This document shows, one piece after another, positions 1 through 64,000 of a stretch of DNA of 64,000 bases. The DNA is from Escherichia phage p000v. The notes under the pieces are model-generated. The model did not search any database. It saw only the letters and a program-made list of their open reading frames with translations, and was not told where the DNA came from. Where the stretch lies: the sequence record NC_055781.1. One strand, given 5' to 3'. The stretch's first letter is position 1, and the number at the start of each line of letters is the position of its first letter. The translations under genes and the position numbers were made by a program.

Positions 1-489
1 GTCTATTGCTTCTATTACTTGGATTTGGTTCTCTTCAGTCAAATCATTCCATGGGTACCATTCATCATTATAATATATTTCTTTTATGTTTTCACTTATC
101 ATTAATGCTTTATTGTCATAAAACTTTTCAGGGAAAGAAAAACGTATTTTTATACCAGCAACATCAAGTTCAGGTTCGACTAGTTCTTTTTGATATATCT
201 CAAATGGTGCAGTTTTTTCTTTAGAGCATTTAGGGCAAGTGAAAATAACGGGAACTTTTGTTTTGCCTATAGATCCTGCAAAAACTTGCAGGAATATAAA
301 TGGTTGCCATGTTTTAGGGTACTCGCCAAAATAATCATCAATCAGATCGGCAATTATTTCTTTTTGTTCTTGCGGCGAACGATGTTCGATATCATTTCTA
401 ACTAGTAAAAAGTCTCTATAATCCGCCACAGTGAACGGCTTAAAACGATGAACACCATCCGGTAATTTACAACGAATTATATTAGCCAT
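1..489 (-). CDS. Baseplate hub protein, paralogue of gp26, at the position of T4 gene 51 (N-terminal 163 codons; gene continues beyond window start)
   Basis: ATG at 487-489 on minus strand, open in frame to position 1 with no stop (so absent from ORF track). Translation [28 protein letters not shown]...TCPKCSKE...[28 protein letters not shown] aligns by eye with gp26 (537-1163). Gene-51 assignment is by position only. Confidence 0.55.
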
Positions 490-506
490 AATTACTCCTT
501 TTCTAT

Positions 507-518
507 TATTTATAAATA
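507..518. promoter_or_regulatory. Overlapping divergent late promoters (TATAAATA on both strands within TATTTATAAATA)
   Basis: Plus-strand TATAAATA at 511-518, about 19 nt upstream of gp26 ATG (537); minus-strand TATAAATA at 507-514 upstream of the divergent ORF ATG (489). T4 late promoter consensus. Confidence 0.6.
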
Positions 519-536
519 CACAATAAAGGAGTTAAC

Positions 537-1163
537 ATGTACAAATATACGTTTACCGTACGTTTAGGCGATAAAGAAGTGAATTGTAGGGCCTTTACTT
601 TAAAAGAATATTTAGGGCTCATAGGTGCTCGGGCTACTGGTACTATTGAATCAGCAGTGAACAATATTATCACTAATTGCTCTAATGCTAAAAACTTGAC
701 TAAACAAGAAGCCGAGTTATTGTTGGTAAATCTGTGGGCACATTCATTAGGTGAAGTGAATCAAGAACACACCTGGAATTGTTCCTGTGGGCATTCATTT
801 CAAGTCTATATGAATTTATTGCACACTCAATTAGATGAACAGGCCGATCCCTGGTATTCGTTCAGCGGTATTAAAATTAAGTTCCGTCAACCTAAATTAT
901 TTGATGATAAAAATATCGCATTAATGATTGCTTCATGTATTGAGGCTGTTTTTGTCAATGGAGAGTCCATCCCTGTTGAAGATTTAACTGAAGCAGAAAT
1001 AAACGACCTTTATGGCCTTATAACGGAAGATGACATGATCAATATTAAAAATCTTTTAGTATCACCATCAATTTATCTAGCAACCCCTATTAAATGTCCC
1101 AAATGTGGGGCGTCACACGTTCACACAATACGAGGCCTCAAAGAATTCTTTGAGTTACTATAA
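537..1163 (+). CDS. 26: Baseplate hub subunit gp26
   Basis: 208 aa, same length as T4 gp26; directly upstream of gene 25 with TAATG overlap; SD AAAGGAG; late promoter upstream. Confidence 0.8.
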   Translation: MYKYTFTVRLGDKEVNCRAFTLKEYLGLIGARATGTIESAVNNIITNCSNAKNLTKQEAELLLVNLWAHSLGEVNQEHTWNCSCGHSFQVYMNLLHTQLDEQADPWYSFSGIKIKFRQPKLFDDKNIALMIASCIEAVFVNGESIPVEDLTEAEINDLYGLITEDDMINIKNLLVSPSIYLATPIKCPKCGASHVHTIRGLKEFFELL

Positions 1164-1561
1164 TGTCTAATATCAATAAACTTTATTCAGATATCGACCC
1201 AGAAATGCGTATGGATTGGAATAAGGACGTTGCTCGTTCTGTAGGACTTCGTTCTATTAAAAATAGTCTTCTTGGCATAGTGACAACTAGAAAAGGCTCA
1301 CGCCCCTTCGACCCTGAATTTGGATGCGATTTGGTTGATGAACTTTTCGAGAACATGACACCACTTACAGCCGATACTATTGAGCGTAATATCCAGGCAG
1401 CTGTTCGTAACTATGAGCCACGCATCGACAAACTTTCTGTAAGTGTAACGCCAGTATATGATGACTATACAGTTATAGTAGAGATTAGATTTTCAGTCGT
1501 AGACAACCCTGATGATATCGAACAAATCAAACTTCAGTTAGCATCAAGCAATAGAGTGTAA
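1163..1561 (+). CDS. 25: Baseplate wedge / sheath initiator gp25
   Basis: 132 aa, T4 gp25 length; conserved gp25 (GPW/lysozyme-like fold) sequence character; position between 26 and uvsY. Confidence 0.88.
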   Translation: MSNINKLYSDIDPEMRMDWNKDVARSVGLRSIKNSLLGIVTTRKGSRPFDPEFGCDLVDELFENMTPLTADTIERNIQAAVRNYEPRIDKLSVSVTPVYDDYTVIVEIRFSVVDNPDDIEQIKLQLASSNRV

Positions 1562-1641
1562 TGCTTCAAGGCAACCTATGTATAATGGTTTTAGGTCCTT
1601 CCGATACAGCCGGGAGATTATTAGTTAAAAGAGAGAACATT

Positions 1642-2055
1642 ATGAAGCTGGAAGATTTACAGGAAGAGTTAGACGCAGACTTAGCTATTGATATGACAAA
1701 GTTGCAATATGAGACGGCGAATAATGTTAAGTTATACAGCAAATGGCTACGTAAGCACTCATTTATTCGTAAAGAAATGTTGCGTATAGAGACTCAGAAG
1801 AAAACTGCTCTAAAAGCAAGATTAGACTACTACTCGGGACGAGGTGATGGTGATGAATTCAGTATGGACCGATACGAAAAATCTGAAATGAAAACTGTCC
1901 TGGCCGCAGATAAAGATGTGCTTAAAATAGAGACTACTTTACAATACTGGGGAATTTTACTTGAGTTCTGTAGTGGTGCACTTGACGCAGTTAAGTCTCG
2001 TAGTTTTGCACTTAAACATATCCAGGATATGCGAGAATTTGAAGCGGGGCAATAA
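1642..2055 (+). CDS. uvsY: Recombination mediator protein UvsY
   Basis: Start taken at M28 of the 1561-2055 ORF (MKLEDLQEELDADLAIDMTKLQ...), giving 137 aa as in T4 UvsY. Confidence 0.85.
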   Translation: MKLEDLQEELDADLAIDMTKLQYETANNVKLYSKWLRKHSFIRKEMLRIETQKKTALKARLDYYSGRGDGDEFSMDRYEKSEMKTVLAADKDVLKIETTLQYWGILLEFCSGALDAVKSRSFALKHIQDMREFEAGQ

Positions 2056-2279
2056 TGCGTTATTCAATTGAAGATGCCTTTAATAATGATGAAGAATTTG
2101 AAACAGAAATTAAATTCTTAATGGAAAAGTATCGTCTACGACGTCAGGATATTCGTATCCTGGCAGACCACCCTTGTGGTGAAGACGTCCTTTATATTAA
2201 AGGGAAGTTTGCTGGGTATATCGACGAGTATTTTTATACAAAAGATATGGGTATCGATATGTGCATGCGAGTGGTATAA
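2055..2279 (+). CDS. Conserved hypothetical protein (T4 uvsY.-1 position)
   Basis: 74 aa ORF, ATG overlapping uvsY stop (ATAATG); same strand and order as T4. Confidence 0.6.
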   Translation: MRYSIEDAFNNDEEFETEIKFLMEKYRLRRQDIRILADHPCGEDVLYIKGKFAGYIDEYFYTKDMGIDMCMRVV

Positions 2280-2311
2280 ATAGATATGTAATTTCAACTT
2301 AGGAGGCAATC

Positions 2312-2479
2312 ATGTCAGATAAGATTTGTGTTGTCTGTAAAACTCCAATCGATTCTGCATTGGTTGTTGAAACAGACAAAGGTCCAGCACATCCTGGTCC
2401 TTGTTATAATTATGTCCAACAATTGCCGGTTTCAGAAAGTTCAGAAGAGCAATTGAACGAAACCCAACTTTTACTATAG
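2312..2479 (+). CDS. Small Cys-containing protein (T4 uvsY.-2 position), 55 aa
   Basis: Not in ORF track (<60 aa). Perfect SD AGGAGG 6 nt before ATG 2312; MSDKICVVCKTP...HPGPCYNY (CxxC plus a third Cys, zinc-ribbon-like); stop TAG 2477-2479; followed by a terminator hairpin. Confidence 0.5.
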   Translation: MSDKICVVCKTPIDSALVVETDKGPAHPGPCYNYVQQLPVSESSEEQLNETQLLL

Positions 2480-2505
2480 TGTTACCTTTTTTGCCTATGG
2501 TTTTT

Positions 2506-2534
2506 GGCCCTTCCAAAAAGGTCGGGCCTTTTTT
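2506..2534 (+). terminator. Rho-independent terminator after the uvsY operon
   Basis: GGCCC-loop-GGGCC hairpin followed by TTTTTT. Confidence 0.5.
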
Positions 2535-2536
2535 AA

Positions 2537-2770
2537 TTAGAAGTCTTCTTCCTCATCCTCATCATCGTCGCCTTCAAGTTCGGCACGCTTACCTGCTAAG
2601 GCATCCCTGACAGAAATATCATCTGTATCTTTTAATTCCGTTTCTTTTATACGTTTCTTATAATAAGCTTCCAATTCTTCAAGCCCTTCTAAGGTATGAC
2701 AACTAGCAATTTTACCCATGAATTCGTCAATAGATGCTTCGTATAAAAATTGTTTAAATTCAAGTACCAT
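2537..2770 (-). CDS. uvsW.1: UvsW.1 (small acidic protein downstream of UvsW)
   Basis: 77 aa, acidic C-terminus, immediately 3' of uvsW on the same strand as in T4. Confidence 0.75.
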   Translation of the reverse strand: MVLEFKQFLYEASIDEFMGKIASCHTLEGLEELEAYYKKRIKETELKDTDDISVRDALAGKRAELEGDDDEDEEEDF

Positions 2771-2795
2771 TTTTATCTCCTAAGGGCCGAAGCCC

Positions 2796-4310
2796 TTATA
2801 AATTAATTGTTTTCATTACATAGTTAAATTTCTCATCAGCGTAACGCTGGATACGATCAATACCGTGTTTTAACAAGTAATTAAGATGAGTATACTTCTT
2901 TTTAGTATTTAATGATTTAGGTTTTACACCTGCGTCATCGATGAGATCCCAAACTGTAGCAACGGCTTTAGAACCATGCTTACGAAGCACACGACCTACT
3001 GTTTGAAGTACGATAATTTTTGATTTAACACCATGGGCAAAAATAACATGATGAAGATTCTTGACTGAAATACCGGTAGAGAATACTCCATATGATGCGA
3101 CAATAATAATGCCTTTACCATTTTCTGCCATGACTTTAAGCGCGTTACGTGTTTCAGTATCAACTTCACCTGATACGTAATAAACTTTTTCGTATCCAAG
3201 CTCTTTAATAGCTTCAAATATTTCTTTACCATGTGTAACATGTTTAAACATTACAAAGGCGTTCTCGTCTTTCTTAGCCAATTTGACCGAAAGTTGAGCA
3301 ATCCACTTTGTACGACGTTTTAGTCCGGTAATAATTTTAACTTCTTCTTGGTATGTTTTACCTTTTAATTTAACGGTGAATTCGTCCGGATAACGAAGGA
3401 AAATACTATTAATCTTAAGCTCAGTTACTTGACCGTCTTCCATTAATTTAGACGTGCTAACAGGACGGAAGATTTCGCCGAACATACCTACGTACTGCAT
3501 TACATTGGCTTTTCCGTCTCTTAATGAGCCGGATAAACCGAATTTAAACATACAATTATTTAATCCTGAGATGATTGAAGAAATACTTTTGCCTGTTGCT
3601 AAGTGGCATTCATCGTTCATCATCATACCGAACTGAGAGAACCATTCTTTAGGCTGCTTAACTACCGTTTGCCATGTGCCAACAATAATTGGAGCGTCGT
3701 TTTTAGATTTGTCCGCTTTATCGGCACCACCGCCAATTTTCTTAATCATCGAATGACTAAACAAGCGATAATCAACAAAATCATTAGCCATCTGGGTTGT
3801 CAATGCTGTTGTAGGGACGATAATGAGAATTTTACCTTCATAGTTCTCTAGATAATATCGAGCTAAAAGTGCTTGGATGAGTGATTTACCTGCTGATGTC
3901 GGAAGGTTTAAAATTCGACGACGATTAACTAGACCTTCATATACTGCATCTTTTTGATACCAATGTGGTTCGATTTTGGCGTTGCCTGAATAAATTTCTT
4001 GTTTAGAAAGCCATGCGTCAAAATCTTCCCTGGTAAGGTCTTCAGTCTCAAAGATTTTAGGGTCAATCCATACAGAATAACTCATATTGTTACAGAACTT
4101 TTTTATTTGTCCTACAAGTCCATATGGTAACAAACGATTGTAATCTAAAAGTCGAATTCTACCATCCCATTGCCCATAGCGATATTTTGGGTTAAATTTA
4201 TACCCGTCGGCTTCAAAGCTAAAAAAGTCACGAAGTTCGTAAAACGTACTTTCGTCGCATTCAATGCGCACGTGACTAAAATCATAAAAATGTACTTTAA
4301 TGTCAGTCAT
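2796..4310 (-). CDS. uvsW: UvsW SF2 helicase (RNA-DNA / DNA-DNA helicase)
   Basis: 504 aa; Walker A LPTSAGKS, DECH box (MMNDECHLA), helicase C-terminal motifs; T4 UvsW length about 503 aa. Confidence 0.9.
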   Translation of the reverse strand: MTDIKVHFYDFSHVRIECDESTFYELRDFFSFEADGYKFNPKYRYGQWDGRIRLLDYNRLLPYGLVGQIKKFCNNMSYSVWIDPKIFETEDLTREDFDAWLSKQEIYSGNAKIEPHWYQKDAVYEGLVNRRRILNLPTSAGKSLIQALLARYYLENYEGKILIIVPTTALTTQMANDFVDYRLFSHSMIKKIGGGADKADKSKNDAPIIVGTWQTVVKQPKEWFSQFGMMMNDECHLATGKSISSIISGLNNCMFKFGLSGSLRDGKANVMQYVGMFGEIFRPVSTSKLMEDGQVTELKINSIFLRYPDEFTVKLKGKTYQEEVKIITGLKRRTKWIAQLSVKLAKKDENAFVMFKHVTHGKEIFEAIKELGYEKVYYVSGEVDTETRNALKVMAENGKGIIIVASYGVFSTGISVKNLHHVIFAHGVKSKIIVLQTVGRVLRKHGSKAVATVWDLIDDAGVKPKSLNTKKKYTHLNYLLKHGIDRIQRYADEKFNYVMKTINL

Positions 4311-4339
4311 GTCAAATTACCATGTAATAAATATAGTTA

Positions 4340-4347
4340 TATTTATA
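4340..4347 (-). promoter_or_regulatory. Late promoter (TATAAATA) for uvsW
   Basis: Minus-strand TATAAATA about 30 nt upstream of uvsW ATG (4310). Confidence 0.6.
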
Positions 4348-4360
4348 ATGAGGAAATACC

Positions 4361-5029
4361 ATGATCGATAAAGACTATATTGAAGAGTTACGTGCTCTTT
4401 CTGATAAAAAGGAAGCCAAAGCTAAACTGTTTGAATATGCGGAACAATTTGGCATTAGTGTTAAGAAAACAAAATCATTCGATAATATTGTTATTGATAT
4501 CGAAGAAGCTCTTAACGCACTGGCTGATGAACCGTTACCTGAAACTGATGGATTATCTATCACCGATTTAATTACTGCCGCAGATGATGTGGACGGTGTT
4601 AATTTCACCAACGAAGAAGTTAAAGAAGAAGCTATTCTGTTGTTTGATTCTCCAACAGACCAAGTTGAAGTATTAGAAGTTGTCGAACAAGAAAAAGAAT
4701 TCGACCATGATAAATTCGAAGAAGCAATTACTCAGGTTGTTGAATCTGAAAAAGAGCCTGAGTCAGAGGTAAATAAAGAAGTAAAATTTGTTCTGCCTGA
4801 AAATTTTAGTCCTACACTCATTAAATTAGGCAAAGGCCCAGGGTATGTTACTGTTCCTTGGTGGATTTATCAATGGATAGCCGAAACCCCAGATTGGAAA
4901 TCTCGCCCAACTAGTTTTGTGCACGCTTCTGCCCACCAAACATTATTTAGCTTAATTTATTATATTAATCGCGATGGATCAGTTCTAATTCGTGAAACTC
5001 GTAATTCTTCTTTTGTAACATTAAAATAA
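4361..5029 (+). CDS. inh: Inh-like protein (inhibitor of prohead protease), acidic
   Basis: 222 aa; acidic central region; located between uvsW and hoc as T4 inh. Assignment by position and composition. Confidence 0.6.
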   Translation: MIDKDYIEELRALSDKKEAKAKLFEYAEQFGISVKKTKSFDNIVIDIEEALNALADEPLPETDGLSITDLITAADDVDGVNFTNEEVKEEAILLFDSPTDQVEVLEVVEQEKEFDHDKFEEAITQVVESEKEPESEVNKEVKFVLPENFSPTLIKLGKGPGYVTVPWWIYQWIAETPDWKSRPTSFVHASAHQTLFSLIYYINRDGSVLIRETRNSSFVTLK

Positions 5030-5038
5030 GGATAACTT

Positions 5039-6169
5039 ATGGCTTTTACAGTTGATATAACTCCTAAAACACCTACTGGAGTTATAGATGAGACTAAGCA
5101 GTTTACTGCTACTCCCAGTGGTGAAACTGGAGGTGGAACTATTACCTATGCATGGAGTGTAGACGATGCTCCTCAAGTAGGATCGGCAGAAACTTTTGAT
5201 TACGTGTTAAAAGGACCCGCTGGAACAAAAACAATTAAAGTTGTTGCAACAAATACTATTCCTGATACTGATGCCGAAACGGCAGAAATTACTACGACTA
5301 TCACGGTTAAAAATAAAACTCAGTCAACTACTTTGGCAGTAACTCCCGATAGTCCTTCAGCTGGAGTAATTGGAACCCCAGTTCAATTTACTGCTGCCTT
5401 AGCTTCTCAACCGGCTGGAGCGTCTGCTACGTATCAGTGGTATGTAGATGATTCACAGGTTGGTGGAGAAACTAACTCTACATTTAGCTATACTCCAACT
5501 ACAAGTGGAGTAAAAAGAATTAAATGTGTAGCTCAAGTAACTGCGACAGATTATGATGCAAAGGAAGTTACTTCGAATGAAGTATCATTAACGGTTAATA
5601 AGAAGACAATGAATCCACAGGTTACATTGACTCCTCCTTCTATTAACGTTCAACAAGATGCTTCGGCTACATTTACTGCTAATGTGACTGATGCTCCGGA
5701 AGAAGCGCAAATTGCGTATTCATGGAAGAAAGATTCTTCTCCTGTAGAAGGGTCAACTAATGTATATACCGTTGATACTTCATCTGTTGGAAGTCAAACT
5801 ATTGAAGTGACTGCCATCGTTACTGCAGATGACTATGATAGCAAAACTATTACAGCAGAAGGTCAAGTTCAAGTGACTGATAAAGTTGCTCCGGAACCAG
5901 AAGGTGAATTACCTTATGTTCATCCTCTTCCACATCGTACTTCAGCTTACATCTGGTGCGGTTGGTGGGTTATGGATGAAATCCAAAAAATGACTGAAGA
6001 AGGTAAAGATTGGAAAACTGAAGATCCAGATAGTAAATACTACCTGCATCGTTACACTCTTCAGAAGATGATGAAAGACTATCCGGAAGTTGATGTTCAA
6101 GAATCACGTAATGGATACATCATCCATAAAACTGCTTTGGAAACTGGTATCATCTATACATATCCATAA
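5039..6169 (+). CDS. hoc: Hoc, highly immunogenic outer capsid protein (Ig-like repeats)
   Basis: 376 aa (T4 Hoc length); three or four repeated Thr/Val-rich Ig-like segments and a conserved C-terminal capsid-binding region (WCGWWVMDEIQKM...). Confidence 0.85.
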   Translation: MAFTVDITPKTPTGVIDETKQFTATPSGETGGGTITYAWSVDDAPQVGSAETFDYVLKGPAGTKTIKVVATNTIPDTDAETAEITTTITVKNKTQSTTLAVTPDSPSAGVIGTPVQFTAALASQPAGASATYQWYVDDSQVGGETNSTFSYTPTTSGVKRIKCVAQVTATDYDAKEVTSNEVSLTVNKKTMNPQVTLTPPSINVQQDASATFTANVTDAPEEAQIAYSWKKDSSPVEGSTNVYTVDTSSVGSQTIEVTAIVTADDYDSKTITAEGQVQVTDKVAPEPEGELPYVHPLPHRTSAYIWCGWWVMDEIQKMTEEGKDWKTEDPDSKYYLHRYTLQKMMKDYPEVDVQESRNGYIIHKTALETGIIYTYP

Positions 6170-6173
6170 TCGT

Positions 6174-6200
6174 AAGGGGCTTCGGCCCCTTTCTTCGTTT
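6174..6200 (+). terminator. Rho-independent terminator after hoc
   Basis: AGGGGC-TTCG-GCCCCT hairpin followed by a T-rich run. Confidence 0.6.
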
Positions 6201-6270
6201 TTAAAGCATACAAAACACAACTTGAGATTGATGTATATAATGGCACAAACCAAATAATACGGGATTGATT

Positions 6271-6465
6271 ATGAGAGCTGAAGTTGAAGTTTATACATTA
6301 CATGAGGCGGGATTTTCATTCGTAGAAATTGCTCAAAAAATTGGTTTACAACCTAAAGAAGTTGGATTACTATGGACTAAAGCCGAGACAGCTCGGTCAA
6401 AGTTTAAAGCAAAAGAAAAAGTTGTATACCGTAAACGTTTGATTAACAAAAAGGTGAAGAAATGA
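6271..6465 (+). CDS. Small basic protein with putative helix-turn-helix
   Basis: ATG at M3 of the 6265 ORF (track start is TTG); 64 aa; FSFVEIAQKIGLQPKEVGLLWTKA resembles an HTH; Lys-rich C-terminus. Confidence 0.45.
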   Translation: MRAEVEVYTLHEAGFSFVEIAQKIGLQPKEVGLLWTKAETARSKFKAKEKVVYRKRLINKKVKK

Positions 6466-6713
6466 GTTTTGCACAGGAATTAAGAGAAAGGGCTCTGGCC
6501 ACTAAAGCCAATTTGTTGAGTGATTTTATTACTAACTTCTCTGTGATGGCAGAGAAAGCCGCTGACAAAGGCCAGACACAATTCACGTACTATCCATCAA
6601 AGAATGATTTAACTATCACCGAGCAAGTCGGTCAATGGCTTCGTGATAACGGCTTTCAGTACAAAATTAATCACGACCAACGTGATGGTCATTGGATAGA
6701 AATCAAGTTCTAA
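6462..6713 (+). CDS. Hypothetical protein
   Basis: 83 aa ORF, ATGA start/stop overlap with upstream ORF. Confidence 0.5.
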   Translation: MSFAQELRERALATKANLLSDFITNFSVMAEKAADKGQTQFTYYPSKNDLTITEQVGQWLRDNGFQYKINHDQRDGHWIEIKF

Positions 6714-6742
6714 TATGCTTTACATTTTTTGATGGTATAATG
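6714..6742 (+). promoter_or_regulatory. Candidate MotA-dependent middle promoter for rnlB
   Basis: ATGCTTTA (MotA box) followed about 13 nt later by TATAAT with an upstream TG; about 90 nt upstream of rnlB ATG. Confidence 0.4.
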
Positions 6743-6832
6743 AATCTAGGTTCTATCCATTCAAATTAAACATCTGGTCAGAGACAGAGTCTCTGCTAAT
6801 TATTTTGATATTATTATTTATAATGGTGATTT

Positions 6833-7840
6833 ATGTTTAAGAAATACAGCAGTCTTGAAAACCACTACAACTCTAAGTTTATTGAAAAACTCTACACTAA
6901 TGGTTTGACTACTGGTGTTTGGGTAGCACGTGAGAAAATCCATGGGACTAACTTCTCGTTAATAATTGAACGTGACAACGTCACATGCGCCAAGCGCACA
7001 GGCCCTATTCTTCCAGCAGAAGATTTTTATGGTTATGAAATCGTACTCAAGAAGTATGATAAGGCTATTAAAGGTGTTCAAGAAGTCATGGGCAGTATTT
7101 CAACTTCAGTGCCAGTGACATATCAAATCTTTGGTGAATTCGCTGGTGGTGGAATTCAGAAAGGTGTTGACTACGGTGAAAAAGATTTCTATGTATTCGA
7201 TATCATCATAAACACGGAAAGCGGTGATACTTATTACATGAGTGATTACGAAATGCAAGATTTCTGTAATGAATTCGGTTTTAAAATGGCACCAATGCTT
7301 GGTCGTGGAACATTTGATTCTCTTATCATGATTCCAAATGACCTTGATTCCGTCTTAGCCGCTTATAACGCTACGGCATCGGAAGACCTTGTCGAAGCAA
7401 ATAATTGTGTATTTGATGCTAATGTTATTGGTGATAATACGGCAGAAGGATATGTTCTGAAGCCTTGTTTCCCTAAATGGCTGCCAAACGGTACTCGTGT
7501 AGCTATTAAGTGCAAGAACTCTAAATTCAGTGAAAAGAAAAAGTCTGATAAGCCTATTAAAACTCAGGTTCCATTAACTGAAATTGACAAAAACTTGCTT
7601 GATGTTCTAGCTTGTTATGTTACATTAAATCGTGTTAACAATGTGATTTCTAAGATTGGGACTGTAACGCCAAAAGATTTTGGCAAAGTGATGGGATTGA
7701 CTGTTCAAGATATTCTGGAAGAAACTTCTCGTGAAGGTATTGTATTAACATCATCTGATAATCCAAATCTTGTTAAGAAAGAATTAGTCCGAATGGTGCA
7801 AGATGTTCTGCGTCCTGCATGGATTGAATTAGTATCATAA
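6833..7840 (+). CDS. rnlB: RNA ligase 2 (Rnl2)
   Basis: 335 aa (T4 Rnl2 334 aa); nucleotidyltransferase motif I KIHGTN with the active-site Lys; ligase motifs downstream. Confidence 0.9.
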
Positions 7841-7850
7841 CAAAAAAAAA

Positions 7851-7875
7851 AGGGACCTTACGGTCCCTTTTTAGT
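7851..7875. terminator. Bidirectional rho-independent terminator (rnlB on plus, gene 24 on minus)
   Basis: GGGACC-TTAC-GGTCCC hairpin flanked by an A-run upstream and a T-run downstream. Confidence 0.7.
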
Positions 7876-9159
7876 TTATTCATCTATAATAATTTTAGGC
7901 AATTTAACACCGAGTAAAACAGACAAGTCTGAACGTCCTGCCATTTTATCCATGTCCCCGCCATCAATTACTCTCGCTTCTTTTTCATCTTTTGCTACTG
8001 TGTAAGGATTTGCTGATAAAGCATATCTAACCAATAAACCTATAGACGGTTGTAAGCTTTCCGGATCAACTACAACTTTAAATGCACCGACATGTTCCGG
8101 GTCGTCTAAATCCATTCCTTCAGTGTATGGAGCATAAAAGATGGACCCTACAATCTCTTTTTCGCCGATATTTTCTACAACACCCACAATAACATAATCT
8201 AACGGACTGTTGGTATCGCAGTAAAGAGGTAATCCATTTGCCAAGAATCCATAAGCATTTTGTGAAAGATACTTGTCATCTTCTGGCTTATGTTTTAACC
8301 AACCAGAAGCAGCAAGAATAGCAGCTGCACGAGCTGAAGCTACGCAAAACGTTGCAGTATAAGTTGACTCTTTTTGGATATGCGAAACCATTTCACACAC
8401 CATTCGATATAACGAACGACCTGCTTCCGGAGCGGATGCATAGCTCAAGTCAATAAATCCGGTGTCAGTAATTCCAGTAACTTTATAACGTTTCGATACA
8501 GTAATTAAAGACTGAAGAATATCTTTATTAATTTCATCAGCCATTTCAGTAGCAAGCAAATCTTCTAAGAAGTTAGGGGCATCAAATCCATTCGCTTCCA
8601 AATCTTGCGCTAATTCAACCGTGAGGCCGGTTTTAAGTTTACGAGATTTGACTGAAGTTTGCCATTTATTAATCTGGAATCTTGCATCAGAAATTTCGCT
8701 ACCAGAGCTTTCAAATTTGCTTGTTACCGCTGCATCTGAAAATAACCGTACCTTTAAATGAACGACCGCAATCTGAAGAGCTAATTCTAGATCACTTTCC
8801 TGAATATCTGCAAACGGTGTATCTTCTAACACTTTATAGACTATATTATTATATTTGAAAAAATCACCTTTATTTAGTGTGGCTTTTGATTCTTCTGTGA
8901 GCTCGGTAATTTTTTCTCGGTCTACATATCCAGCTTCACCTGCATAAGTAGCACCAGTTTTAAATGTTAATTCGTTGTCTGGGTTAAGATATTTAATACC
9001 ATAAAAAGCAGCAACAGGTTGATTAGTTCTTTGTGTTGCCACAATGTCAGAATATATTAATTTAGTCGTAGCGCGAGTCAAAGCAACGAGATTTGGGCGA
9101 CCGATTGAGTTGCTAGTAGACGTTGTAGATTCACGCAATAATTTTTGGATTTTACTCAT
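7876..9159 (-). CDS. 24: Capsid vertex protein gp24
   Basis: 427 aa (T4 gp24 length); gp23-like fold; position upstream of gene 23. Confidence 0.93.
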   Translation of the reverse strand: MSKIQKLLRESTTSTSNSIGRPNLVALTRATTKLIYSDIVATQRTNQPVAAFYGIKYLNPDNELTFKTGATYAGEAGYVDREKITELTEESKATLNKGDFFKYNNIVYKVLEDTPFADIQESDLELALQIAVVHLKVRLFSDAAVTSKFESSGSEISDARFQINKWQTSVKSRKLKTGLTVELAQDLEANGFDAPNFLEDLLATEMADEINKDILQSLITVSKRYKVTGITDTGFIDLSYASAPEAGRSLYRMVCEMVSHIQKESTYTATFCVASARAAAILAASGWLKHKPEDDKYLSQNAYGFLANGLPLYCDTNSPLDYVIVGVVENIGEKEIVGSIFYAPYTEGMDLDDPEHVGAFKVVVDPESLQPSIGLLVRYALSANPYTVAKDEKEARVIDGGDMDKMAGRSDLSVLLGVKLPKIIIDE

Positions 9160-9185
9160 TGCATTTTTCCTTATGTGATATAGAT

Positions 9186-9193
9186 TATTTATA
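9186..9193 (-). promoter_or_regulatory. Late promoter (TATAAATA) for gene 24
   Basis: Minus-strand TATAAATA about 27 nt upstream of gp24 ATG. Confidence 0.65.
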
Positions 9194-9199
9194 AAGATT

Positions 9200-9259
9200 G
9201 TTTACAACGTATTTGGTATGTGATACTATAGACTTATCAACTACAGAGGAGTAAACAAA
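9200..9259 (+). promoter_or_regulatory. Early promoter plus leader cassette (PeSL-like)
   Basis: GTTTAC -35 (9200-9205), TGATACTAT extended -10, CTATCAA leader, SD GAGGAG; the last 45 nt are identical to the leader at about 46950-46995. Confidence 0.6.
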
Positions 9260-9529
9260 ATGACTAAAGCACGTTTCTTAAGAGATACTTTAAAAGTTCT
9301 AGAAGCTGAAGAAGTTAAGTTAGTAGAAAAATATGGTGCAAAAGTTAACGGTAATGCCTTCAACAAAGTATGGATGAAAGTTGATTCTGAAGCTCGAGCT
9401 AAAGGTTATTGGGCCACTGATAAACTTGCATCATTCAAAAACAAAGACGGTTCTCCGGCATATGTCCAAGAAGGTATGCCTAATTGGCAAAATATTTTGA
9501 AAACTTACATCGAAATTGCACAGAAATAA
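9260..9529 (+). CDS. Hypothetical early protein (89 aa) between genes 24 and 23
   Basis: ORF on the opposite strand to the late genes, driven by the PeSL-like promoter; occupies the slot where T4 has segD. Confidence 0.6.
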   Translation: MTKARFLRDTLKVLEAEEVKLVEKYGAKVNGNAFNKVWMKVDSEARAKGYWATDKLASFKNKDGSPAYVQEGMPNWQNILKTYIEIAQK

Positions 9530-9537
9530 AACCAAAA

Positions 9538-9562
9538 AATGGGAGACCGAAGTCTCCCAAAA
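9538..9562 (-). terminator. Rho-independent terminator after gene 23
   Basis: GGGAGAC-CGAA-GTCTCCC hairpin followed on the minus strand by a T-run. Confidence 0.6.
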
Positions 9563-9582
9563 TAAGATTTAATCAATTAAGA

Positions 9583-11151
9583 TTAGATGCCTTTTACATA
9601 TACACGGCGGAAGTAAGCGTTCTTACCAAGGCTGTTCAGGATAGACGGCATACCGGACTGGATGCGAGCACCTGGAGCCTGCAGGGAACTTTCAGCAAAC
9701 GGGTTAACACCGATACCGTAACGAGTTTTAAAGCCCATTACCGGCTGGAAGTTCTTAGGATCGGAACCACGCAGTGGGGTAAGTGCAACGTAAGGAGCAT
9801 AGTAAATACCTGCATCCATTTCGTTAGCGCCTTTGTAACCAACGGTGAAGTAATCCTGTTTAGCATACTGGTCGATGTATACGCGGTATTTACCACCAAG
9901 TACACCGGCAAATACAGACTTAGTAGTGTCGGTATTAAAACCAGAAGCCAGACCCTGTGCAGCGTAAGAAATACCAGTATCAACTGAAGCCAGTACGTTA
10001 ACTACGTTACGGGAAGCGATAATGAAGTTACCTTCACCACGGCCGGTTTGACGAGCAATTTCAACTGCTTCTTTATCAATCTGGAACAATAGAGATTTAA
10101 AGCTTTCACCGGCCCAACGAGCACCACGGATATCAATCGGGTCCTGGAAGTCAAATACACCAGCTTTAGAACCCGGAGTCAGGGTCATACCAGATTTACC
10201 AACCTGTGCTGAGTAGTTAATCCAATCAACAACTTCACGGTTGATTTCTAGCATAATTTCTGTAGCCAGAATACCGCTCAGTTCAGCATCAGCATCCATA
10301 CCGTGTACTGCACGGAGGTCTTGTGCTAATTCGATAGAGTAAGCAGCTTTCAGCTGGCGAGATTTAGCTTCGATAACTTGTTTATCGATACGGAAGCCCA
10401 TTTCATTCCATGGGTTATCGGTAGAACCGTTGAAACCTTCCTGGAGTTCAGCGATAGAAGTAGCCATACCTTCAGCGATTTCTACCAGTGCACCAGCTTC
10501 CATTTGTTTCTTAACTTCTGCATCTAATTTAGCAGCATCAGTTGCACCGGCATCGATTGTTACTTGAACAGAAGCTTGCAGATATACAGTACCAGTTTCC
10601 TGGAAGAAGTGAGTATAGATATCACCTACTGTGGTTTGTGTGCTAGCAGCCAGAGCTGGGAATTTCTTAGCAGCACCCTGACCAGAGAACATTGCATCCG
10701 GAGCATACATCGGATGGAAAGCTTCTTTAGCGCCAGCAGCGATAGGGTCTTTACCATATACTGCACGGAGAGCAAATACCTGACCGGTCGGGCTGTTCAT
10801 AGGCTGAACACCACAAATATCAAAAGCGATCAGATTAGGAATAGCACGACGAACCATACCCATAACTGCAGGCCCAATTTGGGTTACTGCACCAGAGGTT
10901 TGACCTGCTGCGATGTTCTGAGCATTATAACCATGGTCACCACCAATTTCAGCTTCGGTCAAGAAAGAACCAAATGCCTGAGCGATTTTCTCGTCTTTAT
11001 ATTCAGGGGATACTTCGAAATCTTTTTCCTGGTTTTCGAAGATTTTAGCGATAATAGCCTGCTTGCTATTAGCGATTTCCGGCAGGCCTTCACCTTCCAG
11101 CAGTTCTTTCCATTTGTCTACGAGCTGAGCTTTAGTTTTGATAGTAGTCAT
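9583..11151 (-). CDS. 23: Major capsid protein gp23
   Basis: 522 aa; N-terminal propeptide MTTIKTKAQLVDKWKELLEGEG... with LxE protease sites; unmistakable T4 gp23 sequence. Confidence 0.97.
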   Translation of the reverse strand: MTTIKTKAQLVDKWKELLEGEGLPEIANSKQAIIAKIFENQEKDFEVSPEYKDEKIAQAFGSFLTEAEIGGDHGYNAQNIAAGQTSGAVTQIGPAVMGMVRRAIPNLIAFDICGVQPMNSPTGQVFALRAVYGKDPIAAGAKEAFHPMYAPDAMFSGQGAAKKFPALAASTQTTVGDIYTHFFQETGTVYLQASVQVTIDAGATDAAKLDAEVKKQMEAGALVEIAEGMATSIAELQEGFNGSTDNPWNEMGFRIDKQVIEAKSRQLKAAYSIELAQDLRAVHGMDADAELSGILATEIMLEINREVVDWINYSAQVGKSGMTLTPGSKAGVFDFQDPIDIRGARWAGESFKSLLFQIDKEAVEIARQTGRGEGNFIIASRNVVNVLASVDTGISYAAQGLASGFNTDTTKSVFAGVLGGKYRVYIDQYAKQDYFTVGYKGANEMDAGIYYAPYVALTPLRGSDPKNFQPVMGFKTRYGIGVNPFAESSLQAPGARIQSGMPSILNSLGKNAYFRRVYVKGI

Positions 11152-11168
11152 TTGTGTTAACCTTTAAA

Positions 11169-11981
11169 TTAGAAACGAGATGCGACTTTCGCATATAAAC
11201 TTACATTAGAATTCTGTTCTACCTGAGTTGTGGTAGTGTCAACTGCTTCGGCAACAAAATTAAGACCGGCAGCGTCATTGTCAACTGTATTTATACTTTC
11301 GGTAATAGCGGCTTCTTCTTTAGTAGAACCTTTAACCATTTCTACAATAGCAGTTAACTTAGTACCAAATGCGTCAGAATAATCCATACCTTCAACCAGG
11401 CCAATAACTTTTTCTTTCTGAGATTCAGTCAGGTCTTTTACGCTTTCATTAATAGCGGTTTCACGCTGAACGTAATTGATATATGCATCACGTTTGGTAA
11501 CTTCTTCGAACAAACGAGCGGTTTCTTCTTTATGTTCGGCCAGCTCTTCTTCCATTTCTGCTACAACATCTACAGATTCTTCTGGAACAACAACGTTATG
11601 TTCAACAAACAGTTCTTTCAGACCACCAAGCATGGATTCAAACAAATCAGCTTTAATGCCTTTATCAACTGCGATTTGGTTTTCTGCGAGCCATTCTTTT
11701 GCAAGATGGTCCATGAATTTAGAAGCTTGTTCAGCCAATTTTTTATCAGCTTTCTCTTCAGCATCTTCTTTAGCCTTTTCAACTTCTTCTTCGGCTTTTT
11801 CGGCGATAGCTTTGATATGAGATTCAGCTAGTTTGACTGCTTCCTGCTTAACGGTGGCTTCGAATACAGTGCTGAAATTAGCTTTAACGTCCGGAGACAG
11901 TTCTACTGATTCGAAAACACTATTAAGAGCAACTGAAGTCTCGATATTCTGAGCTTCTTTCAAAAGTTGTTCTTTGATCAT
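11169..11981 (-). CDS. 22: Prohead core scaffold protein gp22
   Basis: 270 aa, highly acidic/helical, between genes 21 and 23. Confidence 0.9.
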   Translation of the reverse strand: MIKEQLLKEAQNIETSVALNSVFESVELSPDVKANFSTVFEATVKQEAVKLAESHIKAIAEKAEEEVEKAKEDAEEKADKKLAEQASKFMDHLAKEWLAENQIAVDKGIKADLFESMLGGLKELFVEHNVVVPEESVDVVAEMEEELAEHKEETARLFEEVTKRDAYINYVQRETAINESVKDLTESQKEKVIGLVEGMDYSDAFGTKLTAIVEMVKGSTKEEAAITESINTVDNDAAGLNFVAEAVDTTTTQVEQNSNVSLYAKVASRF

Positions 11982-12011
11982 TTTAGTGTCCTGTGGTTTA
12001 GATTACATTAT

Positions 12012-12019
12012 TATTTATA
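12012..12019 (-). promoter_or_regulatory. Late promoter (TATAAATA) for gene 22
   Basis: Minus-strand TATAAATA about 30 nt upstream of gp22 ATG, overlapping the 3' end of gene 21. Confidence 0.65.
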
Positions 12020-12656
12020 ATGCTTTTAAACTCTCTGCGAGAGCTTTAAATGCTTCATCAGCACTGTTTTTGGTGATTTCCACCGAATTTTCTGATTCTG
12101 ATATTTGTTTAGGAGTAACCCAAGCATCTGGAGCAGAAGGTCCCCATACGGCATCTACGCCGACGGTTAATTTAAATCCTTCGTTCACGATACGGTACCC
12201 TTTATTGGTGTCGGTTAAAGAACCAAGACCACGAGAGGAAACACCTGGAATCCAACCAGCTCGTATATTAGCAGCTAATTTATCGCCGGGACCATGGTCG
12301 CCTTCAATAATTCTAGCGCGTCCATATACATCGTTTCCTTTCCACCACATATCTTCAATAATGATAGCGGCTTGCATAGGGTCAACATTTGCGCGAGGTG
12401 GATGGTTTAATTCTCCAAGGGCTTGTTTGGTTGCGACTTGTTCTTTAATATAGTCACTTACTGCTTTTTCCAAAACGCGTTTAGGATATAAACGTTTATT
12501 TCGGTTAACAACCTCTGCCTGAAGAAAAATACCTTCTATATAAAGCCCTGGTTTTAAGCCAGAATCTTTTCCATCATGAGATTCCAACATTGGAACGCCA
12601 TCAATAATCTCACCGGGTTGACCCCAAGTTTCAATAAGTAACTCGGGTTTATTCAT
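12015..12656 (-). CDS. 21: Prohead core protease gp21
   Basis: 213 aa; [20 protein letters not shown]...; T4 gp21 length and sequence character. Confidence 0.93.
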   Translation of the reverse strand: MNKPELLIETWGQPGEIIDGVPMLESHDGKDSGLKPGLYIEGIFLQAEVVNRNKRLYPKRVLEKAVSDYIKEQVATKQALGELNHPPRANVDPMQAAIIIEDMWWKGNDVYGRARIIEGDHGPGDKLAANIRAGWIPGVSSRGLGSLTDTNKGYRIVNEGFKLTVGVDAVWGPSAPDAWVTPKQISESENSVEITKNSADEAFKALAESLKAL

Positions 12657-13081
12657 TAGCTTAATCCTAATGCTTTACGACGTTTAAGAGCTTTTTTACG
12701 CTTACGCATGCCTTTAACTTGGCCTGAAGGGTTAGCTTTTTTAGCTTTAACGACCTTACGAGCGATTTGTCTACGTTTTGCTTTAGAAAGACCGGTTGTT
12801 TGGAACGCGTTACGTTCACGAGTTTTACGGTCTTTAGTGCGGGTGACTTCACCACGAGAAGAAACATGTTTAACGATAAACTCATTTAACTGTTCTTCAT
12901 TAATAATGGAAGCCATTGCAACAGCTAAATCCGTTTCAGTTTCAAGCATGTTCTCGATAATAGTATTTATATCGTCAATATCGAGAGCAGAAGACAATGC
13001 ATCGATTCGGCCCTGTGCTTCAGGAATAAGTGCTTCGACATTTTCGAGTACCAATTCATAAGATTCAGGGATAAGATACAT
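12656..13081 (-). CDS. 68: Prohead core protein gp68
   Basis: 141 aa, basic C-terminus; same size and position as T4 gp68. Confidence 0.85.
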
Positions 13082-13317
13082 TATTCATCGTCCTCATCAT
13101 CTTCGTCTTCGTCGTCATCGCCTTCATCAGCGTCGTCTTCTGAAGCTTTAGCTTTCTTTTCTTCTTCAGGTTCTTCGCCTTCAATCAAAAATTGAGAAGC
13201 GATTTCTGCTTTGCGTGCTTCAATCAAACGAACCGTTTTTTCTGCCATTGCACTTTCAAAAAACTTTCGAGTAGCAACGAGGTCGTTTGATTTAATAGCT
13301 TGAATTAAATCGTCCAT
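13081..13317 (-). CDS. 67: Prohead core protein gp67
   Basis: 78 aa with poly-acidic C-terminus ([15 protein letters not shown]), between genes 20 and 68. Confidence 0.85.
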
Positions 13318-14888
13318 TAAAAATCCTCTTGTTCTTGGTCGGGGTCTTGGAAACGAGCCTCTTTCGACTCTTCTTCAATTTGCTTAGCCTCTTGTTCAAT
13401 TTCCTCGTCAGACATCTGAAGAATATCTTTCATAGCTGTTCTGTGAGAAATATATTTACCAATAAATGGTTCGGCCATCTGAAGCATATTAATGCGACGC
13501 TCCAGAATCTCAGCATCCTTTAATTCCGAGAAATAACTATCCCGATGAAATTTTATCTTAATATTATTTATTTCATCATTCCACTCATCTTCTGTAATAA
13601 TTCCTTTAAGAATTAAATTAGTTTTAAGCGGGTCTAGGAATATCTCTTCAAATTTATGTTGCAGCTCACGAATAAATTTACCAAATGACAATTCATCTCG
13701 TGTAATAGAAGTACCAGCATCAAACTGTATACCACCTTGGTCGCTTGGAATACGGGTAATAGGAATACGTAAAGCCATATAAAGCGCATTACGGAACCAA
13801 CGTACATCTTCCATATTTCCAGTATTATCTGCACCCGGTAATGTATCAACTTCTGTTACTGCTTTACCATCACGTCGTTGTAACCAATAATCTTCGGTCA
13901 TCGACATAATATGCTGCTGGTTTTTAATCTTGCCTGTAGTGGCATCATATGCAATACGGTTTTTCATCGTATTCATAACATGTTGCATATGTTCTGCTGC
14001 TTTTCTTGAAGGCATATTACCTGTATCAACGTACCATACACGACGATCGGGAGCACGAGTAATACGATAAATTACAACAGCATCTTCAAGAAGTTTTAAT
14101 TGGTTTGCCGGCTTAATAGCCCGATGCAAATAACCAATGATATTTTTACCACAACAATCAACTAAACCAGAATGGGCATAAACAATCGCGGCTTTAGGGA
14201 TTTTTATTTTTGTGCCAGCTTCATATATGCGACCATCACAAGCATAAGATTCGTGTGATGTGTCATAAATGAAATATTCCTTATAACCCTTGACTATTTT
14301 AACACCAGCTTCAGTGGTTGTAATAACTTCACGGACATATTGAACTTGACGTGGGTCTAAACGACGAAGCTCTTTAATACCTTCTTTAGGGCGTTTAGGG
14401 TCAATAATTTTATGGAAGAAAATTCGAGAATCTACGTACCAACGTCTAAAATGGTCTGAACCTTTACGTTGGAAAGATAAATGATTTAACACTTCGTTAA
14501 ATTCATCCAATATCATTGATTTGATATTTGGACTAAATTTTGTGTTGTCTAAATTTATAGAAACGACTTCTGTATCATCTTCATATACGATAGCATCGGA
14601 AACTATTTCAGAGACTGCATTATCCACTTCATAGTTCGTCATCAAATTTCGATACGTATCGATTAATTCACGCGTTGATTTGAGCCCTGGTTCTTGGCTA
14701 CCGAACATTCTCTGAAACATAGCATTATATGTTTGCTGTGCTTCATTTTCAGATACTTCGTATTCTTTAGCGCCGTCGTCTAATTTTGGTGTGGTGATCG
14801 ATTCTAAATTTTCTTTTTCTTGGTCTTTGTAATCACGTTCGTCCATTTTTGCCCATGGAGCAAACAAACTTAAGATATTAAATTTCAT
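13317..14888 (-). CDS. 20: Portal vertex protein gp20
   Basis: 523 aa; T4 gp20 length and sequence character. Confidence 0.95.
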
Positions 14889-14916
14889 TGTATTCTCCGA
14901 ATGGGAATTATAGTTA

Positions 14917-14924
14917 TATTTATA
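14917..14924 (-). promoter_or_regulatory. Late promoter (TATAAATA) for gene 20
   Basis: Minus-strand TATAAATA about 30 nt upstream of gp20 ATG. Confidence 0.65.
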
Positions 14925-14972
14925 TGGACTTCTCCGTCATCACGGGAAGCTGGGGATTTCTCCCCAACCAGA

Positions 14973-15464
14973 TTATTCCCACCAATCAAGAGCAAGAGTT
15001 ACTTCGAACGTTTCAATCTCGTTATTGCTGTCCCAGTCAAGAGATACTTCGCCAACGTTAGTAGGCCACAAGCCGACAATTTCAACTTCTTTAGTGACCG
15101 TTTTAGCATCACGAGCAAATTGACGAACGATAGCAGTCTTTTTATATTCAGCAGGTTTACCACCAGTAATTTCATTACCTTGTCCTGCTGCAATACCTTG
15201 CCAATCAACAAATTTCTGACGAATGCTATGAGCATCATCGTTCATTACTGTAATAGTCCAATCATCAAATGTACGATCACCGGCCACGTTAATTTTACGG
15301 TTCATATAAGAAACAGGAACCTTTTCAACGATTGCAGCAGGAAGAGCCGTAGCACGACACTGGAAGCTAAAGTTTTGCCCAAGATAAGAGATTTCTACTT
15401 CGAACAGGTTAGGGCGAGCGAAATCACCAGATTCGAAGGCACGAGTTACGTCATCTACAAACAT
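14973..15464 (-). CDS. 19: Tail tube protein gp19
   Basis: 163 aa, T4 gp19 length; follows gene 18. Confidence 0.95.
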   Translation of the reverse strand: MFVDDVTRAFESGDFARPNLFEVEISYLGQNFSFQCRATALPAAIVEKVPVSYMNRKINVAGDRTFDDWTITVMNDDAHSIRQKFVDWQGIAAGQGNEITGGKPAEYKKTAIVRQFARDAKTVTKEVEIVGLWPTNVGEVSLDWDSNNEIETFEVTLALDWWE

Positions 15465-15536
15465 ATTAGCCTCTGTAGTAATATGGGCTTAGGATTAACC
15501 GGACGCCCATAGAATTAATTTTTAAACGATATAGTA

Positions 15537-15544
15537 TATTTATA
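15537..15544 (-). promoter_or_regulatory. Late promoter (TATAAATA) for gene 19
   Basis: Minus-strand TATAAATA about 73 nt upstream of gp19 ATG. Confidence 0.55.
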
Positions 15545-15565
15545 TGGGCTACCGAAATAGCCCAT
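15544..15565 (-). terminator. Stem-loop after gene 18 (attenuating terminator / RNA stability element)
   Basis: ATGGGCTA-CCGAAA-TAGCCCAT inverted repeat immediately 3' of the gp18 stop, abutting the gp19 promoter. Confidence 0.45.
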
Positions 15566-15576
15566 CAGGCGTCTTA

Positions 15577-17559
15577 TTAACCACCTACAGCACCAATCAG
15601 TTCGTCGAAATCGGCACCAGTTGCTGTTGCTACAAAGTTCAACGTAATATAATTTATCGAGCGGGCAGGTTGTAAGTAGAAAGTAGCTACAAATTCATTA
15701 CGGTCGATAACTGCTGGGGTGTTATTGGTAGTATCACAAACAACTTTAAAGTTATATACACCACCGAGAGCTTTAATACCCTGTAGATATTGAGAAGTCT
15801 CTGTACGGAAAGAAGAACGGGTAAATGCGTTGTTCAATTCAAACAGGCGATATTTAGATGCTGAACCAATGTTCGTTTTAACCATATTGAACAAACGACG
15901 AACGTTAATACGGTCAAATGGCGAAGGAACGGAAGTGGCAGTTTTATCACCATACAGAACATATCCATCACCACCGGTACCAGTAACAGGGTTAATAGCT
16001 TCCTGATACAAACGATCACGTTGTGGTTGACGAGTTTCAATTGCAAGCTTAATAACGTTAAGAATTTGTCCACGGTTATAACCGGCTGGAGACATCCAAG
16101 GCTGAGAAATATTGTCTGTGCGAGCACAAAGACCAGCGATATCAGCAGCTAATGGAACCCAACGATTCACGTCATTATATTTGTCATATTGATATTTATA
16201 GTTACCGTCAATAGCAGCATAAGTAGAACTTACATTAAAGTTATTATCAGTGTAAGTTCCTGACGCAGTACGCCAATCAACCAGATTATCAACTGCACGA
16301 TTAACAGGAATACCAACTATAGTTGAACGCGGTGGTGAGCAAAGAACCAAGCAATCTTGACGAGAATCACCAATTGCTACAACATGTTTCTGAACCGTGG
16401 AAGCAACTTCTAAAGATTCACCTGCACAAGAACCGGCAATAAACAACTGCGCATTAACAGATTCGCGGTCGGCAAACAAATCCCAAGCTTCCATTAAATC
16501 ACCAGCGTCAACCGTTTCATTAGATGATAAGCCACCACCCAGTTTGATTACGCCAGAGAAACCTTTTGGCCAACCTTGTGCCGTAGCGAAAATATAATTG
16601 CTTGCGCCTTTAGCAAAGAAATCATCAATGAAGATATTGCTACCATAAATATCTCGTTCACCGCGTTTAGTAGAAAGAACTACGCTCTGGACTACAGCAT
16701 CGTTACGACGAACGATAATTGCATATTGGTCATCAGTTTGTGGGCCATATCCAAAGATTGCTTTAGCAGTAGATGCACGAGTACCGCCATCAGGATAAAT
16801 TTTTAACTGAGCTGAAGCACCTTTGTCATAGTCTGCTTTAGATACGATTTCAATTTCGAGCTGGTCGCCAAGTTCACCAGGATAAAGAGCAACTACGCCT
16901 GGGACACCATATTTTTTAATAGATTCTTGGAAAGTTAGAGAAGTAATAGCTTCTTCTGAAGTTTCAACTTCAGTCAACAGAATACCTGAATCGGTTACGA
17001 TAGAACCAATTGTAATAACGCCAGAGAGTCCAGAAGAAGAACTGGCAACTTCGGCGGTCCAGTTAGAACCCAATGCCGGATATTCATTAATTTCTTTTGC
17101 ACGAGCAATAATTTTACCGGTCGGGATATAAATGTTAAGAATTTTACCATCGACATCAACTGAAGTGACATAACCATCTGCTTCAACAGTTTCGGTCAAA
17201 TACTTAACGATAATTTTATCACCAACTGCATAGTTACTACCAGCAGCAGAGATTGTGAATTCAATATTGCCTGCTACAGGAGATGAGTTCTTAGCAGTAT
17301 CACGATCAACTGCGCGTACAACACGAAGGTCATTACCGTATTGAAGGAAGTTCATAGCAGACATGAAATAATCTGCTGTATCCGTATTAGGAGTACCAAA
17401 CATATCAACTAATGCAACTTCATCAGTGATTTGTTTAATCTGGAATGCAGGTCCCCATTGGAATTTTCCAGCCAGGGCAGCAGTACCAGTGGAGTTATTA
17501 ACTACAGTACTCTGTACGGTAGTTTCTTTGAGCTCAACGCCCGGAGAGAGAAGTGCCAT
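15577..17559 (-). CDS. 18: Tail sheath protein gp18
   Basis: 660 aa; T4 gp18-like throughout. Confidence 0.97.
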   Translation of the reverse strand: MALLSPGVELKETTVQSTVVNNSTGTAALAGKFQWGPAFQIKQITDEVALVDMFGTPNTDTADYFMSAMNFLQYGNDLRVVRAVDRDTAKNSSPVAGNIEFTISAAGSNYAVGDKIIVKYLTETVEADGYVTSVDVDGKILNIYIPTGKIIARAKEINEYPALGSNWTAEVASSSSGLSGVITIGSIVTDSGILLTEVETSEEAITSLTFQESIKKYGVPGVVALYPGELGDQLEIEIVSKADYDKGASAQLKIYPDGGTRASTAKAIFGYGPQTDDQYAIIVRRNDAVVQSVVLSTKRGERDIYGSNIFIDDFFAKGASNYIFATAQGWPKGFSGVIKLGGGLSSNETVDAGDLMEAWDLFADRESVNAQLFIAGSCAGESLEVASTVQKHVVAIGDSRQDCLVLCSPPRSTIVGIPVNRAVDNLVDWRTASGTYTDNNFNVSSTYAAIDGNYKYQYDKYNDVNRWVPLAADIAGLCARTDNISQPWMSPAGYNRGQILNVIKLAIETRQPQRDRLYQEAINPVTGTGGDGYVLYGDKTATSVPSPFDRINVRRLFNMVKTNIGSASKYRLFELNNAFTRSSFRTETSQYLQGIKALGGVYNFKVVCDTTNNTPAVIDRNEFVATFYLQPARSINYITLNFVATATGADFDELIGAVGG

Positions 17560-17586
17560 TTTAATTCCTCTTAATTTGCTTTATTT

Positions 17587-19912
<2,326 letters not shown>

Positions 19913-20734
19913 TTATTGTTTTCTAGGACCAGGAGGGGTTGGTGGAGTCGGGATTGGAATATCATGAGTATAAGTTTGTTCAACTTCACCATTCCAATCT
20001 TGTGCTTCAACGTCTCTCGGTTTAATTTCTGTATCAACTGATTCAAAAACACTGGCGGCTGTTTGAAGGTCTCGTTCATTAGCATGAAAATCAAGATAAG
20101 TCGTTTTAATAAGGCCTTCAGCTGCGCCTACCGGAGGATACATCCATCCATTTACTTCAAATGTTAATGACCACTCTAAACGTCGACGGGATAAATTATC
20201 ACCGTCTATTTGTTCATCCATTGCTGCTGCCATCCATACGACTTTAATATCCCTTTCAAATGGAATATCCTGCCCATACTGCTCAATCATAGTCGTATTA
20301 AAATGCGGCTGAAAATATGGAATAATTTGCTCAACAATTTGGAACATATCATCTTCATAACGAGTAAAGATGCTCAGTTCAAAAATCATTTTAATTGGTG
20401 ATGGGTTGTATTGGTCTACAATATCCTTAGTCGATTTACTCAAAAGAGAGTTATTCAATATATTCGTTTTAAACGTTGGGTTATAAACGAAATCTACCAT
20501 TTGGAGATTTATACGTGGTAGAATAGTTTCGACTTTAGCCACATCTTCTTGTGAGTTTATAGAGGTCCATTTATTAAGTTTCATCATAAAGTGCTCTTTA
20601 GATGCATACGTAATAGGAACTCTAATTAATTTATTGCCTGTAGACAATTGACGGTTAACTTGGATATTTGAAAACAAATCGCCCATCATTGTGATATATC
20701 GCCTGAACGACGAGTTGTAAAAATAGCCAAACAT
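19913..20734 (-). CDS. 15: Tail sheath stabilizer / tail completion protein gp15
   Basis: Start at second Met of the track ORF (MFGYFYNSSFRRY...); about 273 aa. Confidence 0.9.
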   Translation of the reverse strand: MFGYFYNSSFRRYITMMGDLFSNIQVNRQLSTGNKLIRVPITYASKEHFMMKLNKWTSINSQEDVAKVETILPRINLQMVDFVYNPTFKTNILNNSLLSKSTKDIVDQYNPSPIKMIFELSIFTRYEDDMFQIVEQIIPYFQPHFNTTMIEQYGQDIPFERDIKVVWMAAAMDEQIDGDNLSRRRLEWSLTFEVNGWMYPPVGAAEGLIKTTYLDFHANERDLQTAASVFESVDTEIKPRDVEAQDWNGEVEQTYTHDIPIPTPPTPPGPRKQ

Positions 20735-20786
20735 CATTTCTCCTAACCGGCCTTTCGACCGGTGTTTGCTTTATCTTATCTATTTA

Positions 20787-21551
20787 TTAATTCATAAACC
20801 CATCGTCAAACGGTGAATTTTGTCTACCACGGTTGTTAACTACTACGTACGGTTCAATGTATTCACTTGCCTCTGAATTGATTTGCTCAACTTCAGAATA
20901 TTCATCGATATTAATGTCATGGATACCGTCAAGATTTCTAACAGGGTTAAGTTCCAAGTCACTAAATTCAGGTATATTGATACCTTCATTTTTCTGAAGC
21001 ACCGGATTGATTTCTTCGCCAGAGTAAATAAACTTGCCTGCAGTAATTTTACGAATCGCATTTTTACCTACTTGATAGAATGGGTCATATGGTTCAACCC
21101 AGTTAATCTCAAACAAACTGTTGTCCATTGGGAAGTATATTAAATCACCTTCCTTAGGCTCCTGATTGTTGACCTGGTGTTTGAAAAGACCTGGGTTAAT
21201 AGATAATGTAACTTCGTCTTGAACTTGCATTCCGAAGTTGCTGAAGAACGATTTCGCTCCTTCATAACCTTCAAAAGAGTTCAGATATGCAGCAAATTTC
21301 CATGCTTTAGTAAATTTATTTTTAAGGTCCTCACCAAAGATAAGGTCCACAGCAACATATTCACGTGGAACATAAAAACATTCAATGCCGCGCATCTGTA
21401 TGCTTTCTGCCACTAGAACATCGGCTAATGTCTGACCATTCTCATAATTATTAAAATTGACAAATGGATTGAGGATTTCGGTCTCATTTGTCTGAGAATA
21501 CCCACCACGATTTTCTAGTTTGGCGAAAAGATTTTTATCATAAGTTGCCAT
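20787..21551 (-). CDS. 14: Neck protein gp14
   Basis: 254 aa, T4 gp14-like, between genes 13 and 15. Confidence 0.9.
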
Positions 21552-21552
21552 A

Positions 21553-22479
21553 TTAACCTACCAAAATACCTGCAGGAGGGTCCAGTAAATATAACTCTTC
21601 TCGTAAAGCTTCTTTCTCTAAACGAGCCTCTTCAATTAATCGAACACCGTCAACAGTGACACCACCAGGTAACATCATACCTTGATGTTTAGCAAGAATT
21701 TGTCCATTAAGCTCTTTAGCTAATGCAGTTGCGTAATCTTTAACCCAGCGGTTGTTATATGCGCCTTGTTTGGTTGCAGGATCTTCACCGACTCGTCGTC
21801 CGACCAAATTATGGTCTGGGTTGTCATAACGTTCAGAAATAGACCATGAATCACGAGGACCGACCTGACCATACCCTACTGTATTTCCTACCATCTTATG
21901 GGTCTCGATATAAGAGCGAACATACGATTCAACGATAATGACATCTTTCTGTCTAAAGTTACCCATTACTTTTAATTGCTCGTTTGCAGAGTTAAACCAA
22001 AAATCTGGAAGAGGAGCAATCATATCTTGAAGCATACCCATATAAGATACTAATTGAGAATAATACCCGAGGTCGGCGCCAAAAGCGTTCGGGCCGTAGA
22101 ATTTACCACAATTACTACCCATACCACCTGAAACGCCAGCCATTCCTAAAAGGAAATCAGTGAACCATGGATAAGTTGCATTACCATCCATTGAAGTAAT
22201 AGAGCCAACGTTTGTTCTTATAATTCTTGTTACAGCAAATACATTAGAACCACGCATATCAAATACGCCATGACGGTATTTTTCTTCGTCATCAACAAAA
22301 AATACATGGAAACCTTTATTCAACCCGTCAAAATGGTATTCGCCGTAAAGTTCTAACGCTCGTGAAATACAATCGTAAATTTGGTCTGTAGTTAATTCAA
22401 CATTTACAATAGGAGCGCCTAAACGACGTAATATTACATCCTTTAATTCTTTAGGGTTTTGTGCATTATAACCTGACAT
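21553..22479 (-). CDS. 13: Neck protein gp13
   Basis: 308 aa, T4 gp13-like. Confidence 0.9.
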
Positions 22480-22511
22480 ATAAATCCTTTAGGGCCCGAA
22501 GGCCCTTTTCA

Positions 22512-23960
22512 TTAAGCTGTAGGAAGTTCAACCCAGGCACCATCTTTGCGAACATAGAATTTACCATCTGAAGGAGCATCTTCAATATATCCAGCTTCCT
22601 TAAGAGTTTGGATTTCAGCTTCTGCAGCGGCCAAATCAGTTTCAAGAGTAGCAATTCTAGAAGTTAAACTATTAATTGTCGTATCATGACTTTTAACTGT
22701 AGGCAATATACCACGTTCTTCAACGGTCGAACCATTTGGGTTGGTGCCATTTATAAGAGTATTTAATGTGTTTACAGAACCCTTAATTCCTGTGGAATTA
22801 GTCCCAACATCAGTTTGAATATTCTGAATGTCATTACTCATCCCACTGATAGTTCCTTCAAGCTCTCGAGTACGATAAAGCAAAGAGCCGTCTGGTTCTG
22901 GTTTACCGCCTGAAGCGTCAACACCAACTACGTTATTTAACCACGACACATTAAAACGCAGTCCTGATGAAGAATCAGAGCCGACAACGGTGTTCAATGC
23001 TCCGATAGCATCAGTATTGAGTTTAATACGACCTTGGATTGTAGTAGGCAAATCATCAGCGCCAATGGCAGTTTCTACTGTGGTCAAACGAGGTTTAATA
23101 CCGCCTGATTGATTGAGCTCAAGATTAATGTCGTTTATTGCTGAACTATTCGCATTAGTTGTAGTAATAATAGAAGTCGTATTAGGATACCCAATAGACT
23201 GTTTAATGCCATCCAAGTCAGCATTTTGACGCGACAAAGTTAAATCAATACCGGAAAGACGACTAAACACTGGAGTAGTGAAAGAAGTACGAGGTCCCAT
23301 TTCTTCGCGCAAGTGTTCAACTTCAATAGTTAAAGAGCCGACGTCAGAATCAGCAAATTTAGTTTCTAAATCTGTTAAACGAACACCATGGTCGACAATT
23401 ACAGAGCTATTGGTCATAATACGGCGTTTCATACCGGTGCTATCATTTCCTGGAGTAGGAACCCCATTAATATCTTGACCAGTATATTGTCCTAATTCGT
23501 TTTTAATCCAAAGTAGGTCATTACGAACCGTTCTATAAACTGAATCTGTTTCCTGATTATAAACACCAATATCAGCAGTATTCGCATCAATATGTTCATT
23601 CAAATCATTCAATTCACTAGCATGGGTTTGAACTGTGACTTTAATGACATCGATATCTTGGGTGTTCTGGCCTATCTGTGCAAGAGCATCAACATCCCCA
23701 GAAACATCTAAAATACCTTGAATAACTTTAATATCTTCATTGGCCGTATTCAAAGAAGATGCTATAGTTTTAATATTAACATCTAACGCTTCTACGTTAC
23801 GTTGAACTTCAACAATAGGACGGTTCATTACACCTTCAGAACCGTATTTTGTGTCAGCACCTGTTATTTCTTCATCGTTTTTAATCCATTCAATACGACT
23901 CTGACCCGCGTCTGGCGGGCCGTCAACATATGGTAAATCTACCAGAGTTATATCAGCCAT
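22512..23960 (-). CDS. wac: Fibritin (whisker antigen control, Wac)
   Basis: 482 aa; coiled-coil segments and conserved C-terminal foldon GYIEDAPSDGKFYVRKDGAWVELPTA. Confidence 0.92.
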   Translation of the reverse strand: MADITLVDLPYVDGPPDAGQSRIEWIKNDEEITGADTKYGSEGVMNRPIVEVQRNVEALDVNIKTIASSLNTANEDIKVIQGILDVSGDVDALAQIGQNTQDIDVIKVTVQTHASELNDLNEHIDANTADIGVYNQETDSVYRTVRNDLLWIKNELGQYTGQDINGVPTPGNDSTGMKRRIMTNSSVIVDHGVRLTDLETKFADSDVGSLTIEVEHLREEMGPRTSFTTPVFSRLSGIDLTLSRQNADLDGIKQSIGYPNTTSIITTTNANSSAINDINLELNQSGGIKPRLTTVETAIGADDLPTTIQGRIKLNTDAIGALNTVVGSDSSSGLRFNVSWLNNVVGVDASGGKPEPDGSLLYRTRELEGTISGMSNDIQNIQTDVGTNSTGIKGSVNTLNTLINGTNPNGSTVEERGILPTVKSHDTTINSLTSRIATLETDLAAAEAEIQTLKEAGYIEDAPSDGKFYVRKDGAWVELPTA

Positions 23961-25543
23961 TATTTTACCTTAATGATATAGTTTAAAGAAATATTCCATG
24001 GGCGAGTTTCATTTCCAATTAATTCTGGACGATTCATGGTATATCTAGAGTTACGTTGAGACGCTGGATCAATTTCATATCCATCGTTAGTAAAATATGA
24101 ACGGTTATCCCAGTCAAGTCCTTTACGAGTACCAACAAAGTTTGAACGACGAGTATTACCAAATGCACCGGAATCATCATGTTCGCCAAAACCACCAGCA
24201 TGCTTATGATATGACATCTGTTGTTTTTGCACTTCACCGACATATCCACCAGTACAACCTACCGCCAGACGAGGCTTACCAAATTGGTCATTACCATTAA
24301 CATTAGGGTTAGTTAAATGGTTACCACGACCTGAGCCGCGAACAAATAATCCACGCATATCAGGCAAGCCTGGGTTAGAAGAACTACCACCATATCGTGT
24401 CCCAATTCTGGAAGCATATACCGGACATTCTGAAGCAGAAACGGTCCCGCCGTGACAGAAGCGCCAGTCCGAACTCGGTAAACTATCTGCTGCCCACATT
24501 GTAATAGCACCGACTGGAAGAATTCGGTCTAATTCATTTTGAGTCACAATACGATTGCCTTGAATATAACCACCGGTCATATTGACATTACCAGTTATAT
24601 TAGCACCACCAGAACCAACCGTCAACGTATTATTAATGCGAAGCGTGCCATTAATAGTTTGTCCGCCTCGTTGGTGGATAACATCAGCATTCCAAGCAAG
24701 GGCAGAAGAACCATCACCACCTGATTGACTACCTGCTTGTGTAGTTAAACGAACAACTCCACGTAAAGAAGTTGTAGCGCCGCGACCATTTAATGTTGCG
24801 CCGGTCACTACAACTGAAGAGTTGTTACTATTTACTTCAGTCTGTGTCCCTAGTTTAACGACGCCTTTATTAGTTTCTGATGCTACTGAATTCATAAAGG
24901 TATAAGGTGAAATTGCATAGCCTTCACGCAGGGTGCCTTGTTGTGCTTGTGCAACTGTAGCTAAACGAACAACACCGGTAATAGATTCGGTGGCGTCACT
25001 ATTATTTGGAGCAATTTGTGAAATAAGTTTAATTGCTAATTGTTGCGTTTTTAACGGAGTCATTGCCGTTGTATCGTCAGAACCAGCTAATGCCGCAGCA
25101 GAAGTTGAAATTTTAATTACACCATTTGTTGCTTCTGTTGACACTTTTGTCTGAAATACATTGTCTATTTTTTGATTCAATTTAAGCGGAGTAATTGATG
25201 CATCGTCAATTACTCCGGCTACTGCTTCATCTTCAGTAGCATAACGAGTTAAACCATATTGAGTTTCTGTCGCATTAGGATATTGTAGTCGAGCATTAAG
25301 TGTGGCTGGAGTAACAGCTTTACTATTATCTAATCCATCAATAACTTCTTGAGGAGTAGCTATTTGAATAATTCCTGGTGTAGTAGTTGTTGCTTCTGGT
25401 ACACCATTAACACCTGAAGGAGAAATAGCAGCTAATGCGGCTTGGACATTAGTGACTGTATCTGGAAAATTCGACCCAGTAGGGTCGAATTCAACGTAAA
25501 CGGATTCGTTTGAAACGTGTTGGTATGTATTGTTATTACTCAT
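23960..25543 (-). CDS. 12: Short tail fiber protein gp12
   Basis: 527 aa, T4 gp12 length; N-terminus [14 protein letters not shown]... Confidence 0.95.
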
Positions 25544-26199
25544 GAGGCTCTCACAAAGTGGTAGAAAACGGTAGGAGTATCATGGTTATCAAGAGTAACC
25601 GTTTGGGCACCCAATAAATTCCATGTTCCGTATCCGGATTTTGCTTCAGACAAAATTTCTTGCGAAATTGTTACACCAAACGAAGCATATGTTGGCAACA
25701 CATGACGTTGGTTATCTAAATATGTCACCTGAAGTTTATTACCTTCGGACGGATGGTCTTTATAAGAAGAAATAGCGATTTGATTAGCAATGGCTTCTTG
25801 TAAAGCTATACGAACTTGTGCAGTTAATTCGTTATCAGTCATACCAACTGTTGCTTTAACAGCAAGTCCAAATACGTTAATAACGACCGGCGTTCCAGGG
25901 GCCAAAGTATCGTCGAGAACATCACCAGAAAAAGTCCAATAATCAACTTGTGCTGTACCTTCAGGCGATATGCCTGAAGTGTTTGTGACAACAGTACCAA
26001 TATCAGCTCGTGCCATATTATGGACATCATTTATTGCAGATTCTACGTTATCATCATAAAAACCGCGAGCTAACTGAGAAATAGTCACGGAACCTACAGC
26101 TTGGTTGTTTAAAACATCAATTTGAGCTGGATTTTTTCTGTAATTCAAAAAATCAGCATGGCGGGAAATAACTCCCGCCTTTGTATTAAGTACAGTCAT
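25540..26199 (-). CDS. 11: Baseplate wedge protein gp11
   Basis: Start set at M7 of the track ORF ([18 protein letters not shown]...), giving 219 aa and an ATGA-type overlap with the gp10 stop. Confidence 0.9.
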
Positions 26200-28004
26200 T
26201 ATGCAATCCTTACCCAACGGTATACAGTTATAGATGGCTGAATATTAGTTATAGAACGCGCTGGAACATGAGATCCGTTAGTCTTTGCATGGTCTTCACG
26301 ATATTTAGTGTAAATAGGACCTTCTGCATCCGGGTCATATTGGCAACCGCCTATAATTACTGTACCATTATCATCAGAAATAAGAACCTTTTCATCGGTT
26401 TGTGTAGCTGGTAAATCAGCATTTTCTAATGTGATAGTTGTTACGCCAACAGTACCACCTGCGGTATGAGTAGGGTTACCATTGACGTCAAGGTCATTAT
26501 TATTTAATGCAAAATTAGGATCGGATGCGTCGTCATTCCAACCTGCTAATACTTTGCCTTGTCCCCAAATTTTCCACGAACCAAAACCTAAATAAGTGGC
26601 CGGATTATTAGGGTTAACCGCATTTTCGTAAATAGTCCCGACAGGATAAATTGTATCAAATATTGCTGAGATAGTCGAGAATTCACGTTCATACTTAGGA
26701 ACAGGTTCTACGTTAGGCCATCCAATTTTATCGAAATCAGTTAACGCAACGTCGCCAGTAATTTCAATGTTAGACCCTTGAGAAACATATTTCTCATCAG
26801 CGACATCAAGGATTTCTTCCATTTCAAGAAGAGTTCCTAAATCGTTATTAAACCATGTGATGGTAATAATGTCCTGGTCTTCAAATTGACGGTCAAACAG
26901 AATTGCGCTAGGGATATTATCAGTATATTCAATCGCATAATCTGTATATGATTGAGTCCATGTCCCACCGAGATTAGCGCATGACTCTTCAGAATCAGCA
27001 TCCACACCTTCACAACGGAAAATAGGAGTTCCAACAGTACCAGCTAATTCTTGGAGAATACCGTTGAAGCGAACTTCTAATGAATTCGGGTTAGGTGGTT
27101 CTGTAGGATTAATACCAAATGCTGTAAATGGAATAGACCGGAACGTACTCAAATCAGTGACGTAAATACTTCCGTCAATAGACTTTTTAGCAGTCAATTT
27201 ACTATCTAAAATGCGAACTTGGCGACGTGTATATGAACTACGCCACTGAGAAACACCGTCTAGGAATGTCTCAATTTGTACAGTGTCCCCAACATTACAC
27301 GGTTGACGTAATCTAATATTAAATCCATCAAGTGCAACCAGTTCACCAGGATTAGCGCCTGGAGAACCAAAATCACTATTATCACTGAATACATCACCAT
27401 AATACAATTCGTTGCCACGATGTTTTACGCGAATATTGTTAACGTTATAAGAGGTTCCATTAAAAACATCCATGAAATCGGTCTGACCTTGGGTTTCAAC
27501 CAGATATTCTCTACGAGCAACATTACTAATGTCAGAGCTAACTATTTTGTCGATTTGTTTGTTCTTGATGTATTCCCAACGTCCAGGAGCACAATAAACT
27601 AATTCTAAATCAGAGAACTGGACGTTAATTTCTACCGGAGATGAAGAACCTTTAATCGTGTCCCCGTTTGCCGGAATTAAAGTAACAGGGTTGATGTTCC
27701 AAGTTGCAAATACGTCACGAGCACGAATAACTTTATTATAGTCTGCAATTGTCCCTTTAGGAAGATTTACCGAAACTCGCCCAGAAGTAGTATTAATTGC
27801 ATAAGATTTACCCCAAGCAGCCTTAAGATTAAGACCATCAGCCGCATCATAGGTCTTCCATGCACCAGCGGCATAAGGAACTTCACCGTCACCTAATTCA
27901 TAATAGATTTCGTCAAAGTTCTCATTTATCTTTTCACCACCTCGACGAAGGTAATCGCCTTGTCCGTCATCAACGACGTTACCAATTTTAATATTTTGTT
28001 TCAT
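26199..28004 (-). CDS. 10: Baseplate wedge protein gp10
   Basis: 601 aa, T4 gp10-like. Confidence 0.95.
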
Positions 28005-28876
28005 TATTGAGCGACCCCAATTTTCTGAGTTGAGATAATTTTAACTGCTGAACGTAATCCAATAATATCGGATGTAATCGTCATAGTAGCAAAGTTGTTA
28101 ATAATACTAAAGCTAATATTAGCAATCTCGTCGGTTTCATCTACATTACCAACTCGCATTACTGCAAATTCGGTAGAAAGAACTTCTGAGTTAATTGTAT
28201 CTATTAGAATATTTATTTCGCATGTTTTTATTTTTCTACCGTCGGCGGATTGGCATGTAACAAGCAATTTAGCCATGTTATAATCCGTGCGATAAAACAG
28301 AGGAATAGAAACTGTGTTTCCTGTAAGACTCCAAGTCCCATCTACAGGAGATTCTTTCTGTCCAAACATGCTATCAGTAGAATAATTCCATACTGAAGTC
28401 GGCCCATTAATTTCAACACAACGAAGAACAACATGGGTATAAGGTGTGGAAATAACAAGATTATTAAGAACACCTTTAATCGAACCATCGGTTACTTGGA
28501 TACTTAAAGGATTGTTAACAGAAATAGACCCATTAGAGTTTATGAATTCTACAGAGTCACCTAATTCAGGACGGTCAATAATAACAATCACACCACCATC
28601 AGAAGCATCAATATCATGCATGGTGCCTGGTTTAATAGGAGTTTGATAATCGGCCGCCTTTCCTTTTTGATAATAACCTGTGGCATGAATAGTTTGACCT
28701 GTAGGTCCGGTTCCATCTGCTACGGCCATTTTACGTTGATCGCCAAATGCATTGTAAATAGCGTTGATATCGTCATTTATTTTATTACCACCGTCGAATA
28801 AGATATCACCTGTTGAGGCATTACCAATTTCGCCGGTATCGATTAATTGTTTAGGAGTTTGCTTAAAAAATGCCAT
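28004..28876 (-). CDS. 9: Baseplate wedge protein gp9 (long tail fiber socket)
   Basis: 290 aa, T4 gp9-like. Confidence 0.95.
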   Translation of the reverse strand: MAFFKQTPKQLIDTGEIGNASTGDILFDGGNKINDDINAIYNAFGDQRKMAVADGTGPTGQTIHATGYYQKGKAADYQTPIKPGTMHDIDASDGGVIVIIDRPELGDSVEFINSNGSISVNNPLSIQVTDGSIKGVLNNLVISTPYTHVVLRCVEINGPTSVWNYSTDSMFGQKESPVDGTWSLTGNTVSIPLFYRTDYNMAKLLVTCQSADGRKIKTCEINILIDTINSEVLSTEFAVMRVGNVDETDEIANISFSIINNFATMTITSDIIGLRSAVKIISTQKIGVAQ

Positions 28877-28908
28877 AATTCTGCCTTTTGTTGTCCGATA
28901 TTATATTC

Positions 28909-28916
28909 TATTTATA
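28909..28916 (-). promoter_or_regulatory. Late promoter (TATAAATA) for gene 9
   Basis: Minus-strand TATAAATA about 33 nt upstream of gp9 ATG. Confidence 0.65.
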
Positions 28917-28927
28917 GATACAAAAAT

Positions 28928-28945
28928 GGGAGCCCGAAGGCTCCC
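28928..28945 (-). terminator. Rho-independent terminator after gene 8
   Basis: GGGAGCC-TTCG-GGCTCCC hairpin followed on the minus strand by ATTTTTG. Confidence 0.6.
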
Positions 28946-28948
28946 TAA

Positions 28949-29953
28949 TTAAAACATAAACAAAATGTTAATTTCTTCTGTTTGGTCCATTGCCATAATA
29001 ACAGGTGGTCGGTTTTCCATATAAATCATTTCACCGGAATGACGTTGCAGGTCTCTAGGGTCGTAATAATCCTTTTCTGCTTTAACATTAGGGTCATTTG
29101 GATTTTTCTTAGCTTCTAATGGGTTTGTGATAATTGATATCTGTCTAAAACCCTTGTTACCAGGCAAAGCTGCCTCAGGGAAATAAACAGAATCAAAATA
29201 TGCTTTAAACCGCATCGTATTGGCTTTAACACGGTAAATCAAGCCGTAGTCATCTTGTTGCCAAGTTAAGTTATTTTCATATCCCCAACGCGTAGGGTCT
29301 TCTTTAATTTCTTCCGGCCATGGAACTACAAGATATTCGTTAGTGCAACGGTTAATTGACACATCGGCAGGAATCTCATAAAGATATTCCCAAATATATC
29401 CATCACCGGTTTCGATAACCCCATTAGCATCGCCTCTGCCTTCAGGAGGAGACATAGAACGAACAGACGGGGTCCATTTACCACCTAATTTAAGACATTC
29501 ATCTTTATTATCTAAAGATTCTATTGAACAGAGCCCTACGTCAGGGACGTCTAAACAACGGTAAATTAACCAACCAGCTCCAACTTCTGTCGCGTTGTAC
29601 GGAGCAGTATTACACGCGACTATATCGTTAATTCTAAACGTGTAAGGGTCTGGATATCGCACATCTCCCCAATCACGCCTAGGAATAACAGAATCTAACA
29701 TTGAAGGTAAAACTTTAACGGTACCCATCATATGGGTCCACATATCAGTAACACCAAGAACAGAATCTGTAGGATAAGGTGGGGCGAAGCCCACCTCATT
29801 TTCATTTGACGCCCAAGGCTCTGAACGTCCAAACGTAATATAAATGGAGTTCTTATCATCTCCATCCCCAACTGAATTATAAAAATTCAGCATTTTCTCT
29901 GTTCTAAATTTTGATGTAACTATTGCACGATAGATAACACTTGAATCATTCAT
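28949..29953 (-). CDS. 8: Baseplate wedge protein gp8
   Basis: 334 aa, T4 gp8 length. Confidence 0.95.
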   Translation of the reverse strand: MNDSSVIYRAIVTSKFRTEKMLNFYNSVGDGDDKNSIYITFGRSEPWASNENEVGFAPPYPTDSVLGVTDMWTHMMGTVKVLPSMLDSVIPRRDWGDVRYPDPYTFRINDIVACNTAPYNATEVGAGWLIYRCLDVPDVGLCSIESLDNKDECLKLGGKWTPSVRSMSPPEGRGDANGVIETGDGYIWEYLYEIPADVSINRCTNEYLVVPWPEEIKEDPTRWGYENNLTWQQDDYGLIYRVKANTMRFKAYFDSVYFPEAALPGNKGFRQISIITNPLEAKKNPNDPNVKAEKDYYDPRDLQRHSGEMIYMENRPPVIMAMDQTEEINILFMF

Positions 29954-32900
29954 CTAATTTAACCTGTGGTGGATTCACGGGGTCTCTTGGATTTCCTACA
30001 TTATCGATTAACCGTTGTTCAACCAAATCTCTAAATCTAGAGAATGTTGTTCCGGACGCATCAAATAATGGGCTCATCAGTTTACGTCGTTCCGATGGAA
30101 GTTGACCTTGAAATATGGAGTTATTGTTTTCAGCGTTATAATCTTCAGGCAATGGATAATCTTGACCCGCCATAGGGCCTATTTCATATATCGCTTTACC
30201 TGTAATAGGGTCAAACTCAACATTTCCTTGTGGGTCTAATTTAGCCACTCGGTCTGCATATTTAGTCGGTAATCCAGAATCCCACTTATAGTTTTTGTAT
30301 TTATTAATAATGGTTTCAACATGTTTAAGTGTTAATCCGGTGTTAATAAACATTGTGAGAAGGGTGATTGCGATAAATCCAAATCCAACCGGATGAACAA
30401 AACGTAATACGTCTGATTTCCAACGAGATGATGGAAGTTTAGATTTAATCTTCATTACGTAGTATGCTCTACCACGATTTATGTAATCGATGTTGTTCTG
30501 AGAAAGCTCTTTACCTTTAATACCACGAACAATTTCACCTTCAAAGCCAGGGAGTCTTTCAGCTTTAACTTCCTGTCCTTGGATTAAACGACCTAAGAGG
30601 TTGTGAATTGTTACGGTCCATTGTAATTTACCTTTAGAGTAACTTCTCTCGATATACGTCACATTACAACGTCCTGTCGCGGTGTATATGGTTTGTCCGA
30701 CCAAATCTTCTGACAACGAATCAGATTCAATGATGATATCATATTCGGTCCCAGAACTAGATTCAATTTCAATTTCAACATCTTCGTTATAAAGCACTTT
30801 AAACAAGAATTTATATGATGCTTCAGTTCCTTTAGTTGAATAGAAGTCATAACTTCTTGATTCAAAGAAACGAGACACTAAATCGCGTTTTTCGGCGTTT
30901 AAGTAAATGTTTCTTTTATAAATCTCAGACCATAAGTATTCCCACGCATGTTCTTCGCGTGGATATTGATTTTTAATAAGATTTAAAAGATTGTTATAAT
31001 GGGTCCCATAGCCGTCAGAAAGATACTGAATATAAGCCTCACAGAACGCTTCGAAGTTTGTATTATCTAAAAGATAAGACTCTGGCATCATTGTAGTGAG
31101 CAACGGACGTAAATCCGGGTCTGCAATACCGTTCTCTTCCACAGGAGTCCATGTGGTATCTTTTTCTTGGTTTTGTAATGATGCTGTTAAGAATATATTA
31201 GTAGGCTTCCAAATTATAGAAACATTATCTCTAACACGATAACTAAAATCATAATAAGAAATAATCTCACCTGATGATTTATAGAAAATCATGCCGGATG
31301 CATATTTTTTAAATCCGGTGAAATCTACGTTAGGCATCACTATTGTACAGTCACCGTCCTTCCAATATTCATGAACTTCACGGTCTGAAGAACTAAGTGG
31401 ATGATTCTCAATAACCTTAGTGTAAAGTAAATCAGAATAAATTACAACGGCCTTGTCTGAGTTATTAATCCAACAACGAGTACCAGACTTTCTAGAATAA
31501 CTAAAGAATGGCTCAGCGTAGTATTCCATTGGTTGAGGAGTGAACGATTCCCATTGAGAGTCTTCAGTTGAAATAAATGCCATCATATGATAATGTTTAT
31601 CAGCCAGCCATTCACGAGGATACTCATATTTGACAGCACCGATTAAACCGTACTTGACTTGTGTTTTTTGGTCATCAACAATATCTGATTCTAGAAATTT
31701 AAAATTACTAGATGAAATAGATAACTCAACACCATCAGTAGACATACTGGTGTACCCTGGTTCAATACGACGGCGTTCTTCTTCAGTATTACCAAACACA
31801 CGTTTAAATGTGCCAGCATCATGGTCTAGAACGTAAACACCCTTATCGGCAGAATCAACAATAGGAGTGGTCCTCGGGTCGTCATTAAGATTAACAACTT
31901 CGCCGATAATCAGTGCAAATATTTTACCACCGACAGAATCCATTTTATAGCAAACTGCCTTAGGGTTGCCTGTGATGTTAAATGTTTCTTGTTCAAACAA
32001 ACGTTCGGAATATGTCGGAGATAACGGGTCTGAATCAATAGGGGCATTACTAGTTTTAATAAAACGAACTTTATCTCGAGCAGCAACATATACATAATCG
32101 TCATTGCAAACGATAGCTTCTGCAATACGTGATACGTTAGCAGGTAATGATGCGTAGTTACCAAATATTTCTACATCAAATCCTAAATTTAGTTGGTCAC
32201 CAATTTTAGCAAATGTTATATCTTGAGAACTAAATCTCACATCATCAGCAGACCAACGAACGTCAGATGATTTACGGCCGTAAAATAATTTATCATACCC
32301 AAGAACATACGTGGTGTAATCTGTCTGGTAATACACTGTTCTTGATACAGGGTACCCTACACGGTCATTAAACAATTTAACCGATTTCCAGGTTTGTCCC
32401 TTATCATTAGAGACTTTAACCACAGGCTGATACCGTTCAAACAAATAAAGAATTCCTTCAGATTCCATCAAATAAACACGGTTTATATCATGACACACCT
32501 GTTGAATCGAACCTTGAATTTCATGATACTCATTTTCGCCAATAATGAAATTTTTAATAGATGAAATATCCGCATAAGCAGGGCTAAATTGGAACGATTC
32601 ATTCATTAGAGCTGCCATTATAGTGTCGTTATTAAAATCGACATAAGCCATGTTGTTATTTGTAAATTTTTCTCTAATAAAAGTGTTAGCCAATTGCATT
32701 TCAATCATATGTTGAAATGTATACGCGTTAGTCTGAAATGATTCAAATATTTCGGTATATACCCAATCGGATCTCTCGAAGCCTTCGGCGGCAGTTGATA
32801 CACGAATAATATAAGAAGTTAATGGGTCTAAGCTACTTTCGAACCAGTTGCTATTAGGAGTATATCCTAAATTTATCCATCTGTAGCTGGCAGGGGGAAT

Positions 32901-33044
32901 TATTTCCCCGTCTTCCGTTTTAGTCTCAGCGATTTCTACGAAATAGTAGAAATTAGCACCAACGTCATCCCAGCGTATTTGAACTTGGTTAGCGGACAAC
33001 TTGGATATTCTGAGACTTGTGACTGCTGGCGCTTTTACTGTCAT
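29946..33044 (-). CDS. 7: Baseplate wedge protein gp7
   Basis: 1032 aa, exactly T4 gp7 length. Confidence 0.95.
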   Translation of the reverse strand: MTVKAPAVTSLRISKLSANQVQIRWDDVGANFYYFVEIAETKTEDGEIIPPASYRWINLGYTPNSNWFESSLDPLTSYIIRVSTAAEGFERSDWVYTEIFESFQTNAYTFQHMIEMQLANTFIREKFTNNNMAYVDFNNDTIMAALMNESFQFSPAYADISSIKNFIIGENEYHEIQGSIQQVCHDINRVYLMESEGILYLFERYQPVVKVSNDKGQTWKSVKLFNDRVGYPVSRTVYYQTDYTTYVLGYDKLFYGRKSSDVRWSADDVRFSSQDITFAKIGDQLNLGFDVEIFGNYASLPANVSRIAEAIVCNDDYVYVAARDKVRFIKTSNAPIDSDPLSPTYSERLFEQETFNITGNPKAVCYKMDSVGGKIFALIIGEVVNLNDDPRTTPIVDSADKGVYVLDHDAGTFKRVFGNTEEERRRIEPGYTSMSTDGVELSISSSNFKFLESDIVDDQKTQVKYGLIGAVKYEYPREWLADKHYHMMAFISTEDSQWESFTPQPMEYYAEPFFSYSRKSGTRCWINNSDKAVVIYSDLLYTKVIENHPLSSSDREVHEYWKDGDCTIVMPNVDFTGFKKYASGMIFYKSSGEIISYYDFSYRVRDNVSIIWKPTNIFLTASLQNQEKDTTWTPVEENGIADPDLRPLLTTMMPESYLLDNTNFEAFCEAYIQYLSDGYGTHYNNLLNLIKNQYPREEHAWEYLWSEIYKRNIYLNAEKRDLVSRFFESRSYDFYSTKGTEASYKFLFKVLYNEDVEIEIESSSGTEYDIIIESDSLSEDLVGQTIYTATGRCNVTYIERSYSKGKLQWTVTIHNLLGRLIQGQEVKAERLPGFEGEIVRGIKGKELSQNNIDYINRGRAYYVMKIKSKLPSSRWKSDVLRFVHPVGFGFIAITLLTMFINTGLTLKHVETIINKYKNYKWDSGLPTKYADRVAKLDPQGNVEFDPITGKAIYEIGPMAGQDYPLPEDYNAENNNSIFQGQLPSERRKLMSPLFDASGTTFSRFRDLVEQRLIDNVGNPRDPVNPPQVKLDE

Positions 33045-35014
33045 TGTGAAATAGGCTCCAAATCTATAGTTAAGTACTGAGGACGTAAGTCATTTTCAAA
33101 TACGATTAAAGAACCATCCTTTGTAAAAATAATATCATCTGCAGGGTCGGAATAAAGTTCAATTGTTTGAACTTCAAAACGGTCTGAAGTGAGGTCAATT
33201 TTAGCAATGTTCCAATAAATCGAATCGGCAGGATAATTCACTTCACCAATTGAATAGTATTTGTTTCGTCCGTCAGTAACAGCAAGTTTATTAAAATCAT
33301 TACCTGTATAAGGTTGTATATTTTCGTTTTCAACAACATCGCCGTCTGCAAATGGGCCAATAATAACTTGACCTATGCCACGGTCATTACGGTCAGAAGA
33401 TACTATGCGAACACCGTATTTAATAGTTTCGTTTGCATTTTCTGGATTAGGTCTGTGCGAATCAAACGAGAATATATTAGATTCCATCGATCTATCTTTA
33501 ATCTGATTATTGTATTTAATACCGGCCTCAGGCGTTTTATAAAAGTTCTGTACTTCGCGAACCATTTGAATAGTAGCCGAAGAACCAATAATAGAAATAT
33601 CTGCATCATCGACATAAGTTAGCATTTTAGATTTTGCAAACGATGAGTTAAAAATTTCTACATCTTCAATATAATATCGGTCAATTTTATTAATAATCTG
33701 TCCTTCAAGGTATTGCTCTGATTCTTGAAGTTTATTCAACGCGTATGTAACTTTGATATTCATTTTGATAAACAAATAATCAGGCGAAATAACAACAGGT
33801 GTAATAGTCCCTAAGTTATAATCATTTAAATAGTTTTTGATGTCGTCGCGTTGAACAGAAGTCAAATACAATCCAGATTTAGGCTTAGCAGCAATATATG
33901 CGTACCCGGGTTTAGACGAATCTGTGAATGTTTGAACTGCTTGAATAATAGAACCAAACCGCTCAGAGACGAATGTGTCATAGTCGGAAGCGGTTACACA
34001 ACGTTGTTGAGTTTCACGTTTAATTGTGCCTAATTCTCGAATACGTTCAATATCTTCAGGGTCACCGCCACCATCAGCCCCGACAAAGTCTGGGTTATTG
34101 CTAGGGTTCTCGTTAATATCGATTACAGTGATATTAGCTAATGTATCAGCATAAGAAAATCCTACAGCACCGTTAGCATCTGCGCCATTAGTAGAAATAT
34201 ACTCAATTACGATTTTAGAACCCTGAACAGGCTTAAGGCCACCAATATAGTTGGATGTTAACGCGCCTTCTGATGTGTTAATAGAGATTTCGCCTTCACC
34301 AAAATAAAATTCGGTGTTCCCATCAACAGTTTCACGCATATAATAGATTGTTGACGTAGAACCAGCGTGAACCATCGACTTACGAGTCCAGTTAATCCAT
34401 TCTGCTCCGTCAACATACAACTTAACCAAATTACGGTCAATATTCTTATCACGAATAATGATAGGTTTTAATTTATCAAATGTTAATTCAGTGCGAACAA
34501 TACGACCCTGAGCTAATCGAAGACGTGGGAAATATTGATTATTTTTGTCTTTAACTACAATGACATCTTCAGTAGAAACAAAGTTATACGGGTTAACAGA
34601 AGTATCTTTAGCATATGCTAAGAAACGAGTGCCACGTGGAATGGTGATATAGTTTCTATTTAATGCATCTGTACATGTGAGCATAATTTCTGTTTGTGCC
34701 GCTGATTTAGATGAAGGCAGATATCCGTTATCTTGAGCCGCTTGTACAACAGAGCTACGCAAGTTTGCAGTGCGCATAAAACTTTCATACACTGCGCTAT
34801 TACTAAACTGTTGGATGTAAAGAGTGTTATATGCTAAAAGGTCGCACAATACGTTTAAGCGTGAACCTTCAAAATCATAATCAAGAAATTCATTCTGTCC
34901 ATGGAGCCATTCGATAATGTTTTGTTTGATTTCGGCAAATGTGCCCCCGATAAAAATCTCGGGAATAGCATTCGCTGTTCGGGTTAATTGATAATTTACA
35001 GGAGTGTTTGCCAT
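33041..35014 (-). CDS. 6: Baseplate wedge protein gp6
   Basis: Start set at M20 of the track ORF (MANTPVNYQLTRTANAIPEIF...); 657 aa. Confidence 0.93.
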   Translation of the reverse strand: MANTPVNYQLTRTANAIPEIFIGGTFAEIKQNIIEWLHGQNEFLDYDFEGSRLNVLCDLLAYNTLYIQQFSNSAVYESFMRTANLRSSVVQAAQDNGYLPSSKSAAQTEIMLTCTDALNRNYITIPRGTRFLAYAKDTSVNPYNFVSTEDVIVVKDKNNQYFPRLRLAQGRIVRTELTFDKLKPIIIRDKNIDRNLVKLYVDGAEWINWTRKSMVHAGSTSTIYYMRETVDGNTEFYFGEGEISINTSEGALTSNYIGGLKPVQGSKIVIEYISTNGADANGAVGFSYADTLANITVIDINENPSNNPDFVGADGGGDPEDIERIRELGTIKRETQQRCVTASDYDTFVSERFGSIIQAVQTFTDSSKPGYAYIAAKPKSGLYLTSVQRDDIKNYLNDYNLGTITPVVISPDYLFIKMNIKVTYALNKLQESEQYLEGQIINKIDRYYIEDVEIFNSSFAKSKMLTYVDDADISIIGSSATIQMVREVQNFYKTPEAGIKYNNQIKDRSMESNIFSFDSHRPNPENANETIKYGVRIVSSDRNDRGIGQVIIGPFADGDVVENENIQPYTGNDFNKLAVTDGRNKYYSIGEVNYPADSIYWNIAKIDLTSDRFEVQTIELYSDPADDIIFTKDGSLIVFENDLRPQYLTIDLEPISQ

Positions 35015-35022
35015 TTTAATTC

Positions 35023-35316
35023 CTATTTGATAAAGACTTTTGACGAGGCCTGAGAAACAGTATCCCCGCATGAAATTGGGTCAGCCATTTGAACGGCCTT
35101 TTTACCGGTGACGTATACTTTAGATGTACGAGGTTCAGTAACACCTCCATGAGTCTCGTATGGTTTTTTAATTTCTGTATGAGGTGTTATTTGGTCTCCT
35201 GCTACAAGAACAGGAATACCGCCGGTGAACACTTTAGATTGGGAAGCATTTATTACAGTAGGAGGCCATGCTTCATGACCTGTTGTAACGCACTTGTCGT
35301 AACTTAAGCCAGACAT
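35023..35316 (-). CDS. 5.4: PAAR-repeat spike tip protein gp5.4
   Basis: Start at M19 of the track ORF gives 97 aa (T4 gp5.4 length); sits between genes 5 and 6; Gly-rich beta-type sequence. Confidence 0.75.
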
Positions 35317-35318
35317 TT

Positions 35319-35834
35319 TTATGGCCTCGCATAAACATAGTTTCGTAATTGTTGAGCCCATTTGCTCCAATTTCCTACTATAGTTTTTGTATAAACCTTA
35401 GTAAGAGTTTTTTGTACTGGAGCCGGTGGAGGTTCTGTACCAGAGTCACTTCTAGAGCCGCCTGATGAACTTTCTTCTTGGTAGTTATAAATCATTTCAA
35501 CCGTATAACTAAACACTTTACGAAGATTCTGAGGAGCTCTCCACAAATATAACTGTGTGGATTCATCTTTTGGTAAATCATCCCATGAAGATGCAGTTTT
35601 AAAATCATCATTTAATCGATATTTCAATGCATCCGAAGAAAAGCTAAACACACTTTCATATGTTCCATATAAATGATTACCATCAACAGTAATGCCTTGT
35701 GTCGGTTCATAATCTATTATATTTATTGACACTAAAGTTTCGGACGTTTCTAACTGTGGAGTAAAAAGGACGTCAATAGACGCCCCTTCCATGTCTTCTC
35801 CTAAGTCGGTATTTAAAGGAAGTATTTGTGCCAT
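35319..35834 (-). CDS. Conserved hypothetical protein (T4 gene 5.1 position)
   Basis: 171 aa ORF directly 3' of gene 5 on the same strand. Confidence 0.6.
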
Positions 35835-35837
35835 ATA

Positions 35838-37571
35838 TTACCCAATATCAATACGAGATCCGTCAACAGTGTATTGTCCTGAAGCTACTGAGCTCATTGT
35901 AGACATCGTTTCTGCCCAATCCCCGGCAACAGTCATATCAACATTACCATTAACAGTCCATTTAACGTTTCCGTTGACGGTGTAATCATGATTCCCTTCG
36001 ACCTGAGTTTTAGCATCACCTTTAACAAGAATATCTGCATTTCCGTCAACAACTATTTTGATATTACCCTTAACGTAAAGAGTTCCATCGCCTTCAACAG
36101 TTTTAGTTTGGTTACCACGAATAAAGATTGTGTCATTGCCGTCTATTTGATGGAGGCGATCTGCCATGTTATAATATATTTCATTAGCACCAACGTTAAC
36201 AAGCTTATCACCAGAAATCAAGAAGTTCCCATCGCCATTAGTGATGTCAAAAAGGTCTTCTACAGTTTTACGAGTACGACGCCCGGATGGAGAAACTTCC
36301 TCATATGACCCTGTTGGATGAACTAAGCGATAACGTTCATTACCTGGAGTGTCATCAAATTCTTGGATATGACCACTTTCTGTTTCCATAGCATGAACAT
36401 ATGGATACTCACCACGATAACTTGATTCCGGTTCTTTAAAAAGGATGCGTGAATCTAATGGAACAGGAGGACCGGCCGGGTCTTCTGAATCGGTATTTCT
36501 AGTAACTAAATCGGCACCAACTCCTGGTGAAGGTGGTGTTTTAACAGGAACACCGTACGATTCCATGTTACCAGTTAAAATAATTGTTGTTACGCGTGAA
36601 GCACGTCCTTTAGTCTGTTGGAACCATAATGAATCACGCCCGGATTTGTATGCAGTTTTCCAATCACCTGTGGCCATTGCTTTAAGCATAGTATTGAATT
36701 TTGCTACGCCACCAACGCCCATTTGGAAGCACATGTTTTCTAATGCCATTTGACGAGACCTGTTCATTTTAGCATAAACAGGACCTACTTTGGAATTAGA
36801 ACGAATGTCTTTCTGCATCTTAGCAAGGTCTTTCTCAAATAACGCTGTTGCTTCTTCTAATGTAATAGTTCCCGGATTTCCTGTTACTTCACGCCCTACT
36901 TGATCGGATAACAATTTATTAATTCGAGACATATCTCGGGTCTTTTCCATTACGATAAGGTGTCCAATACCTACTGTAGGATATCCGAGATGGTCCCAAT
37001 ACACTTTATCACGAAGTCCTTCGTCACGACGTAACATTTCCGTTATTGTAAAATTAGGGTCATCATCTTCTGGAATATTTGCTAAATCTGTATCGTCTGG
37101 GTTTATACCATAATCCAAGTTGTTATCTTGAATTACGTTAGAGTTTGAATAATAACCGGCTTCACCACCTTGGTTTAATACGTTAGTATCATTACCTAAA
37201 CGTCGTGGATATTGGCCTGTCGGGTCTGAAAAACCTTCAAGTCTATTAGGCTTTTCACGTACGATTCCGCCGTATGTACCAAGTACAATCCCGTTTGTTT
37301 TCCATTTGTCTAAGAAATGACCATATACTCGAGTTCCTTCAACAGGACCTGTAACAGAACCACCAATACCTGACATTGATGCGGACGTAATAGGTTGAAT
37401 AACAGTCATCCATGGAAGTTTTTCTGTAGGAATACCTTGCACATCACCTTGTGCTCTCTGTGCTGGATGAAGACCAACGACTCGAACTCGAACTCGCCCT
37501 TGTTTTAATGGGTCCATTCTGTCCTCGACAACACCCACGAACCAATTAAGGCTACTGCTAATCATTTCCAT
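35838..37571 (-). CDS. 5: Baseplate hub + tail lysozyme gp5 (cell-puncturing device)
   Basis: 577 aa; OB-fold N-terminus, central T4-lysozyme-like domain (EGLRDKVYWDHLGYPTVGIGHLI...), C-terminal VxGxxxxx beta-helix repeats. Confidence 0.95.
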   Translation of the reverse strand: MEMISSSLNWFVGVVEDRMDPLKQGRVRVRVVGLHPAQRAQGDVQGIPTEKLPWMTVIQPITSASMSGIGGSVTGPVEGTRVYGHFLDKWKTNGIVLGTYGGIVREKPNRLEGFSDPTGQYPRRLGNDTNVLNQGGEAGYYSNSNVIQDNNLDYGINPDDTDLANIPEDDDPNFTITEMLRRDEGLRDKVYWDHLGYPTVGIGHLIVMEKTRDMSRINKLLSDQVGREVTGNPGTITLEEATALFEKDLAKMQKDIRSNSKVGPVYAKMNRSRQMALENMCFQMGVGGVAKFNTMLKAMATGDWKTAYKSGRDSLWFQQTKGRASRVTTIILTGNMESYGVPVKTPPSPGVGADLVTRNTDSEDPAGPPVPLDSRILFKEPESSYRGEYPYVHAMETESGHIQEFDDTPGNERYRLVHPTGSYEEVSPSGRRTRKTVEDLFDITNGDGNFLISGDKLVNVGANEIYYNMADRLHQIDGNDTIFIRGNQTKTVEGDGTLYVKGNIKIVVDGNADILVKGDAKTQVEGNHDYTVNGNVKWTVNGNVDMTVAGDWAETMSTMSSVASGQYTVDGSRIDIG

Positions 37572-38146
37572 TATGCAATCTCCATCTCACGAATCAAATC
37601 AGTAATAAACGAGTTTATATCTTCTTTTGCAACAATTTTTATTTTACGAAGTTTTTCATTATCTAATACTGCCGCTTCATAAGTATCTACTGCAGCTAAA
37701 GGTCCTTTATATTGCGGATACTTACGAGCTTCGTCACCTTTGTCATACCACACTAAAGGCTCATCCGGATATGAAACTAAATTGTAAAATTTCTCACGGT
37801 TCTCGTTAATATGGTAAAGAATTTGGTCTCCGCCAGCATTTGCATATTTCTGAATAGACGCTTGATACGCTGCTTCCTGAGATGTAATCCAACCATAATA
37901 TGGGTCATAGTTATCATTGCACATCAAAAGGACCCAGTATAATTGAGGGTTGCCATAAATTATGTTTGCTAGTTCTTCAGGACGCGGAGAGCCTTTAATA
38001 TAATAAGAACGTAATCTATAATTAGCAGCAACACGCTTAAAGTACTCTTTATAGTTACGAAATATGTCTGTCATAGGAATAGTAGGTGCATTCTTATCAA
38101 CTGTTTTAGCACTATATCCTATTGGGTCGAAGAATGTAAATAACAA
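37571..38146 (-). CDS. 53: Baseplate wedge protein gp53
   Basis: 191 aa; (M)LFTFFDPIGYSAK...; first codon at 38144-38146 reads TTG on the minus strand, with SD AAGGAG 6 nt upstream. Confidence 0.88.
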   Translation of the reverse strand: MLFTFFDPIGYSAKTVDKNAPTIPMTDIFRNYKEYFKRVAANYRLRSYYIKGSPRPEELANIIYGNPQLYWVLLMCNDNYDPYYGWITSQEAAYQASIQKYANAGGDQILYHINENREKFYNLVSYPDEPLVWYDKGDEARKYPQYKGPLAAVDTYEAAVLDNEKLRKIKIVAKEDINSFITDLIREMEIA

Positions 38147-38173
38147 AATAGTCTCCTTCCAATATGAAATTGG

Positions 38174-38181
38174 TATAAATA
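38174..38181 (+). promoter_or_regulatory. Late promoter (TATAAATA) for gene 4
   Basis: Plus-strand TATAAATA about 27 nt upstream of gp4 ATG (38208). Confidence 0.6.
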
Positions 38182-38188
38182 ATAATAC

Positions 38189-38196
38189 TATTTATA
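38189..38196 (-). promoter_or_regulatory. Late promoter (TATAAATA) for gene 53 and the baseplate operon
   Basis: Minus-strand TATAAATA about 43 nt upstream of the gp53 start. Confidence 0.6.
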
Positions 38197-38207
38197 AGGA
38201 GGACAAC

Positions 38208-38657
38208 ATGGCCTACTCTGGTAAATGGGTCCCAAAAAATTTAAAAAAATACCGTGGAGACCATACCAAAATAACGTATCGTTCAAACTGGGAAAAATTC
38301 TTTTTCGAATGGTTAGATAAAAATCCAGAAATTATTGCATGGGGCAGCGAAACGGCAGTAATTCCATATTTCTGTAACGCAGAAGGTAAAAAACGTCGAT
38401 ACTTTATGGATATATGGATGAAAGATGCATCAGGTCAAGAGTTCTTTGTAGAAATAAAACCAAAGAAAGAAACTCAACCACCTATTAAGCCTGCAAATCT
38501 TACGACCGCAGCAAAGAAACGTTATATGAATGAAATCTACGTGTGGTCTGTGAACTGCGACAAATGGAAAGCTGCGTCAGCATTAGCGGCTAAAAGAAAT
38601 ATTAAATTCAGAATTCTCACAGAAGACGGTTTACGTCGTTTAGGATATAAGGGATGA
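38208..38657 (+). CDS. 4: Head completion protein gp4
   Basis: Start at M49 of the track ORF (SD AAGGAGG, ATG 38208) gives 149 aa (T4 gp4 about 150 aa); position next to genes 53 and 2. Confidence 0.75.
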   Translation: MAYSGKWVPKNLKKYRGDHTKITYRSNWEKFFFEWLDKNPEIIAWGSETAVIPYFCNAEGKKRRYFMDIWMKDASGQEFFVEIKPKKETQPPIKPANLTTAAKKRYMNEIYVWSVNCDKWKAASALAAKRNIKFRILTEDGLRRLGYKG

Positions 38658-38658
38658 T

Positions 38659-39309
38659 ATGTATACTGTATATAAAATAACTAACATCGTAAATAATAAA
38701 ATTTATATAGGTGTTCATAAAACTAATAACCCGGATGATTCTTATAAAGGAACAGGTAAAATTATCTTAAAAGCCCATGCTAAATACGGATTAGATAATT
38801 TTGTAAAAGAAGTATTATATGTGTATGATACCGGTGACGAATTACTAAATGAAGAAATGGCTTTCCAAAAGGAAGCAGAATTAGTTGATCAATCTTTTGT
38901 GGATAGAGAAGATACATATAATATAGACCTAGGAGGAAAGGGAGGACGAGGCCGTTCTATTGATGTGCGAAAAAGAATAGGCGATTCATCCAGAGGTAGA
39001 AAATTAGGTCCTATTTCCGAAGAATCTAAAAAGAAAATGAGTTTAGCTAAGAAGGGTAAGAAATTATCCGAAGAGCATAAAGCTAAAATAGGTAAAGCAG
39101 GCCGAGGCAGGATAATGCCTAAAGAGATTAGAGACAAAATAAAAAATACTCTTACGGGACGAAATAGAACTCCTGAAGAAAAGGAAAACATGAGATTAGG
39201 ATACTTAAATACTCCTAATAAGATATGCCAATACTGCGGTATAGAATGTAAACCTGCGCCTTATAAACGTTGGCATGGTGATAATTGTAAAATGAGGAAA
39301 GTTGAATGA
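38659..39309 (+). mobile_element. Free-standing GIY-YIG homing endonuclease gene (Seg-like) inserted between genes 4 and 2
   Basis: 216 aa; N-terminal GIY-YIG module (VYKITN...KIYIGVHKT), several NUMOD3-like repeats (KKMSLAKKGKKLSEEHKAKIG..., KEIRDKIKNTLTGRNRTPEEKENM), C-terminal Cys pair; ATGA-type overlaps at both ends. Confidence 0.8.
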
Positions 39310-40127
39310 GCATATTCCAAATTATATCTGAAGGCGTACAAGCCCCTAAGATTGCTCAGTCTATTAACGAAAGAAAATGGATTAAGGTGGGATTAGAGTA
39401 CAAGAAAGCTAAAGAGAAAGGAATCACTGCAAAAGCATTTGCAGAATCAAAAGGAATAAAATACTCGACGTTTAAGTCTGCAATGTCTAAATATGCATCG
39501 GCTATTAAAACTGAACAGAAAATTGAAACACTTGAATCTAAACCTAAAAATAAACTCAATAAGCAAGAACGTCAACTTCTGATGATAAACTCGTTTCGCA
39601 GTTCAATACGAGAAAAGATTAGAAATGAAGGCGCAGCAGTAAACAACAAATCATCTAAGTGGTTTGTTGAAACAATTAAGAAAAGTGTAAAAGGTCATAA
39701 AGTAGTCAAGCCTACGCCAGGCAAAATTTATACTTACGTGTATGATGCTAAACATAAAGATACTCTGCCATACTGGGACAGATATCCTTTGATTATTTAT
39801 TTAGGATTAGGTAAACATAATTTGTTGTATGGGTTAAACTTGCACTATATCCCACCTAAAGCACGACAACAGTTTCTTGAAGAATTGCTGAAGCAATATG
39901 CTAGCACAACTACTATTACTAATAACACAAAGTTGAAGATAGACTGGAGCAAGGTGAAAGGATTTCAAGGTGCTGACAAAATGATTAAAGCATACCTGCC
40001 AGGCCACATTAGAGGAACAATAACAGAAATCGCTCCTAAAGACTGGGCTAACATAATCATGTTACCTACTCAGCAGTTTATGTCAAAAGGAAAACGTTTC
40101 TCTGCGAATACTGTTTGGAAATCTTAA
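39306..40127 (+). CDS. 2: DNA end protector protein gp2
   Basis: 273 aa (T4 gp2 274 aa); position between genes 4 and 3. Confidence 0.88.
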
Positions 40128-40229
40128 TTCTATTCTCTTCCGTTCTTCTGATATTCTGTTGAACCAGATTAATGGAAGAGACCTAAAACCATTATACTGC
40201 ATTTTTATTAAAGCGTTTTTGAGGTGCTT

Positions 40230-40814
40230 ATGACTCGTCCAACGAGACAGATTTTTAACCAAACAAATATAACAAACTTTGTTGTGGATATCCCGGATAG
40301 TACACGAACTTCAGGTTTTGTGCTCAATGCCCAAACGGCACCATTGCCAGGTGTGAGAATTCCTGTTGTTGAAACTGTGACAGGCACAATGGGGTTAGGA
40401 CGTGCAATGCGTGCAGGCACCACATTTGAATACGACCCTTTTGTTGTACGATTTATAGTTGATGAAGACATGACGTCCTGGATGAACATGTATAAATGGA
40501 TGCTCAGCACTAATAACTATATAACCGGACATAATACAGCCCACTCCGATGGTCCTGAGTTTGTTACTTTGCACATTTTAAATAACAATAAGACAGAAGT
40601 AGTTTTGACGGCAAATTTCTATAAACCATGGATTTCTGATTTGAGTGAAATTGAATTTAGTTACACTGAAGACTCTGACCCTGCCGTTACGTGCGTAGCA
40701 ACTATTCACTATGCGTATATGACGATAGAAAAGGATGGTGAAGTCATTGTATCTCAACAACCGCGTCAAGCGGTCGAATCTAAATCCATTTCTAGACACC
40801 CTTCCTTGCGTTAA
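40230..40814 (+). CDS. 3: Tail tube terminator / tail completion protein gp3
   Basis: ATG at M3 of the track ORF; about 194 aa; position between genes 2 and 1. Confidence 0.8.
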   Translation: MTRPTRQIFNQTNITNFVVDIPDSTRTSGFVLNAQTAPLPGVRIPVVETVTGTMGLGRAMRAGTTFEYDPFVVRFIVDEDMTSWMNMYKWMLSTNNYITGHNTAHSDGPEFVTLHILNNNKTEVVLTANFYKPWISDLSEIEFSYTEDSDPAVTCVATIHYAYMTIEKDGEVIVSQQPRQAVESKSISRHPSLR

Positions 40815-40867
40815 TCGCTTCTAGCTCCGTATGTTATAATCACTTATAAATTATATGAGGAAAACCT

Positions 40868-41602
40868 ATGGAGCTAATCTTTTTAAGTGGCATCAAACGT
40901 AGTGGTAAAGACACTACTGCTGATTACATCAATTCAAACTTTAAATCCGTAAAATACCAATTAGCATATCCAATTAAAGACGCTCTAGCAATAGCCTGGG
41001 GACGTAGGCATGCTGAAAATCCTGATGTATTCACAGAGTTGAAATACGAATACTTTGAAGGCATTGGATACGACCGTGAAACACCATTAAATCTCAATAA
41101 GTTGGATGTTATTGAATTATTGGAAGAAGCGCTAATTTATTTGCAAAGTCAATATTTACCAATTAATAATGTTAAAGTATTATCATCGTTAGAAGGTGGA
41201 TATTCATATCTAGATATTAAACCATATGAAGCCCTGCGTGAAGCTATAAATAATATCAACGACACATGGTCAATCCGCCGTCTTATGCAAGCCCTCGGTA
41301 CGGATGTTGTCGTTAATTTATTTGACCGTATGTATTGGGTTAAGCTTTTTGCATTAAACTATATGGATTATATTGGAAGTGATTTCGATTACTATGTCGT
41401 AACCGATACACGCCAAGTCCATGAAATGGAAACCGCTAGAGCGATGGGTGCCACAGTTATTCATGTGGTTCGCTCTGGTACGGAATCCACCGATAAACAT
41501 ATTACAGAAGCTGGGTTGCCTATTGAAGAAGGTGATTTAGTTATTACAAACGACGGCTCTTTAGAAGAGCTTTATTCTAAAATTGAAACAATCTTAAGGT
41601 AA
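40868..41602 (+). CDS. 1: Deoxynucleoside monophosphate kinase gp1
   Basis: 244 aa; P-loop SGIKRSGKDT; T4 gp1-like. Confidence 0.9.
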   Translation: MELIFLSGIKRSGKDTTADYINSNFKSVKYQLAYPIKDALAIAWGRRHAENPDVFTELKYEYFEGIGYDRETPLNLNKLDVIELLEEALIYLQSQYLPINNVKVLSSLEGGYSYLDIKPYEALREAINNINDTWSIRRLMQALGTDVVVNLFDRMYWVKLFALNYMDYIGSDFDYYVVTDTRQVHEMETARAMGATVIHVVRSGTESTDKHITEAGLPIEEGDLVITNDGSLEELYSKIETILR

Positions 41603-41606
41603 TAAA

Positions 41607-42292
<686 letters not shown>

Positions 42293-42304
42293 TTTCACAA
42301 AACA

Positions 42305-42368
42305 GTTTACATAAGGATGATGGTGTGTTACTATCATCCTATCAAATAAACAACCTCAAGGAAATAAA
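42305..42368 (+). promoter_or_regulatory. Early promoter + stem-loop cassette (PeSL-like) upstream of ipI-like gene
   Basis: GTTTAC (42305-42310), TGTTACTAT -10 inside the inverted repeat AGGATGATGG...CTATCATCCT, CTATCAA leader, SD AAGGAA. Confidence 0.6.
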
Positions 42369-42680
42369 ATGAAAACGTATCAAGAGTTTATCGCAGAAGC
42401 TACTAAAGCCGATAAAAATTTTATTATTAACACCACCGGTCCGTTAGATGATGAATACGCTAATGCTATTATTAAGTCAATTTCTAATCAAGGCGTTGAA
42501 GTAACAAATTTCGAATATAAGAAAAATGATACTTATATGGTAATTAGTATCAAAAAAGGTTCAAAGGCTAAAATTAAATCTGCATTTGGTGTTATGCGAG
42601 TCGACCAAATCGATAACCACGATTTTTCACAAACAGGGGTCAAACGCCAGAATACTATTTCATCTAAAGGCATAAAATAG
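42369..42680 (+). CDS. Internal protein (IPI locus) with capsid targeting sequence
   Basis: 103 aa; N-terminus MKTYQEFIAE|A matches the T4 internal-protein CTS with IxE protease site; located next to 57B as T4 ipI. Confidence 0.7.
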   Translation: MKTYQEFIAEATKADKNFIINTTGPLDDEYANAIIKSISNQGVEVTNFEYKKNDTYMVISIKKGSKAKIKSAFGVMRVDQIDNHDFSQTGVKRQNTISSKGIK

Positions 42681-42746
42681 TTTACATGCTGATAGGACTA
42701 TGTTATAGTAGTCCTATCAAAACAAATGAGTAAATGGAGAAATAAA
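42680..42746 (+). promoter_or_regulatory. Early promoter + stem-loop cassette (PeSL-like)
   Basis: GTTTAC (42680-42685), TGTTATAGT -10 inside the inverted repeat ATAGGACTA...TAGTCCTAT, leader CTATCAAAACAA, SD GGAG. Confidence 0.6.
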
Positions 42747-42932
42747 ATGAAACGCGCTGAACTGATTCGTAATGTTGCTGTAGTAATTGCTTCAATGGCT
42801 TTTAGTTTTTCGATGTTTGTAGGATTCATTTGTGGACTACTGACAACAACTGAAAATTCTATCTCATTGGTAGTAGCATTTCTAATCGGCTTAATCGCTA
42901 TCGTTATGGATAAAATTGCAAAAGGTGAGTAA
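42747..42932 (+). CDS. Small membrane protein (two predicted TM helices)
   Basis: Start at M8 of the track ORF (SD GGAGA 7 nt upstream); 61 aa; hydrophobic segments VAVVIASMAFSFSMFVGFICGLL and ISLVVAFLIGLIAIVM. Confidence 0.55.
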   Translation: MKRAELIRNVAVVIASMAFSFSMFVGFICGLLTTTENSISLVVAFLIGLIAIVMDKIAKGE

Positions 42933-43295
42933 ATGAAATATCATGTATATGCGGATTTTGAAGCAAATCCTTCTAAAGACCCTGATTGTCGTTTGATACG
43001 CAGACCATTTGATTCGGCAGCTCAAGCCTGGGCCTGGATTAAATCTAAATCGCCTGGTTATATGTTCTTTGAAGTAGTCGATGACAATGGTACACTGCAT
43101 CCGGCCCCTACAGAAACTATTAATTTCCTTCTGTTTGCTGGTTATGAATATTATCCTTATGGCGGTATTGACGACTTATACGCTAAAGGAAAAACTGTTG
43201 AGGCTCTTCGCGAAATTTATAAAAACGCTGAAGAAAATTTTGACTGGTATCATATTGTTGATGCTCACACCTTTGAAGTGGTGGAACATTCATGA
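42933..43295 (+). CDS. Hypothetical protein
   Basis: 120 aa ORF; SD GGTGAG; tight packing with neighbours. Confidence 0.55.
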   Translation: MKYHVYADFEANPSKDPDCRLIRRPFDSAAQAWAWIKSKSPGYMFFEVVDDNGTLHPAPTETINFLLFAGYEYYPYGGIDDLYAKGKTVEALREIYKNAEENFDWYHIVDAHTFEVVEHS

Positions 43296-43582
43296 TTCTT
43301 TATGCTAAAGTATCATCCGTCAAGAACGGTTATGAAAGCGACCAACGTGCAGCTAAAGCACTAGTTGATGACTACGGTATTCTGACCCTCTTTGAAGTTG
43401 AAAAGGTTTATATTGACCGTTCATCTTCACAGGTTAAATTACTCTGGGAAGACCGTAAATTTAATAGTGTGAACTTTGATTTCTTTATTGAAACAGAAAA
43501 AGGCCCTCTTGAATATGATATTTTCAAGAATCCTTTAAATCTTGAATGTATTGAGTATACTTACATTAATATGGTACGGTGA
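43292..43582 (+). CDS. Hypothetical protein
   Basis: 96 aa ORF with ATGA overlap. Confidence 0.55.
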   Translation: MILYAKVSSVKNGYESDQRAAKALVDDYGILTLFEVEKVYIDRSSSQVKLLWEDRKFNSVNFDFFIETEKGPLEYDIFKNPLNLECIEYTYINMVR

Positions 43583-43586
43583 GTAA

Positions 43587-44102
43587 ATGAATATTCGTTT
43601 AGGCAGTACAATTACTAAGGGCTACGTAATTGATGTCACTACCTATGAAAATGATGGTGACAACTATAAAACCAAAACATTGTTTGAAGTGGAAGAACAT
43701 GAGCTCCAACAGTTTAAATATCTCTTGAAGAAATTTAAGAGCCGTCATTCTAGCACCAAAGCCGAACGCTATTGCGGTAATACACCATTCAGTGATTGCT
43801 CGCTTATTATCTACGAATATCTGGTTGAAGGACTGTTCTCAGACCAACTCCAACCGGAATTTATTAAAAAGGTCTTTGGTATCGAAGTAGACCTTGGTGA
43901 TAAATCTGAAGAAGACGAAGCCCGCGTATTCGACCTGTTCTTTGTGAAAGGCGATGAGATATCTCAAGGACTTATTGATATTCTTGGCTATGCTTCTGAA
44001 TACTATGATTACGATTTCTTGCGTGTAGTTGAACGTGTCGAATTTGCTTATATTGAAAAAGAAATTGTTTTGCCAACAGTTAAAATGGTTGATTTGCTTT
44101 AA
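43587..44102 (+). CDS. Hypothetical protein
   Basis: 171 aa ORF; SD GGTGAG identical in context to the 42933 start. Confidence 0.55.
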   Translation: MNIRLGSTITKGYVIDVTTYENDGDNYKTKTLFEVEEHELQQFKYLLKKFKSRHSSTKAERYCGNTPFSDCSLIIYEYLVEGLFSDQLQPEFIKKVFGIEVDLGDKSEEDEARVFDLFFVKGDEISQGLIDILGYASEYYDYDFLRVVERVEFAYIEKEIVLPTVKMVDLL

Positions 44103-44181
44103 GAATTATGTGTTATTATTAATTCATACCCTCTATTACCAAAGGTGCTCTAAAGTGCCTTTCATAATAGAAAGTTATTAA

Positions 44182-44253
44182 GGCCCTGTAGCTCAATGGG
44201 AGAGCTGTCAGCTCATAACTGATAGGTAGCTGGATCGAAACCAGCCAGGGCCA
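44182..44253 (+). tRNA. tRNA with anticodon CAU (Met, or Ile if C34 is modified)
   Basis: Cloverleaf folded by hand: acceptor GGCCCTG/CAGGGCC (7 bp), D-stem GCTC/GAGC, anticodon stem GTCAG/CTGAT with loop CTCATAA (anticodon CAT at 44214-44216), 5-nt variable loop, T-stem GCTGG/CCAGC with loop ATCGAAA, discriminator A. No encoded CCA. Confidence 0.8.
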
Positions 44254-44294
44254 TATTTTGGGAACATAAATACTCTTAGAAATAGGAGATATTT

Positions 44295-44963
44295 ATGTTC
44301 CATTACACTTATAAAATAACAAATAAAATTAATAATAAAATCTATATAGGCGCTCATTCTACCGAAAATTTAGATGATGGATATATGGGTTCTGGTAAAT
44401 TATTAAAAAGAGCCCAAGACAAGTATGGTATAGAAAATTTTAATAAAGAAATTTTAGAATTCTTTGACACTAAAGAGCAGATGTTTGAAGCCGAGAAAAA
44501 TATCGTAAACGAAGAATTTTTGAATCGTTCTGACGTATATAATTTAAAACTTGGTGGCGAAGGTGGTTGGGACCATTTAAATACTTACGAATTTAATTAT
44601 AAAAAGAAAGAAGCCTCTATTAAAGGAGCCAAAGCTTTTAAAGAGAGATTTGATTCTGATGAAGTGCTTCAAGAAAAATATCGTAAAATGGGTTCAGAGA
44701 AATTAAAGCATCTGTGGACTTTACCTGAATACAGAGAAAAATTCTCTAGCACTAAGTCGTTTTTAAATAAAAATCATACTTCCGAAACTATTGCTAAAAT
44801 GAAAGATACCCACGCCAGGAACAAACACCAACAAGGCGAGAAAAATTCCCAGTTTGGTACTATGTGGATTCATTCATTAGAAGAAAAGAAATCTAAGAAA
44901 ATTAAGAAAACCGATCCTATTCCGGAAGGTTGGATTAAAGGCTATAAACTAAAATTTAAGTGA
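44295..44963 (+). mobile_element. GIY-YIG homing endonuclease gene, SegB-like (adjacent to tRNA)
   Basis: 222 aa (T4 SegB 221 aa); N-terminal GIY-YIG module YTYKITNKINNKIYIGAHST; basic C-terminal DNA-binding region; located beside the tRNA gene as T4 segB. Confidence 0.75.
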
Positions 44964-44970
44964 GGAAAAT

Positions 44971-45316
44971 ATGAAAGGTAATATTTATCTGGTAGTTCAT
45001 GATTTAACGTTTTATTTTAACGAACAGGATACAGTTATTTCGCGACCGGTTGATTAATTCATTATATCAACACGCTGATTACGTTTATTTCCAAAATGAA
45101 TTTGGCCATTGGAAGTTCCTTAAAAATCGTTCCGGGTTAACTAGTTTTGAATACTTTGACCGTAAAGACCTTTTAAACGAAATTCCATTGCAACATCGGT
45201 TCCAGAAACGCGAATCATTATATTATTGCCGTCATATACCAAACGCAGAATGTGCCAATGAAGCGATTAATCTATGGCGTAGACGTAGAGAACAAATTGA
45301 TGATATGCCAAAATAA
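44971..45316 (+). pseudogene. Possible frameshift-split gene (28-codon ATG ORF followed by an 88-codon ORF lacking an ATG start)
   Basis: ATG 44971 with SD GAGGAAAAT opens a 28-codon ORF ending at 45057; the 45050-45316 track ORF is in another frame and has only a TTG start with no internal Met until the last residues. Confidence 0.3.
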
Positions 45317-45484
45317 GAAGCCGGGTCGCTACCGGCAAGACGTCGGACTGATGTTCCCTGGGTAAGGACTGGTCTTAATAAATCTTTACGATTTGTTAAT
45401 ATCCCCTTACATCACAGCAGAAACGGCGCGCAGAATTATCGATTCGAGGAAATATCTTTGCCGTAAGCCGAGTAGCGTTTTTGA

Positions 45485-45576
45485 CGGAACGTTCGGATAT
45501 GGTCGAGATATGGCCTTTTAAAAATATTGAGTAGCGTCAACTGCTTAATAACCGGGTTCGAATCCCGGCGTTTCGT
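45485..45576 (+). ncRNA. tRNA-like element (canonical T-arm and acceptor pairing; D/anticodon arms do not fold convincingly)
   Basis: CCGGG-TTCGAAT-CCCGG T-arm followed by CGTTTCG, which can pair with CGGAACG about 85 nt upstream; could be a degenerate tRNA or a small stable RNA as in the T4 tRNA region. Confidence 0.25.
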
Positions 45577-45617
45577 ACAAACACTTACCTAGTAGGTGGA
45601 AACCCCGACAAGGTATA

Positions 45618-45648
45618 AAGCCCCTTCCGAAAGGTTGGGGCTTTTTTG
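45618..45648 (+). terminator. Rho-independent terminator
   Basis: AAGCCCC-TTCCGAAAGGTT-GGGGCTT hairpin followed by TTTTTTG; near-identical copy at about 61579-61608. Confidence 0.7.
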
Positions 45649-45656
45649 TATAAATA
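45649..45656 (+). promoter_or_regulatory. Late promoter (TATAAATA)
   Basis: Plus-strand TATAAATA about 36 nt upstream of ATG 45692, immediately after the terminator. Confidence 0.6.
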
Positions 45657-45691
45657 TAGTAAACAATAAACCTACTTTCTAAGGACCATCG

Positions 45692-46318
45692 ATGTATACT
45701 TTTAATGAATTTTTAGCCGAAACGGAAGTAATCACCGAAGCCGGTGTACGTATGACAAAAGAGAAATGGCAAGCTGCTTACGATGCTATTTCTGGTACAA
45801 AAACTAGTACAGAGTTTTTCAAAAACGTTCAAGCCATGTACGGTATCGACACTTCCAGCCAAAAAGAATATTACAGAGCTTCTAAAGCATTCAAAGATAT
45901 TGTTAGTGGTGGTGTTTCTGCTAAATCTGGTTCGCCTAAAGTAAAACCTGCTCCTACCATTCCTAAACCTGCGACCCCTAAAGCAATAGCAAAACCTGAG
46001 CCTAAGCCTGAAGTAAAAGCAACTCCTAAAGCTCCTGCTCTTAAGTTTGATACTTCTAGCCTGGAAAAAAAATATAGACAACTATCTTCGCTTGTTCGTG
46101 ATATTGAATCCGATACATCTTCACTCGTTCGTGAATTCAATAGTCTTCGTAATGGCCAACATATCAACAACCTTGATACCCCAGACCTTTATCGTCTTTA
46201 TTTGACTATCGAAGGTTTGAAGTATACTCAACCACTTCATGATGAGATTAAAGAAAAACTTCGACAAGCAGGTCGTTTGGCTGCTGACGCTGCTCAGTAT
46301 GCAAAAACTCGTAAGTAA
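45692..46318 (+). CDS. Late-expressed protein with CTS-like N-terminus (candidate capsid internal protein) and Pro/Lys-rich linker
   Basis: 208 aa; N-terminus MYTFNEFLAE|T resembles the internal-protein CTS (LxE site at residues 8-10); central PKVKPAPTIPKPATPKAIAKPEPKPEVKATPKAP; late promoter upstream. Confidence 0.55.
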   Translation: MYTFNEFLAETEVITEAGVRMTKEKWQAAYDAISGTKTSTEFFKNVQAMYGIDTSSQKEYYRASKAFKDIVSGGVSAKSGSPKVKPAPTIPKPATPKAIAKPEPKPEVKATPKAPALKFDTSSLEKKYRQLSSLVRDIESDTSSLVREFNSLRNGQHINNLDTPDLYRLYLTIEGLKYTQPLHDEIKEKLRQAGRLAADAAQYAKTRK

Positions 46319-46320
46319 AG

Positions 46321-46342
46321 AATGGGGACTTCGGTCCCCATT
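46321..46342 (+). terminator. Stem-loop (possible terminator or RNA processing site)
   Basis: AATGGGGA-CTTCGG-TCCCCATT hairpin after the 45692 gene; no strong T-run. Confidence 0.35.
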
Positions 46343-46370
46343 AGGGGGTCTATAACTTACTGAAAAAGTT

Positions 46371-46429
46371 GTTTACTTCTTCCCTAGATGTGTTACTATA
46401 GAACCTATCAACAACATGAGGAAAATGTT
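46371..46429 (+). promoter_or_regulatory. Early promoter + leader cassette (PeSL-like)
   Basis: GTTTAC (46371-46376), TGTTACTAT -10, CTATCAACAA leader, SD GAGGA. Confidence 0.55.
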
Positions 46430-46933
46430 ATGAGTCTTTACACTGAACTGAATAAAAAATCTGAAGAATCTGCTGAAACTATTTTTAAAAACGTGCAAAA
46501 GCGTATTTTAGAAAAGATGTATAACGCTGCATCTAAAGGTGAAAAATCTTGCCAGTTTCCGATGAGGTGTTCTTCTGATTTATGCGCAAATACTATTGAA
46601 TGGTTGGAAAGTGAAGGTCTTACAGTAGAGAAAAACCCGGCGACTTCTATTGACAGTGAATCATATATTAGTATTTCTTGGGATAAATCAAGGGTAGAAG
46701 AGAAAGATGGTGATTGGGTTGTAGATGTTAAAACTTCTGATGGTGGACGTTCTGTTGAAGTTTCAGCTGTAGTTAAAGGTACCCACGAACAAAGGACTTG
46801 GGGCTGGGGTGGTGAAGAAAAAGAAATTGTTCTTAGTGTGATTGCCAGGTCAACTAGTAATAAAATTGCACAAAGCATCATTGACGCTGCAATTGCTGAA
46901 GCAGAAAAAATTTGCAAAATTAAAAATAAATGA
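46430..46933 (+). CDS. Hypothetical protein
   Basis: Start at M15 of the track ORF (SD GAGGA); 167 aa. Confidence 0.55.
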   Translation: MSLYTELNKKSEESAETIFKNVQKRILEKMYNAASKGEKSCQFPMRCSSDLCANTIEWLESEGLTVEKNPATSIDSESYISISWDKSRVEEKDGDWVVDVKTSDGGRSVEVSAVVKGTHEQRTWGWGGEEKEIVLSVIARSTSNKIAQSIIDAAIAEAEKICKIKNK

Positions 46934-46992
46934 TGTACAATCACCAAGGATGGTGATACTATAGACTTATCAACTACAGAGGAGTAAACAAA

Positions 46993-47157
46993 ATGACTAC
47001 TTTAATTATTTGGTTCGATGAAAATGAAGAAACATACTGTGTGAATATTGGTGAAAGCCCAATGCCTGAATTTGAATCCTCAGATAAAAACTCTGTTGTA
47101 TCTTGGGCTGAAGGTTATAAAGCAGCTAAAGGTGACGTTGAAATAATTTACATCTAA
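46993..47157 (+). CDS. Small hypothetical protein (54 aa), not in ORF track
   Basis: ATG 46993 preceded by the duplicated 45-nt leader with SD GAGGAG; MTTLIIWFDENEETYCVNIG...; stop TAA 47155-47157. Confidence 0.5.
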   Translation: MTTLIIWFDENEETYCVNIGESPMPEFESSDKNSVVSWAEGYKAAKGDVEIIYI

Positions 47158-47203
47158 GTAAGTTTATGTTATAGTAGTTCTATCAAAACAAGAGGAAAAC
47201 AAA
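47147..47203 (+). promoter_or_regulatory. Decayed early promoter cassette (TTTACA-17-TGtTATAGT) + leader
   Basis: TTTACA at 47147-47152, 17-nt spacer, TATAGT preceded by TG; leader CTATCAAAACAAGAGGAAAACAAA-ATG; upstream IR arm missing compared with the full cassettes. Confidence 0.5.
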
Positions 47204-47431
47204 ATGGCTAAAGTTAGTATTGATGTCGTTGATTATGAATACACAGAAGAAGTTATTCGCAACCGTCACCCTGAAGTTCGTATCGATTCAGTACAAGATT
47301 CCAAGTTCTGGACAACTGAGCTTAATCTGAGTGGTCCTTATGAAGCTGTTAAGAAGTTCATGGTTGAAGAATACTGCGAAGGCATGCACCCCGAAGACGC
47401 CAAGTTTTATGTCAATTTGATTAAAAAATAA
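47204..47431 (+). CDS. Hypothetical protein
   Basis: 75 aa ORF with cassette leader and SD GAGGA. Confidence 0.55.
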   Translation: MAKVSIDVVDYEYTEEVIRNRHPEVRIDSVQDSKFWTTELNLSGPYEAVKKFMVEEYCEGMHPEDAKFYVNLIKK

Positions 47432-47432
47432 T

Positions 47433-47501
47433 TTACAAACTCTTGAGAGCAGAGTATAATGCTCTCGTTGGATAATAAACCACCAATTGAAAGGTAATAA
47501 T
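47433..47501 (+). promoter_or_regulatory. Sigma70-type promoter (TTTACA-17-TATAAT) with inverted repeat flanking the -10
   Basis: TTTACA, 17-nt spacer, TATAAT; GAGAGCA...TGCTCTC inverted repeat around the -10; SD GAAAGG before ATG 47502. Confidence 0.55.
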
Positions 47502-48095
47502 ATGAACACACTGAAGAAACTTGTTGAATTCATCCGCACTAAACTGGGTACTGCTATGGCTAAAAATCTGACTGTAGAAGAACAGTATAACGCAGCTGCA
47601 GATAAGTTGATTACCCAAATCAAAGAACTAAAAACGGCTTCTGTTAAATCTATTAACGAAGAAAAACGTATTCGCGAACTTGTTAATGAAAAGAACAAGC
47701 AAGCCGCTTCTAAGGAACGTGAAATTCGTAAGCTCCTGGCTGAAGGACAAGATGTTACCATGCATGCTAAGCTTGGTCTTCTGTATCGTCGAACTGCCGA
47801 ACAACTTAATACAAAAGCTGACGGTTATGCCGCTATGCGAATTGAAATTGCTCGTAAGGTGGTTGAACTTGATGATGCTCGTCAGAACCTGGCAATCAAA
47901 CTCGAATACATTCGTGAAACTCGAGCAGCCAATGCCCTTGGTATCTCTACGGCTGATGATGTGATTGAAATTGCTGCACTGACTAAGGTTGATATCGAAG
48001 ACACTCTGACTCGTGTCGAAACATTCAATGGCACTCCAGCCGGTGTCGAAACCACTTCTGCTGATGTACAAGAATATATTAACTCTTTGAAATAA
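47502..48095 (+). CDS. PspA/IM30-like coiled-coil protein
   Basis: Start at M6 of the track ORF; 197 aa, almost entirely helical with heptad-like charge pattern ([33 protein letters not shown]...[14 protein letters not shown]) resembling phage-shock protein A. Confidence 0.45.
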
Positions 48096-48103
48096 AATAA
48101 TAC

Positions 48104-48126
48104 GGAGGACTCCGGTCCTCCTTTTG
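48104..48126 (+). terminator. Rho-independent terminator
   Basis: GGAGGAC-TCCG-GTCCTCC hairpin followed by TTTTGG. Confidence 0.6.
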
Positions 48127-48144
48127 GATAATAAAGGAGTTAAC

Positions 48145-48747
48145 ATGCGAAACCAAAATAATGATATTGACTCAATGTTCGAAGAGTTCCGAGATAAGGT
48201 AAATCCACCTACGTCTTTAGTTGATTCATTACGATATGTTGCAACTGGGCGTAAATGGTACTGGTCGTCTTCTTATGAGACCACCGAGAAAACAGCTAGC
48301 CATAGCAGAAAATCTTTATTGGCCCCGGGTATTATGATTCATGATATCGGAGCTATTGCTAAACTAGTTGCAGACCATGATATTAGATTCACTGATTTCG
48401 TTGCTCCTACGTGGTCTGTTTGTTGTTTAAACACTGAATGGGAATATATCAGCGAACGCTCTGAAGATTATTATGGTTTTAGAGATAAGCTTCTGAGGTC
48501 TAATATGTTTTATATCGATACAGAAGTTCTAGTCGATAATAAAAAATATTACTTTACGTTAATCATCGATTCTGAAACTATGTATGAAGGCAAGCCTTTG
48601 CTTAAAAGAGTTGATGCTTTAAGTGCTATTGATGCGCTTTATGAAACTATGGTTGTTAGTCCTAATTTCACTAACAATTTAATCCTTGAGCAATTTATTA
48701 TGGAATGTAGAGAATATGTCAAAGCCAACCCTATACATGCCAAGTAA
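48145..48747 (+). CDS. Hypothetical protein with C-terminal QFIMECR motif
   Basis: Start at M8 of the track ORF (SD AAAGGAG); 200 aa; C-terminus ...LILEQFIMECREYVKANPIHAK shares a motif with 48716, 51356 and 52349. Confidence 0.55.
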   Translation: MRNQNNDIDSMFEEFRDKVNPPTSLVDSLRYVATGRKWYWSSSYETTEKTASHSRKSLLAPGIMIHDIGAIAKLVADHDIRFTDFVAPTWSVCCLNTEWEYISERSEDYYGFRDKLLRSNMFYIDTEVLVDNKKYYFTLIIDSETMYEGKPLLKRVDALSAIDALYETMVVSPNFTNNLILEQFIMECREYVKANPIHAK

Positions 48748-49108
48748 GCCCTGGGCGTATGAATACAAGCGTAAATTAATCCCAAATGAAGTACTATTTG
48801 GCCCTATTTTAGCTTTAGCATTTTTAATCTTTATGATTATAGGAGCTGTTTTAGATTCTAGTGAAGTTATATCGTCTGATGCAGCATTTTCATTAATGTT
48901 CGTCGCACCACTTATTATACCGTTTTTATTAATGCCTATTAACTGGATGGGATATTGGTACCAAGGACGTCATCACAGAGCCCGATTAAGAGAATGGAAA
49001 GTTCAGTGCGCAAAAGCCCAAGCTCAGTATGATGAAGCTGTTAAAAAGTATGAATATGAAGAAGCTATGGAATTCGTTAAGGAAATAAGATGCAAAAGCC
49101 TTAACTGA
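48716..49108 (+). CDS. Membrane protein (two TM helices) with C-terminal EFVKEIRCK tail
   Basis: Start uncertain (ATG 48716 or 48737; track ORF begins with TTG at 48686); TM segments ILALAFLIFMIIGAVL and FSLMFVAPLIIPFLLMPI; helical C-terminal tail. Confidence 0.5.
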   Translation: MSKPTLYMPSKPWAYEYKRKLIPNEVLFGPILALAFLIFMIIGAVLDSSEVISSDAAFSLMFVAPLIIPFLLMPINWMGYWYQGRHHRARLREWKVQCAKAQAQYDEAVKKYEYEEAMEFVKEIRCKSLN

Positions 49109-49206
49109 ATTTATGCTGTTTACGCTTCTCAAATGATTAGTTATAATGAACTCCTAGCTAAACGTGAAAATGAAACAATCGAAAACTTTATTAAGGAATG
49201 TAGAAA

Positions 49207-49512
49207 ATGAGTAAGATTATTGAAATTAAAGTACCAGAGTTTAATGATGCCAAATCCGCTTCAGATGCAATTTATAAACTTCTGAATCAAGCTGAACGTA
49301 TCGAAGAAGAAGCAACAAAGATCGCAGACCAATACGCTGTATCGTTTTCTGTAGGTGATTATGGTAGCGGTCGTACTTATTATCCTAAGGGTGAAATCGT
49401 ATCCCAGTGGATGAAAAATGAAATTGAAAATAATGGTGGCGACGTTAAGCGTGAAGGTAATGGTTACGTTATTACTGAAGGTGCTTGGGTTTCGTCTTCT
49501 GCGTTGTGCTAA
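49207..49512 (+). CDS. Small protein, member A of tandem triplicated family (C-terminal GAWVSSSALC)
   Basis: 101 aa; shares helical N-terminus and C-terminal G-W-V-S/A-S-S-x-x-C motif with 49522 and 49804. Confidence 0.6.
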   Translation: MSKIIEIKVPEFNDAKSASDAIYKLLNQAERIEEEATKIADQYAVSFSVGDYGSGRTYYPKGEIVSQWMKNEIENNGGDVKREGNGYVITEGAWVSSSALC

Positions 49513-49521
49513 GGAATCATT

Positions 49522-49794
49522 ATGTCTAAAGAACAAACCGAACTGGCTGAAGCCGTAGCAAAAATCTATGCAGCTATTGAGGCTGCCAAAGAAATTGCTA
49601 ATAAACAAAACACAACATTCGACTTGTATCCAGCTTATGGCATGGGTGGAACCTATCATTCACCAGGACATCTTAAAGCCGATCTTGAACGTTGTACAAA
49701 AAACGGCTATGCTGAATGGGCTGACGTTTACCAATACGACTACAACTTGAGCCTTGAAGATGGCGGTTGGGTTGCATCTTCTCACACTTGTTAA
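49522..49794 (+). CDS. Small protein, member B of tandem triplicated family (C-terminal GGWVASSHTC)
   Basis: 90 aa; paralogue of 49207 and 49804. Confidence 0.6.
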   Translation: MSKEQTELAEAVAKIYAAIEAAKEIANKQNTTFDLYPAYGMGGTYHSPGHLKADLERCTKNGYAEWADVYQYDYNLSLEDGGWVASSHTC

Positions 49795-49803
49795 GGAAAT
49801 CAT

Positions 49804-50001
49804 ATGTCTCGTGAATTAGATTGTGCTGTACGTACAGCAGTAGCTGCCCTAGAAAACCTGTTCCAGATTGCAACCGAAGAGCGTGAAGAAGTTACATTGT
49901 GGATTGAAGATAACGCAGGTCTGAATCTCCAGGACGCAATCTCGTTATCAAATAATAGTATTACTGTTCAAGGCTGGGTATCATCTAGTTATTCTTGCTA
50001 A
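49804..50001 (+). CDS. Small protein, member C of tandem triplicated family (C-terminal QGWVSSSYSC)
   Basis: 65 aa; paralogue of 49207 and 49522. Confidence 0.6.
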   Translation: MSRELDCAVRTAVAALENLFQIATEEREEVTLWIEDNAGLNLQDAISLSNNSITVQGWVSSSYSC

Positions 50002-50005
50002 AACA

Positions 50006-50063
50006 GTTTACAACAAGATAGGGCTATGTTATAGTAGTCCTATCAAATTAAATGGAGTCTACA
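50006..50063 (+). promoter_or_regulatory. Early promoter + stem-loop cassette (PeSL-like)
   Basis: GTTTAC (50006-50011), TGTTATAGT inside the inverted repeat ATAGGGCTA...TAGTCCTAT, leader CTATCAAATTAAA, SD GGAG. Confidence 0.6.
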
Positions 50064-50303
50064 ATGATTTATTATGAAAGTATCGGAACCGAAGTAGTTG
50101 CTAAAACTATTACTCGTGAAAAGTTTGCAAAGATATTCGATATGCGTTATAAAAAATCTGAACACAAAGGCATCCGATTCGAAGATGCGCACTGTACAAT
50201 TTGCCCTTATAATGAAGACATAAACGGTACAATCGTTCCATTGGTAGAGGCTTCACATGATGACCTCTGGGATGAATATAATATCGCATGTCGCGAAATT
50301 TAA
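50064..50303 (+). CDS. Hypothetical protein
   Basis: Start at M5 of the track ORF (SD GGAG 6 nt upstream); 79 aa. Confidence 0.5.
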   Translation: MIYYESIGTEVVAKTITREKFAKIFDMRYKKSEHKGIRFEDAHCTICPYNEDINGTIVPLVEASHDDLWDEYNIACREI

Positions 50304-50328
50304 GTAATCTAAATTCGAGGAAATTATT

Positions 50329-51285
50329 ATGATGTTAGTTATTGGTTCTCGTGCACTTCACTATCACGGCCTTATTGATTCTAGCGCTATCAAAAATAGT
50401 GATTGGGACTTTATTGCGGACCAAGGTTCTTGGAATGTATTCAAAAATCAAATGATGGGCGTATATGTTCACCAAGATAACCCTGATGTCCAAGTTTTCA
50501 AATGCTTCCATAATGGACGCGAAACTCATTTTGAAGCATACATTGTTCCGGCAATCACTAATGTCCGTGAATTAGTCGGTGAACTCACTCCTGAAGATTT
50601 CACGTCTTCTTATGACCTTTTAAAATACGCCAAGAAAAATTTGACTAAAGACCGTTTGAACGGGTTTTACTGGGCAACTCCTGAGATGTGTCTTGCAATT
50701 AAGATGTCTCATCGTTTCAAGAAAAATAATCCATTCTTTTTAAAGACTATGAACCATATTCAGTATCTTCGTGGTAAAGGTGTTACACTGAACGATGAAC
50801 TTACTGAAATTATGCTGAAACGCCAGAAAGAAACCTTGAATTATGCTCACCCGGTTCTTGACACTTCTAAAAGCGCATTCTTTAAAGATGACATCTACAC
50901 ATACGATCATGATACTATTCACGAAGCCATTGCACTAACAGACCGTCCAGCGTATACATTTTATATGAAAGATGGTTCTGAAGTCATGACCTCACGCGAG
51001 AAGTTCGAATCATTACCGGAAATGGTCAAATTGGCCGGCGTATACGAAGAATCATGTGTACTAGCATTAGAACGTTCTCAGATTCCTAATAACTTTGAAA
51101 TCCATCCACGTGATAGTTTTATGATAGCTCTTGAAAAGGTCTGTACTTCAATCACGTCAGGCTGGTTCCGTGAGTATGCCTGGGAGAACTATGGCAAAGT
51201 AGTAAGTATGTATCAAAGCTTAGGACATGACGATTATGTCAAACGTTTCAAACAAAATTTCCATATGGTAAAACCTTTCAAATAA
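50329..51285 (+). CDS. Hypothetical protein with Pol-beta-type nucleotidyltransferase-like motif
   Basis: 318 aa; N-terminal LVIGSRALHYHGL...NSDWDFIAD (GS...SDxDF pattern similar to the 63423 protein); rest alpha-helical. Confidence 0.4.
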   Translation: MMLVIGSRALHYHGLIDSSAIKNSDWDFIADQGSWNVFKNQMMGVYVHQDNPDVQVFKCFHNGRETHFEAYIVPAITNVRELVGELTPEDFTSSYDLLKYAKKNLTKDRLNGFYWATPEMCLAIKMSHRFKKNNPFFLKTMNHIQYLRGKGVTLNDELTEIMLKRQKETLNYAHPVLDTSKSAFFKDDIYTYDHDTIHEAIALTDRPAYTFYMKDGSEVMTSREKFESLPEMVKLAGVYEESCVLALERSQIPNNFEIHPRDSFMIALEKVCTSITSGWFREYAWENYGKVVSMYQSLGHDDYVKRFKQNFHMVKPFK

Positions 51286-51297
51286 CTTCACAAAACT

Positions 51298-51355
51298 GTT
51301 TACAACAAGATAGGACTATGTTATAGTAGTCCTATTAAAACACGAGGAGAATATT
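51298..51355 (+). promoter_or_regulatory. Early promoter + stem-loop cassette (PeSL-like)
   Basis: GTTTAC (51298-51303), TGTTATAGT inside the inverted repeat ATAGGACTA...TAGTCCTAT, SD GAGGAG. Confidence 0.6.
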
Positions 51356-51661
51356 ATGAAATTAGGCGAAACCAACCGAATTGGTCTTTTAACAATATTT
51401 GCATCACCTTTTTACGCAGCTCTTTCTGTTGCAGTATTACAAAAGGCTTACGATATGGATGGTGTTCCTGGTTGTATATTCTTATCACCATTTTTGTTAT
51501 TCGTTGGAGCACTGCTATTATACGCCACGACTAGTTTCGACCATAATGTCTGGGTTAATTATAAATGTAAATTGTCTGAAGAAGAACACGCAGAAGCTCG
51601 TAAAAAAGCTATTGAATCTACCAATCTAGAAAATTTCATTAAAGAATGTCGAGGAAAATAA
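51356..51661 (+). CDS. Membrane protein with C-terminal ENFIKECR tail
   Basis: 101 aa; two hydrophobic segments (IGLLTIFASPFYAALSVAVL, CIFLSPFLLFVGALLLYA); C-terminus ...NLENFIKECRGK. Confidence 0.55.
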   Translation: MKLGETNRIGLLTIFASPFYAALSVAVLQKAYDMDGVPGCIFLSPFLLFVGALLLYATTSFDHNVWVNYKCKLSEEEHAEARKKAIESTNLENFIKECRGK

Positions 51662-51662
51662 T

Positions 51663-52349
51663 ATGAATAGTTCTAAAGTGTTTAATAGTCAAGCTCGTGC
51701 AGTAGGTGGTTTCGCTGGCCGTATCAGTAATGATAAAATTAAAAATGAGCCTATGTTCTTCAACTGCGACCTGAAGTTTGCTTTTGATAACGGCGGTCCT
51801 ATCACTCGTTCTTTCATCATGAATCTGCCTGATGACTGGAACACTAATGAAGTAGTATTCGATTCACGTGTTCATATGCTTATGCCTGGCTGGTATCCTG
51901 CTATTCCTGGATACCACCATGACGATGTTCCTCGCCCTGATATTCCAGTCGGCCAACACTTTATTACTGCAGGACAACCTGACTATGATAACCCTCGTTA
52001 CCATTCTGAACATATTCTTGGTCTTGTTAACGCTGACGTGTGTCCTACTCATTTTGCAACAGGAACTGCAGAGTTCAGTCAGATTCCTGATGGCGAACTT
52101 ATCTATCGCCAGTGGCACAAAGAAGTCCTCGAAAAAATCGAAAAAGGCGAACTAGAGAAATGGGAAGCTCCAGACCGTACTCTTCTTCAGTTTGATTGGC
52201 AAACATGGCACACTGGTTCTCGTGCAATTAGTAATGGATGGCGTTGGTTCGGGCGTGTATCTCGTAATACAGACCGAGTTAAAAAGATTACCAATGAAAT
52301 TCGTGTCAACGCTCAAGTTTATCTAGAATTCCCTATGGAAGGCTGGTAA
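51663..52349 (+). CDS. Hypothetical protein
   Basis: 228 aa ORF tightly packed after 51356; His/Asp-rich segment (YHHDDVPRPD...HSEH). Confidence 0.5.
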   Translation: MNSSKVFNSQARAVGGFAGRISNDKIKNEPMFFNCDLKFAFDNGGPITRSFIMNLPDDWNTNEVVFDSRVHMLMPGWYPAIPGYHHDDVPRPDIPVGQHFITAGQPDYDNPRYHSEHILGLVNADVCPTHFATGTAEFSQIPDGELIYRQWHKEVLEKIEKGELEKWEAPDRTLLQFDWQTWHTGSRAISNGWRWFGRVSRNTDRVKKITNEIRVNAQVYLEFPMEGW

Positions 52350-52840
52350 TGATTAACAAAACATATTGGTCTAATATTGACGACGGCAATGAAGGTATTT
52401 CGTACTATTCAGTGGATTGGACAGGATGTCCATCCTACTTAGTGAAACGTATTTGCCAAGAATTTAAAATCGACCAGCCAGCAGGTATTATCGTGAACAG
52501 ATACATTAATGGATATCAACCTATCGATGAAGTAATACGAACAACTCAAGCTGATCTTGAAAAGTTTTTCAATAAGTGCCAATGGATAACAGGATGGATT
52601 ATATTTGTACCGTCGGTATGGTTTTTTAGTACTAAGGTGAGTTCTTTCGGTTTTGTTGATATTATTGCTATCTTATTAGCATCTACTATCGTAAGTATAA
52701 TTGGTGGTATAATTGGTGGAGGTACTATAGGCATCATTATTAATCTTGTTAAAAGTAGTTTACAGGAACGTAAAGACAAGATAAAGGCCAAGAATAACGA
52801 AGTTGAACGTTTTATTACCGAATGCAGGAATTTGAGATGA
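52349..52840 (+). CDS. Membrane protein with C-terminal ERFITECR tail
   Basis: 163 aa; soluble N-domain, two TM segments (WIIFVPSVWFF, FVDIIAILLASTIVSIIGGIIGGGTIGIIINLV), C-terminus ...NNEVERFITECRNLR. Confidence 0.55.
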   Translation: MINKTYWSNIDDGNEGISYYSVDWTGCPSYLVKRICQEFKIDQPAGIIVNRYINGYQPIDEVIRTTQADLEKFFNKCQWITGWIIFVPSVWFFSTKVSSFGFVDIIAILLASTIVSIIGGIIGGGTIGIIINLVKSSLQERKDKIKAKNNEVERFITECRNLR

Positions 52841-53073
52841 GTATAGCAATTTACATTAAATCAGAATCATGCGATAGTTATCTGTACACGTATGATAAAG
52901 ATGTGTCAGAAGAAAAAATCAAAGACGATCTTAATATGGACCTTGATATGTTCTGTCCTATTGCAGATTACAAACTTGCGGTCTCTAATAGTGAAAGTCC
53001 ATCTAAAGAAACGCGTATTGAAGAATTTATGTCCGAATTAATGGCCAAATCATGGGACCGAGATGATGAGTAA
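52837..53073 (+). CDS. Hypothetical protein
   Basis: Start at M6 of the track ORF (ATGA overlap with 52349 stop); 78 aa. Confidence 0.5.
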   Translation: MSIAIYIKSESCDSYLYTYDKDVSEEKIKDDLNMDLDMFCPIADYKLAVSNSESPSKETRIEEFMSELMAKSWDRDDE

Positions 53074-53521
53074 GAAAAATAAAGTGAAAGAACTATCAGC
53101 CGGTATTATCTTCATGACAAAAGATAAAGAATTATTCATGGGACGTGTAACTGGTTCTCGTCCTAAAGGTTCTTTAGCTCATCGGTGGGATATTCCTAAA
53201 GGACGTGTCGAGCCCGGTGAATCGCCTATTGAAGCTGCTATTCGTGAATGCGAAGAAGAAACTGGGTTTACACAATATGACCCTGCCTTCCTGAAAGACC
53301 TAGGTGAACATCATTACTCAGACAATAAGAATATTCATCTGTTCCTATATACCATCCCTGTAGAGCACGAGCAATTCAGAAACAGTGTTTGTAATTCCTA
53401 TCATACATTCCAAGACGGACGACAGATTCCTGAATTTGATGCATTCGCTTTAATTAAACCTTCTCAATGGGAATATGTGATGGGCAAATCATTATATAAG
53501 GTGCTCACTACCATCCTATAA
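53063..53521 (+). CDS. nudE: Nudix hydrolase (NudE / e.1)
   Basis: 152 aa; Nudix box GRVEPGESPIEAAIRECEEETGF; immediately upstream of lysozyme e as in T4. Confidence 0.88.
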   Translation: MMSKKNKVKELSAGIIFMTKDKELFMGRVTGSRPKGSLAHRWDIPKGRVEPGESPIEAAIRECEEETGFTQYDPAFLKDLGEHHYSDNKNIHLFLYTIPVEHEQFRNSVCNSYHTFQDGRQIPEFDAFALIKPSQWEYVMGKSLYKVLTTIL

Positions 53522-53555
53522 GTAATAAATACCTCCTATAAACGTGGGAGGTATT

Positions 53556-54044
53556 ATGAATATATTTGAAATGCTTCGTAATGACGAAGGTCTTAGACTG
53601 ACTTTATACAAAGACACCGAAGGCTTTTGGACGATTGGCATAGGCCATTTGGTAACAAAGAACCCGTCTTTAGCCGTAGCTAAAGCTGAACTTGACAGAA
53701 TGATCGGTCGTAAATGCAACGGCACAATTACCCTTGATGAGGCTGAAAAGCTATTTAATGAAGACGTTGATAAAGCCGTTCGTGGAATCTTGGGTAATGC
53801 TAAACTTAAACCAGTGTATGATTCTTTAGACGCGGTTCGTCGATGTGCATTAGTCAATATGGTCTTCCAAATGGGTGTAGCAGGCGTCGCAGGTTTTACT
53901 AATTCTCTTCGTATGCTTCAACAGAAACGTTGGGATGAAGCGGCAGTAAATCTAGCCCAATCTAAATGGTATCGTCAGACACCTAATCGCGCGAAACGCG
54001 TAATCTCAACATTTAAAACAGGAACTTGGAAAGCGTATATATGA
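53556..54044 (+). CDS. e: Endolysin, T4 lysozyme (gene e)
   Basis: Start at M5 of the track ORF (SD GGGAGG); 162 aa; [32 protein letters not shown]... essentially T4 lysozyme with catalytic Glu11/Asp20/Thr26 context. Confidence 0.95.
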
Positions 54045-54322
54045 AAACATATAGTGAATTTTTATCAGAATCTATTCTTAACGAAGCTACCGACACATTT
54101 GCAACTAAGCTAGGTGCAGCTTTGGTTGAAGCGGAAAGTCTATTAGCACGTATTTCTGAACTTGCCAGTAAGATAGATACTCGCAAATTTGAACGTACCA
54201 GTGATATCGTTAAGCTTGAAGCCTTGTTGCGTATGTGCGATAAACCGGAAGAAATCGCTAAGAACGGCTCGTTAATGAAACAACGTCTTGAAAAATATAT
54301 TTCAGGCGCTTCAGAAAAATAG
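54041..54322 (+). CDS. Small protein with CTS-like N-terminus (candidate internal protein)
   Basis: Start at M6 of the track ORF, ATGA overlap with the e stop; 93 aa; N-terminus [10 protein letters not shown]|S (LxE site). Confidence 0.55.
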
Positions 54323-54323
54323 T

Positions 54324-54380
54324 GTTTACTTCCTCCAAGGACTTTGATACTATACATTCATCAACTACTTGGAGGAAATT
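54324..54380 (+). promoter_or_regulatory. Early promoter + stem-loop cassette (PeSL-like) upstream of denV
   Basis: GTTTAC (54324-54329), TGATACTAT -10; inverted repeat TTCCTCCAAG...CTTGGAGGAA pairs the region after -35 with the SD. Confidence 0.6.
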
Positions 54381-54794
54381 ATGACTCGTATCAATTTAAC
54401 ACTTGTTTCTGAACTGACCGACCAACATCTTATGGCTGAGTATCGTGAATTACCACGCGTATTTGGTGCAGTCCGTAAACATGTTCAAAATGGTAAACGT
54501 GTAAAGGATTTTAAAATCTCTCCAACATTTATCTTAGGCACAGGTCACGTAACATTCTTTTACGACAAACTTGAATTTTTACGTTTACGTCAAATCGAGC
54601 TAATCGTGGAATGTTTAAAACGCGGTTTCAAAATCAAGGACACGACAGTCCAGGATATTTCCGACATTCCTGTAGAATTTCGTAATAATTATGTCCCGTC
54701 CGAAGCGTCCATTGCGATAAGTCAAGCACGCTTAGATGAAAAAATTGCTCAACGTCCGACTTGGTACAAATACTATGGTAAATCAATTTACTAA
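54381..54794 (+). CDS. denV: Endonuclease V, pyrimidine dimer DNA glycosylase (DenV)
   Basis: Start at M5 of the track ORF; 137 aa; [34 protein letters not shown]... near-identical in character to T4 endo V. Confidence 0.93.
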
Positions 54795-54806
54795 GGAAAA
54801 ACGAAA

Positions 54807-55061
54807 ATGTATCAAGAATTTACCGCTGAAGCAGATGCCAAAGGCCCAAAGTTTAAAGTTAAAGCTTTCATTGGTGATGCGGAAGACTTTGGCTCATTAA
54901 AATGTAATGGGTATTCTTTCTTAGGTGGCGATGGTAAAGAAATCAACACCTATGCAAAACGTAGTGAAATTGCTTATGTTGTAGCAAGTCCTAAAGTAGA
55001 TGTTGACGATATTGAATACGATTTTAACAACTTCGGAATTATTTCTGGCGGTAAAGCTTAA
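54807..55061 (+). CDS. Hypothetical protein with degenerate CTS-like N-terminus
   Basis: 84 aa; N-terminus MYQEFTAEA resembles MKTYQEFIAEA lacking two residues. Confidence 0.5.
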   Translation: MYQEFTAEADAKGPKFKVKAFIGDAEDFGSLKCNGYSFLGGDGKEINTYAKRSEIAYVVASPKVDVDDIEYDFNNFGIISGGKA

Positions 55062-55065
55062 AATT

Positions 55066-55125
55066 GTTTACGCTTAAGTATTAATATGGTATAATTACTC
55101 TATCAAAACAAACAAGGAAACAAAA
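55066..55125 (+). promoter_or_regulatory. Early promoter + leader cassette (PeSL-like)
   Basis: GTTTAC (55066-55071), TGGTATAAT extended -10, leader CTATCAAAACAAACAAGGAAACAAAA. Confidence 0.6.
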
Positions 55126-55440
55126 ATGAAAACGTATAAAGAATTTATTGCAGAATCCGCCAACCAACGCGTTGAAGGTGGTTATATTTGGATTGAACAA
55201 GTTGAGCCACCGAGCCGCACTTCTACAGGTAAATGGAAAATTACCGTTGATGGTCCTGGTGGTAAACGTAGGACTCTTAAAGAAATTAACGGGTACTATG
55301 AAGAAGCTCTTTCGGATGCAGGAACTTACATGATGCAAATCATGATTAAAAACCCTGAAAACCGTTTTGCAGCTAAAGTCTTCCGCCGCATCGGTAATAA
55401 ACTTTATGATGCATACTCTAAAAACTTCCCTAAAGAATAA
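55126..55440 (+). CDS. Internal protein (IPII-like) with capsid targeting sequence
   Basis: 104 aa; N-terminus MKTYKEFIAE|S; basic; size close to T4 IPII (100 aa). Confidence 0.65.
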   Translation: MKTYKEFIAESANQRVEGGYIWIEQVEPPSRTSTGKWKITVDGPGGKRRTLKEINGYYEEALSDAGTYMMQIMIKNPENRFAAKVFRRIGNKLYDAYSKNFPKE

Positions 55441-55465
55441 CATAAATTAAAACAATAGGAACAAA

Positions 55466-56044
55466 ATGAAAACTTATAAAGAATTTATCGCCGAGGCCTT
55501 TGCAGGAAAAGCTCAAGGCATTAATAAGGACGAGTGGAATTATCGTGGCGGAAACGGCTTTGACCCTAAAACTGCTCCACTTGAACGATATCTAGCCACA
55601 AAAGCTTCTGATTTTAAAGCATTCGCTTGGGAAGGACTTCGCTGGCGTAACGATCTAAATATTGAAGTTGACGGACTCAAATTTGCTCATATTGAAGATG
55701 TTGTTGCTAGTAACTTAGATGCAGCTTTTGTTAAAGCCGACAGCGACCTTCGTCGCTGGAATTTAAAACTGTTCTCTAAACAAAAAGGCCCGAAGTTTGT
55801 GCCTAAAGCAGGTAAATGGGTTATTGATAATAAATTGGCTAAAGCTGTCAACTACGCTGGGCTTGAATTTGCCAAGCATAAATCATCATGGAAAGGTCTT
55901 GATGCAATGACTTTCCGTAAAGAATTTGCCGATGTTATGGCTAAAGGCGGCTTTAAGGCAGAAATAGATACCTCTAAAGGTACGTTTAAAGACGCTAATG
56001 TTCAGTACGCTTACGCCGTTGCTAATGCAGCCCGTGGTAATTAA
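55466..56044 (+). CDS. Internal protein (IPIII-like) with capsid targeting sequence
   Basis: 192 aa; N-terminus MKTYKEFIAE|A; size close to T4 IPIII (194 aa). Confidence 0.65.
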   Translation: MKTYKEFIAEAFAGKAQGINKDEWNYRGGNGFDPKTAPLERYLATKASDFKAFAWEGLRWRNDLNIEVDGLKFAHIEDVVASNLDAAFVKADSDLRRWNLKLFSKQKGPKFVPKAGKWVIDNKLAKAVNYAGLEFAKHKSSWKGLDAMTFRKEFADVMAKGGFKAEIDTSKGTFKDANVQYAYAVANAARGN

Positions 56045-56222
56045 TAAGGCCTAAGTATAGGCCTATTTACATTTAAATAAAATGGGAACAACCTGGACCT
56101 CATGATTCTATGAGGGATTCCCGCCAACCTGTAATAAGGTCGAGCCCAAGTGCGGTAATGGGTAAATACAGAAATGGACAATTCATGCGCCACGGAATGG
56201 CCCAAACCTTAAGAGAAATAAT

Positions 56223-56762
56223 ATGAGAACATTTTTAACTGGACCTTATCTATCCCTGATGAATGCTTTTACACACCATTCTGATGCTAGAGTAGAAGAA
56301 ATTTGTAAGAACGGTTATATCCCACCGTTTGAAGACGTACTCAAGCAGTACTGTACACTTCGTTTAGACGGCGGCCGACAATCAGGTAAATCAATTGCTG
56401 TGACTAACTTTGCTGCTAATTGGCTGTATGATGGTGGAACAGTTATTGTTCTTTCTAATACTTCAGCTTATGCTAAAATTTCTGCTGGCAACATTGAAAA
56501 AGAATTTTCTCGTTATTCTAGCGACGATATTCGATTCCGTTTATTTACTGATTCTGTCCGTAGTTTTATTGGCAATGAAGGTTCTAAATTCCGTGGATTA
56601 ACGCTTTCTCGTATTCTGTACATAATTGACGAGCCTATTAAAGCTCCTGATATGGATAAGATTTACGACATACATATTAAAACAGTCCAACACTGTTGCA
56701 AAAGCAAATATTGCAACGGCGGTAATGCTCGTCCTCAATTTTTTGTGATTGGAATGCAATGA
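56223..56762 (+). CDS. Predicted P-loop NTPase
   Basis: 179 aa; Walker A GGRQSGKS and Walker B-like ILYIIDEP. Confidence 0.5.
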   Translation: MRTFLTGPYLSLMNAFTHHSDARVEEICKNGYIPPFEDVLKQYCTLRLDGGRQSGKSIAVTNFAANWLYDGGTVIVLSNTSAYAKISAGNIEKEFSRYSSDDIRFRLFTDSVRSFIGNEGSKFRGLTLSRILYIIDEPIKAPDMDKIYDIHIKTVQHCCKSKYCNGGNARPQFFVIGMQ

Positions 56763-57067
56763 TGACCACTATTGAAGTTTTTGAGTATTGTTATAACAGC
56801 TCAGTATGCAATAAAAGGGCTCTTGTAGAAAATTACGAGATTTACCATTTTAAACCTAAACGATATCGTTTGACTAAAGGTCCGTTCGCAGGGCAGCAGG
56901 TTCTTTGTACTGCTCCTAATGCACGACTGATGACTAGTATTCCGCATTTCAAAATGGAATTTATTGATGGACCATTTAAGGGATTAATCACTCAAAGTTT
57001 AATGGCGTTTAATTCTGACCCATTTTTGATTAAAGAAAAAACTTGGATAAATTTATTTTCTAATTGA
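56759..57067 (+). CDS. Hypothetical protein
   Basis: 102 aa ORF with ATGATG overlap. Confidence 0.5.
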   Translation: MMTTIEVFEYCYNSSVCNKRALVENYEIYHFKPKRYRLTKGPFAGQQVLCTAPNARLMTSIPHFKMEFIDGPFKGLITQSLMAFNSDPFLIKEKTWINLFSN

Positions 57068-57073
57068 GGTTAT

Positions 57074-57436
57074 ATGAAAGCATATCAAATTCTTGAAGGT
57101 GTACATAAAGGCACTATTTATTTTGAAGACGGTACTCAAGCCCGGATTATTGTCTCTAAGACTTTTAAAGAAGACACTATTGTAGACCCTGAAATTTTCT
57201 ACGGTTTGAATGCCCGTGAAATTGAAATTGAACATCAACCTAAAGTTAAAATTGAAGGTGGTCAACATTTGAACGTTAACGTTCTGCGTCGTGAAACTCT
57301 GGAAGATGCAGTTAAGCATCCGGAAAAATATCCGCAGCTGACCATCCGTGTATCCGGTTATGCAGTTCGCTTTAACTCTCTGACTCCAGAACAGCAACGC
57401 GACGTTATCGCTCGTACCTTTACTGAGAGCCTATAA
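57074..57436 (+). CDS. Autonomous glycyl radical cofactor (GrcA/YfiD-like; T4 Y06I-like)
   Basis: 120 aa; C-terminal half [61 protein letters not shown] carries the glycyl-radical RVSGY motif and matches E. coli GrcA as I recall it. Confidence 0.8.
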
Positions 57437-57660
57437 TGGCTAAATTGATTATAGAAGGGTCTGAAGATGTTTTAAAATGTTTTGCCGCCTGGTTTAGTTG
57501 CTCAGGCGAGCAATCATTCATTGAAGCATTTAGAATGGGTGATATTACTGGAAGCTATCCGACAACTGATATCACTGTACGTGGATATGGTATTAATGAG
57601 CCTATCCAATTGGTCGAATATGACCTTGCCACTGATGAGGAAATTCCTTATGTCGATTGA
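57436..57660 (+). CDS. Hypothetical protein
   Basis: 74 aa ORF, TAATG overlap with the grcA-like stop. Confidence 0.5.
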   Translation: MAKLIIEGSEDVLKCFAAWFSCSGEQSFIEAFRMGDITGSYPTTDITVRGYGINEPIQLVEYDLATDEEIPYVD

Positions 57661-57916
57661 AGACATCAAAGGCTACAAGCCGCATACCGATGATAAAATC
57701 GGTAAAGTGAACGCTATTAAAGATGCAGAAGTCCGTCTTGGATTGTTGTTTGATGCTCTGATTGAAGAAGCCTATATCTTGAAAGAAAATGAAACAGAGC
57801 AACAAACCAAAGAAGATATGGATGCAGTGCAGGCTCTTAAGTACGCTAAGCAACATTTAAAAGAAGCCAGCATGTGGGCCTGTCGTGCAGTATTTCGACC
57901 TGAGGAAAAATACTAA
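57650..57916 (+). CDS. Hypothetical protein
   Basis: Start at M57 of the track ORF (ATG 57650 overlapping the upstream stop); 88 aa. Confidence 0.45.
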   Translation: MSIEDIKGYKPHTDDKIGKVNAIKDAEVRLGLLFDALIEEAYILKENETEQQTKEDMDAVQALKYAKQHLKEASMWACRAVFRPEEKY

Positions 57917-58131
57917 TGGCTTCTACTATTACTGGGTTATTGGACTTTCAAGAAAAGGTCAACAAAATTTGTAGTGAATACTTAAAGTATCTTGAAGAAG
58001 ACCTTGAAGATTGTAAGGAAGAAGGCGAAGAAGATTATGCTGACCAGCGTCGTCGCCAAATCGAAGAGATGAGGCATTTTGCCAATATGGTATCTAAAGA
58101 ATCTTGGGCTTTAACTCCATTTTATCAATAA
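57916..58131 (+). CDS. Hypothetical acidic protein
   Basis: 71 aa ORF, TAATG overlap. Confidence 0.5.
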   Translation: MASTITGLLDFQEKVNKICSEYLKYLEEDLEDCKEEGEEDYADQRRRQIEEMRHFANMVSKESWALTPFYQ

Positions 58132-58135
58132 AGTA

Positions 58136-58192
58136 GTTTACTTCTCCTCTAGTTGTGTTACTATAGACCTGTCAACTAGAGGAGAAATCAAA
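58136..58192 (+). promoter_or_regulatory. Early promoter + stem-loop cassette (PeSL-like) upstream of regB-like gene
   Basis: GTTTAC (58136-58141), TGTTACTAT -10 within the inverted repeat CTCTAGTTG...CAACTAGAG, SD GAGGAG. Confidence 0.6.
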
Positions 58193-58651
58193 ATGACTAT
58201 CAATTCGGAAGTTTTTATCCGTCGCAATAAACTCCGTCGAATCTTTGAAACGGAGTTTCGTCAAATCAACGCCAGTATAAAAGATGCTGCAAAGTCTCTT
58301 GGACTACCAGGCTTTCATATAAAGTATTCTCAACATCTCTTAGATCGTGCCATCCAGAGAGAAATAGATGAGAATTACGTTTTTGAATTATTTCATAAAG
58401 TAAAAAATCATGTTAAAGAAGTTGCAGAATTTTTATCAATGCCGGCACGTCCAGATGTTGATGAAGATTTTGTCGAAGGTGTCGAATATCGCCCAGGCCG
58501 TTTAGAAATAACTGACGGAAATCTTTGGTTAGGACTTACAGTCTGTCGCGAAAATCCAGCATTCAAAATGAAGACTCTTCAATGCAGAATGGCTATTATT
58601 AACAGTAAACGACTACCAGGAAAAGCTTCTAAAGCAGTGATTAAAATCTAG
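58193..58651 (+). CDS. regB: RegB-like endoribonuclease
   Basis: 152 aa (T4 RegB 153 aa); MTINSEVFIRRNKLRR... matches my recollection of the RegB N-terminus; location between denV and tk. Confidence 0.55.
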   Translation: MTINSEVFIRRNKLRRIFETEFRQINASIKDAAKSLGLPGFHIKYSQHLLDRAIQREIDENYVFELFHKVKNHVKEVAEFLSMPARPDVDEDFVEGVEYRPGRLEITDGNLWLGLTVCRENPAFKMKTLQCRMAIINSKRLPGKASKAVIKI

Positions 58652-58659
58652 AGGTAAAC

Positions 58660-59202
58660 ATGAGAAAAGCACTACTCGCTGGTCTATTTGCTCTTTCGTT
58701 ATCAGCACATAGCTCCGAGCATACTTTTAGTAATGTCCAACTCGATAACTTGAATTATGCTTATCAGTTTGGGGAACAGTTTTCTAAGGATGGAAAATTT
58801 AAAACGCATGAAAATATGCATAAGAAAGGACTTGGATACATAATGGCCGCAATACTATGGCAGGAATCATCTGCCGGTATTAATCTTAAAGATAAGAAAG
58901 GTCACCATGCGTATGGAATGTTCCAAAACTATCTACCAACAATGAGGGCAAGAATTAACCAGCTCGGTTATAATATGACTGATGCCCAAATTAAGAAAAT
59001 GCTATCTAAGCGGTCTAATTCAGCAAGATGGGCTTATATCGAATTTTCTTATTGGTTAAATATACATAACGGGGATATAAGAAAAGCTATATCCTCATAT
59101 AATGCGGGATGGAAGACAAGTGCTGGAAGTAAATATGCTTCTGAAGTCCTAGAAAAGGCTAATTACCTTAAATCAAATAAACTACTGGAAATAAAAGAAT
59201 GA
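58660..59202 (+). CDS. Secreted lytic transglycosylase (SLT-domain protein with signal peptide)
   Basis: 180 aa; signal peptide MRKALLAGLFALSLSAHS; SLT motifs ILWQESSAG (catalytic Glu-Ser), GMFQ, SYNAGW. Confidence 0.7.
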   Translation: MRKALLAGLFALSLSAHSSEHTFSNVQLDNLNYAYQFGEQFSKDGKFKTHENMHKKGLGYIMAAILWQESSAGINLKDKKGHHAYGMFQNYLPTMRARINQLGYNMTDAQIKKMLSKRSNSARWAYIEFSYWLNIHNGDIRKAISSYNAGWKTSAGSKYASEVLEKANYLKSNKLLEIKE

Positions 59203-59546
59203 CCAAAATGTTGGCTTTAATAGTTGGCTTGGTTTCATTTAACGCTCTTGCTAATACTACATATACTGATGTAACGGAGTATACAAACAGAACGGCGTCT
59301 GATTATTGTGGTAAAAGTCAAGAGTGTAAAGTAGATTTTTCACAAAAATTGTTATATGCATATAAAGACGGAGAAAAAGATGGGGCGTCTAGTAGGTTCA
59401 AGGCGTCTACCTTAATTAAAAGATACTATAAAAAATGGCAAATATTAGAATGCTCGGTGGCGGAACCTAAAGATAAGGCAGCATGCAATTCTATGGTGGA
59501 CCGTCTAGTTGACTCTTATACTAGAGGACTTGCAGCAAGTGATTAA
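59199..59546 (+). CDS. Secreted Cys-rich protein (115 aa) with signal peptide
   Basis: Signal peptide MTKMLALIVGLVSFNALA; six Cys in the mature part; 115 aa corresponds by position and size to T4 vs, but the signal peptide makes that identity uncertain. Confidence 0.5.
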   Translation: MTKMLALIVGLVSFNALANTTYTDVTEYTNRTASDYCGKSQECKVDFSQKLLYAYKDGEKDGASSRFKASTLIKRYYKKWQILECSVAEPKDKAACNSMVDRLVDSYTRGLAASD

Positions 59547-60006
59547 AAACTATATCAAGGGCGATATTGTCGCCCTGTTTTCTGAAGGTAAAAATGTTGC
59601 TCATGGTTGTAACTGTTTCCATACAATGGGCGCAGGAGTAGCCGGGCAATTAGCGAAGGCCTTTCCAAAGATTTTAGAAGCCGATAAACTTCAAACCGAA
59701 TTCGGAGACGAGTCTAAACTTGGGTCTTATTCGGTTTATGAAAAATATTTTAAGACCCATAAAGCTTATTGCTTTAATCTTTATACACAGTTTGAGCCGG
59801 GACCTAATTTTGAGTACTCTGCTTTAATGAATTGTATAATAGAATTAAATGAATTCGGAAAAAATAAGATAACAAAGCCTGTAATTTATATGCCAAGAAT
59901 TGGTGTAGGTATAGGTGGTGGAAACTGGGATATCATTGAAGAAATTCTTGATACATATTCCACTAAACTAGAAATTGTGATTGTTGATTGGGAACCATTG
60001 CTATGA
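59539..60006 (+). CDS. Macro-domain-like protein (putative ADP-ribose binding / hydrolase)
   Basis: Track ORF starts with TTG at 59509 and has no ATG; GTG 59539 with SD GAGGA 10 nt upstream proposed. Motifs GDIVALFSEGKNVAHGCNC...GAGVAG and IGVGIGGGNWD resemble macro domain glycine-rich loops. Confidence 0.45.
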   Translation: MIKNYIKGDIVALFSEGKNVAHGCNCFHTMGAGVAGQLAKAFPKILEADKLQTEFGDESKLGSYSVYEKYFKTHKAYCFNLYTQFEPGPNFEYSALMNCIIELNEFGKNKITKPVIYMPRIGVGIGGGNWDIIEEILDTYSTKLEIVIVDWEPLL

Positions 60007-60215
60007 AAGTACATTACCCACATCCGTTTGATCCTAAAAATAAAGCAGTAATTATTCGTCAATGGGAACGCATTTGTCGTACTAAATGTCCAATTAATAG
60101 TCCACATGACGTAGATAAAGACTACATCGGAACATTCGTTGAATATACCTTTATTGATAAGAAAGGTCGTAAACAACATGTAGAAGAATATTGCTTAAAG
60201 GTGACATGGTTATGA
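60003..60215 (+). CDS. Hypothetical protein
   Basis: Start at M6 of the track ORF (ATGA overlap); 70 aa; CxxC...C...H pattern. Confidence 0.5.
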   Translation: MKVHYPHPFDPKNKAVIIRQWERICRTKCPINSPHDVDKDYIGTFVEYTFIDKKGRKQHVEEYCLKVTWL

Positions 60216-60243
60216 GTCAAACAAAAATTCTTACAGGTGCTAA

Positions 60244-60426
60244 ATGAAATTGACTAAAGAAGAGAAAACTAAACTGTTCGAACTTATCCATGACCTATTG
60301 GATGAGCAAGCAGCCACCAATGCGTACGATGAATATGCTCCTTTAACAGATGAAGAATATCAAGCATTGTTGGAATCATTTGACAGGAAAGAACAAGAAC
60401 TCATTGACTACGTGAATTCACTATAA
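60244..60426 (+). CDS. Hypothetical acidic protein
   Basis: 60 aa ORF just upstream of tk. Confidence 0.5.
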   Translation: MKLTKEEKTKLFELIHDLLDEQAATNAYDEYAPLTDEEYQALLESFDRKEQELIDYVNSL

Positions 60427-60435
60427 GGGACTCTT

Positions 60436-61017
60436 ATGGCTAGTTTAATTTTTACCTATGCCGCTATGAACGCTGGTAAGTCTGCTTCATTACTTACTGC
60501 CGCACATAACTATAAAGAACGTGGCATGGGTGTATTAGTTCTTAAACCGGCTATTGATACTCGCGATTCAAAAGGTGAAATAGTCTCTCGTATCGGTATT
60601 CGTCAGGATGCCAATATAATTACAAAAGACATGGATATCTTTGAATTTTATAAATGGGCAGCAGCACAAAAGGATATTCATTGTGTATTTGTTGACGAAG
60701 CTCAGTTCTTAACTACTGAAAAGGTGTATCAACTTAGTCGTATTGTTGACGTATACAATGTGCCAGTAATGGCATATGGACTACGAACAGATTTTAAAGG
60801 TAATCTATTTGAAGGTTCTCAAGCATTAATGGCTATTGCCGATAAGCTTGTTGAACTTAAAGGTGTCTGTCATTGCGGTAAAAAAGCCACAATGGTAGCT
60901 AGAGTCACGGAAGACGGACTTCCAATTACAGATGGCAGTCAAATTGAAATTGGTGATACCGATAGATACGTGTCATTATGCCGGAAGCATTGGAATGATT
61001 TGACAGGGTTGTTATAA
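60436..61017 (+). CDS. tk: Thymidine kinase
   Basis: 193 aa (T4 Tk 193 aa); P-loop MNAGKS, VDEAQF, zinc-binding CHCG...C...C motif. Confidence 0.93.
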   Translation: MASLIFTYAAMNAGKSASLLTAAHNYKERGMGVLVLKPAIDTRDSKGEIVSRIGIRQDANIITKDMDIFEFYKWAAAQKDIHCVFVDEAQFLTTEKVYQLSRIVDVYNVPVMAYGLRTDFKGNLFEGSQALMAIADKLVELKGVCHCGKKATMVARVTEDGLPITDGSQIEIGDTDRYVSLCRKHWNDLTGLL

Positions 61018-61044
61018 ATACTAATATCTAACCAAGAGGTATAT

Positions 61045-61257
61045 ATGCAGCAATTAAACGAAAGACAACTTCGTAATCTTACTGTAACCCAATTGGATGA
61101 AATCCGAAGAGAATTAGGACATTCTATTTCTCATTTAAACGAGGATATCCGTCAAACTGGTTCTAAAGCTGATTATACACGCAAGCGCAAGCTGGAAAAA
61201 TACCTCACAGATGTTAAGGCCGTCCAAAGGCGAAAAATAAATACTGGCCAAAATTAA
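61045..61257 (+). CDS. Hypothetical protein
   Basis: 70 aa basic helical ORF downstream of tk. Confidence 0.5.
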
Positions 61258-61269
61258 CAGGAGGCCTAT

Positions 61270-61572
61270 ATGGCCTTAAGAGCGATAGCTGTCATGGCGA
61301 TGCTGGGTTTTTTTGCAGCAACAACTCCTATCGTTGGTACTGCACGTATTGACCCATATTTTGATAACTTTATGGAATCAGGGATTAAAAACGTATATAC
61401 TTTGTTCGAAATTCAAAATGTTGAGAATTCTGAAAAATTCTATAAGTATATGGCAAAGCATTACAAAAATAGCCCCTGTGATGATGCATTTGAATGTCAT
61501 GAACAAGGCATAAAAACTGCCAGACAATTTGCTGAGTTCATGAAAATAAAATTAGAGCCTACATCTATCTAA
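61270..61572 (+). CDS. rI: RI-like lysis inhibition regulator (antiholin), membrane-anchored/periplasmic
   Basis: 100 aa; N-terminal signal-anchor MALRAIAVMAMLGFFAAT; resembles T4 RI (97 aa) in size, N-terminus and position next to tk. Confidence 0.6.
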   Translation: MALRAIAVMAMLGFFAATTPIVGTARIDPYFDNFMESGIKNVYTLFEIQNVENSEKFYKYMAKHYKNSPCDDAFECHEQGIKTARQFAEFMKIKLEPTSI

Positions 61573-61578
61573 TTTACT

Positions 61579-61608
61579 AGCCCCTTCCTTATGGTTGGGG
61601 CTTTTTTG
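61579..61608 (+). terminator. Rho-independent terminator (copy of the 45618 hairpin)
   Basis: AGCCCC-TTCCTTATGGTT-GGGGCT followed by TTTTTTG; same stem sequence as at 45618. Confidence 0.7.
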
Positions 61609-61617
61609 TATCTATCA

Positions 61618-61673
61618 GTTTACTTCTCCGCAGGTTGTGTTATAGTAGTCTTTACTTACTAGAGGAGAACGTT
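61618..61673 (+). promoter_or_regulatory. Early promoter + stem-loop cassette (PeSL-like)
   Basis: GTTTAC (61618-61623), TGTTATAGT -10, inverted repeat TTCTCC...GGAGAA pairing with the SD. Confidence 0.6.
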
Positions 61674-61853
61674 ATGTCACGTAAAGAAAAAATTTCTAAG
61701 TTAATGTTTTTGATTGAAGAGTACGCTAATGCCGTATCTGATTGGGAGAATGCCCACGGGTGCGAAGATGGCGATATTGATATCAATAAGGCAATGAAAA
61801 AGATGGCTGACGCCCACACCGAATTGCAAATGTATGTTAACGAGATTATGTGA
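61674..61853 (+). CDS. Hypothetical protein
   Basis: Start at M14 of the track ORF (SD GAGGAG); 59 aa. Confidence 0.5.
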   Translation: MSRKEKISKLMFLIEEYANAVSDWENAHGCEDGDIDINKAMKKMADAHTELQMYVNEIM

Positions 61854-61860
61854 GGACATT

Positions 61861-62067
61861 ATGCTTTACGATTATACTGGAAAATCTGAAGACGGTGTAC
61901 TTGAACTTTTACCTGAAAGCGCTGAAGATGATGATACGGTGGTGATGTTTTGTAAAAATGGTCCTGGGGATAAGGGATGGATTTATCTTCGTCAAGAAAA
62001 TGATCTAATTGTTTTGGACCCAAAACAAGTTGAAGAACTTTATCAACATTTAAAACATAATCGGTAG
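61861..62067 (+). CDS. Hypothetical protein
   Basis: Start at M10 of the track ORF (SD GAGGA); 68 aa. Confidence 0.5.
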   Translation: MLYDYTGKSEDGVLELLPESAEDDDTVVMFCKNGPGDKGWIYLRQENDLIVLDPKQVEELYQHLKHNR

Positions 62068-62124
62068 TTTACATCTTGGTAGGATTATGTTATAGTAGTC
62101 CTACCAAAACGAACGGAGAACAAA
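62067..62124 (+). promoter_or_regulatory. Early promoter + stem-loop cassette (PeSL-like)
   Basis: GTTTAC (about 62067-62072), TGTTATAGT inside the inverted repeat TGGTAGGA...TCCTACCA, SD GGAGAA. Confidence 0.6.
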
Positions 62125-62235
62125 ATGAAACTTTTGCTTATCGCTTATGTTGTAGTACAATACAATTATCCGATGTTTACTTATAACATGGTAAACGGCA
62201 TAGTGAATCTTATTGAAACGAGTATGGTAAAATGA
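62125..62235 (+). CDS. Small hydrophobic peptide (36 aa), not in ORF track
   Basis: ATG 62125 after the cassette leader; MKLLLIAYVVVQYNYPMFTYNMVNGIVNLIETSMVK; stop TGA overlaps the next ATG. Confidence 0.4.
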   Translation: MKLLLIAYVVVQYNYPMFTYNMVNGIVNLIETSMVK

Positions 62236-62411
62236 CCCGTGAACAAGCTATTAAATTGATGGAACTTATCCGTAACTTACGTGAAGCCGATTCAGATTTG
62301 AATGATGTAGCTTATCATGCAGTAAATGATAACGAAGACTTTTATGAAAAACAGGTTGATGCTTGTCTGAATGATTTGGTGAATTTTGTTGAAACTTTAA
62401 TTGGTGAATAA
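62232..62411 (+). CDS. Small acidic protein (59 aa), not in ORF track
   Basis: ATG 62232 (ATGA overlap); MTREQAIKLMELIRNLREADSDLNDV...; stop TAA 62409-62411. Confidence 0.45.
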   Translation: MTREQAIKLMELIRNLREADSDLNDVAYHAVNDNEDFYEKQVDACLNDLVNFVETLIGE

Positions 62412-62412
62412 T

Positions 62413-62943
62413 ATGAAAATTGTAATTGAAACAACCGAGTTGTTTGGTGATTTATGTATCGAAAAACGTGGTTATGTGTATGTTCTGACACAAGAAGATG
62501 ATTCTGTTACTATTCTTCCTATGGAACTGGACAAGATTTTGAAACTCAATCCGCCTGGCCATGCATCTGTAATTAACATCGATGAAGACCTTCAAGTTCG
62601 TTTTTATCACGGTCTTTATAGTGGGGTTAATATCGAAACAGAAGATGAATGCCTTTCTATTAATAATTGGAAAACATTCGTCACTAAGGTGAAAGAATTA
62701 ATGGAATCTGAAACAGCCAAAAAGGCCAAACTTCAATGGGCTAAATGCCGTAATGCTTTTATTACAAATCAGGACCGCCCTGACTATACAACAGTCCTAG
62801 GTGTTAATCCTTCTTATGAAGATGGCGATGTTGTAGTTATTCGTCAAATTGATGACCTTCGTCAGCATATCGTTACATTAGACAAAGATGAAGCAGTTGC
62901 TCTTAAAGCTTATCTCGATTCTATTATCCCAACTTTGAAATAA
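62413..62943 (+). CDS. Hypothetical protein
   Basis: Start at M5 of the track ORF; 176 aa. Confidence 0.55.
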   Translation: MKIVIETTELFGDLCIEKRGYVYVLTQEDDSVTILPMELDKILKLNPPGHASVINIDEDLQVRFYHGLYSGVNIETEDECLSINNWKTFVTKVKELMESETAKKAKLQWAKCRNAFITNQDRPDYTTVLGVNPSYEDGDVVVIRQIDDLRQHIVTLDKDEAVALKAYLDSIIPTLK

Positions 62944-62952
62944 GGAATTATT

Positions 62953-63426
62953 ATGATTATCAATGAAAACTCTTGGCACTTTAAAATTTATGCCGCGTTT
63001 AATAGTACATGGAATCGCCCGAAAACGTTGTGTGCTTATTTTTGGAAAACGTTAATCCCGGTATTGGCTGTTTCAATTATTGGATTTGCGATTTTAGCCG
63101 CAGTCACAATCATTGGCCAGGAAATTTTAACTAAATTCTTTGTTTTTAGCAGTCTATGGACATTAGTTCCAGCCTCAATTGGTGTAGGTGTTTTATTCAT
63201 TGCATTATGTGTTGGTATTTCTATAGTTTTAGTATTAGGCATACCGTGGCTAATCGACTTATACAGAGAGCGGAAGTATTATAAAGAAGTTGAGCTCATT
63301 GCACAAAACCAAGAACGAATTAAAAATGGACTTGAGCCTATTGAACGTAAGAAATCATTAATAGGTGAATACCTTAAAGCTCGTAAAGAAAAAGTCTGTC
63401 CTACTCTTGAATATAAGGCTAAATGA
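62953..63426 (+). CDS. Membrane protein (three or four predicted TM helices)
   Basis: 157 aa; hydrophobic segments LIPVLAVSIIGFAILAAVTII, LVPASIGVGVLFIALCVGISIVLVLGIPWLI; basic C-terminal tail. Confidence 0.55.
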   Translation: MIINENSWHFKIYAAFNSTWNRPKTLCAYFWKTLIPVLAVSIIGFAILAAVTIIGQEILTKFFVFSSLWTLVPASIGVGVLFIALCVGISIVLVLGIPWLIDLYRERKYYKEVELIAQNQERIKNGLEPIERKKSLIGEYLKARKEKVCPTLEYKAK

Positions 63427-64000
63427 TGAAAACGATTGTTAAGGCTTACTTTGGTAGCCACCTTTATGGAACGTCTACTCCTGAATCTGACGTCGATTTT
63501 AAAGAAATTTATGTCCCTCATGCTCGTGATATCTTGACCGGTAACGTTAAAGAACACATGAGCAAGAACACGAATAACACATCTTCTAAGAACACAAAAG
63601 ACGACGTGGACCATGAGTTGTATAGTCTCAAATATTTCTTTAAACTAGCTGCGGATGGTGAAACCGTCGCATTAGACATGCTTCACACTCCACCAAGTCT
63701 AGTAGTTAAATCTGATTTGCCTGATGTATGGAAGTATATTCAAGATAACAGGTCTCGTTTCTATACCACTAACATGAAATCTTATTTAGGGTACGTCCGT
63801 AAGCAAGCTTCTAAATACGGTGTCAAGGGTTCTCGACTGGCTGTTCTTCGTCAAGCCCTTAAACGTTCTAATGAATGGGGACAATACTTTGATAACGGTG
63901 CAGTAATTCGTTTATCACATATGAAGAATGTTCTGCCTGTAGGTGAATTTGCTTCGTGGGTTGAAACCGAAAACGAGAAAACAGGTAAGCAAACATTCTA
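63423..64000 (+). CDS. Predicted nucleotidyltransferase (Pol-beta superfamily motif), truncated at window end
   Basis: ATG 63423 (ATGA overlap); no stop within window; N-terminus YFGSHLYGTSTPESDVDF fits the hG[GS]x(9-13)DhDh minimal nucleotidyltransferase signature. Confidence 0.55.
   Translation, partial: MMKTIVKAYFGSHLYGTSTPESDVDFKEIYVPHARDILTGNVKEHMSKNTNNTSSKNTKDDVDHELYSLKYFFKLAADGETVALDMLHTPPSLVVKSDLPDVWKYIQDNRSRFYTTNMKSYLGYVRKQASKYGVKGSRLAVLRQALKRSNEWGQYFDNGAVIRLSHMKNVLPVGEFASWVETENEKTGKQTF

Follow-up and report, generated by a model that had tools for sequence, protein, structure and literature searches.

The internal-protein set of the T-even phages was reportedly documented by Repoila et al. 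in 1994, and the internal proteins of T4 are said to have been treated by Mullaney & Black in 1996. In T4 IPIII a 10-residue N-terminal capsid targeting sequence (CTS) was defined and shown experimentally to be sufficient for packaging; positions 4 and 7 act in targeting and positions 8 and 10 in processing, and the protease gp21 cleaves by the rule L/I-X-E (PMC9026906). At least ten internal proteins (Ips) have been reported. Of these, Ip1, Ip2 and Ip3 inhibit GmrSD enzymes, a different one in each case, and no reproducible inhibition was seen for ip4-10 across a panel of 15 GmrSD systems (Silas 2025, PMC12373910). IPIII is required on ECOR17 and is active without its CTS when supplied in trans (PMC9391042).

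Other phage proteins are packaged as well. The T4 ADP-ribosyltransferase Alt enters the prohead core, is trimmed by gp21 and is injected (PMC9026906). The Dar anti-restriction proteins of phage P1 are reported to be carried in the capsid and to enter the cell together with the DNA (PMC12810830, PMC9024508). T4-type phages also have mobile regulatory cassettes known as promoter-early stem-loops (PeSLs; Arbiol 2010, PMC2839356; Comeau 2014, PMC4122927), and the second of these studies itself ties PeSL shuffling to the internal-protein (ip) loci.

A T4-type leader opens six ORFs

The window, i.e. the whole 64 kb stretch of DNA analysed, belongs to a Mosigvirus (RB69/JS09-like); in one of its relatives, genes for sugar-nucleotide enzymes of the arabinose type lie beside the polymerase gene. 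Six ORFs, all on the + strand, open with the T4-type CTS (Table 1), and an ORF check and a six-frame scan confirmed the coordinates, strand and N-termini listed in an earlier note on this DNA. The motif used for the scan, [YF]xEF[ILVMT]xE, occurs six times in the 64 kb, and every occurrence is the start of one of these ORFs. By chance, 200 first-order Markov simulations gave a mean of 0.175 matches anywhere and 0.01 adjoining a Met. The aromatic residue at position 4 and the Phe at position 7 are Y4/F7 in A, C, E and F and F4/F7 in B, and the processing residues, Ile or Leu 8 and Glu 10, are retained in the same five proteins. These conserved residues, together with the close match of F to T4 IPIII, support at the sequence level the identification of the leader as the T4 CTS, which the note had already made. 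Sites of the gp21 type are IAE in A, E and F, LAE and ITE16 in B, and LSE and LNE15 in C. The further claim that every copy keeps such a site stands for these five only: D has T-A-E, which is not [LI]-x-E, and no [LIV]-x-E was found anywhere in the protein.

The bodies of the proteins are unrelated to each other, as had been proposed, since no pairwise similarity between mature regions was detected by BLASTP or by profile-profile comparison (all probabilities < 3%). Pfam returned a significant domain in none of the six, and sequence searches of the PDB gave no match below E 0.1. F, A, C and E match named Ips, the family of D is annotated "internal head protein", and B is without a named match. 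Mature A, B, E and F have a pI of 9.5-9.75; T4 IPI*, IPII* and IPIII* lie at 9.0-9.65.

T4 does have three such genes in homologous regions, as stated before. Five to seven CTS genes are present in each Mosigvirus relative sampled, and complete T4-like genomes in IMG/VR hold two to five strict-pattern matches, compared to four in the window. The remaining 113 kb of a Mosigvirus relative contained no further CTS ORFs. The earlier suggestion of an enlarged set of injected anti-restriction effectors agrees with the published view, with the caveat that six copies are nothing unusual among the relatives sampled.

Table 1. Features of the window that bear on the CTS-tagged genes.
Feature	Coordinates	Strand	Remarks
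gp22 scaffolding core protein	11169..11981	-	Pfam T4_CASP, E 2.3e-89
gp21 prohead core serine protease	12015..12656	-	Pfam Peptidase_S77, E 2.9e-107
PeSL-like element	42299..42366	+	early promoter GTTTACA..17..TACTAT inside inverted repeat; directly 5' of A; repeat family D1/D2
ORF A, Ip7-family internal protein	42369..42680	+	103 aa, MKTYQEFIAE; classical ipI locus, after 57B
Second PeSL-like copy	42674-42741		3' of A; homology to relatives resumes at 42675
Terminator-like hairpin (45619-45642), T run and late promoter TATAAATA (45649-45656)	45619..45656	+	upstream of B
ORF B, CTS-tagged late protein	45692..46318	+	208 aa, MYTFNEFLAE; phrog_2280
ORF C, Ip5-family internal protein	54041..54322	+	93 aa; start overlaps stop of lysozyme gene e (ATGA)
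ORF D, IP-family member with damaged leader	54801..55061; from ATG, 54807-55061	+	84 aa, MYQEFTAE
PeSL-like early promoter element	55058..55111	+	TTTACG..17..TATAAT; 5' of E
ORF E, Ip10	55126..55440	+	104 aa, MKTYKEFIAE
ORF F, IPIII (Ip3) orthologue	55466..56044	+	192 aa, MKTYKEFIAE
Terminator hairpin	56047-56064		3' of F

ORFs at the two known loci

ORF A occupies the position of T4 ipI, and C to F fall in the interval from e to vs.8, where T4 has ipIII and ipII. ORF A is 66% identical to the T2 'Ip7 internal head protein' and matches phrog_2667 (E 1.9e-38); a predicted cut IAE|A after residue 10 would leave a mature protein of 93 aa with a pI of 9.5. ORF C shares 48% identity with the T2 'Ip5 internal head protein', matches phrog_3499 (E 1.2e-46) and has homologues labelled internal head protein in LF82-8 and IME340; its 10-residue CTS is followed by |SILNE|A, where the bars mark predicted cuts. 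For ORF E, the predicted cut IAE|S yields 94 aa (pI 9.6). Its protein-database search returned three relatives only; the counterpart in JS09 is annotated 'Ip10; similar to CAA84455 Ip10 [phage Pol]', and identity to 'Ip10 [Shigella phage SP18]' is 72%. Over 192 aa, ORF F shows 91% identity to T4 IPIII; it matches phrog_5341 (E 3.9e-117), with a predicted cut IAE|A and a mature protein of 182 aa and pI 9.6.

By analogy with T4 Ip3, the most likely target of F is a type IV restriction enzyme of the GmrSD type, which it would inhibit. The 91% identity makes such inhibition likely for F only; since ip4-10 gave no reproducible GmrSD hits, an anti-GmrSD role of A, C and E is unproven. If the DNA of this phage bears an RB69-type modification, the restriction enzymes that matter to it may be other than the ones examined with T4.

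PHROGs places D in phrog_2667 along with A. Paralogy of the two was rejected after BLASTP and after a profile-profile comparison of their mature parts (probability 0.2%), and the common match is probably driven by the leader. Homologues of D begin with the canonical MKTYQEFITE or MKTYEEFINE. Judged against these relatives, the leader of D is degraded in this phage: the 5' end reads ATG AAA ATG TAT..ATC (MKMYQEFI[AI]E) in five relatives and ACG AAA ATG TAT..ACC here, so that the first ATG is lost, the leader is two residues shorter and Ile8 has become Thr. D may therefore be a copy in decay, which this phage has ceased to package or process, leaving a working set of five; we place the chances of this reading just short of even. 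The lack of a cleavage site, an acidic body (pI 4.9), a 135-nt internal deletion of the D gene in JS09 and its reduction to a C-terminal remnant in other relatives all point in this direction. However, the ORF is unbroken over 84 codons and has a good AGGA-type ribosome-binding region, the Y-x-E-F spacing of Tyr and Phe is unchanged and the Glu is kept. Moreover, T4 IPI likewise has Thr at position 8 and is nevertheless packaged, being cleaved further downstream. In the reading that we prefer, D is counted with the other five as an internal-protein gene.

A CTS gene at a third locus

ORF B is located outside the two hypervariable ip loci, with the tRNA region on one side of it and the e.6-e.8 block on the other. 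It does stand behind a late promoter, as had been claimed: a perfect TATAAATA lies 43 nt 5' of the ORF, directly after a terminator-like hairpin. Rfam found nothing upstream of B except tRNA-Met. The leader reads MYTFNEFLAE|TEVITE|AG (predicted cuts) and is followed by a helical N-terminal domain (residues ~19-73), a disordered Pro/Lys/Ala linker (74-112) and a helical C-terminal domain (120-208), the mature protein having a pI of 9.75. Structure prediction, proposed earlier as a check and run for B, was informative about architecture only. The AlphaFold2 model (pLDDT 70) contains the two helical domains and the disordered linker, and a Foldseek search of this model against the PDB gave no match (best E 1.7), so that the fold offered no clue to function.

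ORF B matches phrog_2280, a PHROGs family of unknown function, and every listed relative's record calls it 'hypothetical' (39 of the 137 matching records are annotated). Among the relatives sampled, it is the only one of the six whose family has never yet been labelled internal protein. Orthologues are found in seven genera, and all keep an aromatic residue at position 4, Phe or Ile at 7, Leu or Ile at 8 and Glu at 10; in other genera the codons differ, as do residues 2, 3, 5 and 9. A second [LIV]xE stands just ahead of the conserved body in five of the seven genera. The late promoter, or a one-mismatch variant of it, lies ~40 nt 5' of the orthologues in all seven, preceded by a terminator-like hairpin in 6/7 (5/6 in other genera). 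The retention of leader and promoter by these orthologues argues for a third ip locus, represented by B and lying between the tRNA genes and e.8.

This site is polymorphic. B is absent from T4, T2 and some Mosigviruses, its C-terminal domain is replaced in the Q7622 orthologue, and in ChristianSchoenbein the place is taken by two different CTS genes, of which one is distantly homologous to B (hhalign probability 86%, E 5e-6). These absences and the variable content of the site suggest that B is dispensable and polymorphic like other IPs. They also weigh against B being a histone-H1-like component of the head core or a DNA-condensing protein that organises the packaged DNA or the scaffold and is not an injected effector. 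We consider such a structural role unlikely, in spite of the long Pro/Lys/Ala-rich linker, the high pI and the lack of a fold match pointing to an enzyme or inhibitor, and of the fact that B is a dedicated late gene conserved over seven genera, unlike the fast-swapping IPs.

With B taken as an internal protein, a wider reading can be put forward, tentatively and with slightly less confidence than doubt. The T-even-type phages would possess an unrecognised third ip locus, located between the tRNA cluster and e.8, and the leader would serve the T4 superfamily at large as an address tag, cyanomyovirus-like marine phages included. The genes of this locus would be driven by late promoters and encode CTS-tagged proteins of two domains with a histone-H1-like Pro/Lys/Ala linker (phrog_2280 and distant paralogues), and the locus would have been missed, despite its presence in at least seven genera, because it is absent from T4 and T2. 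In the marine phages the leader would appear to load a SAM-lyase-family protein and a SNF2-plus-DNA-methylase protein, both recognisable anti-restriction enzymes, into the capsid.

Promoters and cassette exchange

A T4 late consensus promoter was sought 5' of every CTS copy and was found for B alone. A and E are located behind early-type promoters, and C, D and F are without a promoter of their own. Since only B has a canonical late promoter, late supply of the others must come from protein persistence or read-through. PeSL-like elements are present in six copies at the edges of variable segments, including both flanks of A and the region upstream of E. PeSL-type architecture is likewise found 5' of T4 ipI, ipII and ipIII.

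Homology to JS09 and ChristianSchoenbein (97-98%) stops at nt 23 in both ORF A and ORF F, and is found again immediately beyond the body of each. Such a break at the leader would fit cassette shuffling, in which the set is assembled by swapping unrelated bodies between phages. The left-hand homology would be provided by the conserved leader, often together with the PeSL early-promoter element, and the right-hand homology by a PeSL or a terminator. As the breakpoints lie inside the leader, the latter probably serves as a recombination linker in addition to its targeting role. That it is a DNA-level element only, either a linker or the translation-initiation sequence considered in the earlier note, is highly improbable: the leader and Shine-Dalgarno region do form a DNA-level direct-repeat family (D3) at A, D, E and F with breakpoints inside it, but its amino acids are conserved through synonymous codon changes among the six ORFs (ACG/ACA/ACT, ATC/ATT, GCA/GCC/GCT, GAA/GAG), the B orthologues of other genera keep the four key positions with other codons and other neighbouring residues, and the ten residues suffice for packaging in T4 IPIII (PMC9026906), the close relative of F.

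Packaging machinery and proposed route

The protease gp21 and the scaffolding protein gp22, which contains 15 [LI]xE sites, are both encoded in the window, as is the LTE|AE site of gp23. We consider it very likely that the six ORFs are T-even-type ip genes whose products are addressed to the prohead by the CTS, cut by gp21 and injected, and which are exchanged as cassettes. The N-terminal CTS of ~10 residues would bind the gp22-based scaffolding core during prohead assembly, enclosing the protein in the head. gp21 would then cut after the Glu of [LI]-x-E. In A, E and F this Glu is residue 10; B and C are probably cut a second time, at ITE16 and LNE15, respectively. Cleavage would release a small, mostly basic mature protein that remains with the packaged DNA and is co-injected. 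Once in the cell, the mature proteins would most likely serve as a first response against defence systems. From the sequence of this phage we infer packaging, cleavage, injection and anti-defence activity; a literature search found no virion proteomics or N-terminal data for any Mosigvirus (JS98 included) or for a B orthologue.

Discussion

The CTS cargo described here accords with published knowledge of the T-even phages (the feature has been documented since 1994; Silas 2025), and its principle is already established. Against restriction, the injected internal proteins are what a phage deploys first, and they contribute to its host range. Knowledge of the Ip inventory of a therapeutic or model phage helps in predicting the wild E. 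coli strains that are open to infection by it. Here the inventory consists of an Ip3 orthologue, Ip5, Ip7, Ip10, one damaged copy and one unlabelled family. For annotation, the B-family genes and the two same-site CTS genes of ChristianSchoenbein should be given the label of candidate internal proteins and included in screens for anti-defence activity.

The closest known systems are T4 IPI-III and the T-even Ip4-Ip10+, with which this set has in common the 10-residue leader, the L/I-x-E motif, small basic mature proteins and unrelated bodies. The two hypervariable loci are also shared, one after 57B (A) and one between e and vs.8 (C to F), and orthologue pairs can be drawn as F/Ip3, A/Ip7, C/Ip5 and E/Ip10. 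Compared to T4, there are six copies rather than three, denV lies inside the array (e-C-denV-D-E-F), B is found at a third locus with its own late promoter, and the leader of D is damaged. T4 Alt resembles the CTS proteins in its loading into the prohead core, trimming by gp21 and injection. However, it is a large enzyme with another, shorter propeptide; Mosigvirus Alt begins MSEQLNE.., and its gene lies outside the window. The P1 Dar proteins are likewise capsid-packaged, DNA-co-injected anti-restriction proteins, but their sequence and packaging hierarchy are unrelated, with neither the leader nor a gp21-type L/I-x-E rule. Finally, as in the described PeSL cassettes, a repeated early promoter in a stem-loop borders the variable segments in six copies, whereas at the ip genes of this phage the left-hand homology takes in the coding leader, with breakpoints at nt 23.

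A shared capsid targeting sequence opens six genes

Six ORFs, here called A to F, begin with the leader that in T4 serves as the capsid targeting sequence (CTS) of internal proteins (IPs), small proteins loaded into the phage head and injected with the DNA. All six, as reported in the earlier note, were present in the ORF list on the plus strand with the claimed starts. A six-frame regular-expression scan of the 64 kb for [YF]xEF[ILVMT]xE returned six sites only, each the start of one of these ORFs, while Markov-simulated sequences gave a chance expectation of 0.175 matches anywhere and 0.01 adjoining a Met. The leader might have been shared at the DNA level only. However, its codons vary between copies at synonymous sites, which speaks against this reading: what has been kept is the peptide and not just the DNA that encodes it.

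Features of the window
Feature	Position	Strand	Description
ORF A	42369-42680	+	N-terminus MKTYQEFIAE
ORF B	45692-46318	+	N-terminus MYTFNEFLAE
ORF C	54041-54322	+	CTS-type N-terminus
ORF D	54807-55061	+	N-terminus MYQEFTAE
ORF E	55126-55440	+	N-terminus MKTYKEFIAE
ORF F	55466-56044	+	N-terminus MKTYKEFIAE
PeSL-like repeats (six, about 55-68 nt each)	42299-42366, 42674-42741, 47140-47207, 50000-50067, 51292-51359, 55058-55111	+	early promoter inside stem-loop
Late promoter of B	45649-45656		perfect TATAAATA
Overlap of e stop and C start	54041-54044		ATGA
tRNA-Met	44182-44253		
Homing endonuclease gene	44295-44963	+	GIY-YIG (SegB/SegE-like), Pfam E 1.3e-6
Three tandem small ORFs	49207-50001	+	101, 90 and 65 aa; each ends G-W-V-[SA]-S-S-x-x-C

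For packaging, the first 10 residues of T4 IPIII are enough; within this leader, positions 4 and 7 serve targeting and positions 8 and 10 processing, the prohead protease gp21 cleaving after L/I-X-E (PMC9026906). All four positions are satisfied in A, B, C, E and F, which agrees with the proposal that the leader is a T4-type CTS. A second predicted cleavage site lies shortly downstream in B (ITE16) and C (LNE15), an arrangement resembling that of T4 IPI with its cut after ITE19. The predicted mature forms of A, B, E and F have a pI of 9.5-9.75 (C, 8.1), compared to 9.0-9.65 for T4 IPI*, IPII* and IPIII*.

Genomic context and processing machinery

The window belongs to an RB69/JS09-like Mosigvirus (Tevenvirinae), with about 95-98% identity to many sequenced coliphages. 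Its gene order is T4-like: 1, 57A, 57B, A, trna.4-.2, tRNA, ..., e.6, e.5, ..., nudE, e, C, denV, D, E, F, vs.8. The minus strand also encodes gp20, gp67, gp68, gp21, gp22, gp23 and gp24. Here gp21 matches Peptidase_S77 (E 2.9e-107), gp22 matches the T4 scaffolding family (E 2.3e-89) and gp23 retains the LTE|AE maturation site; the phage therefore encodes the leader-reading machinery beside the cargo genes. An ATGA shared by the end of the lysozyme gene e and the start of C suggests that internal protein C is translationally coupled to e.

The homing endonuclease gene directly follows tRNA-Met, likewise on the plus strand. JS09 and ChristianSchoenbein carry a tRNA-Arg in its place, and homology to them is broken between 44259 and 44952. 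The three tandem small ORFs, RB69ORF139c/137c/136c in the JS09 annotation, look like paralogues.

Family assignment and the degraded leader of D

F matches T4 IPIII at 91% identity from end to end. A shares 66% identity with a T2 protein annotated Ip7, and C 48% with T2 Ip5. E is Ip10, with 72% identity to the SP18 protein of that name; the annotation in JS09 refers to CAA84455 of phage Pol. Several records label the family of D "internal head protein". For B the match is phrog_2280, of "unknown function", and B is a "hypothetical protein" in the protein database and in all 39 annotated phage records among the best 40 of 137 matches. Pfam and PDB sequence searches gave no matches for any of the six. 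Profile-profile comparison of the mature parts, with T4 IPI, T4 IPII and T2 IpIV included, found no related pair, so the bodies are mutually unrelated, as had been claimed.

Canonical leaders occur in the D family, MKTYQEFITE in phage 212 and MKTYEEFINE in Salmonella phage Melville. Five relatives read ATG AAA ATG TAT CAA GAA TTT ATC, i.e. MKMYQEFI[AI]E, where the window reads ACG AAA ATG TAT ... ACC. The first start codon of D has thus been lost and Ile8 replaced by Thr. D is acidic (pI 4.9) and contains no [LIV]xE site in the whole protein. JS09 has a 135-nt deletion within the gene, and other relatives retain a C-terminal remnant only. D is a damaged copy that may still be made, but whose packaging and processing are doubtful.

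A candidate third locus

Some 3 kb past the ipI locus comes B, after a terminator-like hairpin and the late promoter already noticed, whose sequence is perfect. Orthologues were compared from six phages: Dhakavirus JS98, Winklervirus CBH8, Tegunavirus fHe-Yen9-01, Karamvirus PG7, Kanagawavirus Q7622 and Marfavirus Marfa. All begin M-x-x-[FY]-x-[ED]-[FI]-[LI]-x-E (MKTYNEFLNE in JS98), and some 40 nt upstream each carries TATAAATA, exact or with one mismatch, with a hairpin ahead in 5/6. A second [LIV]xE directly precedes the conserved body AG(V/E)RMTK in four of the six (5/7 with the window copy). In these phages, the gene is located between the tRNA genes and e.8.

In Mosigvirus ChristianSchoenbein, homology to the window ends within the late promoter of B. 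The site instead holds two other genes with a CTS, of 154 aa (MKSYAEFLTE..) and 187 aa (MKTYAEFLTE..). Both are annotated hypothetical, and the longer product is distantly homologous to B (hhalign probability 86%, E 5e-6). Modelled with AlphaFold2 (pLDDT 70), B has two helical domains, N and C, joined by a disordered Pro/Lys/Ala linker and preceded by a leader that is also disordered; no structural match to the model was found. B and its neighbours are put forward as a candidate IP family, so far unannotated, at a third locus. The literature consulted speaks of "two Ip loci" (PMC12373910); the third locus may therefore be previously unrecorded, although an older mention is possible.

Copy number and wider use of the leader

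The earlier note gave T4 three such genes, and homologous regions contain three in both T4 and T2. The set is thus larger than that of T4, as proposed, but six copies are not unusual: JS09 has five and a remnant, and ChristianSchoenbein seven. In the other 113 kb of the Mosigvirus relative GADS24 no additional CTS ORF was found; its Alt has a propeptide of its own. IMG/VR, scanned at the DNA level for the pattern MKTYxEF[ILMF]xE, yielded at least 120 stretches. Among the matches listed, complete genomes of 160-177 kb hold two to five strict matches each (the window, four), and 153 leader ORFs fall into at least 58 unrelated body clusters.

In uncultivated IMG/VR contigs (L115:111-938, L028:887-1417 and six other loci), MKTYxEF[IL]xE heads an S-adenosylmethionine lyase family domain protein (PF23780, E 3.6e-14), which may be delivered via the capsid. 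One such contig has the cyanomyovirus-like neighbours nrdB, transaldolase and 2OG-Fe(II) oxygenase. L108:3379-5889 (minus strand) and L109 encode an 836-aa SNF2-helicase and N6/N4 DNA-methylase protein starting MKTYIEFLKE; it recalls packaged anti-restriction enzymes of the P1 DarB type.

Function

GADS24 carries arabinose-5-phosphate isomerase, NTP-transferase and phosphoheptose isomerase genes adjoining the DNA polymerase gene (L014, 27750-30638), consistent with RB69-type arabinosyl-hmC DNA. In that case, these IPs may meet restriction enzymes other than the ones studied with T4. Published work shows that Ip1, Ip2 and Ip3 inactivate GmrSD type IV restriction enzymes, a different one each, that ip4-10 had no reproducible target and that IPIII is required on ECOR17 and active in trans without its CTS (PMC12373910, PMC9391042). 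Judged by homology, F most likely acts as T4 Ip3 does. From family context only, we infer an anti-defence role for A, C, E and B. Both the observation and the interpretation of the earlier note are sound, with packaging, cleavage and injection predicted.

Assembly and exchange of IP cassettes

Homology to JS09 and ChristianSchoenbein (98%) extends up to 42391, nt 23 of ORF A, and picks up again at 42675, 5 nt ahead of its stop; both phages have a T4-type IpI at this place. Similarly, 97% homology to JS09 ends at nt 23 of ORF F (55488) and restarts at 56064, directly past the terminator hairpin, JS09 having an IpII cassette there. The e-C-denV-D-E-F array (e-Ip5-denV-D-Ip10-IPIII) is also found in Tequatrovirus IME340 (L138, 435-2438), so cassettes move between genera. 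In the related phage 132, also a Tequatrovirus (L136), identity of the D protein reaches 96%, against 92% in IME340. Array and identity together indicate that the IP locus was exchanged recently from one genus to another.

Two of the PeSL-like repeats flank A and one lies ahead of E, and several coincide with homology breakpoints. Each contains a T4-early-type promoter, GTTTACA..17..TATAGT or TATAAT, inside a stem-loop. Cassette shuffling has already been proposed for IP loci (PMC4122927), and the breakpoints and repeats of the window, as read from sequence, fit that picture. The feature itself has been known in T-even phages since 1994 and its function was extended in 2025. Added here are the family of each copy, the degradation of the D leader, the recombination breakpoints at leader level and the case for the B family at a third locus. 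The six stem-loop-embedded early promoters match the PeSL (promoter-early stem-loop) elements of T4-type phages (Arbiol 2010, Comeau 2014), and T4 ipI, ipII and ipIII likewise have a promoter and an inverted repeat upstream.

Follow-up and report, generated by a model that had tools for sequence, protein, structure and literature searches.

The window, meaning the whole 64,000-nucleotide stretch of Escherichia phage p000v that was analysed (NC_055781.1), contains a reduced, Mosigvirus-type form of the standard T-even "tRNA subcluster II", and as such the locus is ordinary. Its parts appear to follow the order tRNA(CAU), segB, a small frameshifted ORF, rnaD, rnaC and a terminator (Table 1). A single tRNA was found by ARAGORN in the entire 64 kb (44182–44253, anticodon CAT), whereas the T4 annotation lists eight tRNAs at the homologous place, in agreement with a preliminary description of this DNA. 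The seven that are absent include tRNA-Arg, which is present in G8, AV116 and T4; the place that it holds in T4 and AV116 is occupied here by the small phrog_3355 ORF. Relative to LF82-4 and G8, this ORF has one extra G near 45042, and in the ORF list it is broken into 44972–45058 and 45050–45316. The counterpart of the gene at 44295–44963 is annotated as segB or as a homing endonuclease in the relatives and in T4.

Downstream of this ORF lies a 375-bp stretch (45317–45691) that was previously described as a noncoding gap. All ORFs listed there are indeed shorter than 60 aa; however, the gap is occupied by rnaD, rnaC and the terminator. A 344-nt sequence from the gap matches 801 phage records, which is more conservation than chance would give. 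It is about 88% identical to T4 and aligns collinearly with T4 rnaD and rnaC, and RB68, RB9 and the T4 record X03016 carry annotations of both genes at the matching place. The identity of the two RNAs as orthologs of T4 rnaD and rnaC is already known. T4 has the same order after segB, namely rnaD, a 6-nt spacer, rnaC, the trailer hairpin and the terminator. The base of the trailer hairpin stem reads CUUAC/GUAGG in the window and CUUGC/GCAGG in T4. A terminator is annotated at the homologous site in G8 and a "potential terminator" in X03016; a simple terminator scan overlooked the one on the + strand here, which was recovered by folding. When positions 43000–47000 were searched against Rfam with E values up to 10, the true tRNA was the only significant match, and the weak matches over rnaC and rnaD (isrK, NsiR1, asX2) were dismissed as chance or terminator matches.

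Table 1. Features of the locus, in positions of the window.
Feature	Position	Strand	Basis or remark
tRNA(CAU), no CCA encoded	44182–44253	+	ARAGORN; Rfam RF00005, 62.4 bits, E = 2.4e-12
segB-like GIY-YIG homing endonuclease gene	44295–44963	+	phrog_314 homing endonuclease, E = 1.1e-49
Small conserved ORF, phrog_3355, frameshifted	44972–45316	+	phrog_3355, E = 2.2e-38
rnaD ortholog (T4 species 2 RNA)	about 45313–45433	+	Collinear alignment with T4 rnaD; consensus fold
rnaC ortholog (T4 species 1 RNA)	45440–45579	+	C1 to discriminator U73 = 45440–45576, then ACA
rnaC acceptor, 5' strand CGAUUCG	45440–45446	+	Predicted to pair with 45569–45575
rnaC long composite arm	45447–45516	+	AGG/CCU base and four helical segments; hexaloop UUGACG at the end
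rnaC 10-bp arm, hexaloop CGUCAA (45535–45540)	45525–45550	+	9/10 stem pairs covary
rnaC T arm CCGGG-UUCGAAU-CCCGG	45552–45568	+	Stem 99% paired
rnaC acceptor, 3' strand CGUUUCG, and discriminator U	45569–45576	+	Predicted to pair with 45440–45446
Trailer hairpin, conserved, between rnaC and terminator	45586–45615	+	Fold
Intrinsic terminator, GC-rich hairpin and U6	45617–45650	+	Fold

The one clean tRNA with anticodon CAU that had been recognized earlier was borne out by both the tRNA finder and Rfam: its RF00005 score of 62.4 bits, above the gathering score of 29, confirms a canonical cloverleaf at 44182–44253. The T4 gene in the same place, directly upstream of segB, is annotated tRNA-Ile and is its positional ortholog. 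The only E. coli matches, 10 in all, are prophage genes that are likewise annotated tRNA-Ile, and the one that was inspected (H151) has the anticodon CAT. The sequence runs from GGCCCUG to CAGGGCC, so that the acceptor starts with GGCCC and contains the pairs C4:G69 and C5:G68. These are the identity pairs by which EcTilS separates Ile2 from Met (PMC11947777). Because of the T4 ortholog and the two TilS pairs, the gene probably encodes an AUA-reading, lysidine-dependent tRNA-Ile2 rather than a tRNA-Met, a possibility that the preliminary description had raised and that is now better supported. The E. coli tRNA-Ile2 genes (ileX/ileY) and T4 tRNA-Ile share with it the CAU anticodon, the GGCCC start, C4:G69, C5:G68 and A37 after the anticodon, but just 53–57 of the 72 nucleotides are identical, and they differ from it in the T loop, which here is AUCGAAA with A54 and A60, and in the CCA, which here is not encoded.

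It is rather unlikely that this is an ordinary elongator tRNA-Met that does not read AUA. ARAGORN and GenBank records of relatives do label it tRNA-Met, and its atypical T loop also speaks for this reading. However, the T4 positional ortholog is a tRNA-Ile by annotation, the sole E. coli matches are tRNA-Ile with a CAT anticodon, and both C4:G69 and C5:G68 are present. The GGCCC acceptor, moreover, fits ileX-type tRNAs and not metT, whose acceptor is GGCUACG. AUA makes up 15–19% of the Ile codons in the long ORFs of the window, and an AUA-rich phage has reason to supply a tRNA that reads this codon, which is frequent in the phage and rare in E. coli. As a tRNA-Ile2, the transcript would most likely receive lysidine at position 34 from the host TilS and so read AUA.

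The second element of the preliminary description was a tRNA-like fragment of 92 nt at 45485–45576, taken to be either a decayed tRNA or a small stable RNA resembling the T4 species 1 and 2 RNAs. A covariance model of rnaC (R1) matches at 45440–45579 over model positions 1–141, with 156 bits and E of about 1e-34, and the sequence is identical to T4 rnaC at 138 of 140 positions. In the T4 record X03016, species 1 RNA runs exactly from C1 to U73 of the structure; the ends annotated in NC_000866 differ from these by one or two nucleotides. Homology of sequence and structure over the full length places the RNA in the T4 rnaC family, as does a synteny of the T-even type (tRNA region, downstream of segB and rnaD, terminator next). 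Its minimum free energy (MFE) is −50.1 kcal/mol (z = −4.2). By homology, then, the fragment is the 3' end of rnaC, the phage's copy of T4 species 1 RNA, and the supposed 92-nt element amounts to two-thirds of this 137-nt RNA, on its 3' side. The species 1/2 alternative was thus the correct one, with rnaD just upstream of rnaC, and the decayed tRNA was not. T4 RNAC is a stable late RNA that accumulates on northern blots (PMC9697503), and both RNAC and RNAD are called RNAs of unknown function (PMC3014915, PMC9697503, PMC12685909). The searchable literature gave nothing beyond "unknown function" for the structure or function of species 1 and 2 RNA, nor did it yield a structural model of rnaC; a cloverleaf-like drawing in papers of the 1970s–80s is possible. 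As a stable, tRNA-shaped RNA, species 1 has been known for 50 years.

The structure of rnaC was derived from 36 distinct homologs of 12 genus-level groups. In the 36-sequence alignment, 91.1% of the cells are paired and 35 pairs changed on both sides; this was reached by none of 500 shuffles, and slid controls gave about 40%. The rnaC alignments A4 and A6 were fitted to the structural model, and a MAFFT alignment made independently of structure agrees with it. The model structure is also the MFE structure in seven of the eight single sequences that were tested. The predicted molecule is a cloverleaf-like RNA of 137 nt. Besides a 7-bp acceptor it has three arms, namely one that is long and composite, one of 10 bp and a canonical T arm, which corresponds to the perfect T arm that had been noticed before (CCGGG-TTCGAAT-CCCGG in the DNA). 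Its middle pair is UA in 18 sequences, GC in 15 and AU in one. Acceptor pair 3:70 is intact in all 36 sequences, as GC in 21, AU in 14 and GU in one; at 1:72, 35 sequences have CG and one has AU. U·U occupies both 4:69 and 5:68 in 35 sequences and is replaced by U-A in PM2, whose copy also has A1-U72 instead of C1-G72 and U8-A instead of A8-U. The long composite arm, which ends in the hexaloop UUGACG (45481–45486), shows two-sided changes in 16 of 20 pairs, as do five of the six apical pairs. A kink-turn was considered as an explanation for how this arm might fold back and was dropped, as no G·A tandem was seen by eye.

In the preliminary description the acceptor was formed differently, by CGGAACG (45485–45491) and CGTTTCG (45569–45575). 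The complementarity exists, but the pairing is not conserved, and the partner of the 3' strand is CGAUUCG instead. An RNA of about 92 nt with this acceptor, carrying in T4-type phages a G3·U70, the identity element of AlaRS, is accordingly a very improbable product of the locus. The stem is fully canonical (7/7) in the window, T4 and L030, and ARAGORN uses this pairing in calling the Karamvirus copy a 96-nt "tRNA-Phe". Against this, 13 of 26 sequences lack pair 3:70 of the stem, and compensatory changes are seen at none of the stem's pairs. The copies of Gelderland-, Marfa- and Mosugukvirus, with 4–5 canonical pairs of seven, cannot form it at all. CGGAACG itself spans the end of the apical hexaloop (its final two bases) and the 3' strand of the hairpin stem, in which five of the six local pairs covary, and forcing it into the alternative stem costs 7.6–15 kcal/mol relative to the MFE; the stem also ignores the mapped 5' end of the T4 RNA. 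A role for G3·U70 in alanine identity was dropped as well, as this pair arises only under the CGGAACG pairing or in PM2 and is not conserved.

A tRNA pseudogene that decayed after the loss of a T4-type tRNA set, with only the T arm and a portion of the acceptor left, would fit a window in which seven of T4's eight tRNAs are missing and an element in which no D or anticodon arm is detected. Yet T4 has the same element beside its full tRNA set, differing at 2 of 140 positions, and in 12 genus-level groups the 137-nt RNA is kept, 35 of its pairs showing compensation. Such strong selection on the structure leads us to reject decay, which retains hardly any probability. Equally negligible is the idea that the gap encodes small proteins and not RNAs, for although "hypothetical protein" CDSs overlap rnaC or rnaD in G8, F48, Marfa and other records and the window has a 42-aa ORF with a TTG start (45393–45521), the substitutions are double changes that preserve base pairs and show no codon-position pattern, the annotated ORFs vary in frame and strand between records, and T4 RNAC was detected as a stable RNA.

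The two terminal hexaloops of rnaC, UUGACG and CGUCAA, are complementary to each other. All six pairs can form between them in 35 of the 36 sequences, with an A-U pair replaced by G-C in six sequences of the Marfavirus clade. Matched loops give calculated duplexes of −5.5 and −7.6 kcal/mol, mixed ones of −0.4 kcal/mol. Covariation of the loop sequences points to a kissing interaction, the support consisting of one compensatory event (in the Marfavirus clade) and of invariance. Alternatively, the contact could be made between the two molecules of a dimer, or the loops might each bind a third partner. A metagenome scan for new loop variants returned 12 loci, all of sequence types already known. 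Since the two loops would pair with each other, no anticodon would be displayed.

In its upper half rnaC resembles a canonical tRNA (RF00005): a 7-bp acceptor is made from both ends and sits on a 5-bp T stem, with a T loop UUCGAAU, a discriminator base and a four-way junction. T-loop position 55 and a GG dinucleotide covary, in the manner of Ψ55/C56 and G18/G19 of tRNA, and in other genera rnaC is located within tRNA arrays. After rnaC itself, the best matches of the rnaC model are real tRNAs, at 9–23 bits. On the other hand, rnaC is twice as long as a tRNA, lacks a D arm and a 7-nt anticodon loop, has a tandem U·U in the acceptor stem and loops that would be sequestered by mutual pairing, and in most copies ends in ACA instead of CCA. 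It was noted previously that no convincing D or anticodon arm could be found, and this stands: 45485–45576 is called neither by ARAGORN nor by the Rfam tRNA and tmRNA models, even at E up to 10, and its loops are of 6 nt and probably pair mutually. The element is not a tmRNA either, with no tmRNA call by ARAGORN and no Rfam match; at 3:70 the window has A-U and most genera have G-C, G3·U70 is absent from most copies, and a tag ORF is lacking.

The tRNA-like domain (TLD) of tmRNA, the bacterial Y RNA YrlA and the tRNA-like structures (TLS) of plant viruses also carry a mimic of the acceptor and T arm on a body that is not a tRNA, and they too are presumably handled by tRNA-processing enzymes. 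rnaC has no Rfam match to any of these families. It also differs from YrlA in that its ends form the acceptor stem, whereas the ends of YrlA form the Ro-binding stem. rnaC is best explained as a non-decoding tRNA mimic, with the acceptor stem stacked on the T arm and the long composite arm and the 10-bp arm standing in for the D and anticodon arms. The account as a whole (a subcluster II locus, a tRNA-Ile ortholog, and a fragment that is the 3' part of the tRNA mimic rnaC) is considered highly likely to be right.

Homology to T4 and a position immediately upstream of rnaC make the second RNA a member of the T4 rnaD family. It lies directly 5' of rnaC, separated by the conserved 6-nt spacer AAUUAU, and its 5' end is placed from T4 only. 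A 5' hairpin (GCCGG-GUCGCUA-CCGGC, 45320–45336) is followed by a closing helix that encloses a long, variable hairpin, and the consensus fold has compensatory changes at nine pairs. The 3' end is GCAG in the window and ACCA in T4. Two private substitutions, at 45340 and 45430, affect both partners of a single predicted pair, turning U-A into A·G. A further difference from T4 is that rnaD is preceded by the frameshifted small ORF and that no tRNA-Arg is found there. The suggestion that rnaD is a diverged paralog of rnaC was rejected, as the rnaC model scores only 2 bits, on the 5' hairpin.

Within Straboviridae, rnaC occurs in 12 genus-level groups or more. It lies in tRNA arrays, 5–12 nt from the flanking tRNAs, in Karam-, Kagamiyama-, Gelderland-, Winkler- and Mosugukvirus and in Erwinia phage COW86c. 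No blastn match to rnaC was obtained in 5,426 E. coli genomes, and a pattern scan of 185,579 bacterial genomes gave five matches, in high-GC MAGs and Streptomyces, none of which fits the rnaC profile. Judging from T4 and the gene context, rnaC would be co-transcribed with tRNA genes, cut by RNase P at C1 and trimmed at its 3' end, where the host CCA-adding enzyme may add or repair CCA, as it does for T4's CCA-less tRNAs. The copies of Marfavirus and PM2 encode U73-CCA. Most others encode U73-ACA, and ACA is itself conserved, which is unexpected if the trailer is simply trimmed away.

RNAC and RNAD are among the last abundant gene products of T4 without an assigned function. The neighbourhood of segB and the tRNAs is an anti-defence locus, in which tRNA-Tyr counters Septu (PMC13096335), and in a T4-like phage, adaptation to a semi-permissive host was accompanied by a convergent SNP in rnaD (PMC12685909). 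Involvement of rnaC and rnaD in conflicts over host range or defence is therefore worth testing. Through its acceptor/T "top half", rnaC probably binds a factor that recognises tRNAs. A more specific proposal, which we regard as doubtful, is that rnaC is a kiss-locked, non-decoding mimic that binds and titrates such a host factor via an invariant set of C1-G72, G2-C71, the tandem U·U and U73, a candidate target being a tRNA-directed defence nuclease or toxin. If true, rnaC would be an RNA anti-defence element in a locus that counters tRNA-cleaving immunity, and an RNA that has been without a function for 50 years would have one. The comparative model supplies precise features that can be mutated: the acceptor made from the RNA's own ends, the U·U pairs, the hexaloops, the elbow-like contact between GG and the T loop, and the residence in tRNA arrays. 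As a correction of the annotation, two known RNA genes are placed in the gap; genome pipelines regularly overlook them or annotate over them, for example with hypothetical-protein CDSs that are spurious or, in the record of one Karamvirus, with a 96-nt tRNA-Phe that is false.

The 375-bp gap between the end of a small ORF (45316) and the ATG at 45692 lacks long ORFs. When T4, G8 and AV116 were read alongside the window, this gap was found to be collinear with T4, where rnaD is followed by a spacer of 6 nt, then rnaC, a small hairpin and a terminator. The homologous T4 locus runs in the order of seven tRNAs, tRNA-Ile (anticodon CAU), segB, tRNA-Arg, rnaD and rnaC; bases 44100-45700 share 97.6% identity with Escherichia phage LF82-4 (Mosigvirus). 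Using the gap as a blastn query, matches were obtained in 801 phage records, and in RB68, RB9 and X03016, the original T4 record, the matched stretch is annotated as rnaC/rnaD or as 'species 1 RNA' and 'species 2 RNA'. Because of this collinearity and annotation, the T arm in the gap is assigned to rnaC. The preliminary description had reported this T arm, CGTTTCG and a complementary CGGAACG in a gap without a long ORF, all of which are present, and had offered two interpretations, of which a species 1/2 RNA is favoured and a decayed tRNA is rejected. The T-arm element was not called by ARAGORN or by any Rfam family, tRNA and tmRNA included, even at E<=10. rnaC, rnaD and the tRNA(CAU) are already known, and finding them here is ordinary. 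The searchable literature yielded no account of rnaC's comparative structure or of its location in tRNA arrays across Straboviridae; both open a 50-year-old unknown to experiment.

Features of the tRNA-rnaC region, with overlapping CDS annotations in homologous loci of other phages (L handles)
Feature	Position	Remark
tRNA gene, anticodon CAT	44182-44253	ARAGORN; Rfam tRNA model
GIY-YIG homing endonuclease gene, 222 aa	44295-44963	phrog_314, E=1e-49
Small ORF (phrog_3355)	44972-45316	conserved; between segB and rnaD
rnaD	about 45313-45433	aligns with T4 species 2 RNA
rnaC	45440-45576	followed by ACA
rnaC long composite arm (predicted)	45447-45516	
Terminal hexaloop UUGACG	45481-86	
CGGAACG	45485-91	complementary to CGTTTCG
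rnaC 10-bp arm (predicted)	45525-45550	
Terminal hexaloop CGUCAA	45535-40	
rnaC T arm, CCGGG-TTCGAAT-CCCGG	45552-45568	
CGTTTCG	45569-75	
'Hypothetical protein' CDSs over rnaC/rnaD	L001 2752-2874; L019 1216-1353; L040 342-515; L041 362-472; L042 504-632	

The structure of rnaC was modelled from 36 distinct sequences taken from GenBank phages, IMG/VR and metagenomes, which represent Tequatrovirus, Mosigvirus, Gaprivervirus, Karamvirus, Kagamiyamavirus, Gelderlandvirus, Winklervirus, Marfavirus, Moonvirus, Kanagawavirus, Mosugukvirus and unclassified Straboviridae. The predicted fold is a four-way junction of an acceptor stem, a long composite arm, a 10-bp arm and the T arm. In single-sequence MFE folds and in RNAalifold, the 3' strand CGUUUCG pairs with rnaC nucleotides 1-7 (CGAUUCG); its pairing with CGGAACG is absent from both. 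In a structure-independent MAFFT alignment, 91% of cells were paired and 29 pairs changed on both sides, values reached by none of 500 shuffles, and slid controls were about 40% paired. The final 36-sequence alignment raised the both-side changes to 35 pairs, and acceptor pair 3:70 is never broken (G-C in 21 sequences, A-U in 14, G·U in one). The most divergent copy, from Pectobacterium phage PM2, replaces C1-G72 by A1-U72 and A8-U by U8-A, and turns the otherwise invariant U·U pairs 4:69 and 5:68 into U-A pairs. The species 1 RNA of X03016 spans exactly from the C at position 1 of the model to the discriminator U73, which agrees with an RNA whose ends make the acceptor stem.

The preliminary description had instead paired CGGAACG with CGTTTCG as the acceptor stem. 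This pairing was rejected, as 13 of 26 sequences break pair 3:70, compensatory changes are absent from all its pairs and forcing the stem costs 7.6-15 kcal/mol. Five of six pairs covary in a local hairpin, GCGUUU-UUGACG-GAACGU, whose loop and 3' strand overlap the CGGAACG bases. In Enterobacter phage KKP_3262 (OK210076.1, locus L005 1547-1642), both GenBank and ARAGORN give a 96-nt 'tRNA-Phe(gaa)' that is actually the 3' part of rnaC; the call depends on a non-conserved internal acceptor pairing, and a true tRNA-Phe is found 170 nt further downstream. T4 and the window also share a conserved hairpin at 45586-45615, between rnaC and the terminator; a compensatory change at its stem base turns CUUGC/GCAGG in T4 into CUUAC/GUAGG in the window. 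The hairpin may act in trailer processing or stability.

Both terminal hexaloops are perfectly complementary to each other, with all six loop-loop pairs retained in 35 of the 36 sequences. Marfavirus-clade copies carry UUGGCG and CGCCAA instead, with compensatory changes in both loops; PM2 has lost the U·A part from the two loops together and keeps GACG/CGUC. Matched loops give duplex energies of -5.5 and -7.6 kcal/mol, versus -0.4 for a mixed pair. Based on one clear compensatory event together with invariance, this complementarity is read as a putative kissing interaction, within one molecule or between two. Covariation also links T-loop position 55 to the unpaired GG preceding the CCU strand: G/U is replaced by C/G in the three sequences with unusual T loops, and the next G still faces C56. 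The similarity to the G18/G19-Ψ55/C56 contact of the tRNA elbow is suggestive only.

The next-best matches of the rnaC covariance model are genuine tRNAs, namely the window's tRNA(CAU) at 12 bits and the His, Trp and Ser tRNAs of Erwinia phage COW86c at 9-23 bits; rnaC thus has acceptor/T features yet is far from a tRNA. Beyond the T4-like genera, rnaD is absent and rnaC is located within tRNA arrays, between tRNA-Trp and tRNA-Gly or tRNA-Phe and tRNA-Trp, with spacers of 5-12 nt that resemble inter-tRNA spacers. U73-CCA is encoded in the Marfavirus and PM2 copies and U73-ACA in every other copy. The array location and encoded 3' ends support, without proving, maturation by the tRNA machinery, whereby RNase P would cut at C1 and the 3' end would be trimmed before CCA is added or repaired. 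The length reported for T4 species 1 RNA is 140 nt, which would equal 137 encoded nucleotides plus CCA. Several phage records carry 'hypothetical protein' CDSs of varying frame and strand over rnaC/rnaD, probably annotation artefacts on RNA genes.

T4 RNAC accumulates late as a stable RNA (PMC9697503), and reviews and recent papers state the roles of RNAC and RNAD as unknown (PMC3014915, PMC12685909). Neither 5,426 E. coli genomes nor a bacterial genome collection yielded an rnaC homolog. There is an even chance that rnaC is a non-decoding tRNA mimic, of which the sequence-invariant acceptor/T half binds a tRNA-recognising protein. The narrower idea, titration of a host defence factor directed at tRNA, seems quite improbable; the evidence for this is circumstantial and consists of two reports, that the segB-tRNA region of T6 counters Septu (PMC13096335) and that a convergent rnaD SNP arose as a T4-like phage adapted to its host (PMC12685909).

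The window and T4 rnaD have in common a 5' hairpin with a covarying closing pair (A-U, G-C or G·U), a variable internal hairpin and the closing helix GUCGUCG/CGGCGCAC. rnaD has no T arm, and its candidacy as an rnaC paralog was rejected using the rnaC covariance model. Since no tRNA-Arg precedes rnaD in the window, its 5' end there is uncertain. Substitutions at 45340 and 45430, absent from 11 other aligned rnaD sequences, fall on opposite sides of one predicted closing-helix pair and change U-A to A·G. In Marfaviruses, an element of about 52 nt lies between the tRNA(CAU) and rnaC (Klebsiella phage F48, L019 about 1140-1193; also L022, L023 and L025). It has a 7-bp closing stem, GGGGUGG/CCACCCC, in which 3'-strand C-to-U changes preserve G·U pairs, folds at -21.3 kcal/mol (z=-2.0), and may be a different small RNA at rnaD's place.

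The single clean tRNA(CAU) of the preliminary description was recovered by ARAGORN, as the only tRNA gene across the entire 64-kb window, and by the Rfam tRNA model (62.4 bits). Its suggested AUA-reading identity is favoured: the gene occupies the position of T4 tRNA-Ile, all ten E. coli genome matches are prophage genes annotated tRNA-Ile (with a CAT anticodon in the single match inspected), and 15-19% of the Ile codons in long ORFs of the window are AUA. The acceptor stem GGCCCUG/CAGGGCC contains C4:G69 and C5:G68, by which E. coli TilS separates tRNA-Ile2 from tRNA-Met (PMC11947777). On these sequence features, the gene probably encodes tRNA-Ile2, and an elongator tRNA-Met is unlikely. CCA is not encoded. 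The T loop (T arm 44229-44245) reads AUCGAAA, with A54 and A60, where UUCRANY is usual; VR7 is alike. Salmonella phage Melville has two CAU tRNAs, one of which (L007 808-883) appears identical to the E. coli ileX (tRNA-Ile2) sequence and, in that case, would be a host-like copy on the phage genome.

The slot after segB (window 44964-45316, compared with L001, L002, L003 and L004) is mosaic across phages. T4 and AV116 have tRNA-Arg only, G8 has tRNA-Arg and the phrog_3355 ORF, and in the window and LF82-4 the ORF stands alone, at the place of the missing tRNA-Arg. This fits homing-endonuclease-driven exchange around segB. Relative to LF82-4 and G8, the window's ORF carries a 1-nt insertion (an extra G near 45042) that splits it into 28-aa and 88-aa pieces, either as a pseudogene or through a sequencing error.

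Follow-up and report, generated by a model that had tools for sequence, protein, structure and literature searches.

Gene e.6 of Escherichia phage p000v (NC_055781.1) appears on balance to encode a membrane-stabilising protein from a highly divergent phage lineage of the PspA/IM30 (Vipp1) family, which forms the bacterial branch of the ESCRT-III superfamily; we put the probability of this reading at roughly 0.55. Its parts differ in strength. Family-level homology to PspA/IM30 over residues 1-146 is very probable from the sequence comparisons, and the functional part, stabilisation of the inner membrane and the proton-motive force during infection, is drawn by analogy and falls a little short of an even chance. 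The gene lies within the 64,000-nucleotide stretch of phage DNA that was analysed (the window, from whose first nucleotide all positions are counted), and its coordinates and those of the associated features are given in Table 1. The initial annotation had described an almost wholly helical 197-residue product resembling PspA/IM30; the open reading frame and two AlphaFold2 models bear out the description, and the resemblance is supported at the level of remote homology by a deep family profile, hhalign, Pfam matches of individual family members, and Foldseek.

Across positions 46900-48800 the DNA is 98-99% identical to that of Shigella phage Shf125875 and Escherichia phage vB_EcoM_MM02, the latter classified in its record as a Mosigvirus of the Tevenvirinae. 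The 197-residue protein is 88% identical to T4 e.6 (NP_049742, UniProt P39224, T4 positions 69312-69905) and also 88% identical to T2 e.6, and by sequence the gene is the orthologue of T4 e.6; the earlier remark that no PspA homologue was known in T4 was therefore mistaken. T4 e.6 is annotated only as a 'conserved hypothetical protein', and phrog_1203, which the 197-residue protein matches with an E-value of 4.6e-87, is listed as 'unknown function'. A tblastn search found e.6 in about 1,100 of 50,697 phage records, with hosts that include Escherichia, Klebsiella, Shigella, Aeromonas, Enterobacter, and others; where the matches carry a gene name it is 'e.6', and most records have 'hypothetical protein'. 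An exhaustive HMMER search, in which close relatives supplied the profile and 1.84 billion representatives were scanned, returned only 45 clusters, nearly all of 195-209 residues. One distant family member, used as a tblastn query, led to Ackermannviridae (including a Kuttervirus record) and to Straboviridae, and the Kuttervirus locus is also matched directly by the e.6 query (tblastn E-value 3.7e-7). Kept in about 1,100 phage records, and with its T4 protein detected by proteomics, e.6 is a real gene.

The genes around e.6 – an FRD3-like gene, e.5, and e.4 – have no assigned function. The flanking e.5 and e.4 are 47% and 54% identical to their T4 counterparts, against the 88% of e.6, and they adjoin e.6 in the T4/Mosigvirus lineage only. 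The neighbours of e.6 homologues vary among Pseudotevenvirus, Ishigurovirus, Serratia phage 92A1, and Kuttervirus: in Pseudotevenvirus the homologue separates the two subunit genes of the anaerobic ribonucleotide reductase, in Aeromonas phage 65 it follows gene 31, in Serratia phage 92A1 it lies downstream of tRNA genes, and in Kuttervirus it is close to DNA ligase, the gene downstream of it there having no homology to e.5. Neither a conserved partner gene nor a recurring membrane protein was found beside the homologues across the phage lineages compared, and the same neighbourhoods contain no PspB, PspC, PspF, or other known PspA partner. The gene is a stand-alone cassette.

Some features of these neighbouring genes can be recorded here. 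The gene directly upstream of e.6 (47204-47431, + strand) encodes a 75-residue FRD3-family protein (Pfam PF05798, E-value 1.3e-38); T4 has e.7 at this place, an example of gene shuffling in the hyperplastic region. In the e.4 homologue (phrog_2604; 48716-49108, + strand) two transmembrane segments are predicted, with a charged helix after them at the C-terminus; the gene shares 32 nt with the end of e.5, an arrangement suggestive of translational coupling. In Salmonella phage GEC_vB_GOT the gene downstream of the Kuttervirus e.6 homologue (4497-5219) overlaps the homologue by 113 nt; its true start is probably later, and when read from an internal methionine it begins with a predicted transmembrane helix.

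Table 1. Positions in the window of e.6, its predicted protein segments, and the signals on either side of it.
Feature	Coordinates	Strand	Basis
Putative sigma-70/T4-early-type promoter, TTTACA-17 nt-TATAAT	47432..47460	+	Consensus scan, 11/12 positions matched
Inverted repeat GAGAGCA-N8-TGCTCTC, overlapping the -10 hexamer	47445..47466	+	Arms at 47445-47451 and 47460-47466
Ribosome-binding site AAAGG	47490..47494	+	Read off the sequence; 7 nt 5' of the e.6 ATG
e.6 coding sequence, 197 aa, probable divergent PspA/IM30-family protein, phrog_1203	47502..48095	+	ORF (ATG at 47502, stop codon ending at 48095), tblastn, HMM, hhalign, Foldseek
Residues 2-22, predicted N-terminal amphipathic helix alpha0, net charge +4	47505..47567	+	AlphaFold2, hydrophobic moment
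Residues 25-145, predicted long antiparallel helical hairpin, corresponding to alpha1 plus alpha2/3 of PspA/Vipp1	47574..47936	+	AlphaFold2, HMM, hhalign
Residues 146-197, family-specific C-terminal region with short predicted helices	47937..48092	+	40-member alignment, AlphaFold2
Intrinsic-terminator-like hairpin GGAGGAC-TCCG-GTCCTCC followed by TTTT	48104..48125	+	Fold; annotation in MM02

A predicted early-type promoter and a predicted terminator frame e.6 as a stand-alone unit. The promoter is the top-scoring site of the 5.5-kb region scanned; promoter-like sites are not in excess in that region (11 observed, 17 expected from shuffled sequence), so the consensus match taken by itself says little for a promoter. 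The call is backed by T4, which keeps a promoter (GTTTACA-17-TATTAT) at the equivalent position and whose e.6 RNA is classed as early. The inverted repeat that overlaps the -10 hexamer has a predicted RNA folding energy of -13 kcal/mol (z = -3.0 relative to shuffled sequences) and has no counterpart in the T4 e.6 upstream region; as it lies upstream of the expected transcript start, it would be present only in RNA that reads through from the FRD3-like gene. The hairpin downstream of the gene (-14.4 kcal/mol, z = -3.1 relative to shuffled sequences) is annotated as a terminator in the MM02 record, and T4 carries a different GC hairpin at this position. The promoter, the inverted repeat around its -10, and the terminator listed in the initial annotation are thus all found in the DNA.

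In T4, e.6 has been classed as 'early-RNA_middle-Protein' (Wolfram-Schauerte et al. 2022; PMC9697503 supplement), which means that its protein was detected. The genome-wide CRISPRi-ART study of 2025 still enters T4 e.6 under 'unknown function, phrog_1203' with essentiality 'UNKNOWN', and records the knock-down as 'Not Fit' with a score of 0.30, that is, with no laboratory fitness defect (PMC11879866 supplement). These data also bear on the names 'host specificity protein' and 'tail completion protein', which some GenBank and UniRef records carry and which would make e.6 a virion or host-range component. We regard such a role as highly improbable, since the names are unsupported automatic annotations in a family most of whose records read 'hypothetical protein', the early promoter, early region, and early T4 RNA are unlike those of late structural genes, and no structural-protein family in Pfam or PHROG was matched.

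The relationship to PspA/IM30 emerges only with diverse profiles. The single 197-residue sequence gave no PspA/PF04012 match in Pfam even at an E-value of up to 10, no match at all among PDB sequences, and nothing above threshold in NCBIfam, and among the Pfam families listed for 30 close relatives PF04012 was absent, with miscellaneous coiled-coil noise only. A narrow profile of T4-like close relatives (A1) reached Vipp1 with an E-value of about 1 only, though the alignment was already co-linear, and gave a probability of 6.8% in hhalign against PspA/Vipp1. The signal appeared only once distant members from the exhaustive HMMER search had been added to the profile; the resulting profile, A2, is built on an alignment in which the family is represented by 40 diverse sequences with identities as low as 17%. 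When A2 was used to search 177,635 PDB sequences, the seven best matches were all Vipp1 or PspA (E-values 4.5e-5 to 9.4e-4), with a co-linear alignment of family positions 1-146 to Vipp1 positions 1-147, and the best unrelated coiled coil was a 70-residue fragment match. Comparison of A2 with an alignment of enterobacterial PspA plus Synechocystis Vipp1 residues 1-152 in hhalign gave a probability of 91.6% and an E-value of 8.1e-7 over 170 columns, beginning residue 1 to residue 1; the PspA side of this comparison, built from the E. coli PspA sequence, is of low diversity (Neff 1.6) because its relatives are all at least 86% identical. The initial annotation had held that profile searches without a PspA/IM30 match would speak against its reading; such was the outcome with the shallow profiles, and the deep profiles recovered PspA/IM30 specifically.

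Two family members from Ackermannviridae exceed the Pfam gathering score of PF04012 (PspA_IM30; 33.9 bits) as single sequences, P0183 with 39.0 bits and P0177 with 35.1 bits. The next best members, P0182 (22.3 bits) and P0180 (22.1 bits), fall below it, and the matches of all four cover approximately positions 2-143 of the 220 in the Pfam profile. These four proteins were recruited by a HMMER profile made from T4-like sequences alone, at E-values of 1e-17 to 1e-20, and the chain of homology is therefore not circular.

A hairpin of this kind could also be an unrelated coiled coil (BAR-like, a scaffold, or spanin- or SMC-like) with a convergent likeness to PspA/Vipp1 that arises from composition and heptads, and the single sequence does weakly match several coiled-coil families, among them an Rz-like spanin PHROG with an E-value of 0.042. 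We consider this improbable. The PDB sequences searched with A2 include thousands of coiled coils, yet all seven top matches are Vipp1/PspA and are full length, other coiled coils scoring lower and as fragments only. The score also depends on the order of residues: A2 gives 28.8 bits with the real Vipp1 (residues 1-152), -2.2 bits with the reversed sequence, at most 10.4 bits with any of 200 shuffles, and at most 6.0 bits with any of 200 shuffles that preserve the heptads. The two members above the PF04012 threshold and the hhalign probability likewise argue against convergence.

The same profile gives E. coli PspA only 6.2 bits, barely above the 5.8 bits of its best heptad shuffle, so the e.6 family is nearer to Vipp1-type sequences than to the PspA of the host. 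The signal for PspA/IM30 comes mainly from Vipp1-type sequences.

The two AlphaFold2 models of the protein agree on helices at residues 2-22, 25-80, 86-145, 166-174/175, and 186-196, and the second has an additional short helix at 151-160. Mean pLDDT is 76-79 for the whole protein and 84-97 for the hairpin, and it is low (41-52) for alpha0. The latter helix aligns to alpha0 of Vipp1 and PspA in both the HMM and the hhalign alignments, and its hydrophobic moment of 0.43 compares with 0.42 for E. coli PspA and 0.57 for Vipp1. In a Foldseek (3Di+AA) search of the PDB, the check that the initial annotation had called for against PspA, Vipp1, and ESCRT-III, the eight best matches are all Vipp1, the best with an E-value of 3.1e-4, and PspA and archaeal CdvB2 rank lower in the list; against viral models, members of the e.6 family come first. 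The predicted hairpin superposes on Nostoc Vipp1 (6zvs_A) at 2.9 Å over 123 columns. The modelled architecture, alpha0 followed by an alpha1-alpha2/3 hairpin, matches that of the PspA/IM30 family, and the hairpin core is the fold common to ESCRT-III proteins (Snf7, CHMP, CdvB). Comparison with the Snf7 family of eukaryotic and archaeal ESCRT-III proteins (Snf7, IST1, CHMP1B, CdvB2) gave no sequence-level signal, and neither a MIM-type tail nor a Vps4 partner, as in ESCRT-III systems, is evident for e.6. The combination that marks a BAR domain, a three-helix crescent dimer with sequence-family support, was not found.

The C-terminal third is peculiar to the family. It contains a conserved LGI..DV motif (G147) and a ..Y..SLK tail (Y192), and both G147 and Y192 are near-invariant across the 40 members; its short helices are predicted with low AlphaFold2 confidence. 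Residues 139-197 alone (59 residues) matched nothing among PDB sequences, the PF04012 matches end at about position 143 of 220, short of this region, and although hhalign extends the alignment to PspA residue 171, column confidence there is weak. In PspA, Vipp1, and ESCRT-III proteins the C-terminal helices alpha4 and alpha5 provide polymer contacts. Pfam and PDB sequence searches detected no counterpart of these helices in the C-terminal third of e.6, and with so divergent a C-terminus e.6 may oligomerise in another way than PspA or have other partners.

Among known proteins, Vipp1/IM30 (Synechocystis sll0617 and Nostoc; PDB 7o3w, 6zvr, 8qfv) is the best match of e.6 by both profile and Foldseek. 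The two have the same order of helices with near-equal boundaries (alpha0 at about 1-22, alpha1 at about 25-80, and alpha2/3 at about 85-145, those of e.6 being predicted) and both have an amphipathic N-terminal helix, again predicted in e.6. They differ in that identity is only 14-18%, in length (197 residues in e.6, 260-280 in Vipp1), and in that e.6 has no detectable alpha4, alpha5, alpha6, or C-terminal extension of the Vipp1 kind and ends instead in a family-specific tail of 50 residues. Unlike Vipp1, e.6 is encoded by a phage and expressed early in lytic infection.

E. coli PspA (4whe) shares its Pfam family with e.6 by transitive evidence, and its alpha0 has a comparable hydrophobic moment. 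The two sequences are about 11% identical in the hhalign alignment, net charge is -6 in PspA as against +1 in e.6 (0 as against +4 in alpha0), and e.6, unlike E. coli pspA, has no pspBCDE or pspF context. These differences are relevant to the idea that e.6 mimics PspA and acts as a regulator or decoy of its host partners (PspF, PspB/C, or parts of defence systems that draw on PspA, for example type II CBASS, whose Cap2/Cap3 system conjugates the cyclase to PspA), so blunting or rewiring the host response. The 1-144 fragment of E. coli PspA carries the PspF-regulatory function. The homology of e.6, over residues 1-146, corresponds to the PspA hairpin fragment crystallised as 1-144 (4whe), and the conserved C-terminal third with G147 and Y192 could offer a new surface for interaction. 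A tie between PspA and defence that would suit a decoy has been described by Kruger et al. (2024), who reported that PspA retains a CBASS cyclase until infection occurs; this link was demonstrated in Bacillus, outside the enterobacteria (PMC11153139), and for that reason it counts for less here. The very low similarity to host PspA (about 11% identity, and 6.2 bits for PspA against A2) is poorly suited to fitting the surfaces of host partners and disfavours a decoy; moreover, T4-type phages shut off host transcription, so there would be little to gain from silencing PspF, and the family, with hosts from Aeromonas to Klebsiella, gives no sign of tracking host PspA sequences. We therefore judge a decoy function to be unlikely, albeit less so than either a convergent coiled coil or a virion protein.

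A phage-encoded PspA is not new as such. Gendre et al. (2022) identified Gp_125 of Kuttervirus SeF3a, a phrog_1203 protein, as a PspA homologue by HHpred and proposed that it counters abortive infection by averting loss of the proton-motive force; T4 e.6 is not mentioned alongside Gp_125 in the available portion of that paper (PMC9409062). No link between T4 e.6 and PspA was found in the literature searched, where 'e.6' as a search term returned mostly noise. It seems, then, that the phage kind of PspA has been known since the 2022 Kuttervirus report and that the connection to T4 e.6 is unrecorded. SeF3a Gp_125 and the other Ackermannviridae phrog_1203 proteins have their PHROG, length, and architecture in common with e.6, and the Ackermannviridae proteins are about 22% identical to the 197-residue protein; Pfam recognises members of this group directly (P0183 and P0177) but not the T4-type members scanned. 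Acinetobacter phage vB_AbaM_ME3 also encodes a PspA/IM30 protein (A0A172Q0S7), a weak Foldseek match to e.6 (E-value 0.06, probability 0.96) that, unlike e.6, is annotated directly as PspA/IM30 and is 229 residues long. Phage PspA proteins of this canonical length are probably a separate and less diverged acquisition.

On the reading of e.6 as a divergent PspA/IM30 protein, a role can be proposed by analogy with the cellular family, in which alpha0 enters anionic membrane under stress and polymerised hairpins make up a coat that protects or remodels it. Soon after infection, the cationic amphipathic helix at the N-terminus would attach e.6 to the inner membrane, and the hairpin would then mediate self-assembly into an oligomer that covers the membrane and limits leakage of protons and ions. 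With host transcription shut off by T4-type phages, the sigma54-dependent psp operon of the host cannot respond, and a phage-borne e.6, made constitutively under an early promoter, could supply the missing function. The benefit is expected to be conditional, with the proton-motive force maintained against DNA injection, superinfection, or membrane-attacking effectors of abortive infection, and its maintenance may also prevent premature triggering of the holin. A role exercised only under certain conditions would agree with the absence of a laboratory phenotype; the candidate conditions are infection at high multiplicity or superinfection, the presence of defence systems that target the membrane, and a need to stabilise lysis timing.

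More broadly, and as a distinctly more tentative proposal, T4-type and Vi1-type (Ackermannviridae) phages may carry an ESCRT-III-superfamily membrane-repair protein that is made within minutes of infection and replaces the Psp response of the host, which the phages themselves disable. Such a protein would maintain the energised state of the inner membrane once DNA has been injected and when superinfection occurs, determine how robust lysis timing and lysis inhibition are, and weaken those abortive-infection systems whose killing works by membrane depolarisation; if this is true, it would offer a molecular approach to the old question of how T4-infected cells reseal their membrane and keep it polarised until the holin is triggered. 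In T4, the reference lytic phage, about half of the genes are still without an assigned function, e.6 being one of them. Kinship with PspA/IM30 suggests a concrete candidate role for a gene that about 1,100 sequenced phages of Enterobacteria and Aeromonas carry, and e.6 would add to the bacterial ESCRT-III-like family a separate branch of short, phage-specific proteins whose C-terminal module is new. Should e.6 protect membrane energisation, this would bear on lysis timing, on resistance to membrane-targeting defence systems, and on the choice of therapeutic phages, a point raised for Kuttervirus SeF3a by Gendre et al. (PMC9409062).

Several other features were seen in the region around e.6. 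The 12-mer TTGGATAATAAA occurs exactly at 47468-47479 and 48124-48135 (+ strand), after both of the hairpins that flank e.6, each copy at most 2 nt from the stem or T-run and just 5' of the ribosome-binding site of the next gene. The 64 kb contain three matches with at most one mismatch, a number reached in 8 of 100 shuffles, and the 12-mer is absent from the T4 e.6 region; it may provide both sites with a common context for processing or for translation initiation. Further T4-early-type promoter matches (TTTACA or TTTACG, 17 nt, TATAGT or TATAAT) precede small genes on the + strand at 47147-47175, 49119-49147, and 50007-50035, which suggests, as far as sequence can, that the region has many short, independently promoted early transcription units. 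At 49207-50001 (+ strand) there are three tandem small open reading frames of 101, 90, and 65 residues with a common C-terminal motif, G-x-W-V-[SA]-S-S-x-x-C (GAWVSSSALC, GGWVASSHTC, and QGWVSSSYSC). Two PHROGs without an assigned function are matched, phrog_899 (in its C-terminal part) by the first two frames and phrog_4882 by the third, and the three have the look of paralogues in tandem that share a conserved cysteine at the end.

Follow-up and report, generated by a model that had tools for sequence, protein, structure and literature searches.

A short C-terminal motif common to the e.2-e.5 gene products of T4-type phages, encoded beside a PspA-like gene

The window analyzed here was a 64-kb stretch of Escherichia phage p000v, a T4-type phage of the RB69-like group (Mosigvirus), and it contained the ORFs and motifs listed in the initial annotation at their coordinates. 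Four ORFs, named A, B, C and D, and a remnant of a further gene were located between e.6 and nudE-e-denV, all on the same strand (Table 1). Based on profile matches and synteny, A, B, the remnant and D were the homologues of T4 e.5, e.4, e.3 and e.2, respectively. In this way, a family that had been described as not recognized was placed in the T4 e.2-e.5 block; the PspA-like gene e.6 upstream of it had been overlooked as well. The gene products are early T4-type proteins, encoded serially downstream of e.6. Compared with the T4 block, e.3 was deleted in the window, while e.2, which is broken by two in-frame stop codons in T4, was full-length (D). Additionally, the window held an extra member, C, without counterpart among T4 e.2-e.5, and about 3 kb of inserted genes, absent from T4, separated e.3 from e.2.

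Table 1. Genes, motif segments and other features of the e.6 to e.2 region (positions in the 64-kb window)
Feature	Position	Strand	Evidence or remark
e.6 homologue, PspA/Vipp1/ESCRT-III-like	47502..48095	+	88% identical to T4 e.6
Intrinsic-terminator-like hairpin and T-run	48104..48125	+	between e.6 and A
A, T4 e.5 homologue, soluble, 200 aa	48145..48747	+	phrog_2607, 1.5e-95
A motif-coding segment (EQFIMECR)	48688..48711	+	ends 4 nt ahead of B ATG
B, T4 e.4 homologue, two TM segments and charged tail	48716..49108	+	phrog_2604, 1.3e-63
B variant motif segment (MEFVKEIR)	49067..49090	+	last base is the start of the e.3 start codon
Hairpin at e.3 deletion scar	49070..49112	+	RNA fold -13.8 kcal/mol, z = -2.6
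e.3 5' stub, ATG CAA AAG CCT TAA	49090..49104	+	aligned to Mizar and T4 e.3
Early-promoter-like site (TTTACG, 17-nt spacer, TATAAT)	49119..49147	+	within e.3 remnant
e.3 remnant, last 25 codons, ending ENFIKECRK	49133..49210	+	stop overlaps next gene's ATG
C, 101-aa two-TM protein ending ENFIKECRGK	51356..51661	+	phrog_9798
C motif-coding segment	51629..51652	+	DNA pattern match
D, full-length e.2-type protein, tail ERFITECRNLR	52349..52840	+	phrog_2203, 1.5e-55
D motif-coding segment	52805..52828	+	DNA pattern match

The consensus of the tail was [LIV]-E-x-F-[IV]-x-E-C-R, followed by one to four mostly basic residues. The pattern E.F[IVLM].E[CI]R was matched four times in the six-frame translation of the window (nt 48688, 49181, 51629 and 52805), always on the plus strand and near the end of an ORF, while mononucleotide shuffles averaged 0.03 matches and never gave more than 1. 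When the whole T4 genome was scanned, the motif at ORF ends was detected in this cluster only (e.5, e.3, the orphan e.2 tail and the e.4 variant), and a relaxed pattern gave a few chance matches in genes unrelated to it, among them gp12, SegG and tk. The search of other T4-like genomes that had been proposed as a check revealed the motif cluster in further genera. Six other genera sampled kept the cluster next to nudE, each with 2-6 neighbouring motif ORFs; 2-6 adjoining motif ORFs were counted in each of Gaprivervirus, Dhakavirus, Jiaodavirus, Karamvirus and Muldoonvirus. In Tulanevirus and Pseudotevenvirus, the motif was carried solely by the e.5-like gene adjoining e.6. Among 28 unique motif instances, Cys was present in 22 and Arg in 25. 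The motif is non-random and restricted to the e.2-e.5 gene cluster, and it is the best-conserved stretch of otherwise fast-diverging proteins.

The four ORFs had been said to share this motif at their C-termini. The shared motif was real, but in A it was not terminal and in B it was a variant. EQFIMECR in A (47% identical to T4 e.5) was still followed by 11 residues (EYVKANPIHAK), encoded in the overlap with the start of B. Hydrophobic or TM-like segments were absent from A, so the protein was considered soluble. An exhaustive HMMER search with A returned three matches and no distant relatives. The AF2 model of A, for which only four near-identical sequences were available, was rejected as unusable (mean pLDDT 36); the motif lay in a helix at residues 179-194 of that model. 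The tail of B read MEFVKEIR-CKSLN, with the Cys displaced by two residues, and its TM-like windows were residues 27-45 and 57-75; the "sulfurtransferase" label of e.4 in some records was without HMM support. For C, TM-like windows were detected at residues 9-27 and 37-55, and a homologue search gave only seven clusters, all at least 74% identical and from close relatives of this phage; the C family is narrow and Mosigvirus-specific. In D, two TM segments and the tail followed a soluble N-terminal domain of 77 residues; the D N-terminus was 43% identical to T4 e.2, and an IMG/VR locus search with D returned two loci. No family was assigned to A, B, C or D in Pfam, NCBIfam and PADLOC searches.

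The earlier description of three small proteins with two TM helices and a charged tail held for B, C and D, as judged from two TM-like windows in each and the K/R distribution. The loops of the two-TM members contained few or no basic residues and the tails were K/R-rich; the K/R-rich N- and C-terminal parts of B, C and D indicate an N-in/C-in topology. The variable parts were the TM segments and the cytoplasmic regions, and the predicted periplasmic loops were of 5-11 residues, which leaves no room for the variable ectodomains that had been supposed. The suggestion that such proteins are typical of superinfection exclusion, lysis control or anti-defence found no backing by homology in Pfam, the PHROGs function categories, NCBIfam or PADLOC; A-D had no homology to Imm, Sp, rI, holins or PADLOC families, and no sizeable periplasmic domain.

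The idea of one paralogous membrane family could be kept only in part. Two TM segments, a charged helix and the motif were combined in B, e.3, C and D, but not in A and other soluble motif carriers, the clearly soluble ones being A/e.5 and EcL8g 6675-7070. BLASTP of the motif-trimmed proteins against a 30-sequence database gave no cross-family match below E = 0.02, C could be aligned with D and with e.3 over the last 13-23 residues only, and the hhalign probability of e.3 or e.4 against D was about 1%. The only similarity outside the motif was a weak hhalign link between e.3 and e.4 (probability 70%, P = 4e-5, 30 columns), which also have M-x-K-P-x-L at the N-terminus and the upstream junction in common. 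Tandem duplication of a unit spanning start codon through tail, as for e.3 and e.4, probably accounts for part of the growth of the gene set, and this would leave look-alike DNA just ahead of each next start codon.

The 25-codon ORF that had been taken for the orphaned C-terminus of a fifth member was confirmed as a true e.3 remnant. It matched positions 98-122 of 122 of phrog_2330 (5.9e-07) and corresponded to the 3'-terminal 25 codons of e.3 in phage Mizar and in T4, both full-length; relative to the Mizar 3' end, one base differed (...AKRE... here, ...ARRE... in Mizar). An internal deletion of about 280 nt had left the first four codons of e.3 (49090-49101), after which a stop codon stands. 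On its right side, the deletion abutted the early-promoter-like site, and the 3' arm of the scar hairpin repeated the B tail-coding sequence in inverted orientation. Both full-length and deleted e.3 alleles occurred in about 136 related records. Members of the cluster decay easily, e.3 in the window and e.2 in T4.

The initial annotation had also stated that the junction DNA is conserved. Its pattern (GAAnnnTTyATTAnnGAATGyAGrrAA) was indeed enriched in the window, with four matches against 0.01 expected, but the DNA likeness follows from the peptide. Across 31 distinct motif instances, Cys was encoded by TGC (13) or TGT (12), Phe by TTT (20) or TTC (8), Ile by ATT (18), ATC (7) or ATA (1), and Arg by five different codons. 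With the motif conserved in distant genera and every synonymous codon in use, selection acts on the protein and not on the DNA. Moreover, the motif of the Pseudotevenvirus e.5-like proteins lay 26 residues (78 nt) ahead of the stop, so that its position does not depend on the next start codon.

It had been proposed as well that the junctions act as recombination linkers, in which case the gene-end repeats would shuffle, delete or duplicate cassettes and the peptide would be a passenger. One case fitted: e.4 was present in VR26 and absent from Bp7, and the junction fell within a 16-nt repeat (AARGAGGTTCNNAATG) that stands ahead of both the e.4 and e.3 start codons. The orphan tails that persist beside downstream genes in the window and in T4 were also in line with it. 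However, the other indels examined ended outside the motifs, the e.3 deletion ended at the promoter-like site, and the decay of T4 e.2 was due to in-frame stop codons. The varied codons and the distant e.5-like genes described above argued against linkers as well, and unequal crossing-over between tandem paralogues accounted equally well for Bp7/VR26. The linker reading is very unlikely, and its case is better explained by tandem duplication. Similar to PeSL (promoter-early stem-loop) cassettes, the motif DNA is short, repeated at gene boundaries and tied to gene gain and loss (PMC2839356). Differently, PeSL elements are intergenic, carry an early promoter and a stem-loop, and have copies with DNA identity over about 50 nt or more, while the tail motif is coding, is identical over no more than 22 nt between copies within the window, forms no hairpin and is conserved as a peptide. 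Three PeSL-like 68-nt copies were found in the region (47140, 50000 and 51292), and such cassettes were the better candidates for shuffling (PMC2839356, PMC4122927).

A role in translation, in which the sequence is a ribosome-binding region, coupling signal or repressor site for the next gene and the peptide a side effect, was considered the least probable of all readings. The Arg codon and the next bases give GAGG or AGGA 5-10 nt ahead of the next ATG, stop and start overlap as ATGA, and RNA structure was not detected at the motif junctions (z-scores -0.7 to +1.1), as should be the case for initiation regions. However, only the last one or two codons could form a Shine-Dalgarno sequence, whereas the conservation, with synonymous changes, reached as far as 8-11 codons upstream. 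The spacing between the motif and the next start varied between 4 nt and more than 78 nt, and the GGAG RegB site was absent from the junctions.

At the peptide level, the tail might be a signal for processing or turnover: a gp21 prohead protease site (I-x-E cleavage), a relative of the capsid targeting sequence, or a host-protease degron limiting the lifetime of these early proteins. F-I-x-E of the tail fits the gp21 consensus, and the capsid targeting sequence (MKTYQEFIAE) of T4 internal proteins, from the same genome region, shares E-F-I-x-E with the tail. The ipII targeting sequence (KTYQEFIAEAR) was the best non-family T4 match to the tail PSSM, but its 10.8 bits were within chance, with up to 32 such matches expected in 58,103 positions, and the N-termini of other internal proteins scored between 4.8 and -9.1. 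The targeting sequence stands at the N-terminus (MKTYxEF[IL]xE, then gp21 cleavage) and belongs to soluble capsid proteins, whereas the tail motif is C-terminal and on membrane proteins, where cleavage after Glu would take off only 2-4 residues. With a C-terminal motif and a PSSM likeness within chance, the tail was rejected as a capsid targeting sequence, and processing or turnover as a whole appeared highly improbable.

The AF2 model of e.6 (pLDDT 75) consisted of an N-terminal helix and a long helical hairpin (helices 2-18, 25-80 and 86-145). The top eight Foldseek matches in the PDB were Vipp1/PspA, followed by CdvB2, with probabilities of about 1.0 and E-values of 1.5e-3 to 5e-2 for the top matches. 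According to this model, e.6 has the predicted fold of the PspA/IM30/ESCRT-III superfamily, namely the amphipathic helix and the alpha1-alpha2/3 hairpin. No match to Pfam PspA_IM30 was obtained at E up to 1, and the e.6 profile matched PDB sequences weakly (E of 1-2), co-linear with Vipp1. For a T4 e.6 homologue, HHpred is reported to give 99.9% to PspA 4WHE (PMC7862958). In the literature, the link between e.6 and PspA was found in one genome announcement only, and a full-text search on e.3, e.4 and e.5 found nothing. A motif-bearing e.5-like gene followed e.6 directly in 10 of the 11 e.6-bearing lineages sampled; this adjacency held in three different genomic neighbourhoods and down to 31-35% e.6 identity, and within the e.5-like proteins of these lineages no part was better conserved than the motif. 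Aeromonas phage AP1 carried e.6 without a motif-bearing neighbour, which counts against docking onto e.6. The tail as a mimic of the C-terminal helix of e.6 (VQEYINSLK) was rejected, the fit to the pattern being loose and the score 3.1 bits on the tail PSSM, where members reached at least 14.8 bits; the e.6 C-terminus ranked 8th of 335 ORFs, and its likeness to the tail is a weak lead.

Based on gene context, the tail is proposed, with a probability of about 0.35, to form a helix in the cytoplasm that docks onto a common partner, e.6 being the most likely one. The motif is predicted to close a charged helix on the cytoplasmic side, with hydrophobic positions -3, 0, +1 and +4 forming one face. 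All motif proteins would bind one partner at the cytoplasmic side of the membrane, for which e.6 is the likeliest candidate; the two-TM members would be interchangeable membrane anchors or adaptors for e.6, and e.5 a soluble partner. Alternatively to simple helix docking, the near-invariant Cys-Arg pair may reflect chemistry, such as metal binding, a disulfide or a modification. The link to e.6 was inferred from gene adjacency and from analogy with the Psp and Lia systems. In these systems, PspB/PspC serve PspA and LiaI serves LiaH as membrane anchors or adaptors. Such small inner-membrane partners of PspA-family proteins are PspB and PspC in E. coli and LiaI in B. subtilis (PMC11237479). Like them, the two-TM members of the cluster are small, lie in the inner membrane, end in a cytoplasmic helix and are encoded next to a PspA homologue; unlike them, up to six different cluster proteins, among them soluble ones, have a single short C-terminal motif in common. 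No sequence similarity or HMM match to PspB, PspC or LiaI-LiaF-TM was found; at E up to 0.1, Pfam gave only sub-threshold Yip1 and PcfK, and NCBIfam gave none.

The tails could also bind one another and not e.6, the heptad-like hydrophobic stripe and the Cys driving homo- or hetero-oligomerization, possibly through metal or disulfide. The family, including soluble e.5, could then be one membrane complex with a function in exclusion, lysis timing or anti-defence. The stripe at -3, 0, +1 and +4, the frequent Cys and Arg, and the fact that several members are always co-encoded and translationally coupled were consistent with this. However, a conserved stretch of 8-11 residues is little for coiled-coil formation, the helix that precedes the motif was not conserved between families, and Pseudotevenvirus and Tulanevirus have a single motif protein beside e.6, with no nearby tail to pair with. 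Tail-to-tail binding was regarded as unlikely.

On the docking reading, it is conceivable, though doubtful, that T4-type phages encode their own Psp-like membrane-maintenance system, made of an e.6 polymer and changeable adaptors recognized through an F-I-x-E-C-R code. Soluble e.5 would serve as one adaptor and each of the two-TM proteins (e.4, e.3, e.2/D and C) as another, and their gain, loss and duplication would tune where and when the e.6 polymer acts on the host inner membrane in infection. About a third of T4 genes are without a function, the e.2-e.8 block among them, and a peptide tag common to five or six genes beside a PspA/ESCRT-III homologue allows these hypothetical proteins to be tested together as one module. 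Should docking onto e.6 prove wrong, the motif still offers a clean way to the common partner. Should it prove right, no adaptor code would have been described earlier for a viral protein of the ESCRT-III/PspA type, and the finding would bear on how T4 keeps the host membrane energized in long infections and lysis inhibition.

Scanning of the 64-kb window in six frames with the pattern E.F[IVLM].E[CI]R gave four matches, all on the plus strand, near ORF ends and inside 4.2 kb, compared with a mean of 0.03 in the shuffled window. The common C-terminal motif proposed by the initial annotation for four neighbouring ORFs (A to D in the table) was thus confirmed, with B carrying the variant EFVKEIR-C. 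Two TM-like segments were seen by hydropathy in each of B, C and D, in agreement with the claim for three of the four ORFs, and none in A. Judged from K/R counts, both termini of the membrane proteins would be placed in the cytoplasm. Their periplasmic loops were about 5-11 residues long with 0-1 basic residues each, which did not agree with the suggested variable ectodomains. In D, the motif-like segment LEKFFNKCQ was also present at the end of the soluble N-terminal domain, directly before TM1, so that this protein may have arisen by fusion of two units, each with a tail.

Features of the motif-bearing region and its surroundings (window coordinates)
Feature	Position	Strand	Assignment or remark
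e.6	47502-48095	+	directly upstream of A
A	48145-48747	+	e.5, phrog_2607
B	48716-49108	+	e.4, phrog_2604
Deletion scar of e.3	49070-49147
Early-promoter-like site	49119-49147		GTTTACG-N17-TATAAT
25-codon ORF	49133-49210	+	3' end of e.3; phrog_2330 positions 98-122 of 122
Tandem small soluble paralogues (three)	49207-49512, 49522-49794, 49804-50001		phrog_899
68-nt promoter-plus-hairpin repeats (three)	47140-47207, 50000-50067, 51292-51359
C	51356-51661	+	phrog_9798; narrow family
228-aa gene	51663-52349		between C and D
D	52349-52840	+	full-length e.2-type protein, phrog_2203
Internal motif-like segment of D	52553-52582
Small ORF	54041-54322		between e and denV

The region 48100-52900 matched RB69-like (Mosigvirus) T4-type phages at 95-97%, and the gene order (e.6, e.5, e.4, e.3, further genes, e.2, a 78-aa gene, nudE, e, denV) was the same as in T4. 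The genes of A, B, D and the 25-codon remnant are already known T4 hypothetical genes, and the family of C comprised seven homologue clusters, each at least 74% identical. The label "sulfurtransferase" on the e.4 homologue in some GenBank records (JK45, L021 1417-1812) was unsupported by any HMM. The 228-aa gene was conserved out to Aeromonas phage AP1, where its homologue (L020 5247-5933) sits directly upstream of e.6, and in the Mizar record the homologue was annotated with HHpred similarity to a hydroxylase. The small ORF between e and denV begins with the signature for capsid targeting known from internal proteins of T4-type phages. The phrog_899 paralogues all ended in [GA]-W-[VI]-[SA]-S-S-x-x-C and are a second family of the same block defined by a C-terminal motif, with five such genes in VR26 and two in EcL8g.

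In T4, e.5 ended in ...EKFVKECREYVKAITIPSK, e.4 in ...KFVKESRCKSQS and e.3 in ...KEFVIDCRKIK, and the whole-genome scan found the motif at no other ORF end except in an unannotated stretch with the ending NNFITECRKLK just before nudE. This stretch is reached from e.2 by reading on in frame through two stop codons, which makes T4 e.2 (T4 ~67490-67960, in the fetched region 63500-74500) a full-length D-type gene that has been interrupted. Its second TM segment and its tail carry no annotation but stay in frame to the nudE start. The search of other T4-like genomes, by loci fetched around nudE or e.6, recovered such endings in VR26 (FITECR, FIKEVR, FIKECK, FIEECR), Bp7 (FIAECR, FIKECK, FIKECR), KpV477 (FIKYCR, FIKEVR, WIRSCR, WIKEMK, FIAKCR), Enterobacter EcL8g (FINYCR, FIRMCR, FINDCR, FIAECR, FISRCR, FIQGIR) and Serratia Muldoon (YIDQCR, FIKYCK). 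The 28 unique instances gave the consensus N/E-x-L-E-x-F-I-K-E-C-R, with the information mostly in F, I, C and R, and clearly soluble proteins were also among the carriers (e.5-likes, EcL8g 6675-7070, KpV477 10455-10763). A relaxed pattern fitted the T4 C-termini of rIII (RHFVVTLK, ~130814), rI.1 (EKYLDKVK..., ~59573) and mobD.3 (~58199), and also window position ~61192; the three T4 matches, against about 0.7 expected, are probably due to chance.

The four ORFs had been regarded as one paralogous family, a reading that was only partly borne out. After trimming of the motif, no cross-family similarity was detected by BLASTP. When the profiles of e.4 and e.3 were compared, TM2 and the juxtamembrane stretch aligned at 70% probability (P = 4e-5), and both shared the N-terminus M-x-K-P-x-L and a near-identical sequence preceding the start codons, so that e.3 and e.4 are probably tandem paralogues. 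Nothing was obtained for e.3 or e.4 against D, while the alignments of C with D and with e.3 were limited to the last 13-23 residues; from these comparisons, common descent of the remaining proteins would not be demonstrable. The most fitting description of the tail is that of a short motif common to otherwise unrelated or unrecognisably diverged proteins.

The DNA at the junctions had also been described as conserved, and its pattern was indeed found four times with 0.01 expected. However, codon use in 31 distinct DNA instances was mixed (Cys, TGC 13/TGT 12; Arg, CGT 8, AGA 7, AGG 5, CGA 3, CGC 3; Phe, TTT 20/TTC 8; Ile, ATT 18/ATC 7/ATA 1), the longest identity between two copies within the window was 22 nt, RNA folding found the junctions unstructured, and in Pseudotevenvirus e.5-like proteins the stop codon lies 26 residues past the motif, which together indicated selection on the peptide. 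The Shine-Dalgarno of the next gene overlapped just the last one or two motif codons. Recombination between junctions acting as DNA linkers, as had been proposed, would fit one case: VR26 (L005 4540-5010) has e.5-e.4-e.3 and Bp7 (L006 1760-1900) has e.5-e.3 without e.4, with the junction inside a 16-nt repeat (AARGAGGTTCNNAATG) that in VR26 stands ahead of the start codon of e.4 and again ahead of that of e.3. But this case is equally expected from unequal crossing-over between tandem duplicates. None of the other differences examined ended in a motif, whether the e.3 deletion, the stop codons of T4 e.2 or the 3-kb block that separates e.3 from e.2. A role as DNA linkers is unlikely to be the main point of the junctions. 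The 68-nt repeats, in which a hairpin is embedded in early-promoter-like sequence (GTTTAC...TATAGT), flank gene cassettes and agree with the PeSL cassettes described in the literature as agents of gene shuffling (PMC2839356, PMC4122927).

The short ORF after B was verified as the orphaned C-terminus of a fifth member. Full-length e.3 has 119-120 aa in phage Mizar and T4; in the window its first four codons are retained inside the end of B, about 280 nt are missing, and the sequence resumes exactly at the early-promoter-like site, where the ending of the deletion may explain the survival of the last 25 codons. The scar folded into a hairpin (-13.8 kcal/mol, z = -2.6) whose loop contains the former start codon and whose 3' arm is an inverted copy of B tail-coding DNA. 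Across about 136 related genomes, e.3 is present both as a full-length and as a deleted allele.

The e.6 product had no Pfam match. Its profile matched Vipp1 weakly but co-linearly (residues 5-139 against 5-141), its AF2 model (pLDDT 75) was a long hairpin plus an N-terminal helix, and the best eight PDB matches were Vipp1/PspA, with CdvB2, an ESCRT-III protein from archaea, next in rank. Together with the HHpred match of 99.9% to E. coli PspA that a genome announcement reports for a homologue of T4 e.6 (PMC7862958), this points to membership of e.6 in the PspA family. Homologues occurred in 1,108 phage records, and a motif-bearing e.5-like gene came next after e.6 in 10 of the 11 lineages inspected. 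The pair was kept in quite different neighbourhoods (nrd genes) in Aeromonas AS-gz (FVDYCR) and two Pseudotevenviruses (FIHSCK), in which e.6 identity was just 31-52%; across the window and loci L017, L018 and L019 it persisted in three different genome contexts, and the e.5-likes were so diverged that the motif was their best-conserved part.

Scored with a PSSM derived from the tails, members reached at least 14.8 bits and the end of e.6 3.1 bits, which weakens the idea that the tail mimics the e.6 C-terminus. The conserved e.6 C-terminus, ...[ED]-Y-[IL]-x-S-L-K, loosely resembles the tail pattern. Kinship with the ipII capsid-targeting sequence was likewise weakened, as its 10.8 bits were the best non-family T4 match, yet within chance.

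No description of a motif common to these genes, nor of its association with the PspA-like gene, was found in the searchable literature. Small membrane partners of PspA-family proteins include PspB, PspC and LiaI (PMC11237479). Gene context suggests, with roughly one chance in three by our estimate, that the tail would serve as a cytoplasmic docking peptide for a common partner, for which e.6 would be the most likely candidate.
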